From an uncultured bacterium (GTDB lineage: Bacteria; Armatimonadota; HRBIN16): DNA of 64,000 bases. How positions within the stretch are numbered: the stretch's first letter is position 1; each line of letters begins with the position of its first letter. Both the position numbers and the translations under genes were made by a program. The notes beneath the pieces were generated by a model. The model was given only the letters and a program-made list of their open reading frames with translations. It was not told the DNA's origin and did not search any database. Positions 1-64,000 of the stretch are shown piece after piece. The DNA is taken from the NCBI GenBank assembly GCA_964519405.1, contig CAZFLA010000001.1:29956-93955 (forward strand). The letters run 5' to 3'.

Positions 1-351
1 GCATGCCCACGAAAGATGCTGCTTCGAAGTTACTTTATAACTCTCTATTAACTTGAAGGGTTGAAAGTATCCGCTGCCGTCCTTTGCAGCATGTTGATCA
101 TCCATACGATTTGTGCCGAGTGTGACCAGCTTGTTGTCGGTAAACTGTGATGCGATATATTGCTGAGCGCAGCGTCCGCCAGGGGTGTTAGTGCCGCGCC
201 CCTGCATCTGCGGTGAGCAAAACGCCGTGTTCAGCGTATTCAGATGGGCTTTGCTGAGGGCGTCTGCTGCGGCATTCGGAAGCACTACCACACTGACCGC
301 AGCGAGTATACCTAGCTGGACGGCGATACGTTTGGTGATACTATTCACCAT
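1..351 (-). CDS. Partial hypothetical secreted protein; the 5' part lies in the window and the 3' end runs off the window start
   Basis: Hand translation of the reverse strand from an ATG at 351 gives at least 117 codons without a stop. The N-terminus MVNSITKRIAVQLGILAAVSVVVLPNAAADA looks like a signal peptide. It lies immediately downstream of surE on the same strand. Confidence 0.3.
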   Translation of the reverse strand, partial: MVNSITKRIAVQLGILAAVSVVVLPNAAADALSKAHLNTLNTAFCSPQMQGRGTNTPGGRCAQQYIASQFTDNKLVTLGTNRMDDQHAAKDGSGYFQPFKLIESYKVTSKQHLSWAC

Positions 352-352
352 G

Positions 353-1111
353 TTATTCGATCTGCCAACTCTGCATCTGGCTCAGCGTGGCATCATCGGT
401 AAGGTTCATCTGGAGGGGAGTGATCGCCACATATCCGGCTCTCACTGTTTCGACATCACTGTCAGCCGCTTCGCCAGATTCCACGGGTCGTCCTGTAAGC
501 CAGTAATAACTGCCGCCCCGCGGATCTTTTCGGGCATCAACCCGGTCGATATATTGCTTGCGGCCCATGCGACAGAGCTTCATGCCCTTTACACGCTCCC
601 ACGGCGCGTTAGGCGCGTTGATATTCAGCAGCGTGGTGTCCGGTAGACCGTGTTCCAGCACCTTCTGCGCAACGCTAGCAACTGCGTGTTCTGCAGCGTC
701 ATAGTCGCATATGCTGGAGTTGCAGCAGGTGCTGACAGCGATGCTGGCAATGCCAAAAGTAGTTGCTTCCATGGCGGCTGCGAGAGTGCCGGAATAGAAT
801 ACATCCCAACCCATATTAGGCCCGAGGTTAATCCCACTGACAACCAGATCGCATTGATAGTCGAGTAATGTCGATATCGCCAGTGTCACGCAGTCAGAGG
901 GAGTACCGCTGCAGCAGAACCCTTCGCTGTCGTCAGCCAGATGGGCGTGTTTCATCCGAAGCGGCTTATGCAGCGTGATCGCATGGCTGGCGCCGCTTCG
1001 CGGTTTCTCCGGTGCCACCACTACGATGTCACCAAGATGCGCTAACGCTCGGCGCAGCTTCCATAAACCTTCTGCATGAATTCCATCGTCATTTGATAGT
1101 AGTATTTTCAT
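353..1111 (-). CDS. surE: 5'/3'-nucleotidase SurE
   Basis: N-terminus MKILLSNDDGIHAEGL plus a conserved SurE core. Length 252 aa. Confidence 0.9.
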   Translation of the reverse strand: MKILLSNDDGIHAEGLWKLRRALAHLGDIVVVAPEKPRSGASHAITLHKPLRMKHAHLADDSEGFCCSGTPSDCVTLAISTLLDYQCDLVVSGINLGPNMGWDVFYSGTLAAAMEATTFGIASIAVSTCCNSSICDYDAAEHAVASVAQKVLEHGLPDTTLLNINAPNAPWERVKGMKLCRMGRKQYIDRVDARKDPRGGSYYWLTGRPVESGEAADSDVETVRAGYVAITPLQMNLTDDATLSQMQSWQIE

Positions 1112-1172
1112 AACACCTTCAGCTTAGCATACGTAGATAGTGATAAACAGATTACAGGCTTATTTCAACAAC

Positions 1173-1200
1173 AAAGGACGGCAAATATTTGCCGTCCTTT
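1173..1200 (-). terminator. Perfect 28-nt palindrome AAAGGACGGCAAATATTTGCCGTCCTTT downstream of the 1222..1551 gene. Putative transcription terminator or hairpin.
   Basis: Palindrome seen directly in the intergenic sequence. The flanking T-tract is weak. Confidence 0.3.
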
Positions 1201-1221
1201 ATGATAATCATGCCATATCGA

Positions 1222-1551
1222 CTAGAATATTTCAGAAACATTCCAGCAGAAGAGGCGCAACGGCACATGACGGGGAACACGTGATTCGCGTAGGTCTGTC
1301 ACACACTGCTTAAGGCGCTCATACTGCTCCTTGGTGCACGCACAATAGATCATTGTGTTGATACCAGGCCACACCGGCGAATTATCACGCCGGCCGTTTT
1401 CGCTGAATCCAGTGGCGTTCTGAGTCACCGTATAACCGGGTAAACCCGCTTCGTCCATGGATCTCAGCATATGCGCAGATACACCTTCATCGCACGTAAT
1501 CAATGCCATTACCAACTCGTCACACATGATATGACCTTCCTTAGTCCTCAA
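1222..1551 (-). CDS. Small P-II-like (GlnB/DUF190-like fold) protein of uncertain function. The start may be an internal Met about 8 codons in.
   Basis: About 100 aa. The pattern ...LITCDEG...GLPGYTVTQNATGFSENG... resembles the P-II family beta-alpha-beta / T-loop arrangement. Overlaps the trpB2 stop. Confidence 0.4.
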   Translation of the reverse strand: MRTKEGHIMCDELVMALITCDEGVSAHMLRSMDEAGLPGYTVTQNATGFSENGRRDNSPVWPGINTMIYCACTKEQYERLKQCVTDLRESRVPRHVPLRLFCWNVSEIF

Positions 1552-2851
1552 GCTTACCGTTGAGGTATGAATCGTAAGCAGGCAGATCGAGCTGGCCGTT
1601 ACCGCTGATGTTCATCAAGATAACGCGCTCTTTACCTTCTTCTTTAGCCTTCAGAGCTTCGTCGATGGCTGCGCTGATGGCATGGCTAGACTCAGGAGCT
1701 GGCAGCAATCCTTCTGCACGCGCGAAGCATACAGCAGCTTCAAATGCCTTGGTTTGTGGTAATACCACGGCTTCCATGAGCCCATGTTCGTATGCATGGC
1801 TGACTGCAGGACCCATACCATGATATCTTAGCCCGCCAGCATGGATACTCGGTGGCATATATTCGCAGCCCAGAGTGTACATTTTCATCAGCGGGGTCAT
1901 CATAGCGGTATCGCCAAAGTCGTAGCGTAACTCACCCTTAGTCAGGCTGGGGCAGCTAGCAGGTTCAGCGGCGATGCATCGCACCTGCTTGGTGTTTTCG
2001 CCTCGCAATGTGCGTCCAATCCATGGGAACGCGATGCCGGCAAAGTTGGAGCCGCCGCCTACACAAGCGATGACTACATCCGGTTCCTCACCGGCCATTT
2101 CCATCTGGGTGATAGTTTCCTGTCCGATGATGGTTTGGTGTAAGCAAACATGGTTCATGACGCTTCCCAACGAATACTTGGTTCCAGGATGTGTGACGGT
2201 GTCTTCAACGGCTTCGGAAATAGCAATGCCGAGGCTGCCCGGGCAGTCAGGATCCTGTTCTAATACTTTCCGACCGTATGCGGTATTGTTGCTTGGGCTA
2301 GCGTAGACCTTACCGCCAAAGGTCTGCATCATCAAACCGCGATAGGGTTTTGTTTCGTAACTGACCTTTACTTGGTAGATAATACATTCGATATCGAACA
2401 TTGCACAAGCGATAGCTAAACTAGCACCCCATTGGCCTGCACCGGTTTCGGTTGCGAGACGGGTGGTTCCTGCTAGTTTATTGAAGTAAACCTGAGCAAC
2501 GGCAGTGTTTGGTTTGTGGCTGCCTGCAGGGCTATTTCCTTCATACTTATAGTAGATATGTGCAGGGGTATCCAAAATCTGTTCTAACCGGCGAGCACGG
2601 AATAGTGTGCTGGGTCGCCACTTAGTATATATGTCACGAACTACATCGGGGATTTCAATCCAACGCTCAGTTGACAGCTCTTGCTCAATGAGGTTGCGTG
2701 GGAAAATAGCCTCAAGCTCTTCCGGCTTTAGCGGCTCTTTTGTACCCGGATTAATCATTGGAGCCATAGGCTCTTTATAATCGGATGCTATATTGTACCA
2801 ATGTGTTGGTATTTGGCGGGTCGTGAGATCAATTCTATTGTCGTAATGCAA
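1541..2851 (-). CDS. trpB: TrpB2-type tryptophan synthase beta-subunit-like PLP enzyme
   Basis: 436 aa. PLP-lysine motif GNSPAGSHKPN, glycine-rich GGGSNFAG, and the N-terminal extension typical of TrpB2. No trpA is nearby. Confidence 0.85.
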   Translation of the reverse strand: MHYDNRIDLTTRQIPTHWYNIASDYKEPMAPMINPGTKEPLKPEELEAIFPRNLIEQELSTERWIEIPDVVRDIYTKWRPSTLFRARRLEQILDTPAHIYYKYEGNSPAGSHKPNTAVAQVYFNKLAGTTRLATETGAGQWGASLAIACAMFDIECIIYQVKVSYETKPYRGLMMQTFGGKVYASPSNNTAYGRKVLEQDPDCPGSLGIAISEAVEDTVTHPGTKYSLGSVMNHVCLHQTIIGQETITQMEMAGEEPDVVIACVGGGSNFAGIAFPWIGRTLRGENTKQVRCIAAEPASCPSLTKGELRYDFGDTAMMTPLMKMYTLGCEYMPPSIHAGGLRYHGMGPAVSHAYEHGLMEAVVLPQTKAFEAAVCFARAEGLLPAPESSHAISAAIDEALKAKEEGKERVILMNISGNGQLDLPAYDSYLNGKLED

Positions 2852-2895
2852 TGGAAATCCTCCGAAAGGTTAATGATTGTAAATAATACCTAAAA

Positions 2896-4500
2896 CTAGT
2901 GTACACCAACTGTATTTTGCTTGCCTGCACTGATGGCTTCTCGTAGCGCCTCACCGATACTGGTCTCACCCTCCGTCTGTTGGGCTGCGTCGTTGTTGGT
3001 GATCGCATCAGTCAGTGTGGCCAAGCCATTCTTAAGTAATACACAACTAAGTTTATAGCCCTCATGCTGCGTTATCTGCTGAGGAGTCGGGACAAGTCCC
3101 GACACATAGCCATAAAGCTTCTCAGCTTCGTTGCTGTGTGTTGTGAGTTCATTGTAAAGCTGTTCGCGAGTGGTCTTTTTGTCTTTCTGCGACTTAATAG
3201 CATCGGTGCTAAGCTGACAGATCTTTTGAATAGAAGGATACAAGTCAGCAACCAGGCTGCCGAAAATATCTGATCGTGTGGTTTCATCGGTATCAGGAAC
3301 CAACTTGTAGATCTGAGTGACCATATTGGCAGCGTCGGTAAATTGGTTTTTCAATGCGTAAAGATGAGCCAATTTCATGTATGGTTCGTAATGATCTTTG
3401 GCTGCATCAAGAGTCTTCTTAAGCAGTGTTTCGGCTTCGTTAAGACGTCCGTTGTTCCACAAAACATCTACCAACCGCAAAGCTATCTGCACGTTTGATG
3501 GGTCTTTGTCGAGCATTTGCCGAAATAGTTTCTCGGCTTCTTCTGGCTGATCAGCAGATACATACGCATCAGCGAGTGGACCTGCTAGTTCCGACACTGC
3601 TCCAATAAGTTCCGTGGCCCGTTTGGCTTCATTCAACGCTTCCGTATCCATCTTCAGTTTAAGATAGGCGTTTATAAGCTTCGCACGCGGAGCTGGTTGA
3701 AGCGGCTGTAAACTGATGGCATCACGGTATTTCGCGATGGCTAATGCAAGATCACCGGCTTGCAAGGCGCGATCACCAGCTTCTTCGTTCTGCTTCGATA
3801 AACTCGATGTATCACCCGTCGGTTCAGCAGGGCTTTCTGGAGCAACTGCTGCAGGTGCAGGTGTTGATGTCTCTTTAGTGGGTGCTTCGATCATCGCCGT
3901 GCCGTTCAAGGGCTCTGCAACAAGTTTGGTCGAAAGCGTTGATGCGGCTGTTCGTGCGGTGCTAATTCTGTCAATCTCTTTGTTTGATCCGCGGTAAATG
4001 ACAGGGGAATCAAACTTGTTTTGCCATGTCTGATTGCTATTTGTTGCTTTCCATACGGCCGATATGCGCAGTGTCATGTTCTTCGTGAATTTAACAGGTT
4101 GTTTATTTTTAGTTTTCTTTGCGATTTGTTTCGAAGGAGTAACCTGAACGGTATCTTCTACGAGCTGAGCTGAAATCTGCAATGAAGCCTGTGCGCCTAA
4201 CGCTGCCGATATGGCAAGCTGCTGGGTTGCATTAGGTGCGGCTATCGCTAAGTTTTTGTCAATTGAACCTTCTGCGACAAGTCGTTGGATGAACGGCTCT
4301 GAAGGTTGGTAAACCAGTGAGTCCGCTCGCTTCGTCTGCTCTATCTGCTCGCTTAAGGCTGCCGTAATTGGAAACGCCGATTCTGCGCTGTCAATCTGGT
4401 AGATAACAACCAACGGCCGCTTCTCCTTGGTTTGAGCTTCGACCGTGGAGAAGGCTGCTATACACATCACAAAACACAGAATGAAACCTAGTCGCCGCAT
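2896..4500 (-). CDS. Secreted tetratricopeptide-repeat protein
   Basis: N-terminal signal peptide MRRLGFILCFVMCIAAFSTVEA. TPR-like helical repeats in the C-terminal third. S/T/A-rich linker. Confidence 0.6.
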   Translation of the reverse strand: MRRLGFILCFVMCIAAFSTVEAQTKEKRPLVVIYQIDSAESAFPITAALSEQIEQTKRADSLVYQPSEPFIQRLVAEGSIDKNLAIAAPNATQQLAISAALGAQASLQISAQLVEDTVQVTPSKQIAKKTKNKQPVKFTKNMTLRISAVWKATNSNQTWQNKFDSPVIYRGSNKEIDRISTARTAASTLSTKLVAEPLNGTAMIEAPTKETSTPAPAAVAPESPAEPTGDTSSLSKQNEEAGDRALQAGDLALAIAKYRDAISLQPLQPAPRAKLINAYLKLKMDTEALNEAKRATELIGAVSELAGPLADAYVSADQPEEAEKLFRQMLDKDPSNVQIALRLVDVLWNNGRLNEAETLLKKTLDAAKDHYEPYMKLAHLYALKNQFTDAANMVTQIYKLVPDTDETTRSDIFGSLVADLYPSIQKICQLSTDAIKSQKDKKTTREQLYNELTTHSNEAEKLYGYVSGLVPTPQQITQHEGYKLSCVLLKNGLATLTDAITNNDAAQQTEGETSIGEALREAISAGKQNTVGVH

Positions 4501-5801
4501 GCTCGTAACCCCTGTTCTGCGTTCTCTCTATCACGTGTTGCTTGAGCTACATTAACGCCTCGTGATATGGCATCATTTGCCTTCTTTAGTGCGTCTTGAT
4601 AGGCTCTGCGGGCATCTTGTACGTTATTCAAACGCCGATGAGCTTGTGCAATGTTATTGCTGACACTTGCGGAGTTTGCTCCGTAGGACTGAGCGGCTTT
4701 GTAACTGTCCAACGCGCCCCGATAGTCACCACTTGACGCTTTCTCAGAAGCGATACGCAGCAGCGTATCGACTTCGGTTCCGCCAGATTGGGTTGGCTTA
4801 GGTCTAGATGGCGCACCGCTGCTTACCGTAATTTCATATATGCCTTTTGGAGCCGTATCTCGTGGCTCGGGTTGTTTTACAGCCGCCTCGACAGGTGTTT
4901 CCTTAACACGTTCTGGTTCGCGTGTTTCGGTTTCGCTGCGGGGTGTGGCAGTTATTGGCGGTAAGGCTGGCAGTGCTGATAGACCTGATCCTGAGTTGCT
5001 GCTGCGCGGCTGATAACTCGGTGTGCGCTCGGGCTGCTGCAACAGCGGATTGACCTGCGGCGTTTGTGAGGCTTGCTGTTGTGCTCCGCCGGCAACATAT
5101 GGCTGTATGGAGTTTGAGTTTGCTGGTAAAGCAGTTTGGTCAGTAGGCTGAGTATTTTGAGGCAAGCCGACACTATTCGGTAATGCCGGTGCACCCGTAT
5201 CTGTCATATTGGTTGTTGAAGCGGGGCGTGCTGCAGAGTGTCGGTTCATATTCATGTTCAGTGTTATTGCACCAAGAACAAATACTACTGCTGCAGAACC
5301 TATGGCGATCCATATTGGGCTAATGGGTTTACGCTCTATGACCGGAGCTGACGGTAGACTTATTCCGTTGTTAACGCGACCGAAACCAAGCTGCTGCTGA
5401 AGCTCTTCTAGCCGAATTCGATCGGCTACACTGCCCGGATTGAGCTGAGTGACGACTTTTAGGTGCTCCACAGCTAAGGCTGTTTTTTCCAGCTTTTCAT
5501 AAATGATAGCCATCATCGAATGTGCGCTGGTGTTTGACTTGTCAACTTCCAAGATGGCTTCGCATATCACTAAAGCTTCTTGGTAAGCACCTTCCGATTG
5601 GCTGCGCATGGCATCCTGCAATAGTTCTTCGATGCGATGCTCTACACCAACGGCAGCGCTAGCACCCTCTGGATTGGGTGCATCGATGGCGCTAAGGAGC
5701 TCTTCTTGAAGGGCGTTGCCGCTTTGCGTCAGTCGATGACCACATCGCTTGCAAAACCGACTTCCTTCAACAGCTTCAAATCCGCAATCAGGACAAAACA
5801 T
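4488..5801 (-). CDS. Zinc-ribbon / TPR membrane protein with a Pro/Gln-rich low-complexity region
   Basis: N-terminus FCPDCGFE...FCKRCGH zinc ribbon, TPR-like segment, one TM helix (IWIAIGSAAVVFVLGAI), P/Q/S-rich tract, C-terminal TPR. Overlaps the downstream gene by 13 nt. Confidence 0.6.
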   Translation of the reverse strand: MFCPDCGFEAVEGSRFCKRCGHRLTQSGNALQEELLSAIDAPNPEGASAAVGVEHRIEELLQDAMRSQSEGAYQEALVICEAILEVDKSNTSAHSMMAIIYEKLEKTALAVEHLKVVTQLNPGSVADRIRLEELQQQLGFGRVNNGISLPSAPVIERKPISPIWIAIGSAAVVFVLGAITLNMNMNRHSAARPASTTNMTDTGAPALPNSVGLPQNTQPTDQTALPANSNSIQPYVAGGAQQQASQTPQVNPLLQQPERTPSYQPRSSNSGSGLSALPALPPITATPRSETETREPERVKETPVEAAVKQPEPRDTAPKGIYEITVSSGAPSRPKPTQSGGTEVDTLLRIASEKASSGDYRGALDSYKAAQSYGANSASVSNNIAQAHRRLNNVQDARRAYQDALKKANDAISRGVNVAQATRDRENAEQGLRACGD

Positions 5802-5815
5802 TGATTCAACCTCCT

Positions 5816-6859
5816 CTAGAAGAGCCTCTGGTCGTTATTTCTGGGCAGCGGTACATCGAGGTGCTCAAATGCTCGCTGCGTTGCCATCCGTCCTCTAGGC
5901 GTGCGGTTAAGCATGCCGATTTGAATGAGGTATGGTTCATATACATCCTCTATCGTATCGCGTTCTTCATTTAGTGCAGCAGCCAATGTATCTATGCCGA
6001 CAGGCCCGCCGTCGAATTTTTCTACGAGCAGCAGTAGGAACCGCCGGTCGAATTCGTCTAGACCAAGGCTGTCAACATTAAGTTGGCGCAAGGCGTGATC
6101 TGCCAACGCTTGTGTGATATTCCCGTTGTTTTGTATCTGCGCATAATCACGCACTCGTCGAAGCAGTCTGTTGGCAATTCGGGGGGTACCACGGCTGCGG
6201 AGTGCGATTTCAGCAGAACCTTCTTCATCTATGGTTACACCCAGGATATCAGCACTTCTGCCGATGATGATCCGCAGTTCGTCGGGTTGGTAAAACTGGA
6301 AATAGTTGATTATGCCAAAACGGGCTCGGAGTGGGGATGTGAGCAATCCGGCTCGGGTGGTGGCGCCGACTAATGTAAACTTTGGAAGATCGATCTTGAT
6401 GGTTCGGGCCGCAGGCCCTTTGCCAATGATCAAGTCGATTTGATAGTCTTCCATAGCTGGGTAGAGTATCTCTTCAACCGGCCGCGATAATCGGTGGATT
6501 TCGTCGATAAACAACACCGAATTGGGCTCAAGGTTGGTCAGTATCGCCGCAAGATCTCCAGGCCGCTCAATAGCTGGCCCCGAGGTGCTCCTAATGGTGG
6601 TGTTCATTTCGTGAGCGATGATATTGGCTAATGTTGTTTTTCCAAGGCCAGGAGGCCCGTACAACAAGGCGTGATCCAGCGGCTCGCTTCGACCTTGAGC
6701 GGCTTGGATAAAAATGTTCAGATTGTCCTTAAGCTGGTTCTGCCCAATAAACTCACGCAGACGCCGGGGGCGAAGGCTTAACTCCTCTTCGGCTTCACGT
6801 GTTGTTTGCTCGGGTGAGACTATTCTATCGAACTCAACGCCGGTAAAATCCGACACCAA
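5816..6859 (-). CDS. ruvB: Holliday junction branch-migration helicase RuvB
   Basis: [12 protein letters not shown]...[14 protein letters not shown] Walker A, and RuvB sensor motifs. Confidence 0.93.
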
Positions 6860-6900
6860 CTAACCTCTTTACTGCATATCAAGTTTGGAAAAACAACTGG

Positions 6901-7515
6901 CTAGTTTTGGCCAGCCGTAAGTATTTGAAGCGCCAGTTTAATTAAGCTGCCCGCATCTTTAGCCGCGGAATCAACCGATAATGCTCTTTCAACAGCGGTG
7001 CGCGCATCCTGCCTATGATATCCCAGCCCAATAAGTGCCGTGATGGCATCATCGGCAGGGGCAATCACACGCTTGGCCGCATTTTGCTGATCGAACCGAG
7101 ACAGCAGACTCATCTCTGAGGCTTTCTCTTTTAGGTCGATCACAATACGCTGCGCGGTTTTAGCTCCAATACCAGGTGCTTTTGTGATGGTGCGTGTGTC
7201 GTCAGAGGCGATTAACTGCACCATCTGTGCGGCTCCAAATGTGCTCAACAACGAAAGAGCCGCTCGCGGTCCCACTCCACTAACTGTGAGCAGAAGCTCG
7301 AACAGCTTGCATTCCGCGTCATCGCTAAAGCCATATAGGGTTAACTCATCTTCACGAACGTGAAGATGAGTGGTAAAGATGACTTCTTCACCGATTGCGG
7401 GTAACGCGGTCAGCGTGGAGTCCGGCAATAACACACGATATCCAATTCCATTGACGTCTACAATGGCAGAAATGTTATCGGAGCTCACAAGCTCACCGCG
7501 TATACGTGCAATCAT
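6901..7515 (-). CDS. ruvA: Holliday junction DNA-binding protein RuvA
   Basis: N-terminus MIARIRGEL..., HhH motifs (GVGPRAALSLL, GIGAKTAQRI), C-terminal domain. 204 aa. Confidence 0.9.
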   Translation of the reverse strand: MIARIRGELVSSDNISAIVDVNGIGYRVLLPDSTLTALPAIGEEVIFTTHLHVREDELTLYGFSDDAECKLFELLLTVSGVGPRAALSLLSTFGAAQMVQLIASDDTRTITKAPGIGAKTAQRIVIDLKEKASEMSLLSRFDQQNAAKRVIAPADDAITALIGLGYHRQDARTAVERALSVDSAAKDAGSLIKLALQILTAGQN

Positions 7516-7519
7516 TTAG

Positions 7520-8389
7520 CTATTCAATAACCTTGCGAAGTGTATACTCAACGAGGCCGTTAGCGCCGGCTCGTCTGAGTGCCGGGATCATATCGCGAGC
7601 TACCTTCTGATCGAGTATGGTCTCAACGGCTACCCAACTCTTATCAGATAATGGGCTGATCGTTGGGTTCTTCAGAGCAGGCAAAATCCCTAGCACCTCT
7701 TGAATGGCGTCTACTGGTACGTTCATTTTCAAACCAACCAGGTTTTCGGCATTCAATGCAGCTTGAAGAAGCATCGCCAGGTTTTCGGCCTTTTCGCGCT
7801 TCCAAGGATCTTCGTAAGCTTTCTTGTTCATGACCAACCGCGGAGTAGACACGATGATCGTATCGATGATCTCAAGGTGGTGTGCACGAAGACTGCTGCC
7901 TGTCTCTGTGTTTACGACGATAGCGTCTACGAGGCTTGGCACTTTCATTTCACAGGCGCCCCAGCTAAACTCAACATCTGCGTGAACCCCGTGAGATTCC
8001 AGATATCGCTCAGTTAAACGCACATACTCCGTTGCGATGCGCTTACCCTCTAGATCCTTTACGCACTTAATGGGGTCATCATGGTGGACGGCCAATACAA
8101 CGCGTACCGGATTGCGTGTGACCTTACTGTAGGTGAGGTCGCATAATTCAACAACATCGACTGCGTTGTCTTCTATCCAGTCTTTTCCGCTAATACCACA
8201 GTCAATAACACCCATCTGCACGTAACGAGGGATCTCTTGAGGGCGAATTAGTCGAGGAGTGATCTCCTTATCGTCGATTTCTGGCTCGTATGAACGAGCA
8301 GAAACACGAAAATCAAATCCTGAGCGTTTGAATAGTTCAAACGTTGATTCTTGTAAGCTGCCTTTTGGAAGGCCTATTTTTAGGGTCAC
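7520..8389 (-). CDS. hisG: ATP phosphoribosyltransferase, long form HisG
   Basis: LKIGLPKGSL N-terminus and 289-aa length with the C-terminal regulatory domain. Confidence 0.88.
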   Translation of the reverse strand: MTLKIGLPKGSLQESTFELFKRSGFDFRVSARSYEPEIDDKEITPRLIRPQEIPRYVQMGVIDCGISGKDWIEDNAVDVVELCDLTYSKVTRNPVRVVLAVHHDDPIKCVKDLEGKRIATEYVRLTERYLESHGVHADVEFSWGACEMKVPSLVDAIVVNTETGSSLRAHHLEIIDTIIVSTPRLVMNKKAYEDPWKREKAENLAMLLQAALNAENLVGLKMNVPVDAIQEVLGILPALKNPTISPLSDKSWVAVETILDQKVARDMIPALRRAGANGLVEYTLRKVIE

Positions 8390-8460
8390 AGTTATATAAC
8401 ACCTTTCGGTAGAATATCCAGATTTCCAATTTCATTGTACCAACATGCTCCGTACAGCAC

Positions 8461-8493
8461 AAAAAATGCTCTGCCCAGTGTTTCGGGCAGAGC
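8461..8493 (-). terminator. Rho-independent terminator of the 8517..9176 gene
   Basis: GCTCTGCCC-loop-GGGCAGAGC stem followed on the minus strand by a TTTTTT run. Confidence 0.7.
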
Positions 8494-8516
8494 GAATATC
8501 GTGTGTTGCGAAGATA

Positions 8517-9176
8517 TTAGTAGTCGTTAACCGTTTGATCGGGGTCGGTACCAAAACCTTCGTTGGCTCGGTTGCCTTTTGGACGAACCTGGTTAGTGCG
8601 AGTATTAAATGTTGTGTTTCGTCGAGTCTGTACCCTTGTCGTTTTGACCTGGTTTCGACGCTGCATTTCAATTCGCCGTTTATCTTGCTCCGACATGGTG
8701 CCGGCACCCGTCCATGTTCCTGTCGCTGAAGTATCGGAAGTGGGGCTAACACCTGGCCTGGTTATGCCGGGACGCACAGTTTGAGTACCTTGCATACTAC
8801 CCTGGCCTTTAGAGCTGAAGCCGGAAGAGCTTTCACCTCCACTACCTGGTGATTTCGGTGACATCATTGATGGAGACATCTCTTTGCCCATACCAGGAGG
8901 TGTTACCATAGTTGGCCCCGCACTCTGTTTGCTTTGAGACACGGCGAATATGATAATCGCAATCACGGCCACCACGAGCAACCCGATAGCTACTGGCAGT
9001 GGAACCTTGCTTAAAGCAGACTCACCGCTCTGAGAGGAAGCTCCAGATGCGGATCCACCAGAGCCCTTCTTTTTGCCGTTTTTTCGTTGTTCCTCTAGTT
9101 GCTTAAGGTCACTTTGTATGGAATCCCAGTCCAGCGAATCGTTCTGGGAATCATTGAGATTTTTGTTGTCTGCCAT
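8517..9176 (-). CDS. Single-pass membrane protein with S/G/T-rich low-complexity regions. The start was moved to MADNKNL, which has an AGGAA RBS.
   Basis: TM helix VPLPVAIGLLVVAVIAIIIFAV. G/S-rich regions on both sides. Basic C-terminus. No recognisable domain. Confidence 0.55.
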   Translation of the reverse strand: MADNKNLNDSQNDSLDWDSIQSDLKQLEEQRKNGKKKGSGGSASGASSQSGESALSKVPLPVAIGLLVVAVIAIIIFAVSQSKQSAGPTMVTPPGMGKEMSPSMMSPKSPGSGGESSSGFSSKGQGSMQGTQTVRPGITRPGVSPTSDTSATGTWTGAGTMSEQDKRRIEMQRRNQVKTTRVQTRRNTTFNTRTNQVRPKGNRANEGFGTDPDQTVNDY

Positions 9177-9344
9177 GATGTTCCTGCTTTCGCGAATCAA
9201 TTGCTCGCTTTATCGTTAAGGCGAGTAAAAAGTATGCTGCCTAACTTATGGTATGGGATATACAGATTTGATGCAAGCCGTAAACCCTCACATACCATAA
9301 CGAACTAAGGCGCAACGATGCCTATGGTGTTGATCCCATGTTCA

Positions 9345-10025
9345 TCACATCTTTATCCAGAAGTGATGTCCATTCGCACTGGCAGGGCATTTTCCACCCA
9401 CCGATGCGTCTGGAGAAGCACTCGTTTGCACCCAGTTAATGCCTTCACCGCAGTTGCTGCAGCGGTAGAAACCGGCATAGCCGTTTTGAGAATTCGGCGT
9501 GTTTTGTTTGCTCTGGGTTTGAAGTTGTTCTATAAGCAGCCGCTGTGTGGCGATGAGCTGACGTTGATCTTCCAACTGTTGTCGATACTGCGCCAATTGA
9601 CCTTCGTAAGTGTCTCGCATGGTCTGCATCTGCAGCTTCAGCGATGTATCGGTGTCCTCTTGATCGTCTACACTGTCGCGGGTGTTGAATGGGCGTTGTT
9701 CCGTTGGAATGGTGGGGTGTGCTTCTGTGTTTCTATTTTGCCAATCTGTATTGCCAGTGATGCGTGTGACACCTTGGTTCCTCGAAGCTGCATAGCTTTC
9801 ATCGGTAGGTGTGGTATTGGTTGTTTGGTAGCTGTTTGTGAAACTGCCATAAGCAGCAGCCGATTTTGCTTTTCTATTGTGAGCTGCCCACATGATGATG
9901 CACGCGACTAACAGAAACGCTACCGCCATGATAGCGATGAATATACGCATCTGGCGTAATCGGTTGGTGCTTTTATCTACCCTGTCATCCATTGAGATGA
10001 TTGGCCATGGGTCTTGATCGCTCAC
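9345..10025 (-). CDS. Single-pass membrane protein with a Q-rich coiled coil and a C-terminal Cys4 zinc-ribbon-like motif. GTG start with an AAAGGAAGG RBS.
   Basis: TM helix IFIAIMAVAFLLVACIIMWAA, QLEDQRQLIATQRLLIEQLQ coiled coil, CSNCGEG...GGKCP cysteines. The opposite-strand ORF 9318..9911 is Cys-rich junk and is rejected. Confidence 0.55.
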   Translation of the reverse strand: MSDQDPWPIISMDDRVDKSTNRLRQMRIFIAIMAVAFLLVACIIMWAAHNRKAKSAAAYGSFTNSYQTTNTTPTDESYAASRNQGVTRITGNTDWQNRNTEAHPTIPTEQRPFNTRDSVDDQEDTDTSLKLQMQTMRDTYEGQLAQYRQQLEDQRQLIATQRLLIEQLQTQSKQNTPNSQNGYAGFYRCSNCGEGINWVQTSASPDASVGGKCPASANGHHFWIKM

Positions 10026-10165
10026 AGTATGCCTTCCTTTGGAGCCTGTCGCTGCTGGTTAAACTAATCAGCTACATTATACTTAAGGTGGAATGCTCTC
10101 ACTATATTTGACCGTATACATAACGGTTAGGTTATTTTTGCGCCATACCAACCGAGAGGTAAGCC

Positions 10166-12793
10166 ATGTCTCAGTCGCCGAACATGAGTCAGTCAACACC
10201 TGATGTTGACAAGAAGCGATCATCTGCTTCGTTGTTAAACTACACACAATCTGAAGTCAAGGATGTCCGTGTTCTGTCAGACCAGTATCTCTGTTTGGTA
10301 TGGGACAGCACAGATGCCGTGCAAGCACGCCGCAAGGCTCAGTTCGGAACGCTGCAGGAATATACTGATGCCACATATTGGAAGCGCATCATGCTTCTGA
10401 AGTTCCAAACGCTAGCAGTGTGGAAGCAAATCCGACCCGCTATGTTACGCCAATTAGTGAGTAACAACCAGTGGCTTATCAATGGTCGGCATCCTGAAAC
10501 ATGCAGCATTTGGACACAGAGTGTTGATGCTTTCCCCGATCCTTTGCCGCAAGCATCACCACTGCCTTTACCGCGTCTTGTGGAGTATATCTACATCAAG
10601 CTGCCCGCTGGTATGCGTTCCGAACGCTTCTCTATCACCGCTCCAAATGGTCAGAAGCTGGAACTAGCTGCCGGCAGCCCATCATGCCGATGTTGGAGTA
10701 TCAAAGTCAATCAAGTTGGTTACCGGCCGGACACACCTAAGCATGCCTATTTCGGCATGTGGTTGGGTGAAGCGGGCGCCATGCCTGTGGATCACCTGAT
10801 CGGTAGACCATTCGAAGTGTTGAACGCACAAAACAAGCGCAAGGTATACCAAGGAGTGATAAAGCTACGAGCTCGTAACTCTGCAGCCATCCGCGACAAC
10901 CAACCACTGAACGGTGAGGATGTGTGCGAACTGGACTTTAGTGAGCTGAAGATGTCGGGTGAGTATGTGGTATATATTCGCGGAATCGGCTCAAGCTGGC
11001 CTTTTCGTATCGATAAATATGTATACGCTCAACCATTCTATACAACCATGCGTGGGCTTTATCATCAACGCTGCGGAACGGCGCTTGAGCGTAAGTGTAC
11101 GCAGTGGGCAAGAGCTGCATGCCATCAGCAGACATATCAGGCCGCTTTCATCCCAGAAGGCAATAAATACTATAACAACCCAAACGGGGTGGAAGCAGAT
11201 GACAATATCTATGGTTTTCTCGACGAACAAGGTAAGCCAATCAGCATTAACCCCTTCACCATGGTGTATAGCACCAAAACCGACCGCCTAATACCCGGAC
11301 TTAAGGGCGGATGGCACGACGCAGCCGATTTCGACCGCAGGTTTTGGCACTATGAAGCCGTATGGGATTTATGTGGGGCCTTTGAGATGTATCCTTCGAA
11401 ATTTACCGATGGGCAGCTTCAGATTCCGGAATCGGGAAATGGGATACCCGATATCCTCGACGAAGCGATGGTCGGTATAGACATCTGGGCAAAAACGCAG
11501 AATGCGCAAGGCGGTGTCGCGGGATGGATAGAGCAAACCTCCCATCCTGCGCCTACCGGCACTGCGGACAAGGATAATGAGCGGTTCTATTGCGGGATGC
11601 CCGATCGGGCCAGCAGCTGGGCGTTTGCGGCTGCGGCTGCCCAGATGAGCAGGCTGCTGAAACCATACGATCGAAATAAAGCAGAGGCTTATCTGAAAGC
11701 GGCTCGGAAAGCCTACGATTGGGCTCGTAATGATGCCAACCGGATCTCGAACTTCCAGTTCACGGTCCTGGACGGTGCCAGGCAGAGCAACTTGGCTGGC
11801 CGCAGAATCACTTTCCGCGAAACCCCGCAGCCCATCGATATGGGTGGGGTGTATCGGCCTATAGCGGCACTGCAGTTGGCCGTGGCAACCGGCGAAGCAG
11901 CGTATCTTCAGCAGTTCCGCGATTATGGCGGGGTGTCATCAATGCTTGAGGGGTTGCCCGACGCCATACCTCACCTTGCGTTTGTGACGCCATTATGCAG
12001 TGATCTGCTGACACCTTCCGAAAAACAACAGCTATTATCTGGTGTGCTTGCCGAAGCTGATGTGTTTGAACATGGCAGCGAGAGCTTGCCGTATCGCAAT
12101 GTATGGCGGCCGATTGACCACAAGTATTTCAATAATATGGGGTGGGGTATGGGCCATCCTGCTTATCGAGCACGGCTGCAGATACTAGCCTACCGAGTGA
12201 CTGGTCAGCAAAAGTATTTTGATGCGGCGATAAATGGAGCTAACTGGCAGCTTGGTGCCAACGAACTTGGCCGCAGTCTGGAGACAGGTGTCGGCAGCGT
12301 GTTTCCGGTGGTTATTCAGCATATCGACAGTCAATGCGACGGTATCGATGAGCCGGTTCCGGGTATATCACCGTTTACGCTGACATATGGAATGAGCGCC
12401 AGCTCGTGGTGGTATCAATACAGCCTCATGGAGAAGGCTCACCCGGATTCTACCGACTTTTACGATGACACACCAGTGGTGGTATTACCGCAGTTAAGCC
12501 GCTCTGTTGATGTGAACAAGCGGTTGAAGGAGCTGCCTCGCAAGGGCGAATGGATGTGGGATGCCGTGGCGATTGTTCGGCCGCATATTGAGCGGATGTA
12601 TCCCATCATGCGGCGAGTGTTTATACATCCCAGCTTGGAGCCTTCGCAGAACGAGTTCACCACGTGGGAGTGCATTGCCCCTCATGCCGCTTTGTATGGC
12701 TGCTTGCTGCCCGATGGATGGAAACCACAAGCGAATATGTCGGCAAGGGTTCCTATGAAGATGCAGCAGATGGTCTACTATCCGCAGCCTTAA
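10166..12793 (+). CDS. Glycoside hydrolase family 9-like endoglucanase with an N-terminal Ig-like domain
   Basis: GH9 signature region GGWHDAADFDRR (compare GGWYDAGDHVKF), (alpha/alpha)6-type length, N-terminal beta-sandwich region. 875 aa, no obvious signal peptide. Confidence 0.65.
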   Translation: MSQSPNMSQSTPDVDKKRSSASLLNYTQSEVKDVRVLSDQYLCLVWDSTDAVQARRKAQFGTLQEYTDATYWKRIMLLKFQTLAVWKQIRPAMLRQLVSNNQWLINGRHPETCSIWTQSVDAFPDPLPQASPLPLPRLVEYIYIKLPAGMRSERFSITAPNGQKLELAAGSPSCRCWSIKVNQVGYRPDTPKHAYFGMWLGEAGAMPVDHLIGRPFEVLNAQNKRKVYQGVIKLRARNSAAIRDNQPLNGEDVCELDFSELKMSGEYVVYIRGIGSSWPFRIDKYVYAQPFYTTMRGLYHQRCGTALERKCTQWARAACHQQTYQAAFIPEGNKYYNNPNGVEADDNIYGFLDEQGKPISINPFTMVYSTKTDRLIPGLKGGWHDAADFDRRFWHYEAVWDLCGAFEMYPSKFTDGQLQIPESGNGIPDILDEAMVGIDIWAKTQNAQGGVAGWIEQTSHPAPTGTADKDNERFYCGMPDRASSWAFAAAAAQMSRLLKPYDRNKAEAYLKAARKAYDWARNDANRISNFQFTVLDGARQSNLAGRRITFRETPQPIDMGGVYRPIAALQLAVATGEAAYLQQFRDYGGVSSMLEGLPDAIPHLAFVTPLCSDLLTPSEKQQLLSGVLAEADVFEHGSESLPYRNVWRPIDHKYFNNMGWGMGHPAYRARLQILAYRVTGQQKYFDAAINGANWQLGANELGRSLETGVGSVFPVVIQHIDSQCDGIDEPVPGISPFTLTYGMSASSWWYQYSLMEKAHPDSTDFYDDTPVVVLPQLSRSVDVNKRLKELPRKGEWMWDAVAIVRPHIERMYPIMRRVFIHPSLEPSQNEFTTWECIAPHAALYGCLLPDGWKPQANMSARVPMKMQQMVYYPQP

Positions 12794-13082
12794 GCTGATG
12801 CTATTTTGTAGCGATGGCGATTGTTTTGCTGATGTCTATTCTTTTGTTAAAATCGCTGTCAGCTTCAATCCGTAGGGTGCGATTTGGGGTATCGATATTG
12901 TGCCCGCATCCACGATCACATCGCGGAACCACATGATGCTCCGCCGGGAGCAGAATCGAGGCGTTTATGCGTAAAATTAGAGTATGCTATATATGTTAAG
13001 CTCCTATATGATCGTATCGTGGCGGTTTTAAGTGTCGCAACTTTCGCAACTATTTCAAAGCATTACACATTCACTATCCAAC

Positions 13083-13961
13083 ATGAACTTGGTGGCTACA
13101 GTTGTCACAGTAATTGACATACTGTTAGTCACATATCTGCTGTACCGCCTGATTTTATTGGCGAAGGGAACGCGTGCCTGGCAGATTTTCTACGGGTTAT
13201 TTCTGTTCCTTTTCATGGTGTATGCGAGTGGCAAACTTGGGTTGACCACATTCAACTGGGTGCTGAGGCAGGTACTGCCTTTAGGACCTGTGGCTTTGGT
13301 CATCTTGTTCTACCCAGAACTGCGGCATTTTCTAGAGGTTATCGGCCGTCTCGGTATATGGGGGCAGCAAGCAATCAGCCCCATCAATAAGGAACACCTG
13401 CATCCTGTCGTCAATGAAATTGTCTCAGCGGCAACAACGATGGCAAAAGAACGAACAGGTGCGTTGATCATTTTTGAACCATATGCAGAGCTGGATCACT
13501 ACCTCAGTGCAGGCACTCCGCTTGATGCTAAAGTCACCGCGAAGTTGTTGACAGCATTGTTCTATACAGGCAACCCGCTGCATGACGGTGCTGTTGTTGT
13601 TGTTAATGACCGCATCGTGTGTGCGGGCGCTACCGTGCCGTTTTCCGAAAACCAGCATATTGACGAGGCCGTGCACATGCGGCACAAAGCTGCAATCGGA
13701 GCATCGGAACGGGGAGCTGTCGCGCTCGTTGTGTCAGAGGAAAGCGGCATCATATCCTTAGCGTTTGAAGGCAAGCTGCAGCGCGGTTTCCGTGAAGACG
13801 GTCTGCGTAAGCGCCTGATTGAGCTGTTAAGCCCATCACAGAGTTCGGGTATACACGATAACCTAGGCGGCAGCGCGATCCGCCAAGGCATTGTGTCGCT
13901 TGTTACCTTCATATCGCGACGACAAAAAAGCCGGAAGGTTAAGAAGGAGGATGCGAAATGA
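13083..13961 (+). CDS. cdaA: Diadenylate cyclase CdaA (c-di-AMP synthase). An alternative GTG start at 13032 is possible.
   Basis: Three N-terminal TM helices, then a DAC domain with the motifs GALIIFE, GNPLHDGAVVV, HMRHKAAIGASE, LVVSEESG. Confidence 0.85.
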   Translation: MNLVATVVTVIDILLVTYLLYRLILLAKGTRAWQIFYGLFLFLFMVYASGKLGLTTFNWVLRQVLPLGPVALVILFYPELRHFLEVIGRLGIWGQQAISPINKEHLHPVVNEIVSAATTMAKERTGALIIFEPYAELDHYLSAGTPLDAKVTAKLLTALFYTGNPLHDGAVVVVNDRIVCAGATVPFSENQHIDEAVHMRHKAAIGASERGAVALVVSEESGIISLAFEGKLQRGFREDGLRKRLIELLSPSQSSGIHDNLGGSAIRQGIVSLVTFISRRQKSRKVKKEDAK

Positions 13962-14896
13962 TCTCCTCTTTTAAGCAGAACCTACCGGAAAAAATCATGG
14001 CGTTTGTCTGTGCACTGTTGATTTACTTCTATGTCGTGGCAGACAAGAACCCGGTGATGACGCAGAGCTATGTTGTGCCGGTGTCTGTAAATAACTTGCC
14101 TGATGATTACAACTGTGAGCTGCAGCCTACCGAGGTGTCCGTTAGGGTGAGTGGGCCCAAGAACCTGCTTAACAAGATATCGGTTAGCAGCTTGCGGGCC
14201 TCGATATCTGGCGATACGTTGCGTGAAGGCGAAGTAGCCGCGCCGGTGCATCTGAATATCCCGCAAAGCATTACACAGCAGCTGGATCTAGTGATTCAGC
14301 CAGAGACAGTTAAAGCGCTTGTTACACGCATTGGTAAGCGTCAGATGCCTGTGGAGTGTCTGTTTGTGAACACACCCGAAAGCGGCTATGTCTACTCCAA
14401 ACCTGTGCTCAATCCTGATCAGGTAGTGGTATCCGGCCCTTCGGATCTGCTGAAGAAGGCGAAACGGCTTGTTGTGAGTGCTGTGCCCAATCGCCCAGGA
14501 GCGGCGCTTGATGAGGAGCTTCCCGTGATGGTTGTTGACGCCAAAAACCGCCCGATCAATGGCTTAACGATGAGACCTAATATGGTCAGGGTAATCATAG
14601 CATTATCGCCGCGACAGCTATCGGTATCTGCCCGTGTGTATCCGCAGTTGATGGGGCAGCCAGCAGATGGCTATGAGGTGGCTCGAATCATCGCAGAACC
14701 TGCTGAGGTGCTTGTTAATAATGGCAGCGAAAGCGATACGGGCAATGTTATCTACACGGAGCCGATTAGTGTTGAGGGACTGAACCAGTCGTTTACCACC
14801 AACGTAAAACTGAAGGTTGCCCCGGGAACGAGTTTGGTGGGCAGCGATGAAGTCCGTGTAGAAATTCAAATACATCCTAAAACTGCACACGAGTAA
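13958..14896 (+). CDS. cdaR: CdaA regulatory protein CdaR (YbbR-like domains)
   Basis: N-terminal TM anchor and repeated YbbR-like beta domains. ATGA overlap with the cdaA stop. Confidence 0.75.
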   Translation: MISSFKQNLPEKIMAFVCALLIYFYVVADKNPVMTQSYVVPVSVNNLPDDYNCELQPTEVSVRVSGPKNLLNKISVSSLRASISGDTLREGEVAAPVHLNIPQSITQQLDLVIQPETVKALVTRIGKRQMPVECLFVNTPESGYVYSKPVLNPDQVVVSGPSDLLKKAKRLVVSAVPNRPGAALDEELPVMVVDAKNRPINGLTMRPNMVRVIIALSPRQLSVSARVYPQLMGQPADGYEVARIIAEPAEVLVNNGSESDTGNVIYTEPISVEGLNQSFTTNVKLKVAPGTSLVGSDEVRVEIQIHPKTAHE

Positions 14897-15963
14897 TGAA
14901 GATACTGCATGTTTGCCGTCCTGCTGTGGGCGGTATCCAACGCTGGCTAGCGGAGATGCTGCCGCGCCTGCGGTCTGCAGGATTTGAAGTTGCACTTGCA
15001 TCGCCGCGGTCGGTTCATGAAGCGATCCCAGACATCAAATGGCATGAATGGGATATCCCAGACCGTCCTTCACCTGGCGACCTGCTGCTTGCGATGCGCT
15101 TAAACATGCTCAGCCGAAACTACGATGTCGTGCACATCCATGGCCTGCGGAGTTTTGGCGCAGCGAGTATGATGCCGCCTCAGCGGTCAGTTTTGATGCT
15201 TCATAACATGCCGCCGGCCAAACTTGGCGGTATCAAAACCCGCTTGTTTGGTCATGGACTGATGCATTGCCGACGGATAATCGGCGTCTCTCAGGCTGTG
15301 GTAGACGCATGGCTGGATTTTTACCCTCACTGCGCTGAGATTGCTTGCGTGCTGCCGGGCGGTGTCCCGAAACAGTCTGCAGCTAATGAACAGCATGTTA
15401 GTGAACTCAAGAATCGCTTTCGTATAGACAGCAACGAGCCATTACTGTTGTGCGTTGCGCGCTTAATGCCCGACAAAGGGGTGGATCTGCTGGTGCAGGC
15501 CATCGCACAGATACCAGCCATTCGTGCGGTGATTGTTGGCGATGGTCCTGACATGGCTATGCTGAAGGAGATGGCGGAGCATCTGGCTCCAGGCCGCATC
15601 TTCTTTGAGGGATATCAAGCAGATATATCGAGTTACCTTGCCGCGGCTGATTTCGCGTGTCTGCCAAGCCGGCGGGAGGGGCAGGGACTGTTTCCGCTTG
15701 AGGCAATGAGCGCTCATCTGCCCATCGTCGTGAGCGATTCGGGCGGCTTGCCCGAGTGTGTCACCGATGGGCTGACCGGCTGGACATTCCATGCTGGTGA
15801 AGTTGATAACTTGATCAGGGTTCTTCTTAAGGCGCTGCGGCATCGCGAGGAGTGGTCCGCTATTGGCAGAATCGCTGCCGCTGAGGTCTCCGAAAGATAT
15901 GACTGGGGCACGCTCTGCGATAAGCTATCGCATATATACCGAGAAATTGGAGATCGAAAATGA
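14896..15963 (+). CDS. GT4-family glycosyltransferase
   Basis: GT-B fold. C-terminal EGQGLFPLEAMSAHLPIVVSDSGGLPE motif (E-x7-E class). TAATG overlap with the cdaR stop. Confidence 0.8.
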   Translation: MKILHVCRPAVGGIQRWLAEMLPRLRSAGFEVALASPRSVHEAIPDIKWHEWDIPDRPSPGDLLLAMRLNMLSRNYDVVHIHGLRSFGAASMMPPQRSVLMLHNMPPAKLGGIKTRLFGHGLMHCRRIIGVSQAVVDAWLDFYPHCAEIACVLPGGVPKQSAANEQHVSELKNRFRIDSNEPLLLCVARLMPDKGVDLLVQAIAQIPAIRAVIVGDGPDMAMLKEMAEHLAPGRIFFEGYQADISSYLAAADFACLPSRREGQGLFPLEAMSAHLPIVVSDSGGLPECVTDGLTGWTFHAGEVDNLIRVLLKALRHREEWSAIGRIAAAEVSERYDWGTLCDKLSHIYREIGDRK

Positions 15964-16412
15964 TAATCGACACGATAGATAACATCACTATTCTGCGCAG
16001 CTTAAGTGCGAGATTTGACCAGGCTGTGGACTGGATTTTAAACACCGATTATGCAGCCTTGGAGCCTGGACGCCACGAGATAGACGGTCAAAACCTATAT
16101 GTGAATGTGCAGCAGAATGCTACTATCTGTGATGGCGGCAGATGGGAAGCGCATCGCAAGTATGCCGACATACAAATTGTGGTTTCAGGCTGCGAGTGCA
16201 TGGGTTATACTGCTGTTCGCGGCTTGGTGACGAATCAACCATACGACGGCACAAAGGATATCGAATTCTTTGCGGGTGATGCTGCAAATCTGTGCTTAGT
16301 CAATTCGGGCATGTTCGCAGTCTTCTTTCCGCAGGATGCGCATATGCCCAACATCGCAGTGAACAACCAGTCGGAAGTCGATAAGAAACTCATCGTCAAA
16401 GTGCTTCTATAG
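15960..16412 (+). CDS. YhcH/YjgK/YiaL (DUF386) family protein
   Basis: 150 aa; conserved H..Y.DIQ and G.E. pattern of the family. ATGA overlap with the upstream GT4 gene. Confidence 0.55.
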   Translation: MIIDTIDNITILRSLSARFDQAVDWILNTDYAALEPGRHEIDGQNLYVNVQQNATICDGGRWEAHRKYADIQIVVSGCECMGYTAVRGLVTNQPYDGTKDIEFFAGDAANLCLVNSGMFAVFFPQDAHMPNIAVNNQSEVDKKLIVKVLL

Positions 16413-16428
16413 AAAAATCGACATATAC

Positions 16429-16472
16429 GAAAAAGCCCTCAGTTTGGAGTTGCTCCAAACTGAGGGCTTTTT
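16429..16472. terminator. Bidirectional rho-independent terminator between convergent genes
   Basis: Perfect 15-bp stem GCCCTCAGTTTGGAG / CTCCAAACTGAGGGC with an A-run upstream and TTTTT downstream. Confidence 0.75.
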
Positions 16473-16489
16473 ACTAAAGTCGGACTTGA

Positions 16490-16990
16490 CTACATGCGGG
16501 CCAGCAGCCAACGCTTGCTGAGCTCATCGAGTTCTTTGGTACATCGAATGTCATACCGAGTGCCCTCAATGTCCATGATGGTGACATACCCAGGGCGCGG
16601 TTGTTTGACGCTGTCGTTGAAGTGCCGCACCCGGAACACCACCGGGCCTCTGTCTGTTTCCACATGCCACTCAGTGATATCGACGCGCTCACGCTTTGCC
16701 ATATCCACAATGCTGTGTATGGCAGATATCTGCGGTGTGACATACTGGGCATGCATTGCCTTCTTAAGCGCCGCCAACGGTTCGGGCTTCAGCCCTTCCA
16801 TGCTCTCAAGGAAAGCTACTTCCTTCTGCTCATGGTTGAGCAGCGAGATGAAGTGCTCAGGATCAGTCAATGGAAAAGATGAAGCCGGGCTGACTGGTAT
16901 CCATTCCTCTGAATCCTGTGGCAGGAACATCAGACGGTTGTTTTCATATTTAAGCTGCACATCGGCAGGCTTTACAGCAGGATCTAACAT
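16490..16990 (-). CDS. Small conserved hypothetical protein co-transcribed downstream of the ABC exporter (possibly DUF1854-like)
   Basis: 166 aa, no TM. Sits 51 bp downstream of the ABC gene on the same strand. The family assignment comes from memory and is unverified. Confidence 0.45.
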   Translation of the reverse strand: MLDPAVKPADVQLKYENNRLMFLPQDSEEWIPVSPASSFPLTDPEHFISLLNHEQKEVAFLESMEGLKPEPLAALKKAMHAQYVTPQISAIHSIVDMAKRERVDITEWHVETDRGPVVFRVRHFNDSVKQPRPGYVTIMDIEGTRYDIRCTKELDELSKRWLLARM

Positions 16991-17041
16991 ATATTCACAG
17001 CCTTTCTTGCCAGATACATTGGTTTGTTGGCAATGAGCTCA

Positions 17042-19309
17042 CTACCTAGCTACTCCGCGCACGCGTGATATCTCTTGATACATCTTGACCAGTTTCGCGA
17101 ATTCGCCATCTTCTTTATCTTGCAGTTCCGTATGACTGCCAACCTCAGCCACCTCGCCCTGTTTCAACACGATCAGCCTGTCGGCATTCTTCAAAGTGCT
17201 CAGCCGGTGTGCAATAGCGAAGGTGGTTCGCCCCTTGACTAACCGGTCGATGGCTTCTTGTATCTGCTTTTCTGTTTCGATATCGACTTGGCTAGTGGCT
17301 TCATCGAGGATGAGTATCTTTGGGTTGTGCAGAACAGCTCGTGCGATTGCGATCCGCTGTTTTTCACCACCCGAAAGGCCTTGTCCGCCTTCACCAAGCA
17401 GCGTTTCGTAGCCGTCTGGACGGCGGATGATAAACTCATGCGCATTCGCTACGCGTGCGGCACTCACGATCTCTTCGCGGGTGGCATCGGGTTTTGCATA
17501 TGCGATGTTATCCGCGATGGTGCCTGCAAATAGGAAAGTGTCTTGCGGCACCAAGCCGATCTGCTTGCGTATCTCTTCAAGCTTCAGGTCTTTGATGTCT
17601 ACACCGTCAATGGTGATAGAGCCTTCGATGCAGTCGTAGAACCGGCAGAGCAGGTTAATTACCGTGCTCTTACCTGCGCCTGAGTGACCAACTAGCCCAA
17701 TCATCTCGCCGGGCTCCACCTTGAAGCTGACGTCCTTCAACACGTTTCGGTGCGGTTCGTATCCGAATGTGACGCCATGGAACTCTACTGTGCCCACGAT
17801 GTTCGGCAGTGCTTGTGCTTTGTCTGACTCTTTGACCTCTGGCTCCGTATCAAGAACCTCAAAGATGCGTTCGGCAGCGGTCATAGCGCGGCTGCTCCAG
17901 TTAAGCAGTGAGCTTAATGAACCGACTGGCTGGTAGAACATACCGACGAATGTAATGAACGCCATTAAAGTTCCTAAACTCATCTTCTCATCAAGAACTT
18001 CGCGCCCGCCGAAATACCAAACCAGCATAGTGCCCAGCATCATTAGCAGCGATATACCGCTGAACAGGAACGCCCAACTTCGGTCAACTGTCACAGCGCT
18101 TGTGGCGACATCAATGCTGGCTTTATCGAACCGCTCTATGGCTCGCTTTTCCTGAGCGAAGGCTTTGACGACACGCAACCCGTTGAGCCCTTCGGTCAAC
18201 ACGTTGTTGAGGGTGCTCCATCGCCGCCACATCCGGCGGAAGTTAATGCGCATCCGCATCCAGATAGCCTGTGCGAGTGCCGTCACGATAGGGGTAGGCA
18301 ACACCACGATGAGTGCGAGCTTCCAGCTCATGGCAAAGAGCATGGCGCCAATACCCACTACTTGCAGCAAGTTGATGACTAGGTCTTGCGCACCCCATAT
18401 CAAAAACTGCTGCAGGTTGTTTGTGTCTTGGTTGACACGAGATATGACCGAGCCGATCTGGCGCTTATCGAAAAATCCCAGCGAAAGATACTGCAGATGC
18501 TTATATAGTTTTGTGCGGATGTCGTGAGTGATGCGGTTGCCAACCCAGGCGCTGAGCCAGCTCTGGAATGCACTCACGAGTGCACCTACCACCCTTACCG
18601 CGATTAATGCCAGTGTTAACCACAACAACATCTTTAGGCGATCAGCTTTACTGATGTCTATCTTAGGGGCTAACGCGCTGTCCATTAACGGCTTTTGAAG
18701 GTATGGCGGAATTAGCCCGATGATTGTACCCAACATCGCCATGCCCGTCAGCCCCAATGCCTGCCACTTGATGGGCTTCATGAACGACACAAGCCTGTTG
18801 ATGGTCTGGAATCCTGGTCGGCACAACTGGCACACGGAAGTGCCTCGCTCTAGCAGCAGTCCGCACTTCGGGCAGTATTTACGGTCGTCTTCGGGAACTA
18901 AAGCCTCTTCACCCTTATGCCACTTCTCCAACAGGCCGGCAACTGAGGCGAATCGACCTATCTCGCGAGAAGTGTATCGAACCAGCTCAATGACGCAGTC
19001 ATCGCGTTTAGCTGTAAGGCGGCCTCCGCCAACCAGGCTTTCCGTTTTGAACTCCGAGAGCTCAGCGAAGGGGATGTCAAGCCGTAATACCGATCGACTA
19101 AGCTCTCGCGAATACACTAAGAGTTGTTCATCGGTAACGATCAGAAGTTCCTCGCCTAATTCACCGGTGGACAACATGTCCGCGACGATGACGAGACGTG
19201 GTTCACTTGACAGCGAGATATCATCGGGAAGTGGAGGTGTTACCAAAATCCATACCTCTTCTCTGAATATAATATGCGTGTATGTTATTCTACACGAGTT
19301 GGTAGGCAA
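17042..19309 (-). CDS. Fused ABC exporter (TMD plus NBD, MsbA-like type I) with an extra N-terminal bPH-like domain and a CxxC...CxxC zinc ribbon. The true start is probably about 20 codons downstream of the ORF start.
   Basis: Walker A GHSGAGKST, signature LSGGEKQRIAIARA, Walker B ILILDEATS. Six TM helices. N-terminal about 170 aa contain YCPKCG...CQLCRPG. Confidence 0.85.
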   Translation of the reverse strand: MPTNSCRITYTHIIFREEVWILVTPPLPDDISLSSEPRLVIVADMLSTGELGEELLIVTDEQLLVYSRELSRSVLRLDIPFAELSEFKTESLVGGGRLTAKRDDCVIELVRYTSREIGRFASVAGLLEKWHKGEEALVPEDDRKYCPKCGLLLERGTSVCQLCRPGFQTINRLVSFMKPIKWQALGLTGMAMLGTIIGLIPPYLQKPLMDSALAPKIDISKADRLKMLLWLTLALIAVRVVGALVSAFQSWLSAWVGNRITHDIRTKLYKHLQYLSLGFFDKRQIGSVISRVNQDTNNLQQFLIWGAQDLVINLLQVVGIGAMLFAMSWKLALIVVLPTPIVTALAQAIWMRMRINFRRMWRRWSTLNNVLTEGLNGLRVVKAFAQEKRAIERFDKASIDVATSAVTVDRSWAFLFSGISLLMMLGTMLVWYFGGREVLDEKMSLGTLMAFITFVGMFYQPVGSLSSLLNWSSRAMTAAERIFEVLDTEPEVKESDKAQALPNIVGTVEFHGVTFGYEPHRNVLKDVSFKVEPGEMIGLVGHSGAGKSTVINLLCRFYDCIEGSITIDGVDIKDLKLEEIRKQIGLVPQDTFLFAGTIADNIAYAKPDATREEIVSAARVANAHEFIIRRPDGYETLLGEGGQGLSGGEKQRIAIARAVLHNPKILILDEATSQVDIETEKQIQEAIDRLVKGRTTFAIAHRLSTLKNADRLIVLKQGEVAEVGSHTELQDKEDGEFAKLVKMYQEISRVRGVAR

Positions 19310-19427
19310 GTGCAGTGCACATCGAGATATTTGTATGTAATAGGTGCCGTTCTGATTTTAGTCTGACCTATACTGTTGTCGGTTGTGAACTAATCTGTTG
19401 GTTGCTTTGACGATTAAGGGTTGTGAT

Positions 19428-20639
19428 TTATACAGTGAATTCACGGACAGACGGTACCGCTCCATACCTGCCTGCCATGTATGCTTTTCGAAAGTTTTGT
19501 TCTACTCGTGCTTTGCTGCCCCAAAGGGGGTGAATGGTTGTTTGCTGCTGTGTGTCTTTCTCAGTAAACCATATCTGATCACGCCGGAAGAGATCACCAT
19601 CAAGCAAGGAGCAGTCGTGTGTTGTGAAGACAAACTGGAATGGTGCCGAGGCTTGCTGGTGCACTAGCTTAACCATGGCTCGCGTGAGCATGGGATGCAA
19701 ACTAGAATCTAGCTCATCACAAAACAGCACATTGCCATGGAAGATAGATTGAATGAAGGGGCCAGCAAGTGCAAATAGACGCTGTGTGCCATCGGATTCA
19801 TCATGCTGCAGGTCGAACTCCACGCTGTGTCCGCCGTTCTGCAACAGGTGAAGTGTCTTCACGCGGTAACCATCACGTGCGGATGTGTCTTTGATACATC
19901 GGATGCTATGGATGCCAAGGTCAGCTTCACGCATGATAGTGCCGACCTGCTCATGTATACAGTCGTCATTTAAGCACAAATCTGCCGTGATGCCGATATC
20001 AGGGCGCACATCCGAGTGATTAATCATCGTGCAGTATCTATTCAGAAACCAGTCATATACCGTCCCAGCAAGATCATGGTTGTTTTGCGCATATTTCGCC
20101 AGATAGAGCTGGTTGTCCAAAGTGTTGTCGGCAATTTTGTCATTCCGAGGCTTCCAATATTCGCCGAACTTGCTGTCATATCCGCTGTCAGACCGCCGAT
20201 GGCGCTCAAACAGCAGCCGTGGAGAGATTCGCTGTCCCGCCATACTCGCCTCATACAGCCATTCATCGGCGATCGCTAGTTGTGTCGCACTGAATCCGTA
20301 GGTGTATTTCACACCATCTGTGATGAAAGTTACTTCAAACTGCGTGGGGGCTGCTTGGTCGGATTCGTCCAGCATAAATGGGGTGACGTCAATATGTTGT
20401 CCGCGCTGCATGTCGTGCGATGACAGGATAATCTGGCGCATCAGCCCCAGCGCCTTGATGATGTTTGATTTACCAGACGCATTTGGCCCATATATCACCG
20501 CAGACTTGAGCAGCCGGAGCTTTCCGCTAGGGTCTAAGAAAGTGTTCTCCAGATAGTTGTCGTCTGGTGATGCCACAAGACTTAGCGTGACCTTGCTGCG
20601 CAATGATCGGTAGTTTGAGACATTGAATTCAACTAGCAT
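19428..20639 (-). CDS. AAA_21/ABC-type ATPase (SMC/RecF-like P-loop ATPase of the kind found in abortive-infection systems). Start moved to MLVEFNVSNY.
   Basis: N-terminus FNVSNYRSL...IYGPNASGKSNIIKAL Walker A. C-terminus SDGTQRLFAL...LFCDELDSSLHP (signature / Walker B / D-loop) ...FTTHD (H-loop). Confidence 0.75.
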   Translation of the reverse strand: MLVEFNVSNYRSLRSKVTLSLVASPDDNYLENTFLDPSGKLRLLKSAVIYGPNASGKSNIIKALGLMRQIILSSHDMQRGQHIDVTPFMLDESDQAAPTQFEVTFITDGVKYTYGFSATQLAIADEWLYEASMAGQRISPRLLFERHRRSDSGYDSKFGEYWKPRNDKIADNTLDNQLYLAKYAQNNHDLAGTVYDWFLNRYCTMINHSDVRPDIGITADLCLNDDCIHEQVGTIMREADLGIHSIRCIKDTSARDGYRVKTLHLLQNGGHSVEFDLQHDESDGTQRLFALAGPFIQSIFHGNVLFCDELDSSLHPMLTRAMVKLVHQQASAPFQFVFTTHDCSLLDGDLFRRDQIWFTEKDTQQQTTIHPLWGSKARVEQNFRKAYMAGRYGAVPSVREFTV

Positions 20640-20909
20640 TTCTGTCTGCCTTAGCAAATCGAGAATTACATCGGTGAAAAATCCGTGTATGCAGATATTA
20701 TAAACAGCAATATTGCATAAAATCAACACAAATACCAGTTATTAACGACAATATTGTGAAAATAACTGAAATACTATGTTGACGAAACTCAAAACTGTAT
20801 GTTGAGCCAGTATGTGGTGCGAGTGGTTATAAAGTATTGATGTAGGATATATCGCATTCCTTGTATAAATATCATGCAGCAGACATCTTTATTGATACAA
20901 GAGGCTAAC

Positions 20910-22823
20910 ATGAAGCGTTCACCTGCGTTTGGGTTTAGTTATCGTGCCATCATACTCGGTTTACTGCTTATCATCCCCAATGTCTTCTGGACCATATACG
21001 GCGAGGTTATCTCGCAAACTGACCTCAATTCCACGTCATTAATGATGCCTCCATTGTGCACACTGCTGCTGTTGATTGTGTGTAATGGCCTAGTTAAGCG
21101 GGTGAAACCTGGCAAGGAACTCACGCCGAGCGAGATGATGTGTGTATACATCCTCATCACAATTGCCACGGTTTTAGCGGGAATGGGTATGCTGCAGTTT
21201 ATCGTCACCACACTGCCAGCAGGATACCATTACGGAATTAGCTCTACAGATATCGCAAATGTCACAAAAAGCATCCCCGCTTGGGCTATGCCGAGTGCCG
21301 AAGTGACGGAGAAGTTTTACCGAGGAAACAGCGCAGTGCCATGGAAAGCATGGTTGGGACCTTTGAGCTTTTGGGGCTGCTTTTTGCTGGTGATGGTGTG
21401 GACGATGTATTGCGTTAACGCCATGTTCCGCAAACAGTGGATGGACCGTGAGCGCTTGACCTATCCTATAGTTCAGCTGCCCATAGAGATGATTGATCCG
21501 CAGTCAGGTTTCTTTCGAAACAAGCTGATGTGGGCAGGATTTCTAGTGCCCGTCATTCTAGAAAGCATGAACAGCCTGAATACATTGTTTCCGAACATCC
21601 CGTATCTGCAACTGCGCGCATACAGTTTAAGCTCATTTTTTACGGAGAAACCATGGAATGCGATGGGGGCGCTGCAGTCCACTTTCTATCCACTAGCGAT
21701 AGGTTTGGGCTACCTGCTGCCTGCGGATGTTAGTTTTAGCTGCTCATTTTTCTATATCCTCACGCGTTTGGAAAATGTAGCCACTAACGCATTTGGATTG
21801 AACTCTGGACCAGGAACTAGCGGGCAGTGGCCGTATCTCGCAGGGCAAGGAGTAGGCGGGTTCATCGGCTTAGCCTTGATGACGATCTGGATAGCTAGGC
21901 ATCACCTTGCCGATGTCTGGCAAGGTGCAGTGCATCCAGACAAAGCTGATGATGCCGATGAACCGATGAGTTATCGTGCTGCTTGTATCGGGCTGTTGGT
22001 CGGTTTTGCAGCCATGATGGGCTTCGGTTTGGTGTTCAAGATATCGCCGATAGTATTTGGTGTGTACCTCATCATATACTTGGCCTTTTCGCTGACCATT
22101 GCGCGGCTGCGTGCTGAAGCCGGTCCCGCATGGACGATGGGACCGATGTTGTCTGCTGTTAATGTAACTCACAATACACTTGGCACCATAAACATATCCA
22201 CGCAAGACATGCACAAAATGGCTATGTTTACCTGGTTTTCCGTAGAGATGCGGTGCTGCCCAATGCCAGTGAGTGCGGAAGCTATCAAGATGCAGCATCG
22301 TCCCGGTAAAGGTCGCTCGATACTCAGTGGGATGATTATGTTGGCGTCAGCCGTTGGTATTATCACCGGGTTCATTGCGTTGCTAACGGTGTATTATCAA
22401 ACCGGAGCGGCAAGCAGTAAGGTGGATGTCTGGCGCACGGCCATGGGGTTGAATCCGTATCAAACGGCTTCTGCGGCGGCACTCAATCCGAAGAATCCAG
22501 ATTGGTCGCAGATAGGCGCTGCCGGGTTTGGCACCTTGGTGACTATTGGCTTAAGTGCGGCTAGAACCGCGTTTGTGTGGTGGCCGCTGCATCCAGCCGG
22601 ATATGTGCTTGGCAATACCAGCACGATGGATTGGTTATGGCTGCCGTTTCTCATTGCGTGGGTATTTAAGGTAAGCTTTTTAAAGGTGGGCGGAGTGAAA
22701 AGCTATCGAAATGCTCTACCGTTCTTCATGGGGTTGATAGTAGGTGACTACGTCACGAGCGCATTGTGGTCGTTGCTCGGAAGCCTACTGAGAACACCTA
22801 TGTATCGGTGCTTCCCGTGTTAG
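20910..22823 (+). CDS. Large polytopic membrane protein of unknown family (about 12 or more TM helices). Start moved to MKRSPAFGF, which has an AAGAGG RBS.
   Basis: Hydrophobic segments throughout. No recognisable transporter signature. Confidence 0.55.
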   Translation: MKRSPAFGFSYRAIILGLLLIIPNVFWTIYGEVISQTDLNSTSLMMPPLCTLLLLIVCNGLVKRVKPGKELTPSEMMCVYILITIATVLAGMGMLQFIVTTLPAGYHYGISSTDIANVTKSIPAWAMPSAEVTEKFYRGNSAVPWKAWLGPLSFWGCFLLVMVWTMYCVNAMFRKQWMDRERLTYPIVQLPIEMIDPQSGFFRNKLMWAGFLVPVILESMNSLNTLFPNIPYLQLRAYSLSSFFTEKPWNAMGALQSTFYPLAIGLGYLLPADVSFSCSFFYILTRLENVATNAFGLNSGPGTSGQWPYLAGQGVGGFIGLALMTIWIARHHLADVWQGAVHPDKADDADEPMSYRAACIGLLVGFAAMMGFGLVFKISPIVFGVYLIIYLAFSLTIARLRAEAGPAWTMGPMLSAVNVTHNTLGTINISTQDMHKMAMFTWFSVEMRCCPMPVSAEAIKMQHRPGKGRSILSGMIMLASAVGIITGFIALLTVYYQTGAASSKVDVWRTAMGLNPYQTASAAALNPKNPDWSQIGAAGFGTLVTIGLSAARTAFVWWPLHPAGYVLGNTSTMDWLWLPFLIAWVFKVSFLKVGGVKSYRNALPFFMGLIVGDYVTSALWSLLGSLLRTPMYRCFPC

Positions 22824-22849
22824 TCGGGTTATATCAATGGTGGTGACAT

Positions 22850-23407
22850 ATGGAGATGAAGGGGATAGTCAAAGCTTATATTAGTTTGGGTTCGAATATC
22901 GAGCCTCGTCTTGCCAACATGCAGGATGCGGTCAATAGGCTGCACCAGTCGGACTGCCGTGTGACAGCTGTGTCTGGAGTATATGCCACAGAGGCGATCG
23001 GAATCGACGGAGACCAACCGGACTTCCTCAATGCTGTGATTGAAGTTCAAACGGACATAGGTGCCGAGCAGCTCCTAACAAGGCTTCTGCAGGTGGAGCT
23101 TGTTGGCGGGCGTGAGCGGCGCTATTATGGCAGCCCGAGGACGATCGATCTGGACTTGATCTTATATGGTCAAGAGATCATCAACAAACCGCCTAGGCTG
23201 GTGGTTCCGCATCCTCGTGCTTGCCTTAGGGCGTTCGTGCTGCAGCCTTTGATGGACATAGCGCCGGAATATGTGTTTCCAACAGGGGTTCGAGCTGAAA
23301 CATATCTAAACTCGCCTTTAGTGCAGCAGCAACGATGTATACTGCAACCAAATGATGTGATGACAATACCAAGTTTGTGCTGTGACTGTACTAATTCTAT
23401 AGGCTGA
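22850..23407 (+). CDS. folK: 2-amino-4-hydroxy-6-hydroxymethyldihydropteridine pyrophosphokinase (HPPK)
   Basis: YISLGSNI...VSGVYATEA...QPDFLNAVIEV...GRERRYYGSPRTIDLDLILYG matches the HPPK signature. Confidence 0.85.
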   Translation: MEMKGIVKAYISLGSNIEPRLANMQDAVNRLHQSDCRVTAVSGVYATEAIGIDGDQPDFLNAVIEVQTDIGAEQLLTRLLQVELVGGRERRYYGSPRTIDLDLILYGQEIINKPPRLVVPHPRACLRAFVLQPLMDIAPEYVFPTGVRAETYLNSPLVQQQRCILQPNDVMTIPSLCCDCTNSIG

Positions 23408-23499
23408 ATATACAATCATACGATCATAGCATACGGGCATACCATATTTGGTATGCTATCGAATGACCTATACCAATTCTCCAAGTGAGGGTACAAGCG

Positions 23500-24588
23500 A
23501 TGAATGACCGTGAACGGTTACTGAATACGATGGCTTACAAGCCTGTTGACCGAGCTGTGTATGGTGTCATGACAGGTGGTTGGCCGGAAACCTACAAGCG
23601 TTGGGCTAAAGAAGGTTGGGAAGCAGCCAAAGAACCATACTTCAAAACAGACCGATGGGATTGGATTGGCCACTGGTTTTTTCCAAATCCTCCATTTGAG
23701 CGAACTGTATTATCTGAAGACGAGCATACAGTAACCTACATAAATCATGAAGGTATCACCATGCGCGAACGAAAAGATGAGTCGTTCAGCTCGATGCCGC
23801 AGTTTATTTCTTTCCCTGCACAAACACCGGATGATTTTCGGAAGTTCATGAAAGAACGGATGCAGCCGGATATCGCGGCTCGTATCGGCGCCGATTATGC
23901 GCAGACACTAGCTGCATATAAGGACCGCGACTTTCCACTGATCATCATCAGCGACCGATGGGGGGGTATGTTTGGCGGCCCTAGGGCCATGATGGGTGTG
24001 GAAAACCTGTGCATGATGTTCTACGATGACCCCGATTTTGTAGAAGAGGTCATGGAGAAACTGGCAGACTTCATCATTGCCATGATGGGGCAGGTGCTGC
24101 AGTACACCGATGTGGATGTTTACGGATTCTGGGAAGATATGGCCTACAAAACTGGCCCGCTGATGAACCCAGCGATGCTTCGCAAAATGGGATTACGGCA
24201 TTACCGCCGCGTGGTCGATTTCGTGAAGTCACACGGTGTAAAGTATGTTTCGCTGGATAGTGACGGAGACGTCACAGGTCTGCTGCCAGTTTGGATGGAT
24301 GCTGGTATTGATATCATCTACCCCTTTGAAGTTCAGTGCGGGATGGATGTGCTGAAGTTCCGCAAGGAGTATGGCAAAGATCTGCGCATGTGGGGCGGCT
24401 TCGATAAACGAGCCGTCGCATGGGGGCCTGAAGCTATTGAGAAAGAGATTGCTAGGGTTCGGCCGTTAATGGAAGAGGGCGGCTATGTGTGTGCACCGGA
24501 TCATAGTTTGCCGCCGGACACCCCGTTTGAGAACTATCTATACTACATGGAGCGCATGCAGCAGGTGGTCAGCGAAAGCCACTGTTAG
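23500..24588 (+). CDS. Uroporphyrinogen decarboxylase (URO-D) family protein (MtaA/CmuA-like). Start at MNDRERLL, which has a GAGGGT RBS.
   Basis: URO-D/methyltransferase TIM-barrel family signature spread over 360 aa. Confidence 0.7.
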   Translation: MNDRERLLNTMAYKPVDRAVYGVMTGGWPETYKRWAKEGWEAAKEPYFKTDRWDWIGHWFFPNPPFERTVLSEDEHTVTYINHEGITMRERKDESFSSMPQFISFPAQTPDDFRKFMKERMQPDIAARIGADYAQTLAAYKDRDFPLIIISDRWGGMFGGPRAMMGVENLCMMFYDDPDFVEEVMEKLADFIIAMMGQVLQYTDVDVYGFWEDMAYKTGPLMNPAMLRKMGLRHYRRVVDFVKSHGVKYVSLDSDGDVTGLLPVWMDAGIDIIYPFEVQCGMDVLKFRKEYGKDLRMWGGFDKRAVAWGPEAIEKEIARVRPLMEEGGYVCAPDHSLPPDTPFENYLYYMERMQQVVSESHC

Positions 24589-24621
24589 CTTCGGTAGCCG
24601 ATAGGGTATATTAAGGTCATG

Positions 24622-24660
24622 CAGTGGTAAACGAAATCACCACTGTGTGACATTTTTTTG
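24622..24660 (+). terminator. Rho-independent terminator after the URO-D-like gene
   Basis: CAGTGGT-loop-ACCACTG stem followed by TTTTTTT. Confidence 0.7.
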
Positions 24661-24675
24661 ATATGGAGAAGATCA

Positions 24676-25614
24676 GTGAGATCAAAGAAGAGTAAACTGA
24701 TTATTTCTGCTGCGATTGTGCTCGCTTTGGTTTATGTGATCGCATGGGCCGACTGTGTTTTTACGAATACTATAGCCAACTACCCAGTGATCGGTCGATC
24801 TGACCTGAAATCCGTGCTTTCTGGTGATGCTTATTACCAGCTTGACAAGGTTGTGAACCTTAGGACGCAAAAGAGTTGGAAAGTCACTGGCAGGGTTCTG
24901 ATATGGGATGCTAGACATAACAAACCCCTCGCAGCTTGGCTGCCAGGCAACGAGGGTGCGTGTGACACTGTGACGCTTTATGACGCAGATGGTAAGCCTT
25001 GGTATATCAAAAACACGGCATATGGTAGCTTGTTTCGAACCAGGTGGTACTGCGATTCCCATAGACGCTTCTTTCTACATGAAATAACTGATCAGCAATA
25101 CGATGACGATATCACTAGCATGGTGGCTGTGTATGATACGGAACCTCGATCTGTTAAGCATATGTTTATACCAAAATATACTGCAGCACCTGCTGACGGG
25201 GAAGGAGGTTTCTGGGTATACACCGGTAAGGGATTGGCTGTATGGAGCGCACTCACTAATACCATGACCGATATGGTCCCGATAGAACCATCGGTGGTAC
25301 GGAGCGGCCATCGTAAGTTCGGCATCTCACCGGACGGTCGAAAAGCTGTGATCATGCGTGAGAAACGCGGGTTGCCCTTTCACTTGGTGGGTCGAGGTTT
25401 TGATGTCATTGATATCAAGACCAATCATCGAAAAACTATATGGATATCGAGCTTTGGCGTTTGGTGGGATACCTTTAAAGTCGGTTTCGTCGACAATGAC
25501 CATTTATACGTTAATGCGTATTCTACAGACTACCTAGTGCGTATCCGTGACAACAAAGTTTGGTGTATCAGCGATTACCCGTTCAAGCTGTTGCCTGCGA
25601 TATATCATGAATAG
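24676..25614 (+). CDS. Membrane-anchored hypothetical protein (N-terminal TM, probably extracytoplasmic beta-rich domain). Putative GTG start with a GGAGAAGA RBS.
   Basis: TM helix LIISAAIVLALVYVIAW. W/Y-rich beta-like C-terminal region. No known domain recognised. Confidence 0.45.
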   Translation: MRSKKSKLIISAAIVLALVYVIAWADCVFTNTIANYPVIGRSDLKSVLSGDAYYQLDKVVNLRTQKSWKVTGRVLIWDARHNKPLAAWLPGNEGACDTVTLYDADGKPWYIKNTAYGSLFRTRWYCDSHRRFFLHEITDQQYDDDITSMVAVYDTEPRSVKHMFIPKYTAAPADGEGGFWVYTGKGLAVWSALTNTMTDMVPIEPSVVRSGHRKFGISPDGRKAVIMREKRGLPFHLVGRGFDVIDIKTNHRKTIWISSFGVWWDTFKVGFVDNDHLYVNAYSTDYLVRIRDNKVWCISDYPFKLLPAIYHE

Positions 25615-25707
25615 CACAGTGGTGTGAACGAATGGACTGCTGATGTGATGCACAACAAGAGATGATGTAGTATTAACACGTAAGTGATTATTGGTTGAGG
25701 TATCATC

Positions 25708-26532
25708 ATGGTTCATGGATGGATTCTTGGTTCGTTAGTATTAGGGACCACGCTCTGCTCGATGTTGGCCTTCGCGGGTGATGCACAAGGGCTTCAGAAA
25801 CCGGTGGATGTGGCATTTAAAGCCAAACTTGACGGCTCTGAGCAACGATATGTGCTGATGCTGCCCGATTCCTTTGATAAAACTCAGAAACACGATGTGC
25901 TGATAGCCCTGCACGGTCACGGATCGGACAGATGGCAGTATGTGCAGCAGGAACGGGGTGAGTGCCGTGGAGCACGCGACATGGCTGCGAAATACCAGAT
26001 GATATATGTGTCGCCGGATTACCGCGCATCTACCTCGTGGATGGGGCCTAAAGCCGAAGCTGATATGCTGCAGATCATTTCGGAGCTTAAGCGTAAATAC
26101 CGTGTCAACCGGGTTTTCCTTATTGGCGGATCAATGGGTGCTACCTCGACGCTCACTTTTGCGGCACTTCATCCCAACCTAATTAGCGGCGTGTGCTGTC
26201 AGAACCCGTTGGCTAACCATATGTTGTATGAAAACTTTCAAGACGCCATTTCTGCTTCGTTTGGCGGGACGAAGCAGCAGGTGCCGATGGAATATAAAAA
26301 GCGCAGTGCTGAATACTGGCCCGAGCGGTTCACCTTTCCGGTTGCCATCACCACTGGCGGACTAGATACTAGTGTGCCGCCCGATAGCGCTATCCGATTA
26401 GCAAACACTCTTAAAGTAATGGGGCGTGATGTGCTGTTGATACACCGCGAGCAGACCGGCCACGAAACGAACTACGACGATACCGTTGCGGCATTCGAAT
26501 TTGTGATGTCGCACGCGAAGAAGACCCCCTAG
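25708..26532 (+). CDS. Secreted alpha/beta-hydrolase (esterase/depolymerase-like, prolyl-oligopeptidase superfamily)
   Basis: Signal peptide. Nucleophile elbow GGSMG. HGHGSD oxyanion region. C-terminal His. Confidence 0.75.
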   Translation: MVHGWILGSLVLGTTLCSMLAFAGDAQGLQKPVDVAFKAKLDGSEQRYVLMLPDSFDKTQKHDVLIALHGHGSDRWQYVQQERGECRGARDMAAKYQMIYVSPDYRASTSWMGPKAEADMLQIISELKRKYRVNRVFLIGGSMGATSTLTFAALHPNLISGVCCQNPLANHMLYENFQDAISASFGGTKQQVPMEYKKRSAEYWPERFTFPVAITTGGLDTSVPPDSAIRLANTLKVMGRDVLLIHREQTGHETNYDDTVAAFEFVMSHAKKTP

Positions 26533-26566
26533 CCGTGCAACTGCTGGGGTTTGATATGGTGTATCT

Positions 26567-26599
26567 GCGTGTAGATGGTTATTGATACCATCTACACGC
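26567..26599. terminator. Strong 13-bp-stem hairpin between the esterase gene and the DUF488 cassette (terminator or insulator)
   Basis: GCGTGTAGATGGT-tattgat-ACCATCTACACGC read directly from the sequence. Weak T-tract. Confidence 0.4.
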
Positions 26600-26639
26600 A
26601 GTGGGGTATCATTTATGCAGGAGAGTGCATAAACGAGAG

Positions 26640-27206
26640 ATGGCGAACGCGATATATACTATAGGTCACAGCAACCACCCAATAGAACATTTCTACGCTT
26701 TACTGGGGCAGCATCACATACATACATTGGTTGATGTTCGCACATCACCATATAGCCAGTATGCTGCATGGTTTAATAAAGAAGAGCTTAGTGACGGTAT
26801 AAAGAAACTGGGCTTACAGTATTATTATGCGGGCAAGCATCTTGGCGGTCGCCCGACAGGATCGGTGTTTTACGATAAGAATGGTTATGCACTGTATGAT
26901 GTGATGGCTGCAGATAAGCAGTTCATTAAAGCGTTGTCTCAGCTGCGCCATTTAGCCGCAATTTCATCACCGTTGGTGATCATGTGCAGTGAAGAAAATC
27001 CACGACTATGTCATCGAGGCTTGTTAATATCGCGTGTTCTTGATCAACAAGGTGTTGATGTGCAGCACATTATGGGTGACGGCAGTGTACAACCTCATCG
27101 TACTCTCTTTACCCATCAACTGTCGCTGATAGACGGAGAAGATGAGTGGAAGTCTATACGATCGGTTTTACAACCAAGTCCGCAAGAGAGTTCTTCAACA
27201 CAATAA
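26640..27206 (+). CDS. DUF488-family protein, paralog 1. Start at MANAIYTIGHSNH.
   Basis: N-terminal IYTIGHSN...LVDVR motif and the later GG/CHR elements of DUF488 (YeaO-like). The 3' end overlaps the next ORF by about 61 nt. Confidence 0.7.
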   Translation: MANAIYTIGHSNHPIEHFYALLGQHHIHTLVDVRTSPYSQYAAWFNKEELSDGIKKLGLQYYYAGKHLGGRPTGSVFYDKNGYALYDVMAADKQFIKALSQLRHLAAISSPLVIMCSEENPRLCHRGLLISRVLDQQGVDVQHIMGDGSVQPHRTLFTHQLSLIDGEDEWKSIRSVLQPSPQESSSTQ

Positions 27207-27586
27207 AGACTGCGGGTATCAAAAGACTTCTTGATATTCGTCTGAATAACAAATCCCAGCTAGCAGGATTCACGAAATGCCAGGACTTAAGCTATTTTCT
27301 GGAGCATATCTGTGGATGCCGCTATGAGCACGATGTTGATCTAGCTCCTACAGCCTCAATCCTTGCCGCCTACCGGAAAGACCACTGTTGGGTAAATTAT
27401 GAAATTGCTTTTCAACAGTTGTTGATGGCTAGAGACAAACAGCTTCAGATAAAGTATTCCGCTGAGTATTTTAAAATTCCGACTGTGTTATTATGCAGCG
27501 AACCTACGCCTGATCACTGTCATAGAAGGTTAGTGGCTGAGTATTTACACAACCTATACAGCGATCTGCATGTCGTTCATCTCTAA
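27146..27586 (+). CDS. DUF488-family protein, paralog 2
   Basis: MEVYTIGFTTKS...LLDIR...LAP...LLCSEPTPDHCHRRLVAEYL matches the DUF488 consensus. Confidence 0.7.
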   Translation: MEVYTIGFTTKSAREFFNTIKTAGIKRLLDIRLNNKSQLAGFTKCQDLSYFLEHICGCRYEHDVDLAPTASILAAYRKDHCWVNYEIAFQQLLMARDKQLQIKYSAEYFKIPTVLLCSEPTPDHCHRRLVAEYLHNLYSDLHVVHL

Positions 27587-27600
27587 TCGGGTGACTATGA

Positions 27601-28224
27601 ATGAGTCGCATTGTGCTTTTAGCCAACTCAAGAAAGTGGAATGCTCGTTGTTTGGCTGGTATCGATCAGGTGACTGGCCGATGGATTAGGCCTGTTAGCT
27701 CACTTGTGGGTATATGTCATAGCTGGCCAGCGAATCTCATTAACGATATCGATGTTTTCGATGTGATTGAATACAAATCCAGCGTTCCTCAACCGCTAAA
27801 TTACCATCCCGAAGATGAACTGCTTCTTGATCAGCCAAAACGGGTAGCACGGTTGAGCGACGATGAGATACAGGCGATGTGTGGAAAACTCAATGCGAGT
27901 GATGTCCATGAATTCATAGCAGATCGAGTTGCTATCGCCGAAGAGGAACTATCGGAGCGTGCACTGACATGCAGCTTGGCGGCATGTGTATGTAACGAGG
28001 TCTGTGTATATCAGGCTCAGCACCATGACAACATGCGATGTTGGTTCATGCTTGGAAATAGGAAGTATGAATTGCCATGCACTGATGACTATAGTATAGC
28101 TTCGGAAACCATGACCGTCGGTGATGTCCTGCATGGCCGTTTTCTTGTTTGCTTGAGCGTAGGGGAACCATATCGTGGGTATCACTATAAACTTGTTGCG
28201 ACATTACGACGTCTGCCTGAATAA
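27601..28224 (+). CDS. Hypothetical protein (207 aa), third gene of the DUF488 cassette
   Basis: Gap of 15 nt from paralog 2 on the same strand. Cys-containing. No recognisable domain. Confidence 0.5.
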   Translation: MSRIVLLANSRKWNARCLAGIDQVTGRWIRPVSSLVGICHSWPANLINDIDVFDVIEYKSSVPQPLNYHPEDELLLDQPKRVARLSDDEIQAMCGKLNASDVHEFIADRVAIAEEELSERALTCSLAACVCNEVCVYQAQHHDNMRCWFMLGNRKYELPCTDDYSIASETMTVGDVLHGRFLVCLSVGEPYRGYHYKLVATLRRLPE

Positions 28225-28234
28225 TATCGAAATT

Positions 28235-28609
28235 CTAGTAGCCGTGACCTGGTTGCGAGGAGAGATACCGCTCAAACCGGTTCTTTTCGTCAACCAGAAT
28301 GACCTTGGCGGAGACAGCTTCGTCGGCAAGCGCAAATGCGGCGACGATGATTTGGTCGCCTTCTTTAGCGAGGTGAGCTCCCGCGCCGTTGATACACATC
28401 TGACCACTGCCTGGTTTACCTTCGATGATGTAGGTTTCGAACCGGGATCCGTTGGTAATGTTCCAGATGTGCACCAACTCACCGGTATTCATACCTACCT
28501 TCGCAAGTAAGGTGCTGTCTATGGTGATGCTGCCGATATAGTCTAGGTTGGCTTCGGTAACAGTTGCTTTGTGTATTTTGGCTCGGAGAAACTGACGCAA
28601 TATCATCAC
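28235..28609 (-). CDS. panD: Aspartate 1-decarboxylase
   Basis: LRAKIHKATVTEANLDYIGSITID...GSRFETY...GSGQMCINGAGAHL are classic PanD motifs. Confidence 0.88.
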   Translation of the reverse strand: MMILRQFLRAKIHKATVTEANLDYIGSITIDSTLLAKVGMNTGELVHIWNITNGSRFETYIIEGKPGSGQMCINGAGAHLAKEGDQIIVAAFALADEAVSAKVILVDEKNRFERYLSSQPGHGY

Positions 28610-28759
28610 TCAACAGTCCTTAGTTAACTAGTGTCCAATATCATTATGCGTAATTCATAAGCGTTTGTCAGCTTATGTTATGTCTGCTATCATCAAGGAA
28701 AACTCACTGTGGTATTTATTACAGTGAAACAGCTGCATATATTGGTAGGAAGGTGATAT

Positions 28760-29305
28760 ATGGTATTTTACGATATCATTCATGACAGCATTATGCTGAG
28801 GCAGATAGAACACTGTCATGCGATGGCGATATTTGATGAAGTTGAAGCTAGCCGAGACTGCTTACGCCTGTGGCTGCCATGGGTTGACGCAACGACTAGT
28901 GTTGCTGATATTGATGCGTTCATCACATCATCAAATAGGCGATACGATGAGGATGGCTCGGTAACAGCAATCATATCTTGGCGATCGCATATTAGCGGAA
29001 TTGTTTCGCTGATGAATCGCACTGAAGGGACATATGAGGTTGGATACTGGCTGTCGGTGAACTACCAAGGACATGGCATCATGACGACAGCAGTGCAGCT
29101 GATGGTCGATTATGCATTTGCCGTATTGCATGCCAAATGTGTTGAGATCCGGGTTCAACCGACGAATACCAAAAGCCGAGCCATACCAGAACGACTGGGA
29201 TTTACCATCATACGCATCGACCACATACAGGCCATCGAGATGGTTGTCTACAGCATGACACTGTGTCACTGGTCATCGGAAACAGACCGAATGAACGCGA
29301 TTTAG
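28760..29305 (+). CDS. GNAT-family N-acetyltransferase (RimJ/RimL-like)
   Basis: Acetyl-CoA-binding motif region YWLSVNYQGHGIMTTAV and the GNAT fold length. Confidence 0.7.
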   Translation: MVFYDIIHDSIMLRQIEHCHAMAIFDEVEASRDCLRLWLPWVDATTSVADIDAFITSSNRRYDEDGSVTAIISWRSHISGIVSLMNRTEGTYEVGYWLSVNYQGHGIMTTAVQLMVDYAFAVLHAKCVEIRVQPTNTKSRAIPERLGFTIIRIDHIQAIEMVVYSMTLCHWSSETDRMNAI

Positions 29306-29319
29306 ACTGTCATGGCTGC

Positions 29320-30015
29320 TTACACTGTTATTGTTATGCCAGAGGCTAGGATGGGCCTGTGATCTGAGGCAGGGCTTTCCATCACTCGGATGGCTTCAGC
29401 TTTAACGTCTTCAGTCGCAAGTATATAGTCTATGCGATGGGTGGGGGTATCGGCTGGGAACGTAAACTCTTCCGATCCAAGTTCGGTTGCCATGTCGCAT
29501 AATCCAGATTTCTTGATCAGTGTTTTTACCGCTTGCTTATCTGATGTTTCGTTGAAATCACCGCAGATGACTTTAGGCCCTGCTACCGCATTCATGATGC
29601 CTGAAATGAACGTGGCTTGGTTTACTCGTTCGGCAGAGCCAAGGCCGAGGTGTGTACAGAAAACACTGATAACTCCACCCTCCGATGCAACCTGAGCGTG
29701 AATGAGCCCTCGCTGTTCGTCCTCACTGGGAAGCAGATAGGTGTTGATCTTTGTAATCGGCAGTTTTGACAACAGCGCTATTCCGTAGTTGTAGTGAGCA
29801 AGGGGCAATACACCATGAAACAGTGTATTCATGCTTAGCGCTTTAGACAGCAGTGTTGGCTGATCACCAAATCCATGTCCTGGCTCCCATTGTTCCACCT
29901 CTTGTAGGCAGATAATGTCTGCATTCCACCGAAGCAGCTCTCCTGCGACACGATCAAGTGAACGGAAGTTGTCGATACCGCGTCCTGCACGAATGTTATA
30001 GGTTAGAATATTCAT
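29320..30015 (-). CDS. Endonuclease/exonuclease/phosphatase (EEP) family protein
   Basis: N-terminus MNILTYNIRAGRG...ADIICLQEV and a C-terminal SDHRP motif. Confidence 0.75.
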   Translation of the reverse strand: MNILTYNIRAGRGIDNFRSLDRVAGELLRWNADIICLQEVEQWEPGHGFGDQPTLLSKALSMNTLFHGVLPLAHYNYGIALLSKLPITKINTYLLPSEDEQRGLIHAQVASEGGVISVFCTHLGLGSAERVNQATFISGIMNAVAGPKVICGDFNETSDKQAVKTLIKKSGLCDMATELGSEEFTFPADTPTHRIDYILATEDVKAEAIRVMESPASDHRPILASGITITV

Positions 30016-31295
30016 TTGTTGTTGCCAATCACCTTGTTAGTATCTGCTGTCTGAATAGCGATGTTGCGAAATTGGACGTCTTGAACGCTGTTACCCACTA
30101 GGAACCGATCTGATTTCGTGCAGGTGACATTGATATTCTCAATGAGCACATTACGGAAATCAATCTGTTTGTATCCCTGGATGGTGCCTGGGTTATCACA
30201 CTCACCAGTGAAATTGCGAATCACGATGTTGCGGAAGTGCGAATATCCTTTATCTATCGGTAGAGCTGCCTTCGCGAAGTCCGCTTCCCAGTGCTCGTTC
30301 TGACCAAATGGGATCTCGCATGAGATTAACCGGGCGACATTCTTGATATGGAAGTTCTCAACGATGATGTTTTCCGCACCGCCGCCGCGCCCAAGCGCGG
30401 TTTTGAACCTGACGACAGGGTTGTAGTATCCGTATTTGGGGTCGGTATCGGTAAGCCCATCAACTGTGCAGTTCGTGGCATGAACATTGCGGATCCATCC
30501 GGATATCTCGCTGCCGCAGTCGATAACTCCATGCCCAGAACCGAAACGACAGTTCCGGATGATTACATTTTCTGTGGGGCGGTTTGCTTGGATACCTAGA
30601 ATATCCCGTCCTGATTTCAACGAGATGCCGTCGTCGGACACCGAAATATAACACCCTTCGATCAATACGTCGCTGGATGAGTCCACATCGATACCGTCCG
30701 AGCTAGGGGCCGCAACTGGGCCAATAGGTGCGGTTATCGTGAGGTTTCGCACCACGGCATGGCTGCAGTAAAGAAGGTGCAGGTTCCAGAATGAAGAATC
30801 TTTGAGGTGCAGTCCATCTATGTTGATATTGGAGCCGTTGCATACGCTGATCAGCTTAGGGTAGTTCGCCCAATCCGCCGGTTTGTCCTTAGCCTTTTGA
30901 TACTTCCAAAACTCCTGCCACCATTTCAGCCCGCTTCCATCGAGCGTGCCTTTACCGTAGATATGCACATCGGTGAGGCCCTTATCTTTATATGTGCCCG
31001 CATTGACAAGTGCAGCCGGACCTTTTAGCTCGCTGCCAGCCCACAGATTGGTCACCACCGCAAAGTCCTGACGGTTTTGCGATGCCTTCAATACTGCGCC
31101 TTCTTGTAGCCAAAGCTGAACGGATTGCTTCAAAAAGAGTGATCCCGATATGAATGTACCGGCAGGGATGACAACCACACCGCCGCCTTTACCAGCACAG
31201 ACATCAATAGCCTTCTGTATTGCCTTGGTGTTCAGTGTGTCAGCGTTAGCACGAGCACCATAATCCGTTATTTTATACTCAGTCGGGGTTTTCAT
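30012..31295 (-). CDS. Glycoside hydrolase family 28 (polygalacturonase-like, right-handed beta-helix)
   Basis: SDGIDV / DDGISLKSG / GSGHG motifs typical of GH28. ATGA overlap with the EEP gene. Confidence 0.8.
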   Translation of the reverse strand: MKTPTEYKITDYGARANADTLNTKAIQKAIDVCAGKGGGVVVIPAGTFISGSLFLKQSVQLWLQEGAVLKASQNRQDFAVVTNLWAGSELKGPAALVNAGTYKDKGLTDVHIYGKGTLDGSGLKWWQEFWKYQKAKDKPADWANYPKLISVCNGSNINIDGLHLKDSSFWNLHLLYCSHAVVRNLTITAPIGPVAAPSSDGIDVDSSSDVLIEGCYISVSDDGISLKSGRDILGIQANRPTENVIIRNCRFGSGHGVIDCGSEISGWIRNVHATNCTVDGLTDTDPKYGYYNPVVRFKTALGRGGGAENIIVENFHIKNVARLISCEIPFGQNEHWEADFAKAALPIDKGYSHFRNIVIRNFTGECDNPGTIQGYKQIDFRNVLIENINVTCTKSDRFLVGNSVQDVQFRNIAIQTADTNKVIGNNK

Positions 31296-31445
31296 GATGG
31301 CTCCTATACCTATGAGACAAATCCTACTGCTTTGATTACTGGTTTTATTATGCGCCTAAATTCCTGTGTGATACCTTGTGTGACACGGAAATGTGGAATA
31401 CAATATGGTAGATTAATCGATTAATTCGCATCTGAGGTTTTACAT

Positions 31446-33494
31446 ATGCAGAACTCCGATATGCCGTCACTTCCGTTTAGCAACGTCTCTGTTCCACAGC
31501 CATTGGCTCAAGCCGTGATCGATTGGGTGAAGTCAGCCTTTATAGCCACTGACACCGCGCAGCAGAGCGGCCAAATACTATTAAAGCCCACCGAACTACC
31601 GTTTAGTTTTATATATAATGGACATCCGGTTCATGAGCTGATATCAAGTTGGACGCACAAATCAACTTGTGAGCAGGTCGGCGAGCTCATGACGATCACC
31701 GCAGAATGGCAAGATCCTGACACGGCGCTTTGCGTAGTTGCCGATGTCAAGGTGTTTACCAAATACGCTGCTGTGGATTGGGTGCTGCATATTGAGAACC
31801 GCGGTGATGCTGATTCCCCGCTGATGGAAAACATCCAAACTGTCGATATTTCCTTGAAGACCGACAGCCGTGAAGCGACACCTGTGCTTCATCAGCTTCA
31901 TGGTGACTCGTGCGGGGGAATGAGCTTTGCTCCGTTCGATACGGATTTCTTTTGGCCTGGTCAAACATTCTCATTAGCGCCAAGTGGTGGTCGCCCCTCG
32001 AATGCTACAGCATTTCCGTTCTTTAACTTCGAATACGAAGGTCAGGGGATCATCACTGCGATAGGGTGGTCTGGTCAGTGGGCGGCGATTTTCCGACGTT
32101 CTGATGATAAACTCCAAACCACATTCAAGGCTGGTATGGAGTTAACACATTTAATACTGCACGCCGGTGAGAAGATCCGCACTCCGCGCATACTCATGAT
32201 GCCATGGGCGGCTGCTCGTGCTGAGGCACACAACAACTTCCGAAAGCTTTTGCTGGAGCATTACCAGCCCAAGCCAAACGGTCACTTAATAAACATGCCT
32301 GTTGTTTTGCAAACTTTCGATTTATACCATAACTTCACCACTGACCACGTTGATTTCCCAGGATGGGCAACCGAAGCTGGGCAGCTGGATGCCGTGGAGG
32401 CGGCTCACAAGCTGGGATGCGATACATACTGGTTTGATGCAGGTTGGTTTGTGGGTGACTTTCCGGCAGGTGCAGGCAACTGGTTCTGCAAACCGAAGGA
32501 GTTTCCTAACGGGTTAAAGCCTGTCAGCGATCGCTGTCATGAGCTTGGTATGAAGTTCGTGCTTTGGTTTGAACCCAACAGAGTGGCTCCCAACACTCAG
32601 ATTGCTAACGAGCACTCCGAGTGGCTGCTGGGCAGCGCTGAAGCAGATCGTCTGTATAACCTTGGTGATCCCGCGGCGCAGCGTTGGATGACGGATATGC
32701 TGTCCGCACGCATATCGGAATTTGGTGTTGATGTCTACAGAGAAGACTACAATATCGATCCGTTATCATTCTGGCGTATGAATGATACCGCTGACCGGCA
32801 AGGAATGACCGAGATCCGGTTTGTGGAAGGACATTACACGATGTGGGATGAGCTGCTAGAACGACACCCCGGCTTGTGGATAGACAACTGCGCAAGCGGT
32901 GGACGCAGAATTGACCTCGAAACATATTCACGCTCTGTGCCACTATGGCGCAGCGATACGGGTTGTTTTGCCGGACACCCAGAATGGAACCAACTGCAGT
33001 CCGCGGCGTTAAGCCAGTATTTGCCGCTGCATACTGCATGCGGCTGGCAGTCCGATGCCTATACACTGCGGAGCTCCGCAACGTCCGGCGTGATTGTGCA
33101 GCTGCCGTATCACGATATGGATTTTGATTATGAGTATGCCCGAAAAGCCATCGCTGAAGCGGACAGCTACAGGAAATACTGGTATGGTGACTTCTATAAC
33201 CTTACTGGAGTAACATCTAATATTGATGATATGATCGCCTATCAGTTCTTCAGAAAAGACTTGAATGCTGGGGTGGCGTATGTCTATCGAAGGCAACTAT
33301 GCTGCTATGCTGGCATCACACTATGTCTTCAGGGCTTAGATGAGGCGGCTATGTATCAGGTGACGTTTGTCGATGATGACCGCCAGGAATGTGCTCAGTC
33401 ACTGATCAGCGGAGCCGACTTAATGAACAAAGGTCTTGATGTGAAACTGCCGAAGAAAAGCAGTATGGTGATCCACTTATCGCAGGTGTCTTAG
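31446..33494 (+). CDS. GH36-family alpha-galactosidase-like enzyme
   Basis: WFDAGWF, YREDYNID, DNCASGGRRIDLE (the GH36 C-x-SGGG-R motif). 682 aa. Confidence 0.7.
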   Translation: MQNSDMPSLPFSNVSVPQPLAQAVIDWVKSAFIATDTAQQSGQILLKPTELPFSFIYNGHPVHELISSWTHKSTCEQVGELMTITAEWQDPDTALCVVADVKVFTKYAAVDWVLHIENRGDADSPLMENIQTVDISLKTDSREATPVLHQLHGDSCGGMSFAPFDTDFFWPGQTFSLAPSGGRPSNATAFPFFNFEYEGQGIITAIGWSGQWAAIFRRSDDKLQTTFKAGMELTHLILHAGEKIRTPRILMMPWAAARAEAHNNFRKLLLEHYQPKPNGHLINMPVVLQTFDLYHNFTTDHVDFPGWATEAGQLDAVEAAHKLGCDTYWFDAGWFVGDFPAGAGNWFCKPKEFPNGLKPVSDRCHELGMKFVLWFEPNRVAPNTQIANEHSEWLLGSAEADRLYNLGDPAAQRWMTDMLSARISEFGVDVYREDYNIDPLSFWRMNDTADRQGMTEIRFVEGHYTMWDELLERHPGLWIDNCASGGRRIDLETYSRSVPLWRSDTGCFAGHPEWNQLQSAALSQYLPLHTACGWQSDAYTLRSSATSGVIVQLPYHDMDFDYEYARKAIAEADSYRKYWYGDFYNLTGVTSNIDDMIAYQFFRKDLNAGVAYVYRRQLCCYAGITLCLQGLDEAAMYQVTFVDDDRQECAQSLISGADLMNKGLDVKLPKKSSMVIHLSQVS

Positions 33495-33507
33495 GTAATA
33501 TTGGCAG

Positions 33508-33540
33508 CCCTCCTTCCGGTGACAATCACCGGAAGGAGGG
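33508..33540. terminator. Bidirectional terminator, perfect 15-bp stem
   Basis: CCCTCCTTCCGGTGA-caa-TCACCGGAAGGAGGG between convergent genes. Confidence 0.7.
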
Positions 33541-33559
33541 TTGCTCTAGATGGTATGTG

Positions 33560-35881
33560 TTAGTCTTTCTGCTCTATCGAGTAGATGCACACCGACTTTA
33601 ACTGCACGGTGCCTGCGCCTGGCAACTGTATGCGCAGGGCGTGAATACGGTCTGCCGCTTTCCATGGCATGGTGAAGCAGAGTTTTGTTTGAGTGTTGGG
33701 GAACCTCAACTGACGCCACACCATATTGTCATAACTGCTGCCATCAACACTCCAGCGCAGCGGGAACTGCTTGATGGGGTTTTCAGAACGCATGTTTATT
33801 TCCACGAAGTAGAGTTTGTTCTTGTCAACCACTACATTCGACACAGGCAGATCGATATATGGGTCGTCACCGGTTGTGCGGAACTCGGCAACACCCTTAT
33901 TGCTCTTCGTATATTCCATGTTGTGCAGCATATTGGGTGACGCTTTCAGATTGCTGATGTCTTGCGCCCATAGTCGCTGAGATGCTGAATGTGTTTTGCC
34001 GTTAATCAGCTTACAGGTTAGATCATTTAGTGGCGCCATATCTTTAGCTAACCATGCCGACTCGGAGGCGTTCATGCTGCCAATGATCTTACTGGCTTTG
34101 TTGATCGCGGCTTGCCGTGATGTAGCCTGATCGGTGCTGCTGGCTTTCAGAACACATTCGGCAAGATCATCCCATGTCGACAGCGGCAGCGGCTCAACCA
34201 GCGTCGCCATGATCTCCTTGCGCGGCATGACCTTGAGCTTCCCATCTTTCTTAGCCTGTTCGACGATGGCCAATAGGTCTGATATCTTCGCACTGCAGTA
34301 TCCCGAACCACCATATACGCAGCCCTCACCGGAATACCATATCTTCACTTCGTCGCCAGATATCACAGCCGAACAAGCCCTTACACCAAGATCGCCCCAT
34401 GTGCCCCAGTCCGACCATGTCACGATGGGGTCGCTGTGGTTGAACGGCGGCTCTGTGGTGTTGATGTCGTCGTATTTCACCCAGTTGATGCCGTCAAGTG
34501 AAAAAGCCCAGCCAAGTCTTTTTACGCCAGCTACAAATTCGTCATTGGTGATGTGACCGTGATAGAAGCAATGGTAACTGGCACCCGATTTACCTTGGTA
34601 AATACGGGTTTGAGTTTCATTGTCACCGAGCTTGAGCATAGCTGCTGCCGATAGCCATCCGCTGTCCCAGTCGCCTGGCTCACCCTGAGTGATGACCGGG
34701 TTCAACGTAGACTTCTTCCAGTGGACACAGTCTTTGCTTTCGGCATAACCGAACTCGTTGCGGTAACCGCGTGATGGGTCGTTAATGCCGGTGAACCACA
34801 TCTTCCAGATATTACCGTCTTTGATGAACGAGTGGTCGCCGATGCAGATATCATCCCACGCGCCAAAGGGGCCTTGGTAGAGCAGGGGATTGTCTGGCTC
34901 TGGGGTCCAATGAATACCATCATTACTGCGATGCATACCCATGCCATCCCACCAGTTGGCATTGCAGGTAGATCCCGCGGGATGCCACATGATGTATTCG
35001 TCACCGTATTTCAATGTGTCGGCATCGGCTTCGTTGAAGTCACCCCATTGGCCTTTTGCTCCCAGAGGTTTCACTGCGCCGGTGCCTGCGGGTTGTGTCC
35101 AGGTGATGCCATCTTTTGATTCCGCATACCCTTGACCCGCGCCGTTGGAATACCACATTTTGTATGTGTCACCATCGAGTATGACGGTTGGTGAGTAAGC
35201 GTCGATGTTCAACGGGTTGTGCGGATATACCGTAAATGGCGACTTCGAGCGAGTTGCTGTCCGCACAATGACATCGCTGAAGGAACCCGTGGCTGCGGCT
35301 GCATAGAACCCAACCATGCCGCAGGGGTGCTCTGCGATCTTCTTTTCTACCACATGTCCGATGTATTTTTCGTCAACATAGCAGTATATGCCGGCACGGT
35401 CGGTTATGACCTTCATCCGGTAAGGGTGGTCAAACTTCGCAGTGAATGGGAATGTGCCTAAGGTTGTGTACTGCAGATTTCGAACCGTCTCGATGGTCAG
35501 CTTTTTATTCGGAGCGTTGAAGCGCACCATGATAAAGTTGTCGTGAGTGTCACCGCGCACGGTCAATCCCAACCCCGCCCACGATTCCCCATTGTTGCCG
35601 GTCATGTTGATCGTGGCTTCGTAAATGCAGTCGATCCACTCGTGACCAGGAACAAATGCTCGCGCCCGTATGGCGTGAAGGTCGGTGGATGTGATGCTGT
35701 TCTGCCCTTCCTGCCAACTGCCCTCATTAATGATGAGGTTCTTGTAGACCGATCGTCCAGATATGCTGTCTGGGGTGGTATCAATGCGTGTGAGTTGATC
35801 GGTGCCCGCCGATGCCGATGTTGTTAATGCCATAATGATTACCCCTACTAAACTCTTGAAGAGAGATGCGGTTTGATTCAT
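33560..35881 (-). CDS. Secreted glycoside-hydrolase-like protein: concanavalin/LamG-like domain plus a five-bladed beta-propeller (GH43/GH32/GH130-like) plus a C-terminal beta-sandwich
   Basis: Signal peptide. Repeated blade motifs YKMWYS, YIMWH, WKMWFTG, KIWYSG. Family assignment is uncertain. Confidence 0.5.
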   Translation of the reverse strand: MNQTASLFKSLVGVIIMALTTSASAGTDQLTRIDTTPDSISGRSVYKNLIINEGSWQEGQNSITSTDLHAIRARAFVPGHEWIDCIYEATINMTGNNGESWAGLGLTVRGDTHDNFIMVRFNAPNKKLTIETVRNLQYTTLGTFPFTAKFDHPYRMKVITDRAGIYCYVDEKYIGHVVEKKIAEHPCGMVGFYAAAATGSFSDVIVRTATRSKSPFTVYPHNPLNIDAYSPTVILDGDTYKMWYSNGAGQGYAESKDGITWTQPAGTGAVKPLGAKGQWGDFNEADADTLKYGDEYIMWHPAGSTCNANWWDGMGMHRSNDGIHWTPEPDNPLLYQGPFGAWDDICIGDHSFIKDGNIWKMWFTGINDPSRGYRNEFGYAESKDCVHWKKSTLNPVITQGEPGDWDSGWLSAAAMLKLGDNETQTRIYQGKSGASYHCFYHGHITNDEFVAGVKRLGWAFSLDGINWVKYDDINTTEPPFNHSDPIVTWSDWGTWGDLGVRACSAVISGDEVKIWYSGEGCVYGGSGYCSAKISDLLAIVEQAKKDGKLKVMPRKEIMATLVEPLPLSTWDDLAECVLKASSTDQATSRQAAINKASKIIGSMNASESAWLAKDMAPLNDLTCKLINGKTHSASQRLWAQDISNLKASPNMLHNMEYTKSNKGVAEFRTTGDDPYIDLPVSNVVVDKNKLYFVEINMRSENPIKQFPLRWSVDGSSYDNMVWRQLRFPNTQTKLCFTMPWKAADRIHALRIQLPGAGTVQLKSVCIYSIEQKD

Positions 35882-35960
35882 GTCAGACCTCCGCTCATGA
35901 AACTACAACTGTAATGTAACTGCAGCCAGCGGTATAAGCGATAGCTATGATTCCTAATGT

Positions 35961-36872
35961 TTGGCATTTCTTGTTATTATAGTGATGAAAAAGCGCCATT
36001 CTAGGTTGATTATGGCTCAGATGCTTGATCGACATGACTATTCTTATTCTGGTGGGCTCATCATGACGGAGATATCCAGTATCCTTCAACTGCCCAAAGT
36101 GGTGAATGCACGCGAAAGCGTGGGCGGTATACTCTCAGCGTATATCGATAGGGAGTATGTGCTGCAGTATTGTGTGAATGGTGAGGGAAGTTTTCGACTT
36201 CGCAACAACTTGTTTCACATCACCCCTGGCACCACATTCCTCATGCCGCCCCAGTTGCCGCATGCGCTGCATTTTATGAGGGAGGCCAGCGATTACCGCT
36301 ATATTGTGGTGCACTTTGCATTACCCGAAGGATCAACGCTGTTAAGGCACTTTCCACAGGTCGTTTCGTTGAGTAAAGCCGATGCAGCGGTTGTAGAGCG
36401 GTGTATGCGCGATATCGTCAAAGAGTATCACTCGGGCCAATCAGGCGCAGGATTAGTCATGGCAGGGTTGTTGGTTGAGGCGTTGGGGTTGTTTTGGCGC
36501 AATCGAGCGGAAGACACACCCAGTGATGTGGTGATTTCAACAGTATGGCGTGACATTGAGCGTGTCATCGGCTGGATGCACCAACAATATAATGAACCAC
36601 TCACGATATCTATGATGTCGGAGGCTGCGGAACTATCACCATCATATTTCTGTAAGGCTTTTAAGGAATTCACGGGCTGCAGCCCGCACCGGTATTTGAA
36701 CAATATAAGAGTAGAAAAAGCGGCGCACATTCTAAGCGAACGTGAGCTAACCTGCAGTGAGGTGGCTCAGCTTGTGGGGTATGCCGACATGGCAACGTTC
36801 AGCCGAGTGTTCCGCAGGATTATGTCCATATCACCCTCGCAATGGGTTCAGCAGTATTACCCAACTACTTGA
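35961..36872 (+). CDS. AraC-family transcriptional regulator. The start may be an internal Met.
   Basis: C-terminal double HTH (...SPSYFCKAFKEFTGCSPHRYLNNIRVEKAAHIL...) and an N-terminal cupin-like sensor. Confidence 0.8.
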   Translation: MAFLVIIVMKKRHSRLIMAQMLDRHDYSYSGGLIMTEISSILQLPKVVNARESVGGILSAYIDREYVLQYCVNGEGSFRLRNNLFHITPGTTFLMPPQLPHALHFMREASDYRYIVVHFALPEGSTLLRHFPQVVSLSKADAAVVERCMRDIVKEYHSGQSGAGLVMAGLLVEALGLFWRNRAEDTPSDVVISTVWRDIERVIGWMHQQYNEPLTISMMSEAAELSPSYFCKAFKEFTGCSPHRYLNNIRVEKAAHILSERELTCSEVAQLVGYADMATFSRVFRRIMSISPSQWVQQYYPTT

Positions 36873-36951
36873 TGAATGTAACTTGCTTGTAATAAAGAGG
36901 AACAGAATACCTCGGTGTTGAACCTTCTGGTAACATAGATTCCTTACATGG

Positions 36952-39900
36952 ATGGTGGCACGCATGTCTTCTAAAGCTCCTAGTGATACATTGACAATTG
37001 CTTCATTATCAGCAGATATCTCCAATGGAGCCATCGTGTCGCTCCGGAATATGCTGACGAAAGAGGTATATACAAAAACCTCAGCGGCATCATCTGCGTA
37101 TTCGCGGATATATCATCTTTCGGACTCTGTTCCGCAAAAGGAAGCTCCCTCGGCGTGTGTCACCAATAAAACGCAGGCTGGGATTATACACGTCAACAGT
37201 TGGACGAATAAGGCCAGTGTCAGTACATCCGTCTCAACGGACGGCAAGGATCTGACCATTACCCAGCAGGTAAACCATCCGAAAGGCGGGGTATACGGCG
37301 CCTCGTGGGAGATCGCAGACATCCCTGATTCCTACAGCATCATCGTGCCTGGTGAAAGCGGCCAGCGTTTCAGCAAGGCATCGGCGTTTGGTATCAAGCA
37401 ATTCGATTATCCGATGACATGGGAAGCTGCGTATGTGTTGATACAGGGAGAACGCGGTGGCGTGATCATCCGTGCAGTGGACCCGAAATATCACTACAAA
37501 CTGCTGTATGTGCAGCATCTGCCTGGGATATTTCGACTGCGGTTTGAGAGTAGAAATCAAGCCCCGTTTGACAACCTGAAGACAGTGATGCCTATTGAAT
37601 GGCGTGTGTCTGCATATCGCGGGGGCTGGCTGAACGGCGCCAGGATATATAACCAATGGGCCGAAAAGGCATACCACATGGTGCCCATTGAGCGAAAATC
37701 TGCACGTTGGCTGCCTGACATCCAGTTTGCAGTGACGATGTCACTAGACCAAACGCTGCTAGCCCCGTTAGCTAAGCAGGTGAACCCCAAACAGACTATG
37801 CTTTACCTGCCGATATGGCGAACCGATGGGTATGATAAAAACTATCCCAACTACGAACCAGCCGAAGGGTTTGCGGAGTTTGTTCAAAAAGCACACAGCT
37901 TCGGTTTTAGGGTGATGCCGCACTGCAACTATTTTGGATGCGACCCTAAGAACCCCTTATATAGCAGATTTGAGAAATACCAGATTCGTGACGCCTTTAC
38001 CAAAGCGCCAATGTGGTGGGAGACACCTACTGATTTGTCTATCAAGTTTGCATACATTAATCCTGCAAGCAAAGAGTGGCGTGAGCTGCTGATATCTAAG
38101 ATGAAGCAAATCGTCAGTAAATATGGTGTAGATGCAATTTACATAGACCAGCTTTTTTGTATCTACAATGATGGTGCTGGTTTAGTTGACGGGCTCAACA
38201 TGATTGAAGGTAATATCGCCCTCATGCGTGAACTGACCGAAGCACTGCCCAATATACCTATTGGCGGTGAGGGGCTTGATGAAGTGACTTGTTTATATCA
38301 GTCGTTCGCGCAACGGCACGAGCTGTCTATTGATTTCTTGGCCGGCACATGGAATACGGTCAGACTGGCTCATGCCCATGCTGTCAGTTCATCTCTGTTG
38401 TCAAGATATACCGTGATGGTTGGTTACTTAGGAATGCCTAATCCCGACAATGACCCCGAGCTCTACACGGCATGGCGAACGGGATACGAGTGTTATGGCG
38501 TGATACCGACTTTGCCATGGCCTAGTCTGGGTGAAATTACACAGCCCAATGCGATGCTGTCGCAGATATTCGAAGAAGCTCGCTTCTTTCAGAAATACAA
38601 GCCAAAACCCGATTTTGATACTTTCTGGGATGCGCGAGATAGATTCGTGTATCGGCTGGCAGATGGCCGACGCGCAGCATATCGTGATGACTTGGGCAGT
38701 TGCTTCCAAGTCGGCACCGCGGGTAAAGCACCGGAGACGCTTTTCCGACGAATTCAAGGCGTTAGCCATGTGACTTTACCTGGATCTATACCCAATTGGC
38801 CAGTATATAACGCTCGCGAAATCGGCGGGCTGGATCCAACAAAAGCATATGTGTGGAGTAAGCAACCGCGCGATGTGAAGGCTCTTCATATTGAAGCCCT
38901 AACGGCTGGGATTGCCGTATCCGGGGTTGGGGTAAATAAGGAATTTGTGCGAGTGCACCTTAAGAATGAGCTAAGCTCCATACGCTTGACTGATGATTCG
39001 TTGAAAGCATACTCGGGCGTGTATTTGGCAGATGGCAATACAAGGCAGTTTCCGGGTATAGGCTTTTCCGATGACTGTGGTGCTGCTGTGGCCCTTATTG
39101 GCCCTGCGATCTTTATGCATCCGCCGTGGAAGCCTACACCAAACGGTCCACAAGCACCAATTGGTAAACAAGGATTCGGGAATGCCTTTGTTCGCTATTC
39201 GCTGACTCTACCCAAAGCCACAGACATCAAACTGTCGGCAACTGTGAATCTACAACCGAATCAAAGTGGCAAATCAGATGGAATTATCATGATCGTCAAA
39301 GTGGAGTCCAATACTGGTGTGACTACTTCGAATATCTTCGCAGACACGATGCCTACACCGATCGACGTGAACATAACCAAACATGCTGGCAGAGCTGCAA
39401 CGATCTCGTTTATATTAACTCCAGGAGCTGAAGGTAACATCACTTGTGACGGCACCGTGTTGTCGAACCCCCTCATCAGCTTCGATTACAAAAGTGATGG
39501 CCATTTTGATATGGTCTCTCCAAAGCAGATAAAGTATGTTGTTGCTGCCTCTGGCAAACCGAACCTAACTAGGTTGGGTCAGCAAAGATACCGGATTCAA
39601 TGCACCATGCCGAATATGATCTCGGTGATATATGACGACCCACGTCAGATAGCCAAAACTGTAAGCCTGTTTGACATACCATATCAGGTCAGCCAGATCA
39701 GTGATCGTGGTGCCGAAACGGCCCCTAGCGGATGGTCGGCTGCTGGTGTTGGTGAAACCACAAGCATGAATGTGTCCAGGAAGGTGCTCTCCGAGCACCC
39801 GCCAAGCAATGGCAAGACGGTTGTGGACTACTGGATTCAGCTTCCGAAACGGAGCTGCAAGTTGGTTGGGTATACCGCGCTTCGTGATGGTTCCAAGTCT

Positions 39901-40104
39901 ACCGGTGTTGCATTTGAGGTATGGGTAAATGGGACGCCAATATATCGCAAGCAGTTTACACAAAATGTTGGCTGGCAGCCTGTTGATGTGGATCTGAGTA
40001 AATATGGTAATCAACCCATATTGCTCAGCCTCGTCACAGATTCCTGCGGCCCAGCAGATTTTGACTGGGCCGCATGGGGTGATCCTGAGCTGCGTATCGG
40101 TTAG
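36952..40104 (+). CDS. Large (1050 aa) hypothetical carbohydrate-active-like protein with a C-terminal NPCBM/discoidin-like beta-sandwich
   Basis: No signal peptide seen. Central TIM-barrel-like region. C-terminus resembles NPCBM-type sugar-binding modules. Family unknown. Confidence 0.5.
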   Translation: MVARMSSKAPSDTLTIASLSADISNGAIVSLRNMLTKEVYTKTSAASSAYSRIYHLSDSVPQKEAPSACVTNKTQAGIIHVNSWTNKASVSTSVSTDGKDLTITQQVNHPKGGVYGASWEIADIPDSYSIIVPGESGQRFSKASAFGIKQFDYPMTWEAAYVLIQGERGGVIIRAVDPKYHYKLLYVQHLPGIFRLRFESRNQAPFDNLKTVMPIEWRVSAYRGGWLNGARIYNQWAEKAYHMVPIERKSARWLPDIQFAVTMSLDQTLLAPLAKQVNPKQTMLYLPIWRTDGYDKNYPNYEPAEGFAEFVQKAHSFGFRVMPHCNYFGCDPKNPLYSRFEKYQIRDAFTKAPMWWETPTDLSIKFAYINPASKEWRELLISKMKQIVSKYGVDAIYIDQLFCIYNDGAGLVDGLNMIEGNIALMRELTEALPNIPIGGEGLDEVTCLYQSFAQRHELSIDFLAGTWNTVRLAHAHAVSSSLLSRYTVMVGYLGMPNPDNDPELYTAWRTGYECYGVIPTLPWPSLGEITQPNAMLSQIFEEARFFQKYKPKPDFDTFWDARDRFVYRLADGRRAAYRDDLGSCFQVGTAGKAPETLFRRIQGVSHVTLPGSIPNWPVYNAREIGGLDPTKAYVWSKQPRDVKALHIEALTAGIAVSGVGVNKEFVRVHLKNELSSIRLTDDSLKAYSGVYLADGNTRQFPGIGFSDDCGAAVALIGPAIFMHPPWKPTPNGPQAPIGKQGFGNAFVRYSLTLPKATDIKLSATVNLQPNQSGKSDGIIMIVKVESNTGVTTSNIFADTMPTPIDVNITKHAGRAATISFILTPGAEGNITCDGTVLSNPLISFDYKSDGHFDMVSPKQIKYVVAASGKPNLTRLGQQRYRIQCTMPNMISVIYDDPRQIAKTVSLFDIPYQVSQISDRGAETAPSGWSAAGVGETTSMNVSRKVLSEHPPSNGKTVVDYWIQLPKRSCKLVGYTALRDGSKSTGVAFEVWVNGTPIYRKQFTQNVGWQPVDVDLSKYGNQPILLSLVTDSCGPADFDWAAWGDPELRIG

Positions 40105-40114
40105 CCTAACGCAG

Positions 40115-40154
40115 AACACACAGCGATCACTGCGTGATGTGATCGCTGTGTGTT
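40115..40154. terminator. Bidirectional terminator, perfect 16-bp stem, abutting the GH127 stop codon
   Basis: AACACACAGCGATCAC-tgcgtgat-GTGATCGCTGTGTGTT. Confidence 0.65.
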
Positions 40155-42051
40155 AGCGGCTTCTGCGAAGCCACACGCTCATCCAACCTGGTTCACGGTT
40201 ATCCCAAGCATAATAGGGGATTGCCTTTATGGGCTGCAAGCAGCTCTGAGCAGGCCGGTCGCTGTACAGAAGGTTGTCCCAACCTTCGCTGATTTCGGTC
40301 AGGGCCTCTGTGGTGATGGTGACCACTCCACCTAGCAGCTCAGGCTCGTAACGACACGCCATCGGGGCATCGTCGGGCAGCACGATGTTCTCAACGGCCA
40401 TATCATTATCTGCGCCCTCAAGGCAGTAGACAATCGGCCCTCGCTGGATTGCTGTGCGTCCTAGATCGGCTGCGACTGCTGGATTAGCATACATGCGCTT
40501 CGGCTGCATGGGCAGCTCAAGGTGAATGGCATCGCCGTCTTTCCACTCGCGATTGATTGTTAAATAGCCTTTTTCGATGACAGCGCTTGCCACAGAATCG
40601 CCGTTTACGGATACGGCATAATCGTCGCACCAACCGGGGATCCTCAGTTTTACGCTGAACGAAGATGCTTTTTGAGTATTCACAGTGACATCGATGCTGC
40701 CATCCCACGGGTAGTTGGTTTTTTGGCTGAGCTTAACAGGCGTATTGCCGACCATGAGTTCTGCATCGCTTTCGATGTAGAGATGCACGGCCACATCGGT
40801 ATCTGTGCTCGAATAGACATATCCACCAACTGATGCTATCAACCGAAGGATGTTTGGAGGACAGCAGGAGCAGTCAAACCAGCTTACTCGATGGTGTGTT
40901 CCGTTGCTGGCAAGTGGGTTCTCGTAGAAGTATTTGTTGCCGCATAACGAGATGCCGCTGATGGAGCCATTGTATAACGCCTGCTCCATGACGTCGGAAT
41001 AGGTGCTGTCAAGATCATATCGCAGCATGCGATGACACCACAAGATCAACCCGACTGCTGCACAGGTTTCGGCATATGCCGTTTGGTTGGGCAAGTCATA
41101 GTCGGTGGTGAAGCCTTCGTTGTTACGCGATGGCCCGAGCCCACCTGTAATATACATGCGCTTGGTGAAGAGGTCGTGAAGAAGCCGCTGTAATACAACG
41201 AAGATGCTTTCGTCGTTTGTGATGCCGGCTATATCTGCCGCGCCTGAGTAGTAATACATGGCGCGCACGGCGTGTCCCGCGACGCTGGCGTGCTCTCGAA
41301 GAGGGCATTCTGCTTGAGCGTAGGCATACTGATCGGTATGCATATGCGGCGGCAGTTGATCCGGTGCGACGATCTTGCCTTCACCTGCGATCTCGCGATC
41401 GAAGTAATGGGGCTGTCGGCCTCGCTCTTCCACGAAGTAATCGCAGAGCTTTAGATATCTTTCATTGCCGGTCGCTTCATACAGCTTGATCAGCGCGAGT
41501 TCAACTTCCGGGTGCCCGCAGTAGCCCTGCTTTTTGGTGGGCTCTGGCCCGAATACGCTGTCGATATAGTCGGCGTAGCGGCACATGCAGTCGAGGAACT
41601 TACGGTCTCCTGAATACCTGAAGTGAGCGACGGCGGCTTCCATCAAGTGGCCCGCACAGTAGAGCTCGTGCCAGTCGCGCAGGTTGGTCCATCGCTTTTC
41701 GGGCTCAACCAGCGTGAAGTGCACGTTCAAGTATCCGTCTGGCTGCTGAGCGGCGATGATCTTGTTGATTAGCTCATCCAGCATACCCTGCATTTTTGCA
41801 TCAGGGATCAGGTTCAGCGAATAGCATGCACCTTCAATCCACTTGGCCACGTCGGAGTCCCAAAAGATGTGCGGCTCGGGCTGCATACCGGGCTTCCAAT
41901 CCATGTTGTAGGCATCTAGTCGGCCAGTGTCTTTTAGGCATTGATACTGTGAGTAGAGAGTCTCTTTGGCAAGCGTCGTAATTCGTGGCTGCCAGAATTT
42001 GTCGGTGATATTTACCTTATCAAATGATAACGGTATGTGCTGTGCTGACAT
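40153..42051 (-). CDS. GH127 (DUF1680) beta-L-arabinofuranosidase-like enzyme, cytoplasmic
   Basis: 632 aa. FDCSCCPPNILR Cys cluster, matching the zinc/cysteine active site of HypBA1-type enzymes. (alpha/alpha)6 core. Confidence 0.8.
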   Translation of the reverse strand: MSAQHIPLSFDKVNITDKFWQPRITTLAKETLYSQYQCLKDTGRLDAYNMDWKPGMQPEPHIFWDSDVAKWIEGACYSLNLIPDAKMQGMLDELINKIIAAQQPDGYLNVHFTLVEPEKRWTNLRDWHELYCAGHLMEAAVAHFRYSGDRKFLDCMCRYADYIDSVFGPEPTKKQGYCGHPEVELALIKLYEATGNERYLKLCDYFVEERGRQPHYFDREIAGEGKIVAPDQLPPHMHTDQYAYAQAECPLREHASVAGHAVRAMYYYSGAADIAGITNDESIFVVLQRLLHDLFTKRMYITGGLGPSRNNEGFTTDYDLPNQTAYAETCAAVGLILWCHRMLRYDLDSTYSDVMEQALYNGSISGISLCGNKYFYENPLASNGTHHRVSWFDCSCCPPNILRLIASVGGYVYSSTDTDVAVHLYIESDAELMVGNTPVKLSQKTNYPWDGSIDVTVNTQKASSFSVKLRIPGWCDDYAVSVNGDSVASAVIEKGYLTINREWKDGDAIHLELPMQPKRMYANPAVAADLGRTAIQRGPIVYCLEGADNDMAVENIVLPDDAPMACRYEPELLGGVVTITTEALTEISEGWDNLLYSDRPAQSCLQPIKAIPYYAWDNREPGWMSVWLRRSR

Positions 42052-42179
42052 TGGTGTTCTCCCCTATGTGATAGGCCGTATGACGACATTATTCCGTCTG
42101 TGTTATTATCATAGCTGTACGAAATACCACTGCACAAGACTGCAATAGCATATATTAACGGCACAATTCCGACTATTTT

Positions 42180-43001
42180 ATGATGAGCGACATTCAGTAT
42201 CGATGCGACATAGCTGTTCACGCAGAAACGGCAGGACTATTCGTTTCGCAAGGACGCGGTATACACGGTAAACGAGTTCTCAGCAACTACGAACTGATCT
42301 TCGTGCGCCGCGGTGAGCTGCATATGTATGAGGATGATGATGTCTACCAGCTTACTGAGGGGCAGACGCTCATACTCCGACCAGGGCATGTGCATGGCGG
42401 TATTTCGCCGTATGCGAACGACTTGCGCTTCTACTGGGTTCACTTCACCTGTAACGACGAAGCAGAAGTGGACAGCATGAATGTGCCCTGTTACACCACG
42501 CTGAGCCGACCAGACTACATGACGTCGCTGTACCGCATGTTCCTGGAGAACCAAGAGGCCGACGGCCGATCACTCGAAGCCGCGAACCTCATCATCGGCT
42601 TGATGCTTATCGAGGTGGCTCAGCATAACACTCAGAGCCACTCGGATGTATCGGCAACACAGCTGCGCCTTGCCGACCGTGTGAAAGCATACATTCGGGT
42701 GAATTTCGATAAGCCGATTAGCACATCTGCCATCGCGTCGGAGCTTGATATCAATCCTGACTATTTGGGGCGCGTGTTCCATGCCGTGAATAGCCAAACG
42801 ATCACCGATGCTATTCATATACAACGCGTGAAGCATGCCAAAACACTGTTGATGGAGACTGATGTATCCATCGAAAAAGTGGGTGTCACCTGCGGATACG
42901 AAAATCCGCATTACTTTCGGCGGGTGTTTATGAAGCTCGAAGGAATGTCGCCCAAACAATACCGGCTGCTGTATTGCCGCATGCACACTAACTCCGAATA
43001 G
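42180..43001 (+). CDS. AraC-family transcriptional regulator (cupin plus HTH)
   Basis: N-terminal cupin (ILRPGHVHGG). C-terminal AraC HTH signature ...HYFRRVFMKLEGMSPKQYR. Confidence 0.85.
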   Translation: MMSDIQYRCDIAVHAETAGLFVSQGRGIHGKRVLSNYELIFVRRGELHMYEDDDVYQLTEGQTLILRPGHVHGGISPYANDLRFYWVHFTCNDEAEVDSMNVPCYTTLSRPDYMTSLYRMFLENQEADGRSLEAANLIIGLMLIEVAQHNTQSHSDVSATQLRLADRVKAYIRVNFDKPISTSAIASELDINPDYLGRVFHAVNSQTITDAIHIQRVKHAKTLLMETDVSIEKVGVTCGYENPHYFRRVFMKLEGMSPKQYRLLYCRMHTNSE

Positions 43002-43005
43002 GGCA

Positions 43006-43030
43006 GTAGGCTGGCTTAATACCAGCCTAC
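43006..43030. terminator. Hairpin or bidirectional terminator between araC and the GH3 gene
   Basis: GTAGGCTGG-cttaata-CCAGCCTAC. Confidence 0.5.
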
Positions 43031-43038
43031 TTGCAGAG

Positions 43039-45726
43039 TTATTTTGATTTCTTTGAGGTGACAGTAAGATCGATAGATTGAAGATCGACTGAGTTGCCGC
43101 CTACCATCACCTTAATGATGCCAGGCTCCACGACGCGCTTCATCTTGCGGTTGTAGAATGCAAGCTCATCGGCGTGCAGCGTGAAGGTGACTTGCTTTTG
43201 AGCGCCTGTATCAAGCGTGATTCGCTGGAATCCCTTAAGTTCCTTGACCGGACGCACTACCGATGCCACGGGGTCATGGATGTACATCTGAACCACTTCA
43301 TCACCCTTGACTTTGCCGGTGTTTGTGACCGTCACGGTGACATCGACGCTGCCATCTGCAGCCATCGTGGGTTTCGACAAGGTAAGATTGCTATACTTGA
43401 AGGTCGTGTAGCTGAGCCCATATCCAAACGGATACAGCGGCGTAGATGGTGTTCCGTCGCAGTATGTGCCGCCGTGCCAGCCTGGTTCCTGGTTGTAGAA
43501 AACCGGAAGCTGTCCTACGGAGTAGGGGAACGTGATGGGGAGCTTTCCACCGGGGTTTAGGTCGCCGAAGAGCGCTTCGGCGACAGCCGTTCCGCCTTGT
43601 TCACCCGGATTCCATGCCTCAAGAATCGCAGGGATATTTCTTGCGATATTCGTGATGGTTAACGGTCTGGCATTCACCAGCACAACAACCATAGGGGTGC
43701 CTGTTTTGGATACAGCCTCTATGAGACGGTTTTGGTCGCCTGTTAGGTTGAGGTCGGCGCGGTCATGTGTCTCTGCGTTGAGGTCTGGACTGTCTCCAAC
43801 CACAACAATGGCGACATCCGCCTTGCGAGCCGCTTTTACTGCTTCCTGTATGCCGCTGTCGCCGGCAACCGGCGATTCCATCGCGAGTTTGGCGACAGCA
43901 CCACCCGTGGTTTCGTGGTATTCCACGCGGATCTCGTAGCTCTTTCCTTTGACCATCTCAACGGATGCCGATGTGGTGCCCACATGGTCGGCCCATGCAT
44001 CCATCACGAGTGTGCCGTCTACATATAGCTTCACGCCATCATCCACAGTCGCGCTGAACTTATGTAACCCCGTGTTAGATGCTGTGTAATGAGCCGTCCA
44101 CCGTGCGGAGAAATGATCATTTTGTATAAGCGGATCCGGTGAGCCGTTACCCCAGTCGTAGTCGATTTTAGGTTCTACGCGCGTCAGTGCCGGATCACCT
44201 GATAGATCCATGTTATTGAAATACTCAGCATACCAGCCTGCCTGAGCACCCTGTGTCTGCACGGGTATCTCCGAAGTGGACTGCATACTGTATGTGATAT
44301 CGCATCCCTTGGCATAAACGACTTTTGTTGCCGGTTCCACGGCAGCTTTGATGCCTTGCAGAATGGTGACCATGCGATCCGTGTAGCCCTTAGGATCTTT
44401 AGTCCACACTCCGCACTGGTTTGTGAGGTTGTCAGCATTTGGCCCGATGACCGCGATAGTGCCTAGGCTTTTGCTGAGCGGCAGGGTATTACCAGCGTTC
44501 TTTAGCAGCACCAAGGACTCACGCGCAGTTTGGAGCGATAGCTCTTGATGCTTTTTGCATCCGACGAGTGATTTAGCAGCATTTGGATCGATATAAGGGT
44601 TATCGAAAAGACCAAGGCGGAATTTTGCACGCAGCACCCGCCGCACCGCATTATCGATGACCTTCTCGGAGATAACTCCTGACTTTACATAGCCTGCGAG
44701 TTTGCTGGCGAAATCATCACCAAGGTCGTGATCATGAACATCAAGCCCTGCTTCAAACGCCTGTTTAGCTGCTTGGTCAAGGCTTTCGGCTACATGCTGG
44801 CTGTCGAACAGGCTCTCCACACACATAAAGTCGGTTACGACAAAGCCGTCGAATCCCCATTCCTTTTTGAGAATGTCTGTCAAGAGATACTTATTGGCCG
44901 CACAAGGAACGCCGTTAACAGCGTGATAAGCACACATGATGGAGCCTGCTCCCGCGTCGATACCGGCCTTGAATGGCGGAAGCCAAACCTCTCGCAGCTG
45001 CCTGTCTGAAAGATCAATACCCGATGAATCCTTGCCGCCGATACCTGCATCATGAGCGGCATAGTGCTTGAGTGTAGCCATAATACCAGTTTTCAGCGAA
45101 TCGCCCTTTAACCCCTCAACAGCAGCTACCGCCATTTTCGTGGTCAGATATGTGTCTTCACTATAGCACTCACCAGTGCGGCCAAACCTGGGATCTCGAG
45201 CCACGCCAACATTTGGCGAGTAGGTGCGGGTGTAGCCAACGGCTCGAAGCTCAGATGAGATAACCCCATAAACTTGCTTAATAAGCTCTGTATCCCATGT
45301 GGAGCCCATCGATATCTCTTGGGGGAATGTCACAGAGTCGGCAACGCGGGCGTCGTATATGCCATCGCATCCAACCATGAGGGGAATGCCTAGGCGGGTT
45401 TCTTCTACAGCGATTTTCTGAAGCCGGTTCACCTCAGCGATCGCCTGTTCCGAAGTGGTACCGCCACCCCACTGCAGCACAAGGTGGCCTAATCCGGTTG
45501 CTGACTTCATGTATTTCTCAAATGGACCGAATCCGCTTTGGTTCAGTTGACCGGCCTTTTCCTCAATTGTCATCTTTTTAAGCAGCTTGTCTATCTGCTT
45601 TTCGACGTCGTCCTTCTTCCCCGCAGGGGCTGCAAATGCCACACGCGAACAGCAGATAGAAAGCGCTAATGCTATAACCAGCGAGCACACGATGGAACGT
45701 AATGTATCCAATAGAACAGTCTCCAT
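43039..45726 (-). CDS. Secreted GH3 beta-glucosidase/xylosidase-like enzyme with an inserted PA14 domain
   Basis: Signal peptide. KHYAAHD motif. Nucleophile region GFDGFVVTDFM. PA14-like insert. Fn3-like C-terminus. 895 aa. Confidence 0.88.
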   Translation of the reverse strand: METVLLDTLRSIVCSLVIALALSICCSRVAFAAPAGKKDDVEKQIDKLLKKMTIEEKAGQLNQSGFGPFEKYMKSATGLGHLVLQWGGGTTSEQAIAEVNRLQKIAVEETRLGIPLMVGCDGIYDARVADSVTFPQEISMGSTWDTELIKQVYGVISSELRAVGYTRTYSPNVGVARDPRFGRTGECYSEDTYLTTKMAVAAVEGLKGDSLKTGIMATLKHYAAHDAGIGGKDSSGIDLSDRQLREVWLPPFKAGIDAGAGSIMCAYHAVNGVPCAANKYLLTDILKKEWGFDGFVVTDFMCVESLFDSQHVAESLDQAAKQAFEAGLDVHDHDLGDDFASKLAGYVKSGVISEKVIDNAVRRVLRAKFRLGLFDNPYIDPNAAKSLVGCKKHQELSLQTARESLVLLKNAGNTLPLSKSLGTIAVIGPNADNLTNQCGVWTKDPKGYTDRMVTILQGIKAAVEPATKVVYAKGCDITYSMQSTSEIPVQTQGAQAGWYAEYFNNMDLSGDPALTRVEPKIDYDWGNGSPDPLIQNDHFSARWTAHYTASNTGLHKFSATVDDGVKLYVDGTLVMDAWADHVGTTSASVEMVKGKSYEIRVEYHETTGGAVAKLAMESPVAGDSGIQEAVKAARKADVAIVVVGDSPDLNAETHDRADLNLTGDQNRLIEAVSKTGTPMVVVLVNARPLTITNIARNIPAILEAWNPGEQGGTAVAEALFGDLNPGGKLPITFPYSVGQLPVFYNQEPGWHGGTYCDGTPSTPLYPFGYGLSYTTFKYSNLTLSKPTMAADGSVDVTVTVTNTGKVKGDEVVQMYIHDPVASVVRPVKELKGFQRITLDTGAQKQVTFTLHADELAFYNRKMKRVVEPGIIKVMVGGNSVDLQSIDLTVTSKKSK

Positions 45727-45805
45727 GGCGATATACCACCTTCAGAATGATCGAAATCCGTGAACGGCTTCGTGATATATTAACCAGACTGCTAGGGTGT
45801 TCCTT

Positions 45806-48133
45806 CTATTTATAAATCTCGATTTCGCTGATTTGGGCTGCATTTGGAAACCTCGTGCTGGATGATTCTGCAATGACCAAACGGAACCGATCGGTTACGA
45901 CGGGCTTGAATCTAGCCGAGTAGGCACTCGGATTGTCATTATTCGTCACATGAAAAATTGGCTGGAGTGATCTGTTTGTTTCAACCATGCCCGTGAACTC
46001 CACCGGGTATCCGCTGGGGTCGGCAAACCTGATGGTGACCGTCGATATCTGCTGCGGCTTTGGCAAGCGGACCTCAACCCAGTGAGGATGCGGAGTTTCT
46101 ACGGATGAATGCCATCTGTTTGTGAAGTCGGTTGGTGTGCTGATGACACCATCGATAAGCTGACTAGTGCATCCGCGTTCTTGACTGTATTCGCTGTCGG
46201 AAGCCACCTTGACGCCCTTCTGAAGGGCCAGATCGTCTGCTTGGTTGGTTACCCGCGGCAGGGGAACTGGCGGGTTGGTCCAAGATGGGCTGTGTGACAA
46301 CTGGCTAATGGCCGTGTAACCAGTGTTATACACCGTATTCATGCTGCAAGGCTGCGGCAGCCATGTTCGGAATATGTTGTCTTGAGAGAAGCCATTACCA
46401 GCGGAAGCGTAATCACAGAAGGTTGCGCCGTTGATGTCGAAAGCCATCCATGCACCGATCTTTTTCGCGGCTTTCGGGTTGGCTTTGAGCTTTAGCTGTT
46501 CGCCCAGCATCACATTGGTGCTAGATGGTGGCGCGATGCGGTTATCGAGTGCGAGCACAACCGGACCTCGCTGAAGGGCTGTGTATCCGTTGAGGTGAAT
46601 CTGCTGAGGTGACATGTCGAAATGCATCTGAATGCGATCACCAGAGCTCCACAACCGGGTGATATGCATGTAGCCAGTACGGGTCTTATAGGGCCTGCCA
46701 TTTATAGTCATCGTGGTGTTGTGACTCCACGATGGCATTCGCAGTGTCATTGTGAACGTCTTGGGCTTGCTTAACTGAACGACGATGTCAGCCTTGTCAC
46801 TCACAGGGTAATCACCCATGATTTTGACTTTGATATCGCCGAATTTGGCCTGTGATGGGGAGTAAAGGTTGATCACGGGGCCGTTTTTGCCATTCATAAA
46901 CGCCCACTGTGGTGTCAACATCAACGCACGAGGGCCGTTGACCACACAGCAACTTAGTTTCACATCAGCATGTTGGATGTAACTGGGAACTCGAAACCCC
47001 ATCAACCCGCCGAAGTATGCCCACCATTTGCCGTCAGGCATCATAGAGCCAAGAAGCCCATTGTAGAGGTTCTTCTCTAGCTCATCTGCATATGAAACAT
47101 CGCCAGTCAGCCTAAGCAACTGGTCGCAGAACTTCATCCATGTCACCGTGACGCATGTTTCCATGGGCTTTTCGACGGCATTCGTTTGGTCTGTAGCTCC
47201 GCCATACCAGACCTCACCGCGTGTACCGACACCGACGATTGTGGCTTCTTCCTTGCGGATACCATCAGCCAATTTCACGGCAGCATCTAGATACTTGCGG
47301 TTAGCGGTCACCCGATATAACTCGCATAGTCCTTCAAAACAAGACATCATTTCATATGCCTTAGGGGCACACATGTTTACGGGCTTTGTTCCAGAGAGAG
47401 CATCTTCAACGAGACGCATGCCGTTTGGAAGGCGTGATGAGGGTTTGCTCCAGCAATCCACAATATGCTGGGCAAAATCTAGATATTTCTGCTGGTGCGT
47501 ACGCTCATATAACAACACGATGGGCTCCAACACTGATGATGCAGGCAGGCCGTTCCATTCGCCAACGTCAGCGATATTCGTCTTGCCTGGACCAAACTCA
47601 GAGATCAGCACATCAGCATGACGGCAAGCCGCCTGGAGTGCTGAGGCATCGTGTGTTCTATCGTAATATGCCAACACACCCAGTAGGGCGTATTTACATC
47701 CCCACACATCCCAACCCTTTGTGCGGTGCTCAACTGCTCGAGTTCCCAGATAGCCGTCGGCCGCCGCTGTATCGATGAGCGCCTTTGCGGCCTCGTTGAT
47801 TTTCTTCTGGCTGTTAGCTGTTGATTTATACGCATCGGCAAGTGCCAGTGAGGTATACCATTTACCCCAATACTCGCAGCGCCAATCGCCTCCACCAATC
47901 TCTTGCTTGATGCGATACGGGGCTACCATTGGCTCTATATCTTGGGCAAGCAGCCGGTTTGTGTAACACAAGTCAAGTTTCTTACCGAGCCGCCCCTCAA
48001 TACGCACTGATCCCGGTGTTGCATGGGTCATGACATCAGTGGCTGCGAACAATGAAGCCGATGAGAACAGTAGGAGCACAATCCAGATAAGTTTCCGATA
48101 CGGCATGACAGGCCTCCGCGATATTAACGTCAA
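45806..48133 (-). CDS. Secreted GH127/GH146-family (DUF1680-like) glycosidase with a C-terminal F5/8 type C (discoidin) domain
   Basis: Signal peptide. SCC motif (KLSCCVVNGP) analogous to the GH127 CC site. A discoidin-like domain in the last 150 aa. Confidence 0.6.
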   Translation of the reverse strand: MTLISRRPVMPYRKLIWIVLLLFSSASLFAATDVMTHATPGSVRIEGRLGKKLDLCYTNRLLAQDIEPMVAPYRIKQEIGGGDWRCEYWGKWYTSLALADAYKSTANSQKKINEAAKALIDTAAADGYLGTRAVEHRTKGWDVWGCKYALLGVLAYYDRTHDASALQAACRHADVLISEFGPGKTNIADVGEWNGLPASSVLEPIVLLYERTHQQKYLDFAQHIVDCWSKPSSRLPNGMRLVEDALSGTKPVNMCAPKAYEMMSCFEGLCELYRVTANRKYLDAAVKLADGIRKEEATIVGVGTRGEVWYGGATDQTNAVEKPMETCVTVTWMKFCDQLLRLTGDVSYADELEKNLYNGLLGSMMPDGKWWAYFGGLMGFRVPSYIQHADVKLSCCVVNGPRALMLTPQWAFMNGKNGPVINLYSPSQAKFGDIKVKIMGDYPVSDKADIVVQLSKPKTFTMTLRMPSWSHNTTMTINGRPYKTRTGYMHITRLWSSGDRIQMHFDMSPQQIHLNGYTALQRGPVVLALDNRIAPPSSTNVMLGEQLKLKANPKAAKKIGAWMAFDINGATFCDYASAGNGFSQDNIFRTWLPQPCSMNTVYNTGYTAISQLSHSPSWTNPPVPLPRVTNQADDLALQKGVKVASDSEYSQERGCTSQLIDGVISTPTDFTNRWHSSVETPHPHWVEVRLPKPQQISTVTIRFADPSGYPVEFTGMVETNRSLQPIFHVTNNDNPSAYSARFKPVVTDRFRLVIAESSSTRFPNAAQISEIEIYK

Positions 48134-48180
48134 GTGATACTTACGTAATACAGCGGAGGTTCGCGTCTGTCAACCTTTCT

Positions 48181-49986
48181 CTACAGATCGTTGCTGCCTT
48201 GAGCCCCGAATTTAATGTCAATGATCATGTAATCAAAGAGGTTCACTAAGCCATCTCCATTGAGGTCGGTTGTCGTCGATGATTTTCCGAAGTTCATATC
48301 AAGCGACACTATATCGAACAGGTTTACTTTATTGTCGCCGTTTGCATCGCCGTTTGTGAGGTTGAAATTCGTAGACGTACTGCCATTACTCGTGTCAACA
48401 ATGGCTGTTGATGCTAAGTAGTGATCGCCCTTGACTCGCAGCTTGACAACACCCATCGGTACCCAGTCGATTTGATAATCGCCATTAAGGTGCCGCTTTA
48501 GCGGGAAAGAGATCCGGCTGCTGGCTCCATCGGTGTTAAGAAGTTGGGCTTGTGTGGGCATGTAACTGAGTTTGCCGAAATCCTCACCGAGGTTGATATT
48601 GCCAGATATGGAACAGGTCGTTGTGGTAGGTCTGCCAAATGCTTTTAGGCATACACTCAGGCTGGGATCTATACTTGTGGCGTCCTCCCAGACGATTCCG
48701 TCTGAACTAACATAAGTCTCACCAGCACTCGCTGAGGCTGCAGACGAGTAGCCGTCAATCGCCGTTTCAACAGGTATCGGGAACTGATAATCCGGTGTAG
48801 TGATTTTAAGTATCACAGCAAACTTTTGTCCGGCTGTTACAGATACTGGCTGCGTTAATGGTATCGTCACATACCCTGCGTAGCTGGTGATACCTGATGT
48901 TATTGCTGATACGTTATTGGTAAGCGGAGATGTGGTTGGATCGAGGCATACACTTACCTCATAAGAGCTGTCTGTTGATGCTGCATAGAATGATACTGCC
49001 TGTATCTGCTCTGCGGCTTCAGCAGTATATATGCATGCCGCATACCCTGTTGGCGATTCAAACCCAAATCCTTGTATCCAACCCAGGGGGTCATACTGGT
49101 AAATATGCTGGTAGTTCGTTATTGGCTCAAGAGCGCGATGGCATGCACCTTCGGTAAGGATGTTTGCATCGTAATAGCTGATCCAACAGAATCCGGACTG
49201 CCCCCACGAGGTTCCCCAACTGTTTTTAATTAGAAACGCGCCATCCCCGGGCGGATTGCCGCCCGCCGATGTGAAGTTCGTTCGGCTGAAGTTATCGTCC
49301 CATCCTACGATGCTGATTTCATGGTTTGAGTTGGTGGACGTCGGGCAATACATCGCTGCCGTTTGCCACGAGTAGTTGGCGTGGTCCCAAAATACAGCCG
49401 TCGTGATGGGGCCGTAAGACATGAGGCATTGTTTAATAAGGTCGTTATCGGTGGACGAGTCCCTTGGAGGAAATATGATTGTGTTTTGCATATGCCGATA
49501 TGTCGGCAAGGTACTGGGTGAAGTCAGCCGAATATCCGAGAATGGGTCGTCCGATTCTAGAACAGGGCCATCCCAACTGGCCATATAGGCTGTGGCCATA
49601 TATATGTTTCCACCGTCACCTATGGCGTAGTCGAACTTACTGCTATTGGCAAGATGAAGCTCCGATAGGTTGACTTGGGTAGCTGGCAGCAGGTTTCCCT
49701 CTGCTGACGAGATGGCGGCAAAGGCCCAACAATCTCCACTGCTTCCCTGGTTTTGCACAGCAGAACATCGGTTATATGTACGGAGATCGTAACTCGTGGG
49801 GTAGATATTGAGAGTTTTGATCTTCGCCGATGAGGGCATCCTAATCGGCGATGGGATTATGCCCTTGTGTTTTTCTCTTATGAACTGAGTAAACGCAGGA
49901 TTCAATGGAGCAAGCTGCTGCGCAGATACAGTGGCGGTGACAAATATCCCCGCTATTAGAATCAGGCAAAACCTATGTTTTGTCAT
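48181..49986 (-). CDS. Secreted papain-like (C1 family) cysteine peptidase with a C-terminal type-I dockerin. Start at MTKHRFCLIL, which has an AGAGG RBS.
   Basis: QGSSGDCWAFAA catalytic Cys, H in NHEISIVGWDD, NSWGTSWG. Two dockerin repeats DANGDNKVNLFD and DLNGDGLVNLFD. Confidence 0.85.
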   Translation of the reverse strand: MTKHRFCLILIAGIFVTATVSAQQLAPLNPAFTQFIREKHKGIIPSPIRMPSSAKIKTLNIYPTSYDLRTYNRCSAVQNQGSSGDCWAFAAISSAEGNLLPATQVNLSELHLANSSKFDYAIGDGGNIYMATAYMASWDGPVLESDDPFSDIRLTSPSTLPTYRHMQNTIIFPPRDSSTDNDLIKQCLMSYGPITTAVFWDHANYSWQTAAMYCPTSTNSNHEISIVGWDDNFSRTNFTSAGGNPPGDGAFLIKNSWGTSWGQSGFCWISYYDANILTEGACHRALEPITNYQHIYQYDPLGWIQGFGFESPTGYAACIYTAEAAEQIQAVSFYAASTDSSYEVSVCLDPTTSPLTNNVSAITSGITSYAGYVTIPLTQPVSVTAGQKFAVILKITTPDYQFPIPVETAIDGYSSAASASAGETYVSSDGIVWEDATSIDPSLSVCLKAFGRPTTTTCSISGNINLGEDFGKLSYMPTQAQLLNTDGASSRISFPLKRHLNGDYQIDWVPMGVVKLRVKGDHYLASTAIVDTSNGSTSTNFNLTNGDANGDNKVNLFDIVSLDMNFGKSSTTTDLNGDGLVNLFDYMIIDIKFGAQGSNDL

Positions 49987-50114
49987 CAGAACCTCTACAT
50001 GTGTTGGTATAATCAGCGACATCCGCTTCTTTGACAGCGGCCGCAACTTAAATGATACAGACTAAAGCATAGTTGTGGAAAATTACGAAGCTGCGGTGAT
50101 ATATCGTTGGTCAT

Positions 50115-52646
50115 CTATTCCTGTAGATAGAGCTTGACAGGACCGAAAAGGCCGCTCTGCTGTGATTCCTTCTCAAAATCGACCGCGCGCTTGTGGTATG
50201 TTCCGCGTTGTGCATCTGTATAGCGATCAAGCTCATGACTGTTTACATATTGGTTCGCAAGAGTGTTTGACACCACAACCTGCAGTGTGTTCACACCATA
50301 GTGCAGCTTTCCTGTTACATCAAACGCCCAGGGCTGCCATAGCCGTTCACCAAGCTCATGTCCATTCAAACGAACTTGGCATGCATACTTCACATCCCCT
50401 AAATCAAGTAAAATCGGCTTACCGACGGTATCGCTGTTTACCGTGAACTGAAGGGAGTATTCCACATCGCCGGAAAACTCATTGCCAATTAAGCTGCGCC
50501 AGTCGCCTAACTCGATGGCTCTGTTGCGGGTATTGACGATATCTGTTATCTCGTAATCCGCACGTCCTAAAGAGTAGGAGCGAATGGCTTGTGCACGCCA
50601 ACCTGAGCTTAAATCCGCGATCTCATGGGTGCGTTTACGAAGCGGCTGCTGCAGATGCAGCGGTGACTTAGTGAAGAGCACGGCACAGGATCCCGCAAAG
50701 GGCAACTCTATCTGCATGTGCCAGTGTCCCGATGTGTAGCGAGGATTCTGAGGTACATGGCATAACCCAGTTTCTAGGTCAAGAATGACTATAGTCTGCT
50801 TCTCAGCAAAATCGAGTGTGGCTGAGATTGGTTTGGTGTCTTCGTTGGTCACCAGGTAAAGACGGCCGTTTGACAACTGCCTGCTGCAGACTCGCAGTTT
50901 CGTGTTGCTAGGCTCAACTGTGACACACGGGGTTAGCAATTTCGTGAAGGCTGATGGCGAAGCAGACTTACTGCCCGTAATAGGTGATGGCGTATTCGTA
51001 TCGTCAATCCAAATCACGTTGCCGCCGTATTTGGCAAATCGGGTTAGCTTCGCTAACGCCTCTGGTTTCATCCAGCTGCATTTGGGCACAACAACCGATG
51101 TGTAGCTCATTGCACCGGCCTTAAGTTCGCCTTTCACAATGTGAGTGGTCTGTTCCATTAGTAGGTCATCGTCGATGACGTCAAAGTCGCATTGCGCTTC
51201 AAGCATCTTTACTGCAATGTCATCCGTGAGTTGGTTTGACTGCGCGTTAGCCCAGAGGTCGCGGAATGGTACATAGAGGGCCGTCGAAATACGCGGTCGC
51301 CCAAGTGACATCAAGTAGCTGGCTCTGGTGACATAGTTGTAAAATCCGCCTAGCCGCTTCCATAACGGGTCACCAGGGCCGAATATCGGTCTTTCCCCAG
51401 CCTGAAAGAACTCTTTAGTGGAGTATTGATAACCTCCAAACACAAACGAGTTTATACCACGCACATACTGGTAGTTTATGACCCATTTCATCTCTTCTGG
51501 CGTTAGTCCATTGCCATATACGCAAAATGATTCGGAGCAGATCCGCGTTTTGCCTTGCTGATGGGCGGGGCTGGTGGCAAATTTCGGGAAGTAGCTGGTG
51601 GCACAGCCAGGAAAAATCTGCCGCCAGATGACGTCAATGGCTGGAATGTCCATTTTGCGGAATTGCCGCAGCGGATTCTTGTTGTAGGCTGCGTGATTTG
51701 CCAGTGATTCGTCGTTTTCCAGATGACATAAAAACTGCGTGTTGTGTTTATGACACCATTCTTGAGTGACACCAAAGTAGGTATCTGTCCAACGCTGGGA
51801 TATATAATCAGCGTAATCAATTCGGGTTTGTTGGTCTAGGGGAGTATCACCCATAAACAGTGCGTATAACCGTGTGCAGATATCATAGCCATACTTGCGC
51901 TGGAAATCCTCGGCAAAGTCGTCGCTCCAGGCTCTGTTAAGTATTTTTGGCTCATCGCTGAAGACCGCAGAAACCACCTGTAAGAAATACTCGCCAAAAG
52001 CGGCGTAGTATTTGTTGTGAGTCATGTCGATGAACTGCTGTGTCGCCTTTGGATTCAAAAGATCGGTATATGATGAGGCCTTATCTATGTTGTAGATCAA
52101 GACTTTTGCATGGTCGGATTTTGCCGTGTAGCTTGATCCCACCTTAAGTTGCATCATTTGCTGATCATCTTCGGACACGAAGGCACAGAGTGCGGTTTTG
52201 GGTATGGTTACCGTATCCGCTTTAGCGGGGTTCAGCTCACTTTGGTTGATAACCTGCGCCCTGAACTGCGGATATTTAGCGGGAAGGCTCCAACACACCA
52301 TGCCGGATGGCCAGCCGCCTTCATCATACAGCCAAACATCGGCACCTGATGTCTCTGCTTGTTCAACCATATACCGGTACAACATCATATAGTCATGGCT
52401 CAGATATTCGGGTGATAGGCGGGTGATCATACTAGTCGGTCGGAACTCTTTCGGCTCTGGTATGGGCATCAGTGTACAGCCACCATGATGACTCATGTCG
52501 GCAACCTGTTTACGGAGATCTTCTTTCGTGAGCGTGTCGTTCCATACCCACATCCATGCCGGACCAAATGCAGGGTCGCTGTTGTCAGCGAACAACTCTT
52601 GCTTGAATCCGCGTAATGCGCTGCTTGTCAGCTTTTGATGTGCCAT
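50115..52646 (-). CDS. Large cytoplasmic glycoside-hydrolase-like protein of uncertain family (TIM barrel plus a C-terminal jelly-roll, GH2/GH106-like)
   Basis: 843 aa. The C-terminal VRLNGHELGE...NTLQVVVSN resembles the sugar-binding beta-sandwich of GH2/GH106 enzymes. No signal peptide. Confidence 0.45.
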   Translation of the reverse strand: MAHQKLTSSALRGFKQELFADNSDPAFGPAWMWVWNDTLTKEDLRKQVADMSHHGGCTLMPIPEPKEFRPTSMITRLSPEYLSHDYMMLYRYMVEQAETSGADVWLYDEGGWPSGMVCWSLPAKYPQFRAQVINQSELNPAKADTVTIPKTALCAFVSEDDQQMMQLKVGSSYTAKSDHAKVLIYNIDKASSYTDLLNPKATQQFIDMTHNKYYAAFGEYFLQVVSAVFSDEPKILNRAWSDDFAEDFQRKYGYDICTRLYALFMGDTPLDQQTRIDYADYISQRWTDTYFGVTQEWCHKHNTQFLCHLENDESLANHAAYNKNPLRQFRKMDIPAIDVIWRQIFPGCATSYFPKFATSPAHQQGKTRICSESFCVYGNGLTPEEMKWVINYQYVRGINSFVFGGYQYSTKEFFQAGERPIFGPGDPLWKRLGGFYNYVTRASYLMSLGRPRISTALYVPFRDLWANAQSNQLTDDIAVKMLEAQCDFDVIDDDLLMEQTTHIVKGELKAGAMSYTSVVVPKCSWMKPEALAKLTRFAKYGGNVIWIDDTNTPSPITGSKSASPSAFTKLLTPCVTVEPSNTKLRVCSRQLSNGRLYLVTNEDTKPISATLDFAEKQTIVILDLETGLCHVPQNPRYTSGHWHMQIELPFAGSCAVLFTKSPLHLQQPLRKRTHEIADLSSGWRAQAIRSYSLGRADYEITDIVNTRNRAIELGDWRSLIGNEFSGDVEYSLQFTVNSDTVGKPILLDLGDVKYACQVRLNGHELGERLWQPWAFDVTGKLHYGVNTLQVVVSNTLANQYVNSHELDRYTDAQRGTYHKRAVDFEKESQQSGLFGPVKLYLQE

Positions 52647-52722
52647 GGTCGATCACCCCGTTCTGCTGTGAATATACAGTGATAGCGAGTTACTTACCTC
52701 ACAGTATAAGCCACATGAAGTG

Positions 52723-53703
52723 TTAGTCGATAATGGCATGTACATGGTGTGCGAATTCCGATTCCAAGTCGCATATCTGCATCAAAAGCTCACAGTATGG
52801 CCGCAGCTTTTGACGGTCGTTAATGAGCTCCCCCGCGGAGAAATCTTGAGGTATACATACACCCATTTGCTTGCACACTGCCGAAATGCGGGCATAGATA
52901 TCTGCTAAATTCGGTAAACCTGCTTGGCTTAGGTATGGGACCGCATACTGCTTATCGATGTATTGCTTGTAGTTGCACATCACATTAAGGTAAGGTTCCA
53001 TGCAATCGACCCACTCGCGGTGCTGCAGGGCATCTGCAAACGCTCGATGTGAGCACAAGCCGTTATACTGACCATCTGAGAGGCACTCTGACTCGATGAG
53101 CATTAAGGCTAACTTCAAGGTGTTGCGTAATGCGTCCTCGCGGTTTGGGGCGGCTGACTGCTCGCCGATGACGACGATGTGCAGTTGGCTGCCGCGAGCG
53201 CTAAAGCCTTCATGCCAGTGTGATTTTCGGAAATAACCGGTGATGTCATGGGGCTCGTTGTGGTCATCGGGGATGTTCATGAATGGACTATAGCCCAGCA
53301 AAACATCGCCATGCTCATCGTAACCAGAGAGCACGCATGCTTCCGAACAGTTCACTATGCCTTCGAGGGTGATGACCGCTCGGCCTGCGTCGATGTTGTT
53401 CACAATGAGCGCTTTATCGTGGGCGAAATCCCCGCGTTTATAAACCTCAGCATGATAACCGAGCATGTCAAATGTGTGCTTCACGATTATCGGTGTATGG
53501 ATGACGTGATAGTTGCCGTGGTTCCAGCCTTCAGTGCTGAATGACGTGCGGAAAGCACTCCCTGAGATGGCACATAGATGATCGTAATCGGGTTTGCTGC
53601 CTCTCGGCTCCATCGCGGAGATGACACAGTTCAGGAACTCGTTTTGACGCTGCGGATCCGCCCAATCCACTTTGCGAAGCCCCATGATGACATTGCGTTT
53701 CAT
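52723..53703 (-). CDS. Hypothetical protein, third gene of the unknown three-gene operon (possible papain-like/BtrH_N-like fold)
   Basis: 326 aa. The Cys/His pattern DHLCAISGSAF...WNHGNYHVIH faintly suggests a papain-like fold. ATGA overlap with the upstream gene. Confidence 0.45.
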   Translation of the reverse strand: MKRNVIMGLRKVDWADPQRQNEFLNCVISAMEPRGSKPDYDHLCAISGSAFRTSFSTEGWNHGNYHVIHTPIIVKHTFDMLGYHAEVYKRGDFAHDKALIVNNIDAGRAVITLEGIVNCSEACVLSGYDEHGDVLLGYSPFMNIPDDHNEPHDITGYFRKSHWHEGFSARGSQLHIVVIGEQSAAPNREDALRNTLKLALMLIESECLSDGQYNGLCSHRAFADALQHREWVDCMEPYLNVMCNYKQYIDKQYAVPYLSQAGLPNLADIYARISAVCKQMGVCIPQDFSAGELINDRQKLRPYCELLMQICDLESEFAHHVHAIID

Positions 53704-54800
53704 GATCTGTGTTCTCCGATTGTTGCGTCGATGTATTTAAGGAAGGCGATGAGTTGGTCGACCAGTTCATCATCTATTGCACGCCACCGATGTTGAAATC
53801 CAGGGAACAGCGGGCAGATGTTGTGAGTGGTGTGGTTGAACTGCACAGGGACATAGGCTTTGGGTCTCATGCCCGTTTTGTCGGTTAGTATGCAGTAGTT
53901 ACAATCGTCGCACTTTTTCGATTGCTTCACGACATACTGCAGGACACAGGGTGATGCAGTATCAATGCCCGCAAGAAGTTTAGCGAAATAGGGAATGCGT
54001 AATCCAATATGCAGCTGATTACGGCGGATTTCCTCCCAACCAAACTCAATCCCGCTGTGGGTGCGTTCGGCCCACGCTGACTTCACCGCGGAATCGATGG
54101 AGCCGTGCTCCTTAACAAAATCCAATGAGATTTTGCCGTCACGGTTATCTATCTGTGTGTAGTATGACTTTGTGAGGTAGTCAAGCAGCTTGTCATATGG
54201 GCCATTGTTGCCGACAAGTGATCTGAAGATATCGATGGCGTAAGGGGATGTATTGTCGAACACCCCTCGAGAAAACTGAAGGATGGGATACCTATCCGAC
54301 TGCGCCGACAACTTCGCGAGATACATCAGTGCTAGCGCTGTGTCGTGATCGATGTTCAGATGGGTGTTTGACGCAGTCGCGTGGCACGGTATGCCGAGGT
54401 CGTTCAAGTGTTTAGTAGTTGATGTTTTGATGGGGTGTATCTGCTTAGGCAACTTGATGGTGTCGCCAAATAACTCGCCGTCAAGGCAGAAATGATAGAG
54501 GTGCCCAATGAACTCGTCAACCTTTTTGTTGATGCCTCGCATCTTCGGTGCCAGCATCGGTTTGTTCTTTTGCGGCTCGTAGTTATCAAAGCTGTCATCA
54601 GACTCTATCTTGAGACCAAGCAGCTGCGGGCTGTCATACAAGCGTTTGTAAATGTTGTATATGAATTGGTGTGCTTCTCGTTGATGATCCTCACTCACAT
54701 GGCCGTTCTTATGTGGATAGAATGGGGCATATGTGGCGAGATAATAATAAATCATTCGCTGCGGCAGGTTAGCAAAACTAGAGCCTATTTTTGAATCCAT
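53700..54800 (-). CDS. Hypothetical protein with a C-terminal cysteine cluster, second gene of the unknown operon
   Basis: 366 aa. GAGGA RBS. C-terminal ...C-x11-C-x2-C-x2-C...C-P arrangement. No known domain. Confidence 0.45.
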   Translation of the reverse strand: MDSKIGSSFANLPQRMIYYYLATYAPFYPHKNGHVSEDHQREAHQFIYNIYKRLYDSPQLLGLKIESDDSFDNYEPQKNKPMLAPKMRGINKKVDEFIGHLYHFCLDGELFGDTIKLPKQIHPIKTSTTKHLNDLGIPCHATASNTHLNIDHDTALALMYLAKLSAQSDRYPILQFSRGVFDNTSPYAIDIFRSLVGNNGPYDKLLDYLTKSYYTQIDNRDGKISLDFVKEHGSIDSAVKSAWAERTHSGIEFGWEEIRRNQLHIGLRIPYFAKLLAGIDTASPCVLQYVVKQSKKCDDCNYCILTDKTGMRPKAYVPVQFNHTTHNICPLFPGFQHRWRAIDDELVDQLIAFLKYIDATIGEHRS

Positions 54801-54834
54801 ATTAAATCCTCATGCAAGTTGAACATACAAAAGA

Positions 54835-55536
54835 CTATATGTCATCTGGGAGAGCGGCATCATCGACCCACTCATAGTTGAAAGCCATCTTGTTGGTCTG
54901 TTTCTCAATTAACCAACTCAATATCTTGAGTTCCTCACTGTGATCTACCACAGCCGACGGAATTACGCCCGTGGCGATGTGCCGTGACTGCTCTTTTATG
55001 CGCTTCTTAAGCGCGGTGCCGTAACATTTTGCCATCACGATGAGGTGTGTGGCATCGTGTTTGGCGGCATAGAAGGAGATTGTACCGTGTGGCTTTTCAA
55101 ACTGCGGCCACATGGCTCTATCTAGTTGAGCTGGCACACACGAGCTCTCAGCCAACACTGCGAGGCAACGGTCGGCATCGTCGACTTTCGCTATACAGGC
55201 ATACTGGATAAAATCGCAGTTGATGCCATTATATGCGGGGAATTCGCTCATCACTTCCTGGCCAAACAATAGCTGATACTGAGCGTATAATACGTCAGCG
55301 AACTCCGAGTATTCACACGCCAGCTTGCGGTAGTCCACATGTGTATATAGAAACCAGATGCGGCCCAGCTGATTGTATTCGATGCTGAACATGTGAATCT
55401 TGGTGATGGCTGAATCTGGGTATTCCACATAATTGTCACCAATTGCGATATTCGAGGTCTTCAACCTCACTATGTTAGCGATCCGATGGTATGTGCTCTC
55501 GGAAAGATAATGAAGCAACCGTAGCTTGATGATCAT
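54835..55536 (-). CDS. Hypothetical protein, first gene of the unknown operon. Start moved to MIIKLRLL, which has a GGAGA RBS.
   Basis: About 233 aa. No recognisable domain. Confidence 0.4.
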   Translation of the reverse strand: MIIKLRLLHYLSESTYHRIANIVRLKTSNIAIGDNYVEYPDSAITKIHMFSIEYNQLGRIWFLYTHVDYRKLACEYSEFADVLYAQYQLLFGQEVMSEFPAYNGINCDFIQYACIAKVDDADRCLAVLAESSCVPAQLDRAMWPQFEKPHGTISFYAAKHDATHLIVMAKCYGTALKKRIKEQSRHIATGVIPSAVVDHSEELKILSWLIEKQTNKMAFNYEWVDDAALPDDI

Positions 55537-55625
55537 TTGCAATCTCCACATGAAGCAATGCTGTCATTCAAATATCGGGAAGGTATTACCCTAAGATTTA
55601 CAGAAAACACTCTTAAGCGAATGCC

Positions 55626-55691
55626 TTATGCTTACACGATAATAAGCATAACACAAGTATACACTATTGCACTGTAAAAATATACACTATT
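55626..55691. promoter_or_regulatory. Repeat-rich putative operator region in the argJ / unknown-operon divergent intergenic
   Basis: Inverted repeat TTATGCTTA-n8-TAAGCATAA, then two direct copies of TATACACTATT 23 bp apart, inside a 258-bp AT-rich intergenic. Confidence 0.3.
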
Positions 55692-55809
55692 ATGGTTTAG
55701 GCTAAAGATATCTTCAGCTGATGCAGTTACAGTGATGAGTAGTATATTGGTGCAGCACAACCTCATCTGCGATACACTTTAATCTAGTAAGACGACGAGA
55801 TGAATAGGA

Positions 55810-57015
55810 ATGAATCCCATGACATATGATTGGATAGATGGAGCTGTCACCGCACCTAAGGGGTTTTCGGCTTGTGGTGTGAGGTGCGGCCTCAAAAAAG
55901 CAGGACCAGACTTGGCCCTGATCTATAGTGAAATGCCAGACACGGTTGTTGCTGGCGTATTTACGCAGAACCAGGCGTGTGCCGCATCGGTTCGGTATAG
56001 CCGCATGGTGGTTGATGGCGGCAAAGCGCAGGCCATCGTGGCGAATGCAGGGAATGCTAATGCGCTGACTGGTGAACAAGGATTTGTCGCCAATGCGGCC
56101 ATGGCGCAGAGAGCAGCCGAGCTTCTTGGCATTAACCCGCGTGAAGTCATCACTGCGAGCACCGGTGTTACCGGTCAGCAGCTTCAGCTTGACCTCATCA
56201 AGAACGGTCTTGATGCCGCAGTGCCGGCACTCAGTGAAACCGGCGGAAATGATGCCGCTGAGGCCATCCGAACTACCGACACATATCCCAAGCGTGAAGC
56301 CATTGTCATGCACTTGCCTGAAGGCGATGTGCGGATTGGCGCCATATGCAAGGGTTCTGGTATGATTGCCCCCAATATGGCAACTATGCTGTGTTTCATC
56401 ACCACCGACGCTGTGATATCTGCCTCACGGCTTCAGCAGTGCCTGCGCGATGCGGTGGAAAGAAGTTTCAACTGCGTAACGGTTGACGCCGACACAAGCA
56501 CGAATGACTCGTTGGTGGTGTTAGCTAATGGTGCCAGCGGAGTAGATATCAACCGCTATATGAACGAGTTTCAACTGGTGTTGGAAGCGCTGTGTGTAAA
56601 ACTTGCCCGACAGATGGCGGGTGATGGAGAAGGCGCAACCAAGCTGGTGGAGATTACCATGCTTGGAGCTCGGACATATGCCGAAGCACGATCAATTGGT
56701 AAAACCATCGGCGAATCGATGTTGGTCAAAACGGCGCTGTTTGGTAATGATCCTAACTGGGGACGCATCCTTGCAGCAGCAGGACGAAGCGGTATCGAGA
56801 TTGATATCGATAGAGTGGCCATATCTATCGCTGGAACACAGGTCTGTGCGAATGGTCAGCCAGTCGTGTTTGATGCGCCGAGTGTGAGCGAATCGATGAA
56901 AGGCAAAGAATTGCCCATCGTAGTTGATCTTGGACTGGGTACTGAGAGCTGCACGATATGGACATGCGACTTGAGCTACGACTACGTGCGCATAAACGCT
57001 GAGTATCACACCTAG
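55810..57015 (+). CDS. argJ: Bifunctional glutamate N-acetyltransferase / amino-acid acetyltransferase ArgJ
   Basis: ATMLCFITTDA self-cleavage site region (Thr nucleophile). C-terminus TCDLSYDYVRINAEY. Confidence 0.9.
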   Translation: MNPMTYDWIDGAVTAPKGFSACGVRCGLKKAGPDLALIYSEMPDTVVAGVFTQNQACAASVRYSRMVVDGGKAQAIVANAGNANALTGEQGFVANAAMAQRAAELLGINPREVITASTGVTGQQLQLDLIKNGLDAAVPALSETGGNDAAEAIRTTDTYPKREAIVMHLPEGDVRIGAICKGSGMIAPNMATMLCFITTDAVISASRLQQCLRDAVERSFNCVTVDADTSTNDSLVVLANGASGVDINRYMNEFQLVLEALCVKLARQMAGDGEGATKLVEITMLGARTYAEARSIGKTIGESMLVKTALFGNDPNWGRILAAAGRSGIEIDIDRVAISIAGTQVCANGQPVVFDAPSVSESMKGKELPIVVDLGLGTESCTIWTCDLSYDYVRINAEYHT

Positions 57016-57066
57016 TATAGTAATTGTAAGTAAAAGCTGAACGACACTCATAGGAGGTTGTTATCA

Positions 57067-57981
57067 ATGAAGGTTACCAAGGTAGAATACGCCGGTTGGA
57101 AAAACTGCCTGCGTATGGCGAACGATGAAGTTGAGTTGATTGTGACAACGGACGTTGGCCCGCGCGTGATCCATTTCGGATTCATCGGCGGTGATAATGA
57201 GTTCAAGTTATTCGATGATACTAAGGGCAAATCAGGCGGAGATAGCTGGAACAGTTATGGCGGTCACCGATTGTGGCATGCTCCTGAGATCAACCCACGC
57301 ACATATTTCCCTGACAATACTCCTGTCGAGTGGAAGGTAGAGGACAATGTGCTGCACGTAATGCAGCCAGTCGAGCCTACTACTGGTATCCGAAAAGAGA
57401 TGCTGATCTCGCTGGATGATAAGCAGAATAAGGTGGTCATCGGACATCTGCTGACAAATACCAATATGTGGGCTATACAGTTTGCACCTTGGGCGATTTC
57501 GGTGATGGCACCTGGTGGCACCTGCATCTGGCCTCAAGAAGATTACGCTCCACAGCCAACATCGCTGCTGCCTGCCCGTCCATTGGTTCTGTGGACATAT
57601 ACCGATCTGAGCGATTCTCGATGGACGCTTGGCGCCAAGTTTATTAGGCTGCATCAAGACGTGAAGCTTAAAGAACCGCAGAAAGCTGGTATCCTCAACA
57701 CCAAGAGTTGGGCAGCGTATGCCAATGGCGGACGCCTGTTTGTTAAGAGCTTCCCATATGTGGCTGATGAGACATATCCAGATATGGGCTGTAACTGCGA
57801 AGCCTTTACTAACGACGAAATGCTTGAAGTGGAAAGTGTTGGTGGATTGGTTACCGTTCAGCCAGGACAGTCGGAGTTCCACCCAGAGACATGGCTGCTG
57901 TGCAAGGGCTTCACACTTCCCGAAAGCGATGACGATCTAGAAAAAGCGATCGCTCCGATTGTTAAGTCACTGCAAGATTAA
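57067..57981 (+). CDS. Hypothetical protein (possibly galactose-mutarotase-like fold). Start at MKVTKVEY, which has an AGGAGG RBS.
   Basis: Beta-rich, about 305 aa. Its context in the sugar-utilisation cluster is suggestive only. Confidence 0.45.
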   Translation: MKVTKVEYAGWKNCLRMANDEVELIVTTDVGPRVIHFGFIGGDNEFKLFDDTKGKSGGDSWNSYGGHRLWHAPEINPRTYFPDNTPVEWKVEDNVLHVMQPVEPTTGIRKEMLISLDDKQNKVVIGHLLTNTNMWAIQFAPWAISVMAPGGTCIWPQEDYAPQPTSLLPARPLVLWTYTDLSDSRWTLGAKFIRLHQDVKLKEPQKAGILNTKSWAAYANGGRLFVKSFPYVADETYPDMGCNCEAFTNDEMLEVESVGGLVTVQPGQSEFHPETWLLCKGFTLPESDDDLEKAIAPIVKSLQD

Positions 57982-58001
57982 GTTAAGTCAGTAAGCAACA
58001 T

Positions 58002-58026
58002 AGGCATCCTTCGGGATGCCTTTTTA
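58002..58026 (+). terminator. Rho-independent terminator
   Basis: AGGCATCC-ttcg-GGATGCCT followed by TTTTT. Confidence 0.7.
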
Positions 58027-58057
58027 GTATAAATCGTGTTGATGAGGAGTTCATAAA

Positions 58058-59983
58058 ATGGATTCATGGATGATACAGATATCGTGTGATGGCAAGCTGA
58101 TGCTGACCCACTCAAACGGAACGAAACTGTCGGGGTTGCTTCCGAGTGTGATTATTGACGGCTGTGTATACCAGCCAGACGACAAGTGGACATATGATAT
58201 TCAGAACCAAAGTGTGATGTATACACTTGATGGTATGGTCAAGATAAAAGTCGATGTGAATACTGCTGACGGTAATTGGGTGGAGCTGAATACATCGCTG
58301 TGTAACCTCAGCAATCGGGATCTGAAGATCGACGCTGTTACTGTGACTTCTGGCTCAATTGAGGCGAATGTCCGGTGGATATTACAAAACAACATCGATA
58401 TGTGCGGTGAATGTGCGTTGGTGCCGATCCGTGAACATAATACCAGCAACTCTGTGATGGGATTTACAGATGCTGAAGGTGACCATGCCGTAGTTGCTGG
58501 CTTCACCAACCTGGGTGATGCATTCTGTGATGTCGCTTCGCAAGGATGTGACGGCAAGCTGGTAGATATTAAGGCGACAGTGAACCGAGAGGGTGTGGAA
58601 CTGCCGTCTGACGGCACGCTGCAGGCAGGCACTTTGCGAATTGGAGCGGCCCAGTCGCTGCGATCGCTGATGGCGGAGTATGCCGTGTATGTCGGTCAGG
58701 AAATGGGCGCGAGGGTGCCTAAAAACATCATGACTGGCTGGTGTAGTTGGTATTACTACTGCGGTTCGGAGAACGAAGAAGAGATCCTCGCAAATGCCAA
58801 ACTGCTGAGTGAAGCACCCTTTGCTGATGATCTGCAGGTTGTACAGATTGATGATGGCTGGACGTATCCCTCTGCCGAGATCGGCAGAAACTGGGGCGAC
58901 TGGTATGCAGGCTATAAGTTCCCAAATGGAATGAAGCATACGGTTGATTCGCTGAAGGCGTTAGGGTTGAAAGCCGGATTATGGTTAGCTCCGTTCAGCG
59001 TGATGACGACAAGCAATTTTTATAAAGAACACCCTGAGCTGCTGGTGCAATGCCCTGATAAAGACGAACCCATACTTCAATGGGGTTGCTGCGGACTAGA
59101 CCTAACTCATCCGCAGGCGCTGGAACACCTACGGCAAACATTCATCCGGGTGTTCGATGTGTGGGGTTTCGATTACATCAAAATCGACTTCTTACTGCAT
59201 GGCATCATGCCAGGACGACGACATGATCCCACGCAAACCACTGCCCAAGCATTTCGAAATGCCATGAAGATCATCCGCGAGGTTGCTGCAGAGCGGTTCA
59301 TCTTGAATTGCGGCAGCCCGATGGGGCCATCGATAGGTTATGTAGATGCCATGCGCATTGGCTATGATGTGTCGAGCAGATGGTTCCTGCCGATGAACCT
59401 AGAGAGCTGGCCGAACGGCAACTGCGCTATAAAGCCGGCTGCTGTCGCGACCACATGGCGGCACTGGATGCACAACGCATGGTGGCAAAATGATCCAGAC
59501 TGCGTGGTGGTGCGTGCTCATGGCGCTCCAGGTGAAATCGCCTCGTGGACCAAAGAAGGCGTATTTGTTTCTGATCCGCCGTATGGGCTGAATTACGAGG
59601 AAGCTGCTGGATGGCTGAGGCTCGTGTGGTTTTCTGGCGGTTTAGTAATGCTAAGTGAAAATCTTGCTGATATGGAGCAGGACAGATATCAACTACTGGA
59701 TAAACTCTTCCCACTAAACAACCGCCCAACTGGTTGGGTGGATTACTATCCGTGCTTGGATGTGGCTGTTTTCAAAACGCTGGATGACGCCTCCCTCATG
59801 GTGGGGATATTCAATGTAGGCGACTTGCCAGTGCAGCTTAACGTACCTGCCGATAAACTAGGGTTACAGGGTGCTTGGAGCTTTAAGGAATGGCTGACAG
59901 GTGAAGTGATATCCGGCAGCGGAGATCAAGTTGAGTTCCCAGAGCTTCCGGCACATGGCGGTCGTATCTGGATAATGCAATAG
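58058..59983 (+). CDS. GH36/GH27-clan alpha-galactosidase-like enzyme
   Basis: VVQIDDGWTYP...GDWYAGYKFPNGMK...GLWLAPFSV...WGFDYIKIDF motifs of melibiase-type enzymes. Confidence 0.7.
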   Translation: MDSWMIQISCDGKLMLTHSNGTKLSGLLPSVIIDGCVYQPDDKWTYDIQNQSVMYTLDGMVKIKVDVNTADGNWVELNTSLCNLSNRDLKIDAVTVTSGSIEANVRWILQNNIDMCGECALVPIREHNTSNSVMGFTDAEGDHAVVAGFTNLGDAFCDVASQGCDGKLVDIKATVNREGVELPSDGTLQAGTLRIGAAQSLRSLMAEYAVYVGQEMGARVPKNIMTGWCSWYYYCGSENEEEILANAKLLSEAPFADDLQVVQIDDGWTYPSAEIGRNWGDWYAGYKFPNGMKHTVDSLKALGLKAGLWLAPFSVMTTSNFYKEHPELLVQCPDKDEPILQWGCCGLDLTHPQALEHLRQTFIRVFDVWGFDYIKIDFLLHGIMPGRRHDPTQTTAQAFRNAMKIIREVAAERFILNCGSPMGPSIGYVDAMRIGYDVSSRWFLPMNLESWPNGNCAIKPAAVATTWRHWMHNAWWQNDPDCVVVRAHGAPGEIASWTKEGVFVSDPPYGLNYEEAAGWLRLVWFSGGLVMLSENLADMEQDRYQLLDKLFPLNNRPTGWVDYYPCLDVAVFKTLDDASLMVGIFNVGDLPVQLNVPADKLGLQGAWSFKEWLTGEVISGSGDQVEFPELPAHGGRIWIMQ

Positions 59984-60009
59984 CGAGTGATACCAATACA
60001 GGGTTAATT

Positions 60010-62625
60010 ATGGAAAAACACACATATCATGTTATTTCGCACACCCATTGGGATAGGGAGTGGTACCTAACATATCAGCAGTTTCGGCTGCGTCTGGTTG
60101 ACTTAGTCGACCATCTGCTGCAGATACTCGATACGGATCCCAATTTCCGGTTCTTTAACTTTGATGGTCAAACCATTGTGTTGGAGGACTATCTAGCCAT
60201 TCGCCCTCAGAACGAAAAGAAGCTGAGGGATTACATTAAGCAGGGACGAATACTAGTCGGCCCTTGGTATCAACTTAATGACGAAAACTTGGTTAGTGGG
60301 GAATCCACGGTGCGCAGCTTGCTGATTGGGCATCGGATCGCTCAGGACTTCGGTGGGGTCATGAAAGTGGGATATCTGCCGGATCAGTTCGGCAATATCT
60401 CACAAATGCCTCAGATCTTCCGTGGGTTTGGCATCGACAATGCTATCTTCGGTCGCGGCAGGCAGTTGACAGAGCCGGGTGATAAGATGGAGGCGATATG
60501 GGTTGCCCCTGATGGCTCTGAGGTTCTCAGCTCACTCATGGCTTTTTGGTATAACAACGCTCAGCGGCTTCCCAATGCCACTGGCGACGCGATCGCATAT
60601 ATCGAAAACTTGGGACGAGTGATGTCACCTGTGGCTGCCACACCCCATCTGCTGCTGATGAACGGTGTGGACCACCTTGAGGTTCAGCCGGATTTAGGTG
60701 ACATTATCTCACGAATCTCATCGCGTATCCCCAGCGGTGAGATAGTCCACACCACCATGCCAGCCTATATAGAAGCCGCGAAGAGCTATGTGGCCGCAAA
60801 TAATGTGGAACTGCAGAGAGTCGAGGGTGAGCTGCGTCAAGACCGTCATGGCAGTGTGTTGGCGGGCACGCTTTCTACCCGTATGTACATCAAACAGGCA
60901 AATAATCAATCGGAGACATGGCTTGAGCGCTACGCCGAACCCTTAAGCTCTTTTGCCGCATGTGTCGGAGGTGAATACCATCACGATGCTCTACGGTATG
61001 CCTGGAAGCTGCTGATGCAGAACCATCCGCATGATTCGATATGCGGCTGTAGTATCGATCAGGTGCATGAGGAGATGATGCCTCGGTTTGCACAAGTCGA
61101 TCAGATTGCTGACGAGTTGTCGCAGCGAAGCATGAAGTGCATCTCGAACAAGATACACACAGAAACTGAAAGTTTGGTTGTCTTTAATACATTGGCCTGG
61201 ACGCGTACAGACAAAATAACAGCCACTATTGAGTTTGTGCTGAGCGAGCCAACCCGCGGTATCCCTGAAGTGGATAAGCAGCGCGATATCGCTGCGTTTA
61301 ATTTGTATGACGAGAATGGCCAACATGTGCCGTTCAAAGTCACCAAAAACCATGTCATCGCGAAGCAGATTATCGATCCGTTTGAACTGCCAATGGCTGT
61401 GATGGTTCGAAGTGTTGAGCTGGAGTTCATTGCCGTCGATGTGCCGTCTTGTGGATACAAGAGCTACGAAATCCATCCGGCTGCCATGTGGCCCATATAT
61501 GAAAAATCGGACATGGCGCTCAACAGTTTACGATGTTCCATCACCAACGGACTCATATCTATCGGTGTTGCTGATGGCGGCTTGACGGTATCTGGTGAAG
61601 ATTTCTATCTGGAAGGGCTTGGCGTGATTGAGGACTGCGGGGAAGTAGGTGACGAATACAACCATGTTAGCCCGCTGAACGATCATACGATTATGGATTG
61701 GGCTGATACCCAGATATCGATCATCGACAATAGTCCGGTATCCATGAGTCTCGTTCGCGAAAATGTGCATAAGCTGCCTAAGGAGTCAAACTCTCATAAC
61801 CGCTCCAGCGAAACAGTTGACTGCGCTGTCAAGACTGTCTACACATTAGCGGCGGGCGCCAAGCGAGTCGATGTGAAGACCACCATCGATAACAAAGCAA
61901 AAGATCACCGATTGCGAGCGGTGTTTACTTCAGACAGCAACAGTGATGTCGCCTGCGCAGAGATGCCTTATGACGTAGTGGCACGGCCTACTCGTGTGCC
62001 CGCAGATTGGATTGGTGCATCGAACTTTTTCCCGCAGCGTCATTGGGTGGATGTTAGTGATGGCGAACAGGGCTTAACCATCATCAACAAGGGGCTGCCT
62101 GAATATGAGGTGTATGGTCATGATTGTAAGGCCATCGCCTTAACGCTGCTGCGATGTGTTGGTAAATTGAGTGGTACAGGTGATACGCCGACGGCGATCC
62201 CAACTCCTGGAGCACAATGTATCGGCACGCACAGCTTCGAGTATGCTGTCTATCCTCACAATGGAACATGGCAGCAGGATCTGGTGTGGCAGCAAGCCCA
62301 TCAGCATAATGTGCCGCTAACGTGTATACAGACATCCGCCCACGAGGGAAACTTACCAGCCAGTATGAGCTTCGTATCGGTTGATAACCCTGGACTTGTC
62401 GTGACCGCTATCAAACAAGCTGAAGACAGCAACGCGACGATCGTGCGAATGTACTGCATTCTGGACGAACCGGTGTGCGATGCCAAAGTCACTCTGCGAG
62501 GCGCGAAAAGTGCATCTCTAGTGAACCTCAATGAAGATGTCATAAGCGCGCTTGATGTCGACACTGATGGCAGTGTGGTGATATCGGCAACTGCTAAACA
62601 AATCGTTAGTATCGCGTTTATGTAG
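60010..62625 (+). CDS. GH38 alpha-mannosidase (mannosylglycerate-hydrolase-like)
   Basis: N-terminus HVISHTHWDREW...GPWYQLNDENL plus GH38 central and C-terminal domains. 871 aa. Confidence 0.88.
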   Translation: MEKHTYHVISHTHWDREWYLTYQQFRLRLVDLVDHLLQILDTDPNFRFFNFDGQTIVLEDYLAIRPQNEKKLRDYIKQGRILVGPWYQLNDENLVSGESTVRSLLIGHRIAQDFGGVMKVGYLPDQFGNISQMPQIFRGFGIDNAIFGRGRQLTEPGDKMEAIWVAPDGSEVLSSLMAFWYNNAQRLPNATGDAIAYIENLGRVMSPVAATPHLLLMNGVDHLEVQPDLGDIISRISSRIPSGEIVHTTMPAYIEAAKSYVAANNVELQRVEGELRQDRHGSVLAGTLSTRMYIKQANNQSETWLERYAEPLSSFAACVGGEYHHDALRYAWKLLMQNHPHDSICGCSIDQVHEEMMPRFAQVDQIADELSQRSMKCISNKIHTETESLVVFNTLAWTRTDKITATIEFVLSEPTRGIPEVDKQRDIAAFNLYDENGQHVPFKVTKNHVIAKQIIDPFELPMAVMVRSVELEFIAVDVPSCGYKSYEIHPAAMWPIYEKSDMALNSLRCSITNGLISIGVADGGLTVSGEDFYLEGLGVIEDCGEVGDEYNHVSPLNDHTIMDWADTQISIIDNSPVSMSLVRENVHKLPKESNSHNRSSETVDCAVKTVYTLAAGAKRVDVKTTIDNKAKDHRLRAVFTSDSNSDVACAEMPYDVVARPTRVPADWIGASNFFPQRHWVDVSDGEQGLTIINKGLPEYEVYGHDCKAIALTLLRCVGKLSGTGDTPTAIPTPGAQCIGTHSFEYAVYPHNGTWQQDLVWQQAHQHNVPLTCIQTSAHEGNLPASMSFVSVDNPGLVVTAIKQAEDSNATIVRMYCILDEPVCDAKVTLRGAKSASLVNLNEDVISALDVDTDGSVVISATAKQIVSIAFM

Positions 62626-62653
62626 TTTACTGGTTTGCCTAAGCGTAAAATAT

Positions 62654-62683
62654 AGAGGGTGCCCAACAGATCGGGTACCCTCT
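62654..62683 (+). terminator. Hairpin after the GH38 gene (weak terminator)
   Basis: AGAGGGTGCCC-loop-GGGTACCCTCT with one G-U pair. No strong T-tract. Confidence 0.35.
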
Positions 62684-62718
62684 AATTGATGTTAGCGCGA
62701 AGGATGGAACCATTTCCA

Positions 62719-63714
62719 ATGAGTATAGATATTTCTAACAACCCACAGGGCAGGCTGCGCCGCTTAAGACGCAACGAAAACCTGCGCCGCATGGTCCGTG
62801 AGACCCACATGAGCGTAGACGACCTTGTCTACCCGATATTCGTCGTCTCAGGACAAGACCAGAAACAGCCCATAGATGCGATGCCTGGTCAGTATCGATG
62901 GAGCGTGGACCGATTACCGGAACTGCTTTCTGAAATCGCAATAGCAGGTATACCCGCGGTGCTGCTATTCGGTATCCCCAACCATAAGGATGCCGAAGCG
63001 AAGGGCAGTTACGACCCTAAAGGTCCTGTACCTCAGGCGATTAGGTGCATTCAACAGTGGCATCCCGACCTCGTGGTCATTACGGATGTGTGTGTCTGCG
63101 CATATACCGACCATGGACACTGCGGAATATTAGCTGGTGACCAAATCGATAATGATAGGTCGATTGGTTTATTGGCTGAGATGGCGCTGTGTCACGCCCG
63201 GGCTGGCGCTGATGTGGTCGCACCCAGTGCCATGATGGATGGGCAAGTAGGGGCCATCCGACAACGGCTTGATGAGAACGGGTTTACGAACGTAAGCGTG
63301 ATGGCATATGCGGCGAAGTTCGCAAGCGCATATTATGGCCCGTTCCGTGAAGCTGCTCACTCTGCGCCGTCGTTTGGCGACCGACGCAGTTATCAGATGG
63401 ACCCTGCGAACGCCCGCGAGGCGGAGCTGGAGCTGCGGCAGGATGAGGCTGAAGGCGCAGACTGGCTGATGGTCAAACCAGGGCTTGCCTATCTAGATTT
63501 AGTTGCCATAGCACGAAAAATTTCTAGCCGTCCGGTTGTTGTATACAACGTGAGCGGCGAATATTCCATGGTTAAGGCTGCTGCAGAGCGAGGATGGATA
63601 GACGAACGCAAAGTGGTGATGGAGACCATGTTATCGTTCAAGCGCGCAGGCGCTGATGTGATCATCACCTATCATGCCATCGATATTGCTCAGTGGCTAA
63701 GAGGTGATTCGTAA
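62719..63714 (+). CDS. hemB: Porphobilinogen synthase (delta-aminolevulinate dehydratase). Start uncertain; alternatives at 62686 or 62704.
   Basis: LRRLRRNENLRRMVRETHMSVDDLVYPIFV N-terminal region, active-site lysine region, C-terminal VITYHA. Confidence 0.85.
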   Translation: MSIDISNNPQGRLRRLRRNENLRRMVRETHMSVDDLVYPIFVVSGQDQKQPIDAMPGQYRWSVDRLPELLSEIAIAGIPAVLLFGIPNHKDAEAKGSYDPKGPVPQAIRCIQQWHPDLVVITDVCVCAYTDHGHCGILAGDQIDNDRSIGLLAEMALCHARAGADVVAPSAMMDGQVGAIRQRLDENGFTNVSVMAYAAKFASAYYGPFREAAHSAPSFGDRRSYQMDPANAREAELELRQDEAEGADWLMVKPGLAYLDLVAIARKISSRPVVVYNVSGEYSMVKAAAERGWIDERKVVMETMLSFKRAGADVIITYHAIDIAQWLRGDS

Positions 63715-64000
63715 TGCGGCCGCACCATGGTCCGTTCGACCCAACCGATCGCCCGATGATGCTCTACTGGGAGCTGACGCGCGCATGCGAGCTCTCGTGC
63801 AGGCACTGCCGAGCCGAAGCGCAAAAGGAGCGTCATCCAGATGAGCTGACCACGGAAGAGGGTCTGCAGCTCATCGAGCAGATCAGTCAGTTCGGTGATC
63901 CGCTGCCGCATGTGGTCATCACTGGCGGCGACCCATTGAAGCGCCCTGACCTCTGGCTGTTTATCGACAAGCTTGTTGAGAAGGGCATTAGCACGGCGAT
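63714..64000 (+). CDS. Radical SAM protein (partial, 5' part only), possibly AhbD/NirJ-like heme-biosynthesis maturase
   Basis: CELSCRHC (CxxxCxxC) near the N-terminus. TAATG overlap with the hemB stop. The ORF runs off the window. Confidence 0.55.
   Translation, partial: MRPHHGPFDPTDRPMMLYWELTRACELSCRHCRAEAQKERHPDELTTEEGLQLIEQISQFGDPLPHVVITGGDPLKRPDLWLFIDKLVEKGISTA

Follow-up and report, generated by a model that had tools for sequence, protein, structure and literature searches.

The standard case of a link between c-di-AMP synthesis and the supply of cell-wall precursors is the cdaA-cdaR-glmM operon of Firmicutes such as B. subtilis, S. aureus, L. monocytogenes and L. lactis. In this arrangement GlmM directly inhibits CdaA, and knowledge of the system comes almost entirely from Firmicutes. 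Both of the partners encoded beside CdaA, namely CdaR and GlmM, are known regulators of the cyclase (PMC8573169; PMC13289029). A single residue of CdaA, R126, is essential for the binding of GlmM and for the resulting inhibition, a result tested in B. subtilis only (PMC8573169). Literature searches yielded nothing relevant on a link between cdaA and a glycosyltransferase, or on c-di-AMP in Armatimonadetes. Here, we describe a variant of this operon in a 64,000-nucleotide stretch of DNA from an uncultured bacterium, referred to below as the window, in which the position of glmM is taken by a glycosyltransferase gene.

Four consecutive genes make up the locus. The first, cdaA (13032-13961, plus strand), encodes a membrane diadenylate cyclase in which an N-terminal transmembrane domain, CdaA_N, precedes the DAC domain. 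It is followed on the same strand by cdaR (13958-14896), whose product, a regulator of CdaA, combines YbbR domains with a membrane anchor at the N-terminus, by a gene for a retaining-type GT4 glycosyltransferase of 355 aa with a GT-B fold (14896-15963), and by a gene for a 150-aa metalloprotein of the DUF386 / YhcH-YjgK-YiaL family (15960-16412). Each gene overlaps the next: the cdaA/cdaR junction GAAATGATC contains an ATGA with a 4-nt overlap, the cdaR/GT4 junction GAGTAATGAAG a TAATG with a 1-nt overlap, and the GT4/DUF386 junction AAAATGATA a second ATGA with a 4-nt overlap. The initial annotation had chained four genes through these same ATGA, TAATG and ATGA motifs between 13032 and 16412; open reading frames lie at exactly those coordinates, all on the plus strand. 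Its identification of the products as CdaA, CdaR, GT4 and DUF386/YhcH is upheld by HMM searches, and its placing of GT4 and YhcH where glmM normally stands agrees with a third gene that encodes GT4 and with a window in which no glmM was found. To judge from sequence, the four genes constitute a real operon, predicted to be co-transcribed and translationally coupled, of an Armatimonadota bacterium.

The two genes shared with the canonical operon are readily recognized. The window CdaA is matched by the Pfam families DAC (1.5e-31; 108.9 bits, cutoff 27) and CdaA_N (6.7e-08; 33 bits, cutoff 23.8), as well as by CdaA structures in the PDB, including the full-length 9g69 (151.6 bits). Its score against TIGR00159 is marginally under the cutoff (188.1 versus 188.8 bits), and we take the protein to be a true, if divergent, CdaA. 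In the alignment, the DGA motif of the active site is kept and RHK occurs where RHR is expected, a conservative change present in all related Armatimonadota CdaAs, including those encoded beside glmM. The GTG start assigned to cdaA is backed by protein conservation in relatives from residues 4-6 onward. CdaR carries three stretches that match Pfam YbbR (1.4e-18, 67.5 bits) and a hydrophobic segment at its N-terminus. Identity to its orthologs is 69-77% among close relatives and 32-36% in a large subclade, and one homolog cluster (P0019, 69% identical) bears the NCBI name 'CdaR family protein [Armatimonadota bacterium]'.

Like the Firmicutes operon, that of the window opens with a gene for a membrane CdaA with CdaA_N and DAC domains and continues with one for a CdaR with multiple YbbR domains, and in both operons the coupling between genes is tight. 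What comes third in each is a gene for a cytoplasmic enzyme that belongs to sugar-nucleotide-related metabolism, a phosphoglucosamine mutase in Firmicutes but a GT4 glycosyltransferase in the window, and the subclade to which the window belongs adds the DUF386 gene as a fourth. The reach of this arrangement is evident from 94 related Armatimonadota loci collected with CdaR or CdaA as baits, independently of GT4. Species-representative genomes scanned with a CdaR profile gave 13 Armatimonadota loci, and metagenomes scanned with a CdaA profile gave 80. From the former, all 11 loci with a close CdaR match and enough downstream DNA read cdaA-cdaR-GT4, and the farthest locus, L021, reads cdaA-cdaR-glmM. 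From the latter, 18 loci encode a CdaA 61-67% identical to that of the window over a full match and have GT4 wherever the sequence suffices; approximately 38 informative loci with a CdaA 43-54% identical have glmM and never GT4. Overall, GT4 follows cdaR in every one of the 27 related loci with enough downstream sequence, a recurrence that puts the arrangement far beyond chance.

The split in gene order follows the phylogeny of the cyclase. In a neighbor-joining tree of 94 CdaAs, the 27 GT4-type loci and the window form one clade, and the canonical cdaA-cdaR-glmM order is found in 39 loci that all sit on other branches and are likewise Armatimonadota according to their NCBI names. Sister lineages within the phylum have exactly the Firmicutes-type operon, and the whole GT4 clade has cdaA-cdaR-GT4, which makes the latter core a shared derived character of one Armatimonadota clade. 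Because the 94 loci divide so cleanly, with the GT4 type confined to one CdaA clade, GT4 took the position of glmM once and is not an insertion ahead of it. The YhcH loci form a single subclade inside the GT4-type clade (the DUF386 gene is present in L001/L009, L004/L010, L005, L002 and L003, and absent from L006, L011-L020 and L022-L101). The gene is thus a later addition in the window's subclade only, outside the conserved core.

The searches for glmM point the same way. The phosphohexomutase active-site motif [ST]ASH[NL]P is absent from every frame of the 64 kb window, and Pfam searches of about 45 of its 48 predicted ORFs returned no glmM, glmS or glmU. Nor is there a glmM within 8-10 kb in any of the 27 related GT4-type loci, or the phosphohexomutase motif in any GT4-type locus, so that the possibility left by the initial annotation, of a glmM just beyond a merely inserted GT4 gene, does not describe this clade. 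When an Armatimonadota GlmM was used as query, none of the best 120 matches listed (at least 63% identity) came from the chromosomes of close relatives, 5.22 and 5.32 Mb in size.

A trace of the swap may be preserved in CdaA itself. The residue aligned with B. subtilis R126 is E140 in the window, and the same column holds Q, D or E in 28 of 28 GT4-type CdaAs, with K or R in 0 of 28. Of the 39 glmM-type CdaAs, 31 have K or R here and 8 have another residue. The position immediately before this column changes from D, E or S to R or K, a change that is also specific to the GT4 clade. Loss of the basic GlmM-docking residue in exactly the clade that has GT4 suggests that GlmM has ceased to act as a brake on CdaA in these bacteria. 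A bolder proposal is that GT4 has replaced GlmM as a direct regulator of CdaA, docking on the DAC domain in such a way that the cyclase is gated by the availability of a UDP-sugar or an acceptor. GT4 occupies the operon slot of GlmM and is tightly coupled to cdaR at the level of translation, the known CdaA regulators CdaR and GlmM are themselves operon-encoded (PMC8573169; PMC13289029), and the paired changes from K/R to Q/D/E and from D/E/S to R/K would be in keeping with a remodeled docking surface. However, the GT4 and GlmM folds are unrelated, and mere loss of GlmM binding explains the residue changes equally well. We regard direct regulation as doubtful; that GT4 assumed the role of GlmM by binding a remodeled CdaA surface, which would amount to a second, independently evolved metabolic checkpoint on a diadenylate cyclase, is put forward only tentatively. 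If true, c-di-AMP output would depend on UDP-sugar or acceptor availability.

A third variant bears on how much the gene order itself can say. In three loci (L040-L042), cdaA and cdaR are paired as in the window and followed by genes for a hypothetical protein, a DUF4129 protein and TatD, none of them glmM, and their CdaAs keep K at the R126 column. The slot after cdaR is therefore replaceable in Armatimonadota. Such flexibility lends weight to a neutral account of the gene order, in which GT4 landed behind cdaR once, perhaps displacing glmM to another locus, and has stayed there through operon inertia while performing housekeeping glycosylation with no link to c-di-AMP. Because the swap occurred only once in evolution, the presence of GT4 and the change at R126 count as one phylogenetic observation. 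The GT4 sequence shows no sign of nucleotide-second-messenger binding. Against inertia of this kind stands the persistence of the trio. The gaps between its genes are -1 to 7 nt and never exceed 7 nt in 31 of 31 GT4-type loci, in spite of a divergence so deep that GT4 identity falls to about 37% (37-39%) and CdaR identity to 32-36%, and in spite of upstream and downstream neighbors that are completely exchanged between subclades. Every GT4 homolog at least 36% identical whose context is readable lies behind cdaR, and the basic docking residue of CdaA was lost in the same clade. We consider a neutral gene order somewhat unlikely. Conversely, the retention of the trio amid reshuffled flanks, its invariably close spacing and the loss of the docking arginine each make a functional coupling more plausible.

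What GT4 does is constrained by family and fold. Both Pfam domains, Glycos_transf_1 (7.5e-34) and Glyco_transf_4 (1.4e-13), score over cutoff, the EX7E motif (E261-x7-E269) is invariant, and the protein has no transmembrane segment. An AF2 model (pLDDT 93.1) has GT-B structural neighbors, the nearest solved folds being BshA, HepE and MshA, all of them UDP-sugar enzymes, and the N-domain, which would receive the acceptor, is basic. One specific assignment deserves mention, namely that GT4 is an ortholog of BshA, the UDP-GlcNAc:L-malate GlcNAc transferase, in which case the operon would link c-di-AMP to bacillithiol synthesis. BshA is the best NCBIfam match and the sole one aligned over the full length, the best single-sequence match in the PDB (2jjm/3mbo, 82 bits) and the top Foldseek match of the model (TM 0.85). 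The NCBIfam score, however, is 104 bits against an equivalog cutoff of 273.7, the family profile of GT4 scores BshA no better than PimB', and identity to BshA-, MshA- and HepE-type enzymes is just 19-24%; orthology with BshA is accordingly disfavored and very improbable. While BshA, MshA and HepE are likewise retaining GT4 enzymes, with UDP-GlcNAc or UDP-Glc as donors, their acceptor-side loops are unlike those of the window protein, and no characterized member is near enough to it for a transfer of substrate. Its orthogroup, unlike theirs, occurs in Armatimonadota only and, in the loci surveyed, invariably lies behind cdaR. On sequence and fold, GT4 is a generic retaining GT-B enzyme, predicted to be of UDP-sugar type, and not a BshA equivalog. 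A role in defense was also considered and set aside: the Pfam GT4-conflict match is partial (profile positions 196-325 of 385), and PADLOC gave 0 matches for all four operon proteins.

The acceptor is a more difficult matter, as searches by sequence and by fold fail to tell lipid, lipid-linked-glycan and small-molecule acceptors apart. BshA, PimB', HepE, sucrose-phosphate synthase, PglA and an uncharacterized Rickettsia glycosyltransferase come out level in profile and fold searches, the best profile match being sucrose-phosphate synthase with 146 bits on the C-domain. GT4 might conceivably make a small-molecule glycoside, such as a compatible solute or the phosphorylated form that precedes it, and c-di-AMP would then be linked to osmolyte synthesis, a process that it is known to control. 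c-di-AMP has a stated role in osmotic regulation (PMC8573169), several of the enzymes nearest to GT4, namely BshA, MshA, sucrose-phosphate synthase, GlgM and TreT, glycosylate small anionic acceptors, and the acceptor domain of GT4 is basic. Yet enzymes acting on lipids or lipid-linked glycans, namely PimB', PimA, HepE, PglA and WaaG, score equally, and the operon has no phosphatase or other solute-pathway gene. Osmolyte synthesis is in our view improbable.

Every reading that goes past synteny is one that we infer, and the one we favor, with a probability of roughly 60%, is that a clade-wide operon in which GT4 stands in for glmM, later extended by DUF386, ties c-di-AMP to a glycosylation step. 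CdaA would make c-di-AMP at the membrane and CdaR would modulate it from outside, with the cytoplasmic GT4 produced in fixed proportion to both. GT4 would probably draw on a UDP-sugar donor, and its basic acceptor domain would probably let it glycosylate an anionic acceptor on, or close to, the cytoplasmic side of the membrane. If GT4 is made in proportion with CdaA and CdaR and works near the membrane, c-di-AMP synthesis would consequently be tied to this glycosylation step, and not to the GlcN-1-P supplied by GlmM, by co-expression and possibly by direct contact. The initial annotation had proposed that c-di-AMP is coupled to a glycoconjugate pathway other than the canonical one; its description of the locus stands in full, and the functional coupling is plausible as something inferred from sequence.

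Variation among the neighbors of cdaA is unsurprising per se. What makes this case useful is that the canonical operon and a clade-wide GT4 variant both occur within a single phylum, a clean natural comparison that could show what the third gene contributes and whether CdaA can be gated by any protein besides GlmM. The same comparison could show which envelope or sugar pathway c-di-AMP serves in the poorly studied and mostly uncultured Armatimonadota. For the otherwise anonymous GT4 orthogroup, the operon context provides a first functional handle.

The fourth gene belongs to a family with a described sugar enzyme. Its product is matched by Pfam DUF386 (8.4e-41, 139.8 bits) and TIGR00022 (119 bits, cutoff 45.5), and its score against the NanQ equivalog NF040884, 100.4 bits, is under the cutoff of 160. 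The metal ligands of HI0227 are E63, H65, D70 and H130 (PMC12517248), and they align with E63, H65, D70 and H128 of the window protein. YhcH/NanQ, an N-acetylneuraminate anomerase (PMC8141875), has the DUF386 fold in common with this protein, which is similarly small and cytoplasmic, with the four metal ligands conserved. Unlike YhcH/NanQ, the window gene is coupled to a glycosyltransferase and not to a sialic-acid catabolic operon: nanA, nanK and nanE are absent from the operon, and no nan genes turned up there or in those parts of the window that were scanned. With its metal site intact, the protein is most likely an accessory enzyme of the sugar ring-opening or anomerase type, which would act on a substrate or product of the pathway of GT4.

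The two ends of the operon differ in what can be read from them. Upstream of cdaA, no sigma-70 promoter was found, in a search that is uninformative for Armatimonadota. Candidate regulatory RNAs were dismissed, as Rfam has 0 matches in the window and the 247-nt leader of cdaA folds no better than shuffled sequences (z = -0.55). Downstream of the DUF386 gene, at 16430-16472, lies a predicted bidirectional intrinsic-terminator hairpin, not assigned to either strand, whose 20-bp stem is flanked by a 5' A-run and a 3' T-run. Its RNA fold has a dG of -33.5 kcal/mol (z = -9.15; 0 of 200 shuffles fold as well), and it closes the operon, dividing it from convergent DUF1854 and ABC-exporter genes.

The cda cluster comprises four plus-strand genes at exactly the coordinates of the initial annotation: cdaA (13032-13961), cdaR (13958-14896), a GT4 glycosyltransferase gene (14896-15963) and a DUF386 gene (15960-16412). 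The proposed chaining of stops and starts is confirmed by the junction sequences, with a 4-nt ATGA overlap at cdaA/cdaR (GAAATGATC), a 1-nt TAATG overlap at cdaR/GT4 (GAGTAATGAAG) and another 4-nt ATGA overlap at GT4/DUF386 (AAAATGATA). HMM searches upheld all four gene identities (CdaA, CdaR, GT4 and DUF386/YhcH). The first product has a DAC domain (1.5e-31) preceded by the CdaA_N membrane domain and falls marginally short of the cutoff of the CdaA equivalog model (188.1 vs 188.8 bits); the second contains three YbbR stretches (1.4e-18), as CdaR should. Eighteen bases past the final stop codon lies a terminator-like hairpin (16430-16472) with a perfect 20-bp stem, an A-run on its 5' side and a T-run on its 3' side, whose fold energy of -33.5 kcal/mol (z = -9.15) was equalled by none of 200 shuffles. 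Because this hairpin stands between the cluster and the convergent DUF1854 and ABC-exporter genes, DUF386 appears to be the last gene of the transcription unit. Upstream of cdaA, a 235-nt region yielded no Rfam match and no sigma-70-like promoter on the plus strand, and folds no better than its shuffles (z = -0.55). Across the whole 64 kb, Rfam at gathering thresholds detected no tRNA, riboswitch or c-di-AMP (ydaO) riboswitch, and the phosphohexomutase active-site motif is absent from every frame. Pfam scans covering most other ORFs of the window gave housekeeping genes (surE, ruvAB, hisG, folK/HPPK, argJ) and many glycoside hydrolases, with no glmM, glmS, glmU or c-di-AMP phosphodiesterase among them.

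Close homologs of the GT4 protein are rare, with only 15 at E <= 1e-20 among 5.8 billion database proteins. Those at 61-65% identity lie on Armatimonadota chromosomes or contigs in the identical four-gene order, those at ~37% in a cdaA-cdaR-GT4 arrangement lacking the DUF386 gene, and those at 35% or below in unrelated contexts. The gene for one of the latter (P0011, 34% identical; L008:8985-11071, contig of 1.2 Mb) starts before the stop of an LCP (LytR_cpsA_psr) family gene, an overlap which hints that distant relatives work in cell-wall glycopolymer attachment. To guard against circularity, baits other than GT4 were used next. A CdaR profile recovered 13 loci from species-representative genomes, most of them in records titled Armatimonadota, Chthonomonadia or just "bacterium", and GT4 directly follows cdaR in every one with a CdaR 32-69% identical and enough downstream sequence. 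In the most distant locus (L021; CdaR 28% and CdaA 44% identical, proteins named Armatimonadota by NCBI), the ORF behind cdaR is 445 aa long and carries the phosphoserine motif GVVISASHNP, which makes this the canonical cdaA-cdaR-glmM order. A CdaA profile added 80 loci from metagenome contigs, classified by tblastn: among the 18 whose CdaA is 61-67% identical to the window's over the full match, GT4 is present in each on a sufficiently long contig and glmM in none, and ~38 informative loci at 43-54% have glmM and in no case GT4. A third variant, from a related lineage (L040:7620-11983, L042:3949-6529 and L041), reads cdaA-cdaR-hypothetical-DUF4129-TatD; its hypothetical protein of 325-334 aa has no Pfam match, and both glmM and GT4 are absent from the operon.

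A neighbour-joining tree was computed from 94 CdaA sequences (222 trimmed columns). In it the 27 GT4-type loci all group with the window in one clade of two subclades, one of which consists of the DUF386-bearing loci, and all remaining branches are held by glmM-type loci. As Firmicutes likewise carry glmM in the slot after cdaR, the simplest reading of the tree is that GT4 took this slot from glmM once, at the base of its clade, and that the DUF386 gene would have been gained later, in the window's lineage. Were GT4 a lineage-specific insertion, glmM would lie just beyond; it was found in no GT4-type locus within the 8-10 kb of flank examined. The main rival explanation, for which we allow a minor share of the probability, is that the gene order is neutral and became fixed through a single event, and it has to accommodate the way in which cdaA, cdaR and GT4 persist as a conserved, tightly coupled unit. 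Among 31 GT4-type loci the cdaA-cdaR and cdaR-GT4 distances never exceed 7 nt; relatives of the window have -1 nt, and members of the large subclade nearly always 6 nt. This spacing is kept even though the subclades share only 37-39% identity in GT4 and 32-36% in CdaR, and the surrounding genes have been exchanged: in the window's relatives the unit is preceded by thioredoxin-like and NfeD/Band7 genes and followed by PadR or DUF1854 genes, and in the large subclade it is preceded by Ham1 and followed by a convergent NUDIX-DUF3866 pair. In the window itself a GH9 gene precedes cdaA. The DUF386 gene is specific to the window's subclade and lies outside the conserved core.

CdaA itself has changed in parallel. 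R126, in the cyclase domain of the B. subtilis enzyme, forms the key salt bridges to GlmM, and the R126A variant loses both GlmM binding and GlmM inhibition, a role known from this single species (PMC8573169). The residue was mapped by PDB alignment of the window CdaA with the B. subtilis catalytic domain (MAKRRIGAL aligned with MAKERTGAL), cross-checked against the numbering of residues quoted in that study (PMC8573169), and corresponds to E140. At this column K or R occurs in none of 28 GT4-type CdaAs (24 Q, 3 D, 1 E), a change that counts as one evolutionary event, and in 31 of 39 glmM-type CdaAs (21 K, 10 R, 3 H, 4 Q, 1 N), the other eight likewise lacking a basic residue; all three third-variant proteins have K. 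CdaA of the GT4 clade has thus lost the predicted GlmM-docking basic residue, the pattern expected if the GlmM brake were no longer used. The preceding position is R or K in the GT4 clade instead of D, E or S, which leaves the local surface remodelled, not merely degraded. The textbook active-site motif of diadenylate cyclases is RHR; residues 217-219 of the window CdaA read RHK, as in every related Armatimonadota CdaA aligned (L001-L021), GT4-type and glmM-type alike.

The third gene product has the Glyco_transf_4 and Glycos_transf_1 domains that define GT4 (7.5e-34). Fifteen orthologs share E261-x7-E269, K194, R189, a G12-G13 loop, H82-G-L-R and an LHN-x-PP loop, pointing to an intact catalytic apparatus, and the AlphaFold model is confident (pLDDT 93.1, pTM 0.87). 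BshA is the top match by single sequence (82 bits) and by Foldseek (TM 0.85). That the protein is BshA itself is very improbable: over a full-length alignment the BshA equivalog model gives just 104 bits where its cutoff is 273.7, and with the family profile PimB' ties with BshA at 124 bits, followed by HepE at 119, all below the sucrose-phosphate synthase C-domain at 146. The protein is thus a bona fide retaining-type GT4. Its nearest Foldseek matches (BshA, HepE, MshA) are UDP-sugar users, but none of them lends it a substrate assignment. All orthologs have an acceptor (N) domain of basic pI (8.5-10.6), the donor domain being acidic, which fits an anionic acceptor or membrane surface. A lipid, a lipid-linked glycan or a small metabolite would each be compatible; a role in small-molecule or osmolyte synthesis is possible, if improbable. 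A partial Pfam match to the defence-system "GT4-conflict" family was dismissed as a generic cross-hit, PADLOC giving no match for GT4.

The fourth product is a full-length DUF386 protein (8.4e-41) that passes TIGR00022 (119 vs 45.5 bits). Its E63, H65, D70 and H128 align with the four metal ligands of H. influenzae YhcH (PMC12517248), so that the metal site is predicted to be intact. The only member with known activity, E. coli YhcH, is a Zn-dependent N-acetylneuraminate anomerase that supplies open-chain sugar (PMC8141875). The window's protein falls below the NanQ equivalog cutoff (100 vs 160 bits) and has no nan gene context; it is read as a putative accessory enzyme of the sugar ring-opening or anomerase type.

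What is shown is synteny and one residue pattern. Beyond these, c-di-AMP synthesis by CdaA would be tied by co-expression to UDP-sugar-dependent glycosylation at or near the membrane, and the GlmM checkpoint on CdaA may not be used in the GT4 clade. More speculatively, and in our estimate improbably, GT4 itself would dock on CdaA and regulate the cyclase, an idea worth testing because the known CdaA regulators are operon-encoded partners (PMC8573169; PMC13289029). Full-text literature searches returned no report that places a glycosyltransferase in the cdaA operon, and none on c-di-AMP biology in Armatimonadetes. The cdaA-cdaR-GT4 arrangement is a new form of a known operon, not a new kind of system; it offers a natural comparison of operon types within one phylum and may point the way to a second type of partner for CdaA.

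Several other genes deserve mention. Convergent with the cda operon, and kept beside it in the relatives L001 and L004, are a DUF1854 protein (16490-16990, minus strand) and an ABC exporter with a long N-terminal extension (17042-19309, minus), whose best NCBIfam models, "cyanophycin metabolism-associated", remain sub-cutoff (82 vs 150 and 666 vs 880 bits). A 433-aa AAA_21 ATPase (19428-20729, minus), missing at this position in the same two close relatives, strongly matches AbiLi in PADLOC (301.6 bits) with no obvious AbiLii partner adjoining, and gives the impression of an abortive-infection ATPase that was inserted here and may be an orphan. Two adjacent ~226-aa ORFs (8517-9200 and 9345-10025, both minus) are low-complexity, rich in Ser, Gly, Thr, Gln and Asn, with one hydrophobic segment each. 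Glycoside hydrolases are dense (10166-12793, 30012-33494 and 40153-52646: GH9 with CelD_N, GH28, GH36, two GH127, GH3 with PA14, and GH106), which suggests a plant-polysaccharide-degrading lifestyle; two AraC regulators are encoded as well, and so is a papain-like protease that carries a lectin domain. A 649-aa polytopic membrane protein (20874-22823, plus strand) carries DUF6785 (472.6 bits) and DUF6784.

Follow-up and report, generated by a model that had tools for sequence, protein, structure and literature searches.

AbiL/RloAB modules are two-gene anti-phage systems in which a Rad50/SMC-like ABC ATPase is paired with a small TOPRIM-like nuclease, RloB/AbiLii. AbiL, made up of AbiLi and AbiLii, comes from the Lactococcus plasmid pND861, and the RloA/RloB pair comes from Campylobacter. 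Going by the Pfam description of RloB, a deletion in abiLii reportedly abolished resistance. To our knowledge, PARIS is the sole split ATPase and TOPRIM system that has been solved mechanistically. In PARIS, the toxin is the nuclease AriB. It is sequestered by a hexamer of AriA, which serves as chaperone, sensor and antitoxin and lets it go on binding of a phage protein (PMC10802264, PMC11464382). AbiL and RloAB have been classed with PARIS among the ATPase and TOPRIM systems in reviews (PMC13064643); the mechanism of AbiL and RloAB has been noted as untested, and they look structurally distinct from PARIS (PMC13064643, PMC10802264).

The stretch of DNA analysed here, 64 kb in its full length and referred to below as the window, carries a gene for an ABC ATPase of this kind which stands alone. 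We consider it rather probable that this gene is the ATPase half of an AbiL/RloAB two-gene module whose nuclease gene was cleanly lost, the ATPase being left intact in a housekeeping stretch of the chromosome. It is an ordinary orphaned defence gene from a known family, found here in an incomplete arrangement; it does not constitute a new system.

The maximal open reading frame of the gene, on the minus strand from 19428 to 20729, opens with a GTG at 20729 and would encode a 433-aa form. The earlier note had given this whole span as the gene; the frame does exist, but it is the maximal one, and the real start is most likely the ATG at 20639, giving a protein of 403 aa. This choice of start follows from the N-termini of the homologues, all of which read MLVEF or MLVQF in the alignment, from the public protein collection, where an identical 403-aa product from an NCBI contig of 94 kb is present and the 433-aa form is absent, and from a promoter-like site that falls inside the extension. 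Promoter-like calls in this study are consensus matches only, such sites being no commoner in the region than in shuffled sequence.

19428 to 20639, minus strand: coding sequence of the solo ABC ATPase, placed in the AbiLi/RloA family; 403 aa, ATG at 20639, stop codon at 19428-19430
20640 to 20729, minus strand: in-frame upstream extension of the maximal open reading frame, probably untranslated, as homologues begin at the MLVEF methionine
20697 to 20726, minus strand: promoter-like TTGATT-18 nt-TATAAT with 10 of 12 consensus matches, about 58 bp upstream of the ATG at 20639

In the Pfam scan the protein covers the whole AAA_21 profile (E=1.3e-29, 104.7 bits; cutoff 27), and it matches, far more strongly, the PADLOC model for AbiLi (PDLC02335; E=2.9e-89, 297 bits, residues 1-401). 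That model gives 314 bits for P0003 and 330 for P0109, two relatives that do have a partner gene, and P0109 carries the name RloA from its source. The second-ranked PADLOC match was an AriA model, PDLC02980, at 98 bits, which appears to be a generic AAA_21-type model since it has the profile length of Pfam AAA_21 and hits the same residues; the other AriA model gave 43 bits. Only partial matches of 25-30 bits were obtained with the PtuA, Old and GajA-type PADLOC models. Among these, Old matched at residues 303-362 only (25 bits) and PtuA partially at 27-28 bits, and the NCBIfam PtuA profile reached 20.2 bits against a cutoff of 500. By these profile matches the window ATPase is specifically a member of the AbiLi/RloA family. 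The earlier note had placed it in the abortive-infection class with RloA-type proteins among several options, and the PADLOC search that it suggested narrows these to AbiLi/RloA.

The catalytic motifs were located in an alignment of 51 members that includes the window protein.

20466 to 20489, minus strand: Walker A (P-loop) GPNASGKS, residues 51-58; Y50, G51, N53, A54, G56 and K57 invariant in the 51 members
19779 to 19799, minus strand: ABC signature ESDGTQR, residues 281-287; E281, S282, G284 and T285 invariant
19692 to 19727, minus strand: Walker B and D-loop LFCDELDSSLHP, residues 305-316; D308 and H315 invariant, E309, L310 and P316 at least 90% conserved
19614 to 19628, minus strand: H-loop FTTHD, residues 338-342; H341 invariant, F338, T340 and D342 at least 90% conserved

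The ABC ATPase motif set is thus complete, the 42 invariant columns of the alignment covering the motifs, and the SMC/RecF-like motifs read from the DNA in the earlier note are all present and show no degeneration on alignment. The solo ATPase presumably still retains ATP binding and hydrolysis as well as oligomerisation. An AlphaFold model built with the 51-sequence alignment had a pLDDT of 89.9 and a pTM of 0.89. Its best Foldseek matches in the PDB were Rad50/SMC heads and PtuA (E down to 3e-11), with TM values of 0.40-0.48 for the PtuA structures 8eea, 8sux and 9l7p, and no AriA structure was among the 50 PDB matches listed. A sequence search of the PDB with the ATPase gave no match, and matches came from the fold search alone. 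From the model we are confident of a predicted ABC-head, Rad50/SMC-like fold.

Loci related to that of the window ATPase, 160 in number, were collected from genomes and metagenomes, together with the loci of its closest proteins, and an HMM was built from the ORFs lying directly downstream of the ATPase. An RloB/AbiLii (TOPRIM-like) ORF directly follows the ATPase in 155 of the 160 informative loci; four further loci end too early for the partner to be judged and stand outside the 160. In these relatives RloB starts no more than a few bases from the stop codon of the ATPase and usually overlaps it. The identity of the partner was checked on two examples, one of which matched Pfam RloB (E=1.8e-28) and both of which matched PADLOC AbiLii (E=1e-22 and 2e-27). 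Since RloB directly follows the ATPase in nearly all informative relatives, this family supplies the ATPase of the AbiL/RloAB pair, and the missing effector, for which the earlier note had listed HNH, TOPRIM or DUF4435, is narrowed to RloB/AbiLii.

At the corresponding place in the window there is a spacer, which is bounded by the start of a same-strand ABC exporter. For the exporter, the most likely start is TTG 19246 (a 734-aa form, as in its orthologues) or ATG 19177 (the 711-aa NCBI call), which puts the spacer at 181-250 bp; the earlier note had the strand of the exporter right, and its gap of 118 bp rests on the maximal open reading frame.

19247 to 19427, minus strand: spacer at the usual place of RloB, without an RloB remnant by RloB HMM or tblastn
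19382 to 19355, minus strand: weak promoter-like site in the spacer, from a consensus scan
19296 to 19277, minus strand: weak terminator-like hairpin in the spacer, from a consensus scan

With every filter off, the RloB HMM gave a best E of 1.7 against a six-frame translation of the 64-kb window, and tblastn of three RloB proteins against the window returned noise only. Among the 33 ORFs across 353-36872 that were scanned with Pfam, there was no RloB, HNH, TOPRIM, DUF4435 or other candidate effector. A PF13707 gene does not immediately follow the window ATPase, so the two-gene organisation of AbiL/RloAB is absent here, in agreement with the earlier reading that no partner nuclease is adjacent. 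A small hidden partner, for which a search of the gap and flanks had been suggested, was also considered: ORFs of 20 aa or more were listed for the spacer and for the upstream intergenic region, and none was RloB-like. One ORF of 35 aa overlaps the ATPase stop, at the position where RloB usually starts, and it too is not RloB-like.

The solo arrangement is not confined to the window. Look-ups in protein clusters yielded three metagenome contigs of the same species (L001, L169 and L170), from three other samples, in which the ATPase is again directly followed by the exporter. They share 97-98% DNA identity with the window and are collinear with it, gap-free, over up to 5.3 kb. As the collinear solo locus is seen in four independent assemblies, that of the window included, the solo state is not an assembly artefact, and it appears to be common to the species-level population. 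A single metagenome scan with the window protein recovered relatives at no more than 41% identity. P0003 and P0007, the paired relatives nearest to the window ATPase, are about 52% identical to it and both have RloB; one of them has PglZ/BrxL and GmrSD genes as neighbours, within a BREX/GmrSD defence island. There are five other solo relatives, about 3% of the family, each lying among housekeeping genes, and a search for an alternative partner shared by these five found none. In one of them (L017) the gene after the ATPase encodes a UvrD-like helicase that carries ankyrin repeats.

The surroundings of the window gene were examined as a possible defence island, and this was rejected: the neighbours are GH9, CdaA/YbbR, GT4, DUF386, HPPK, URO-D-like, RuvAB, HisG and glycoside hydrolase genes, and the wider context is one of housekeeping and carbohydrate metabolism. 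The divergent neighbour, which the earlier note had called a giant membrane protein, is indeed a divergent membrane protein, but at 649 aa it is not giant, and Pfam assigns it to DUF6785/DUF6784. The GC content of the ATPase gene (0.498) is that of the window (0.501), whereas a paired relative, L003, has a GC of 0.40 in a background of 0.52. Since its GC has ameliorated to the genome value, the window ATPase is not a recent arrival but a long-term resident. A search for mobile-element borders found no meaningful direct or inverted repeats flanking the gene, and no GC anomaly.

The ATPase gene appears not to be degenerate, and no sign of decay was found. No frameshift, stop or motif loss was found in any of the four alleles. 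All invariant columns of the family are retained, and of the 100 columns conserved at 90% or more the protein departs from seven, a number inside the range of the family (mean 3.7, SD 3.4, maximum 15), mostly by conservative changes (R→K, L→M, L→I, S→A, E→Q, D→G). Comparison with L001 gave 24 synonymous and 15 non-synonymous changes (dN/dS 0.17; binomial p=2e-7 against neutrality), a signal of purifying selection that comes almost wholly from one recombinant tract at nt 402-796; against L169 the dN/dS was 0.21. The constraint is comparatively loose, the dN/dS of about 0.2 being some 20-fold above the 0.011 of the adjacent ABC exporter. Of the alternatives left by the earlier note, an orphan or a degenerate defence gene, it is therefore the orphan that stands, the motifs and conserved columns being intact.

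19844 to 20238, minus strand: mosaic tract, residues 134-266, nt 402-796, with 38 of the 39 differences from L001
19887 to 19892, minus strand: K250/D251 junction in the variable linker from the ADLGI motif to the signature, a linker about 28 aa shorter than in the nearest paired relatives

Within the mosaic tract, pS is 0.26 and pN 0.048 against L001, with a dN/dS of 0.16. As L169 has only part of the tract, recombination among alleles is indicated, the tract being an import, and its record of constraint may partly predate the solo state. If the donor allele sat in a locus containing RloB, the selection signal would reflect that history and not constraint on a solo gene. The short linker was considered as a 28-aa deletion marking the loss of the partner, and this was rejected: within the family, the linker from ADLGI to the signature spans 33 to 77 aa, and RloB is still present next to members whose linker is no longer than 49 aa, so its length in the window is normal variation.

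How a solo ATPase might arise and persist can be proposed by analogy with PARIS. In the complete module, an oligomer of the ATPase would hold the nuclease inactive and free it when a phage trigger binds, which would make the ATPase the sensor or antitoxin-like part and the nuclease the toxic effector. Loss of the effector first would be harmless, and the reverse order harmful. If loss in this order is tolerated, as the analogy suggests, solo ATPases can arise and persist. The ATPase alone would be expected to give no abortive infection and to carry out neither killing nor cleavage of a target. Its continued constraint would speak for some residual use, speculatively as an orphan antitoxin-like or trigger-binding protein.

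An unlikely reading is that the gene is a non-functional leftover of no use to the cell, in which disabling mutations have yet to accumulate. The effector is gone, and the only known function of the family needs both genes; the looser constraint relative to the exporter and the excess of departures over the family mean would also suit a gene on its way out, and the few solo relatives, scattered among housekeeping genes, fit sporadic decay. Four intact alleles, on the other hand, and an excess of synonymous over non-synonymous changes argue against it, as does a GC fully ameliorated in a gene whose nearest paired relative is 52% identical, which indicates long residence of the gene without decay, with the partner lost at some point along that branch.

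It is also improbable, in our estimate, that the system is a split one, in which the ATPase acts in trans with a nuclease, RloB-type or other, whose gene lies elsewhere in the genome, and still serves abortive-infection defence. An ATPase kept intact and under constraint, and fixed across the species, is what one would expect of a working component. A contig from the same sample as L001, namely L003, bears a complete pair of RloA (48% identical) and RloB, and its tetranucleotide profile correlates with that of the window at r=0.82, within the range of 0.76-0.90 that the window's own chunks show against the rest. In composition, L003 ranks fourth of the fetched loci that are 2.5 kb or longer, after the three known same-species contigs. 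A composition match of a 4.8-kb contig is, however, weak evidence for the same genome, and with ATPases only 48% identical the RloB of L003 is more likely to be matched to its own ATPase. The adjacency of ATPase and RloB in the relatives, often with an overlap of a few bases, further implies tight co-expression and stoichiometry, which an arrangement in trans would lose, and there is no partner within the 64-kb window.

We regard it as quite improbable that the solo ATPase is actively maintained for a function of its own that needs no nuclease in cis. It could then serve as an orphan antitoxin or decoy against RloB toxins carried on mobile elements, or as a sponge for phage trigger proteins; alternatively, it could be a sensor whose signal now goes to an effector of another kind. 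Under such a function, the recombining variable insert (residues 134-266) would be a specificity-determining surface.

Recruitment of the ATPase into the operon of the ABC exporter and DUF1854, or to the DUF6785 membrane protein, in a housekeeping transport role can be dismissed as very improbable: the gene does precede the exporter by 181-250 bp in the same orientation, the two are not separated by a strong terminator, and the arrangement is conserved within the species, but the exporter already has a nucleotide-binding domain of its own, the relatives of the ATPase sit with RloB and not with transporters, and orthologous pairs of exporter and DUF1854 occur without an AAA_21 ATPase. The pair, with DUF1854 downstream of the exporter, is of the cyanophycin-associated type. 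In a related organism (L086) the exporter orthologue is 91% identical in amino acids and 76% in DNA, and its synteny with the window breaks exactly upstream of the exporter; L167 and L168 are more distant. All three keep DUF1854, and the genes upstream are unrelated. Judged from these orthologous loci, the ATPase is outside the exporter/DUF1854 operon. The earlier suggestion that the ATPase had been recruited to a different role finds no support in the one candidate that could be tested, and its orthologues are not part of an exporter operon.

Loss of the nuclease from an AbiL/RloAB module, which we take as the best explanation, makes the locus a clean, population-confirmed case in which a toxic effector has been lost from a defence module and the ATPase half persists under constraint; its importance is modest. 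Loss in this direction agrees with the toxin-antitoxin-like logic that has been put forward for ATPase and TOPRIM systems such as PARIS. For annotation, lone AAA_21/AbiLi matches should not be counted as defence systems, and PADLOC or DefenseFinder rules that demand both genes would rightly skip the window locus. Should the orphan prove to have an independent role, it could help to separate sensing from killing in AbiL/RloAB.

Compared with the known systems, the window ATPase is closest to AbiL/RloAB, with which it shares the ABC/Rad50-like ATPase architecture with a variable insert, along with the AbiLi profile. It differs from them in having no AbiLii/RloB, in the shorter linker, and in its place among housekeeping genes and not on a plasmid, in an R-M locus or in a defence island. 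With Septu and the retron-associated PtuA (an ABC ATPase with the HNH protein PtuB) it shares the SMC-head-like ATPase fold found by Foldseek, but its sequence matches to PtuA are weak and partial and there is no HNH partner nearby. Unlike Gabija GajA/OLD, it has no TOPRIM fused at its C-terminus, the chain ending right after the ATPase domain in the family-typical GRYGAVP...EFTV. It resembles orphan antitoxins and other solo components in that the non-toxic half would have been kept after loss of the toxic effector, an arrangement seen in the same small fraction of the family that is solo, the antitoxin-like role of AbiLi/RloA ATPases being drawn from PARIS only. With PARIS itself, in which the ABC ATPase AriA is paired with the DUF4435/TOPRIM nuclease AriB, the AbiL/RloAB class shares the logic of a split ABC ATPase and TOPRIM system. 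The window protein differs in its far lower scores on the AriA profiles than on AbiLi, and the 33 ORFs scanned with Pfam included no AriB/DUF4435. PARIS is nevertheless the best available model for the role of the ATPase half and for its survival alone.

Differences between the window and contigs of the same species were observed to be bunched in tracts, for example:

19844-20238, difference tract in the middle of the ATPase gene
21035-21066, short difference tract of 32 bp within the DUF6785 gene
17042-19177, difference tract in the ABC exporter gene

For the exporter, pS was 0.10, as against about 0 in the adjoining DUF1854 gene. This clustering indicates that homologous recombination is frequent in this population.

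The genes flanking the ATPase are as follows:

16490-19246 (-), ABC exporter and DUF1854
20874-22823 (+), divergent from the ATPase gene, full-length polytopic membrane protein with DUF6785 and DUF6784 (E=1.7e-141 and 4.7e-33)

The exporter carries an N-terminal extension of ~170 aa, which contains a zinc-ribbon-like CPKCG...CQLC, and scored 666 bits, under the cutoff of 880, against the NCBIfam model 'cyanophycin metabolism-associated ABC transporter'. In all the orthologous loci examined (L086, L167 and L168 from other organisms, and L169 from the same species), DUF1854 is next after the exporter. DUF1854, which ends at 16490, is convergent with DUF386, ending at 16412, and between them lies a 43-bp palindromic segment (16430-16472). 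The segment is kept in the same-species contigs L169 and L170, and is probably a bidirectional terminator.

Elsewhere in the window, the genes for DUF488 and for DuOB, a 'dual OB-containing domain', were found near each other (26601-28224, +) with an ORF between them, and this cluster could be a small functional module. Several sizeable ORFs of the window had no Pfam match at E<=0.001.

26601-27206 (+), DUF488 gene
27146-27586, 146-aa ORF
27601-28224 (+), DuOB gene
33560-35881 (-), 773-aa ORF with no Pfam match
24658-25614 (+), 318-aa ORF with no Pfam match
8517-10025, ORFs of about 200-230 aa with no Pfam match

A complete RloA paralogue (P0009, 48% identical) together with RloB was observed at 3289-4846 of L003, a contig from the same sample as the same-species contig L001, and also on L004. 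On L003 the pair has a GC content of 0.40 vs 0.52 for the background, and the whole-contig tetranucleotide profile is close to that of the window (r=0.82). The pair may represent a second locus, acquired recently, either in the organism of the window or in a related one.

Among the five other solo members of the family, one (L017, 2048-6677) has, 188 bp downstream of it, the gene of a UvrD-like helicase of 1031 aa that also contains ankyrin repeats. This helicase could be an alternative partner of the solo ATPase, an arrangement which recalls the Class 1 OLD and UvrD pairs.

Follow-up and report, generated by a model that had tools for sequence, protein, structure and literature searches.

Gene content of the region

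A stretch of about 33 kb (positions 29320-62625) in an uncultured Armatimonadota genome is dense in genes for carbohydrate-active enzymes (CAZymes), and raises the question of whether these genes form one locus dedicated to a single substrate. The preliminary description took it for one PUL-like unit, directed at plant glycoproteins or pectic side chains. On balance, we find it probable that the region is instead a CAZyme-rich stretch of several (at least four) small modules, separately transcribed and inherited. The region lies in a window of 64,000 nucleotides, the whole stretch of DNA analysed. Its gene content was checked by Pfam, NCBIfam, PDB, and structure-prediction searches that covered all ORFs of 150 aa or more between 29320 and 63714. 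The host phylum is Armatimonadota: ArgJ is 63% identical to that of an Armatimonadota MAG, and homologs of the encoded proteins bear Armatimonadota names.

Ten of the 21 genes in the region encode glycoside hydrolases (GH) or GH-like proteins, whereas the leftmost 29 kb of the window has one among 27 (Fisher p = 4e-4). Hence, the GH clustering exceeds chance, and the reported CAZyme density is borne out. The genes listed earlier (GH28, two GH36-like, two GH127-type, GH3-PA14, GH38, a protease, and two AraC regulators) are all present with their families as assigned, and the enzyme described as GH2/106-like is GH106-like. Absent from that list were an EEP phosphoesterase, three ORFs adjoining the GH106-like gene, argJ, and a mutarotase gene. 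As also reported, SusC/SusD-type proteins are missing: none of the window's scanned ORFs (150 aa or more) matches the Pfam families of SusC-like TonB-dependent transporters or SusD-like lipoproteins. With no adjacent SusC/SusD pair and an Armatimonadota host, the region does not qualify as a Bacteroidota-type PUL. A canonical sugar transporter was not found in the window either. Matches to characterised enzymes fall below the NCBIfam equivalog cut-offs, BglX being a near-miss, and the only strong match to a characterised enzyme is that of the cytoplasmic GH127 to PDB 4qjy. As a CAZyme cluster the region is ordinary and of a familiar type, and it includes a few uncharacterised enzyme families.

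The propeller protein, the DUF6259 protein, and their neighbours

The first module (module A, 29.3-40.1 kb) would comprise a secreted CBM66-propeller enzyme encoded divergently from an AraC regulator, followed by a DUF6259 enzyme of the cytoplasm; its other members would be a distant GH36, an EEP protein, and GH28, the last an insertion. The gene of the endonuclease/exonuclease/phosphatase-family (EEP) protein (29320..30015, minus strand; PF03372, 3.6e-24) overlaps the GH28 stop codon by 4 nt, and its ortholog (56%) adjoins the GH36a ortholog in the related locus L169. The cytoplasmic GH28 (30012..31295, minus strand; PF00295, 4.6e-29; PDB 5olp, 1e-46) is exo-(rhamno)galacturonidase-like. Its top NCBIfam match is the BT4153 rhamnogalacturonidase (2.4e-79, below cut-off), and it is missing from the syntenic block in L169 and in a second relative, L170. 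The distant, cytoplasmic GH36-like protein GH36a (31446..33494, plus strand; Melibiase, 1.9e-28, and GH36C; PDB 3mi6, 2.4e-24) has orthologs of 70% identity in both relatives. Its Melibiase score of 99.9 bits, and that of 55.2 bits for the second GH36 (GH36b), exceed the cut-off of 27 and place both in GH36. Directly read intergenic sequence reveals a GC-rich hairpin (33495..33559) where the GH36a and propeller genes converge.

The secreted propeller protein of 773 aa (33560..35881, minus strand) was recognised at the level of structure. It contains, in order, a CBM66-like β-sandwich, a five-bladed β-propeller of the GH43/GH130/GH137 superfamily, a helical linker, and a C-terminal β-sandwich. 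The preliminary description called it GH43-like, of which the propeller fold stands and the family does not: Pfam GH43 is not matched even at E <= 5, and GH130 and a GalNAc deacetylase are at least as close in fold as GH43. We therefore rejected the GH43 assignment. The gene of AraC-family regulator 1 (35961..36872, plus strand; HTH_18, HTH_AraC, AraC_binding) lies between the propeller gene, from which it diverges, and the DUF6259 gene downstream, and its orthologs (62-63%) occupy the same position in L169 and L170.

The 1050-aa protein previously noted for its NPCBM domain (36952..40104, plus strand) carries DUF6259 (PF19773, 7.1e-19) along with the CBM51-like NPCBM (2.1e-6). It lacks a signal peptide, with just six codons between the upstream stop and its start. 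No PDB sequence match and no GH-family sequence match above threshold were obtained. The AF2 model (pLDDT 91.6) has a clan-GH-D-like fold, namely an N-terminal β-sandwich and a (β/α)8 barrel, and its Foldseek matches include GH101 EngBF (7e-25), ZgGH129 (TM 0.65), GH129 NagBb, GH36, and GH31. Invariant Asp399, at the end of a barrel strand in the model, and invariant Glu440 are candidate catalytic residues. DUF6259 proteins of ca. 1050-1100 aa occur in Armatimonadota, Verrucomicrobiota, and Planctomycetota. A sulfatase gene lies directly upstream of the DUF6259 gene in L169, L170, and the Planctomycetes contig L172, so this block points away from hydroxyproline-rich glycoproteins (HRGPs). Directly downstream in L169 and L170 is a homolog (34%) of a polytopic DUF6785/DUF6784 membrane protein that is encoded in the window outside the region (20874..22823, plus strand; PF20581, 1.7e-141). 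This protein has several hydrophobic segments, ca. 7-8 once overlaps are merged, and is a candidate transporter partner of the DUF6259 protein.

The GH127 and GH106-like enzymes and the protease

The second module (module B) would pair a cytoplasmic GH127, a β-L-arabinofuranosidase, with a divergently encoded AraC regulator. The 632-aa enzyme (40153..42051, minus strand; PDB 4qjy, 1.8e-188), in which no signal peptide was found, belongs to GH127: it has all three Pfam domains of the family, catalytic, middle, and C-terminal (PF07944, 7e-99; PF20736; PF20737), the Zn-binding Glu-x-Cys motif as ETC at 328, and the Cys-Cys nucleophile motif as CC at 396. It is probably a β-L-arabinofuranosidase; the GH127 family also includes non-arabinose specificities (PMC5698469, PMC10850190). 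The AraC-family regulator 2 (42180..43001, plus strand; HTH_18, AraC_binding/Cupin_2) is divergent from it. The intergenic sequences at 40105-40152 and 43002-43038 contain hairpins similar to the one at 33495-33559. Paralogs are far apart: identity is 24% within the GH127 pair and 23% within the AraC pair, and the GH36 pair can scarcely be aligned, so a recent duplication is unlikely.

The third module (module C) would be a run of genes on one strand that encode a GH106-like enzyme and three secreted proteins: a C1 protease bearing lectin and dockerin-like parts, a GH127-like enzyme that has a CBM32-like domain, and a GH3. By Pfam, the secreted GH3 (43039..45726, minus strand) has inserted PA14 and Fn3-like domains. 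It scores 638 bits against the BglX model of NCBIfam (cut-off 666), with β-xylosidase models close behind. The GH127/GH146-like enzyme of 775 aa (45806..48133, minus strand) carries a signal peptide and, by Pfam, a C-terminal F5/8C (CBM32-like) domain. Its PDB matches to GH127 (7e-25) and GH146 (1e-15) are comparable, and alignment to HypBA1 shows conservation of the Zn/Cys motifs ETC (325-327) and CC (395-396) and of the GE acid/base. Orthologs were found in 80 metagenome loci at 43-69% identity. Most of its neighbours vary between loci; rhamnosidases (GH106 with F5/8C in 11 of 82 loci, GH78 in eight) and sulfatases (11 of 82) are among the commonest.

The papain-family (C1) protease (48181..50046, minus strand; PF00112, 9e-25; PF18560, 1.7e-49) has a hydrophobic signal-like N-terminus after an internal Met, a lectin-like domain, and C-terminal dockerin-like repeats with a duplicated DxNxDxxVNxxD motif. 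Gln99, Cys106 (in GDCWAF), His242, and Asn275 are intact, which places it in peptidase family C1. In L081, L082, and L084, all of them related genomes or contigs, its orthologs are encoded beside the GH106-like and GH127-like genes, an arrangement that fits glycoprotein or pectic-glycan scavenging. The protease occurs in none of the 80 other loci carrying the GH127-like enzyme, and paralogous C1 proteases of the relatives have non-CAZyme surroundings. The cytoplasmic GH106-like enzyme (50115..52646, minus strand; PF17132, 5.5e-22; PDB GH106 matches, ca. 1e-15) belongs to GH106, scoring 78.5 bits against a cut-off of 29, and is probably an α-L-rhamnosidase. The BT4145 model of NCBIfam is matched at 1.7e-38, with a score of 132 against an equivalog cut-off of 1300. 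Beyond it lie three co-oriented ORFs whose translations (326, 366, and 238 aa) are cytoplasmic (52723..55551, minus strand). They have no Pfam or NCBIfam match, and their order is kept only in the closest relative, L081. The family of the 366-aa ORF comprises 226 clusters with no known domain.

argJ (55810..57015, plus strand; PF01960, 4.9e-144) is a housekeeping gene inside the CAZyme run, and in none of 80 loci in other genomes does it share any neighbour with the window. It is followed by the gene of a TTE1925-family mutarotase-like protein (57058..57981, plus strand; NCBIfam NF052227, 4.7e-97, below cut-off) and a terminator-like hairpin (58002-58021). Beside the mutarotase gene, a hairpin-bounded fourth module (module D) would pair a GH36 α-galactosidase with a GH38 α-mannosidase. 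GH36b (58058..59983, plus strand; Melibiase, 7.5e-15; PDB 1zy9, 8.5e-47) is a cytoplasmic GH36 of the TmGalA (1zy9) α-galactosidase type. The cytoplasmic, α-mannosidase/MngB-like GH38 (60010..62625, plus strand) has five GH38 Pfam domains and matches the mannosylglycerate hydrolase of NCBIfam at 1.7e-153, below cut-off. Its gene is followed by a hairpin at 62653-62684.

Probable mosaic organization

Gene order in relatives splits the region. L169 and L170 share with the window only GNAT, EEP, GH36a, propeller, AraC, and DUF6259 genes, the conserved sub-block being GH36a, propeller, AraC, and DUF6259, joined there by the sulfatase and membrane protein genes. L082 and L084 share only the sub-block of GH106-like, C1 protease, and GH127-like genes. 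In both sub-blocks, whose proteins are 50-70% identical, the genes keep their order and direction, whereas the flanks have changed. Strand changes, convergent pairs, and hairpins delimit at least eight transcription units, the hairpins being at the junctions of convergent genes and behind the mutarotase and GH38 genes; a promoter scan gave a signal at or below chance. With independent blocks, an interrupting argJ, and these transcription units, the claim of one PUL-like unit is not supported. The relatives are distant (ca. 50-70% protein identity) except for one 8-kb contig of a closer relative, and a working regulon that was rearranged, rather than modules that function independently, could account for the lost synteny. 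The GH excess over the rest of the window also counts against the mosaic reading, and the two AraC regulators inside the region make some co-regulation across modules possible. Genes of the Armatimonadota isolate Chthonomonas are known to be arranged in a non-operonic way (PMC4959169), and the lone hisG, HPPK, argJ, and ALAD genes in the window match it.

Compared with non-Bacteroidota CAZyme clusters (Gram-positive PULs and other CGCs), the region likewise has glycosidases beside local transcription factors and a mixture of secreted and cytoplasmic enzymes. It differs from them in lacking a canonical sugar transporter, in being interrupted by a biosynthetic gene, and in its independently inherited blocks.

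Alternative readings and known systems

We put forward only tentatively a joint reading, possible though not favoured, that concerns two blocks at once. DUF6259 would be an as yet undescribed GH family, of GH101/GH129/GH36-type architecture according to its model, acting in sulfated glycans on α-linked residues of Gal/GalNAc type, in partnership with an S1 sulfatase encoded upstream and with the DUF6785 membrane protein as importer. The GH106-like, C1, and GH127-like trio, its protease dockerin-bearing, would be a dedicated extracellular glycoprotein-dismantling module in this Armatimonadota lineage.

It is unlikely that the whole 33 kb is a single PUL-like locus for plant HRGPs (extensin or arabinogalactan-protein, AGP), in which β-L-arabinofuranosidases would strip Hyp-arabinosides, α-galactosidases would strip Ser-galactose, and the protease would cut the bared backbone. 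Extensin and AGPs do contain β-L-Araf (PMC10850190), and the region offers two enzymes with apparently intact GH127-type catalytic machinery, three clan-D-type α-galactosidase-like enzymes, and a secreted, lectin-bearing protease with its catalytic residues in place and its conserved adjacency. The Bifidobacterium longum HRGP cluster consists of GH121 HypBA2, GH127 HypBA1, GH43 HypAA, and an ABC transporter (PMC7263609, PMC10850190). The window resembles it in its cytoplasmic GH127 with Cys/Zn catalytic motifs and, presumably, in trimming outside the cell before exo-hydrolysis inside it. However, Pfam and NCBIfam detected no GH121 β-L-arabinobiosidase, α-L-arabinofuranosidase (GH43 in B. longum), β-1,3/1,6-galactanase, β-glucuronidase, or oligosaccharide ABC importer in any scanned ORF; these are components known from the Bifidobacterium system (PMC7263609). 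Nor are the genes of the window one operon. Hence, the region does not qualify as an HRGP degradation system. Against this reading stand also the absence of the protease from the other GH127-like loci, the non-CAZyme contexts of its paralogs, the synteny split with the interrupting argJ, and the link of the DUF6259 block to sulfatases. The window further holds a protease, GH106-like, GH28, GH36, GH38, and DUF6259 beyond the B. longum set. Of the proposed plant glycoprotein or pectic side-chain target, what endures is the GH127 homologue, the RG-I-like GH28 and GH106-like enzymes, and the protease adjacency; the extensin/AGP marker enzymes are lacking.

An α-linked galactan from algae, microbes, or animals, either sulfated or containing amino sugars, is likewise an improbable target for part of the region (module A above all, and perhaps the GH127-type enzymes). 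The model for this reading is the Zobellia galactanivorans carrageenan PUL, with three GH127, the GH129-like DagB, S1 sulfatases, and the AraC regulator CgrA (PMC5698469), or the Flavonifractor plautii pair of FpGalNAcDeAc and FpGalNase (GH36). GH127-type enzymes, a GH129-like fold, and AraC regulators recur in the window, and in its relatives a sulfatase is fused into the DUF6259 operon; sulfatases also occur near the GH127-like enzyme, as counted above. Anhydro-galactosidases exist among GH127 enzymes, in an AraC-regulated PUL (PMC5698469). The DUF6259 model matches the 3,6-anhydro-D-galactosidase ZgGH129, the GH129/GH101 α-GalNAc-ases, and FpGalactosaminidase. As in Flavonifractor, a propeller protein with carbohydrate-binding domains stands beside GH36-type enzymes, and structural matches of the propeller and DUF6259 proteins include FpGalNAcDeAc and FpGalNase. 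These fold matches, however, span the whole of clan GH-D and the propeller superfamilies and fix no specificity; sequence similarity to the Flavonifractor pair is marginal (1.6e-5 over ca. 140 aa), and that of DUF6259 to GH129 is undetectable. The window itself has no sulfatase or anhydro-galactose catabolic gene, and a proven β-L-arabinofuranosidase is by far the nearer match of its cytoplasmic GH127. Between L169 and L172, the sulfatases are only ca. 30-35% identical in partial alignments, and sulfatases are abundant in Planctomycetes and Verrucomicrobia, such that adjacency may be background. Related contigs, going by contig and sample names only, come apparently mainly from freshwater, peat, and soil metagenomes, where carrageenan is unexpected.

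That the clustering is functionally meaningless, a product of chance and rearrangement, is very doubtful: Armatimonadota genomes are CAZyme-rich and poorly operon-organised (PMC4959169, PMC11535203), housekeeping singletons are dispersed over the window, and GH127-like neighbours mostly differ among loci, but the GH excess over the flanking half-window, the two sub-blocks preserved despite changed flanks, and the AraC regulators divergent beside enzyme genes, with the AraC1 arrangement kept in L169 and L170, argue against it.

Proposed function and substrates

Families, folds, signal peptides, gene order, and synteny are direct observations, whereas substrates, import, and regulation are deduced from them. 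For the favoured mosaic of modules, signal-peptide inspection separates secreted from cytoplasmic enzymes. Outside the cell, the four secreted proteins would trim complex glycans or glycoproteins from plants, algae, or microbes. Products would be imported via transporters encoded elsewhere, one candidate being the DUF6785 membrane protein, and the seven cytoplasmic exo-glycosidases would release the monosaccharides L-arabinose, L-rhamnose, galacturonate, galactose, and mannose.

We infer that the substrates with most support are RG-I fragments of pectin and β-L-arabinofuranosides. In the Bacteroides thetaiotaomicron RG-I PUL (BT4145-BT4183), BT4153 and BT4145 act successively, taking GalA and Rha alternately off RG-I oligosaccharides, and an α-galactosidase is also involved (PMC8002723). 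The GH106-like enzyme and GH28 of the window correspond to BT4145 and BT4153, respectively, as top NCBIfam matches. In contrast to that PUL, the window lacks SusC/SusD, lyases, GH105, an esterase, and β-galactosidases, and its scores are far below the equivalog cut-offs. Its GH28 and GH106-like genes belong to separate synteny blocks, 19 kb from one another, and their products are cytoplasmic rather than periplasmic. As GH28 and the GH106-like enzyme are nearest to RG-I exo-enzymes and GH127 is nearest to a characterised β-L-arabinofuranosidase, scavenging of plant-wall material is plausible for this organism. The novelty of the region is modest, and lies in DUF6259, an uncharacterised family with a GH101/GH129/GH36-like fold.

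A region rich in glycoside hydrolase genes

The region at 29320-62625 had been proposed in the preliminary description as a CAZyme-dense, PUL-like locus without SusC/SusD. ORF listing together with Pfam, NCBIfam, and PDB searches confirmed nearly all of its named genes at their coordinates. Block A comprises an EEP-family protein (29320-30015, -) and a cytoplasmic GH28 (30012-31295, -), the former overlapping the stop of the latter by 4 nt, followed by a distantly GH36-like enzyme (GH36a; 31446-33494, +), a secreted 773-aa protein (33560-35881, -), AraC regulator 1 (35961-36872, +), and a 1050-aa protein having DUF6259 and NPCBM domains (36952-40104, +). Block B is composed of a cytoplasmic GH127 (40153-42051, -; PDB 4qjy, 1.8e-188) and AraC regulator 2 (42180-43001, +). 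The following minus-strand run (43039-55551), which includes block C, encodes a secreted GH3-PA14 (43039-45726), a secreted GH127/146-like enzyme with an F5/8C domain (45806-48133), a secreted C1 protease with a lectin-like domain (48181-50046), a cytoplasmic GH106-like enzyme (50115-52646), and three co-oriented ORFs without a known domain (326, 366, and 238 aa; 52723-55551). In transcription order, the three ORFs come first and GH3 last. On the plus strand lie argJ (55810-57015), a TTE1925-family mutarotase-like protein (57058-57981), block D with a TmGalA-type GH36 (GH36b; 58058-59983) and a GH38 (60010-62625), and ALAD (62686-63714), the last gene of the run after GH38.

GH or GH-like genes account for 10 of the 21 genes in the region; the window's left 29 kb has one such gene, a GH9, among 27 (Fisher p = 4e-4). 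Hence, the density is real, and the locus is CAZyme-dense as described. No SusC/SusD-type protein turned up among the scanned window ORFs of 150 aa or longer, and the window also contains no tRNA or Rfam element. The three ORFs at 52723-55551 have no Pfam or NCBIfam match, even at lax thresholds. The 366-aa ORF has a Cys-rich C-terminal segment; its family counts about 226 sequence clusters, with no informative Pfam match among ten members scanned. The mutarotase-like protein has no match in a PDB sequence search. Antisense to argJ is a 199-aa ORF (55714-56313, -), which is most likely spurious because it lies inside the strongly supported argJ frame.

Organization into sub-blocks

The proposal of one PUL-like locus was not borne out, as relatives keep sub-blocks only, argJ is interposed, and hairpins are located at the junctions. 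Specifically, GC-rich hairpins are present at every convergent junction (33495-33559, 40105-40152, and 43002-43038), and terminator-like hairpins follow the mutarotase gene and GH38. From these hairpins and the gene orientations, the region divides into at least eight predicted transcription units. Scans for sigma-70 promoters and terminators performed at or below chance, and operons are not definable from them. The duplicated family pairs within the region are too divergent for the density to be explained by recent duplication in place. The argJ genome scan, informative for taxonomy only, yielded 80 loci in other genomes, none with a neighbour in common with the window.

The hexamer TATCAC occurs within 120 nt upstream of 7/21 right-half genes versus 3/25 left-half genes, an enrichment too weak for a shared operator. 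It is found at 31368, 42068, 45772, 48134, 50096, and 52679 on the minus strand and at 57004 on the plus strand, in the upstream regions of GH28, GH127, GH3, GH127-like, C1 protease, GH106-like, and mutarotase genes. On this weak evidence, it might be half of an operator site or resemble a -10 element.

The DUF6259 protein and block A

The DUF6259 protein has no PDB sequence match, and literature searches on DUF6259, as on TTE1925, returned nothing. Its AF2 model, built from an alignment of 54 homologs (pLDDT 91.6, pTM 0.89), predicts an N-sandwich/TIM-barrel architecture as in clan GH-D and related enzymes. The Foldseek matches include GH101 EngBF (7e-25), GH31, FpGalactosaminidase, GH36 α-galactosidases, the ZgGH129 3,6-anhydro-D-galactosidase (TM 0.65), and GH129 NagBb (0.65-0.68). 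The invariant residues D399, at a barrel-strand end, and E440 are candidates for the catalytic pair. A signal-like N-terminus occurs in 38 of the 54 family members and is absent from the window protein and its closest ortholog.

Two homologous Armatimonadota loci around the propeller gene, L169 (OW818647.1) and L170, keep GNAT, GH36a (70%), the propeller protein (67%), the divergent AraC (63%), and DUF6259 (52%). GH28 is missing from both, and EEP is kept in L169 only. Both have an S1 sulfatase between AraC and DUF6259 (L169:7200-8579, L170:5365-6744), and on the Planctomycetes contig L172, an S1 sulfatase (6595-7998) lies immediately upstream of DUF6259 with a 2-nt gap. The pairing is not seen in the homologous loci L171 and L173, and the window has a 79-nt spacer without sulfatase 5' of DUF6259 (36873-36951). 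Directly 3' of DUF6259 in L169/L170 is a DUF6785/6784 membrane protein. Its window homolog (34%) is 14 kb away (20874-22823, +), has roughly 7-8 hydrophobic segments with overlaps merged, and may be the missing transporter of the DUF6259 block. As DUF6259 recurrently pairs with sulfatases in other loci and its structural neighbours are α-Gal, α-GalNAc, and anhydro-Gal enzymes, a sulfated or amino-sugar galactan is at least as likely a substrate of block A as plant glycoprotein.

The 773-aa protein had been called a GH43-like propeller. The fold holds, since its AF2 model (alignment of 53 homologs; pLDDT 89, pTM 0.85) includes a five-bladed β-propeller; the GH43 assignment does not, as the protein has no Pfam match. 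GH137 was suggested by a weak NCBIfam match to BT0996 (1.9e-4) and by 5mt2 (17-18% identity), and was rejected because GH130, GH43, and deacetylase score equal or better. Its unannotated family occurs widely among Planctomycetota, Hydrogenedentota, and Kiritimatiellia.

GH127-type enzymes and the protease neighbourhood

The two GH127-type proteins share only 24% identity, and both keep the Glu-x-Cys and Cys-Cys motifs, which in HypBA1 provide zinc binding and the nucleophile. The cytoplasmic enzyme matches the characterised β-L-arabinofuranosidase of Geobacillus very closely, and the secreted one is equally distant from GH127 and GH146. GH127 members also include an aceric-acid hydrolase and a 3,6-anhydro-D-galactosidase (PMC10850190, PMC5698469). 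Orthologs of the secreted enzyme were found at 80 metagenome loci with 43-69% identity, and its commonest neighbours elsewhere are sulfatases (11/82 loci), GH106 with F5/8C (11/82), and GH78 (8/82). Within these loci (L085-L164), conservation of the enzyme with its F5/8C domain is unusually high (60-69% identity) on many JGI/ENA contigs, apparently from peat, lake, and rhizosphere samples, in otherwise unrelated neighbourhoods.

The C1 protease has intact Gln, Cys, His, and Asn residues. Its C-terminus (~48232-48348, -) carries a duplicated dockerin-like calcium-binding motif, DANGDNKVNLFD / DLNGDGLVNLFD, found in no other window ORF, and no cohesin-like partner was seen; a literature search on PF18560 yielded only one unrelated paper. 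An 82% identical relative (L081) keeps the order unk238-unk366-unk326-GH106like-C1-GH127like around the protease, the unk ORFs being those without a known domain. At ~50-66% identity, two further loci (L082 and L084) keep only the protease and GH127-like genes nearby in the same orientation, L082 also having the GH106-like ortholog, and their flanks are unrelated. Paralogs of the protease in relatives sit among unrelated genes. Outside the window's own clade, a general association of protease and GH127-like enzyme is rejected, as the protease was found in 0/80 other GH127-like loci. Within the clade, the conserved neighbourhood of lectin-bearing protease, GH106-like, and GH127-like enzymes is compatible with attack on glycoprotein or proteoglycan.

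Substrates and comparison with known systems

The best NCBIfam matches of GH28 and the GH106-like enzyme are BT4153 and BT4145, respectively, two enzymes that alternate in removing GalA and Rha from RG-I oligosaccharides (PMC8002723). With GH127, the rhamnosidase neighbours, and the protease neighbourhood, these matches favour plant-wall substrates. The earlier plant glycoprotein or pectic reading is partly supported. A dedicated extensin/AGP system is argued against: GH121, α-L-arabinofuranosidase, β-galactanase, β-glucuronidase, and an ABC importer are all missing from the scanned window ORFs, the protease is absent from the other GH127-like loci, its paralogs sit elsewhere, and GH127 has further known activities. 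Block D, with GH36b and an MngB-like GH38 beside the mutarotase, looks like generic cytoplasmic finishing of α-galactosides and α-mannosides.

By analogy, the region would function as a CAZyme gene cluster of the non-Bacteroidota type, combining secreted enzymes for trimming, exo-glycosidases in the cytoplasm, and locally encoded AraC regulators. It falls outside every characterised system compared. Of its enzyme types, only one or two recur in the Bifidobacterium HRGP cluster, and as few in the B. thetaiotaomicron RG-I PUL. The resemblance to the Zobellia carrageenan PUL lies in the enzyme folds; the sulfatases and catabolic genes of that PUL are not in the region.

Host and surroundings

For the argJ product, the best match comes from an Armatimonadota MAG (63% identity) and the next best from Chthonomonadales and Capsulimonadaceae; an exact-sequence look-up of the product gave no match. 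The Armatimonadota label recurs among homologs of the C1 protease and DUF6259, and near-identical fragments (95-100%) occur only on short ENA metagenome contigs. Single biosynthetic genes lie amid unrelated neighbours: hisG (7520-8389), which adjoins ruvAB, HPPK (22850-23407), argJ (55810-57015), and ALAD (62686-63714). They match the non-operonic gene layout of Chthonomonas calidirosea (PMC4959169). The Fervidibacter paper makes no mention of GH127, GH106, or AraC.

The left half has as its sole GH an isolated 875-aa GH9 + CelD_N cellulase-like gene (10166-12793, +). At 13032-16412 (+), a GT4 glycosyltransferase and a DUF386 gene come after cdaA (c-di-AMP cyclase) and ybbR/cdaR, in place of glmM, the usual next gene in Firmicutes. 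Upstream of the locus, an AAA_21 (AbiEii-like) ATPase (19428-20729, -), a DUF488 protein (26601-27206, +), and a dual-OB (DuOB) protein (27601-28224, +) may be defence-related.

Implications

Non-Bacteroidota CAZyme clusters are used for guessing the polymer diets of uncultured bacteria. In Armatimonadota, whose genomes are weakly operonic, a dense run of glycosidases can be a patchwork; therefore, it is not safe to name a single substrate from the full set of enzymes, and sub-blocks delimited by synteny serve better as the unit. Three enzyme targets emerge, each without a characterised member and apparently common in metagenomes from peat, lakes, and soil: the DUF6259 family, modelled confidently with a GH101/GH129/GH36-like fold and repeatedly paired with sulfatases; the widespread and highly conserved secreted GH127-like clade with a CBM32-like domain; and the CBM66-propeller family. 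The uncharacterised DUF6259 family is the most interesting remainder, followed by the GH106-like/protease/GH127-like trio conserved within the clade.
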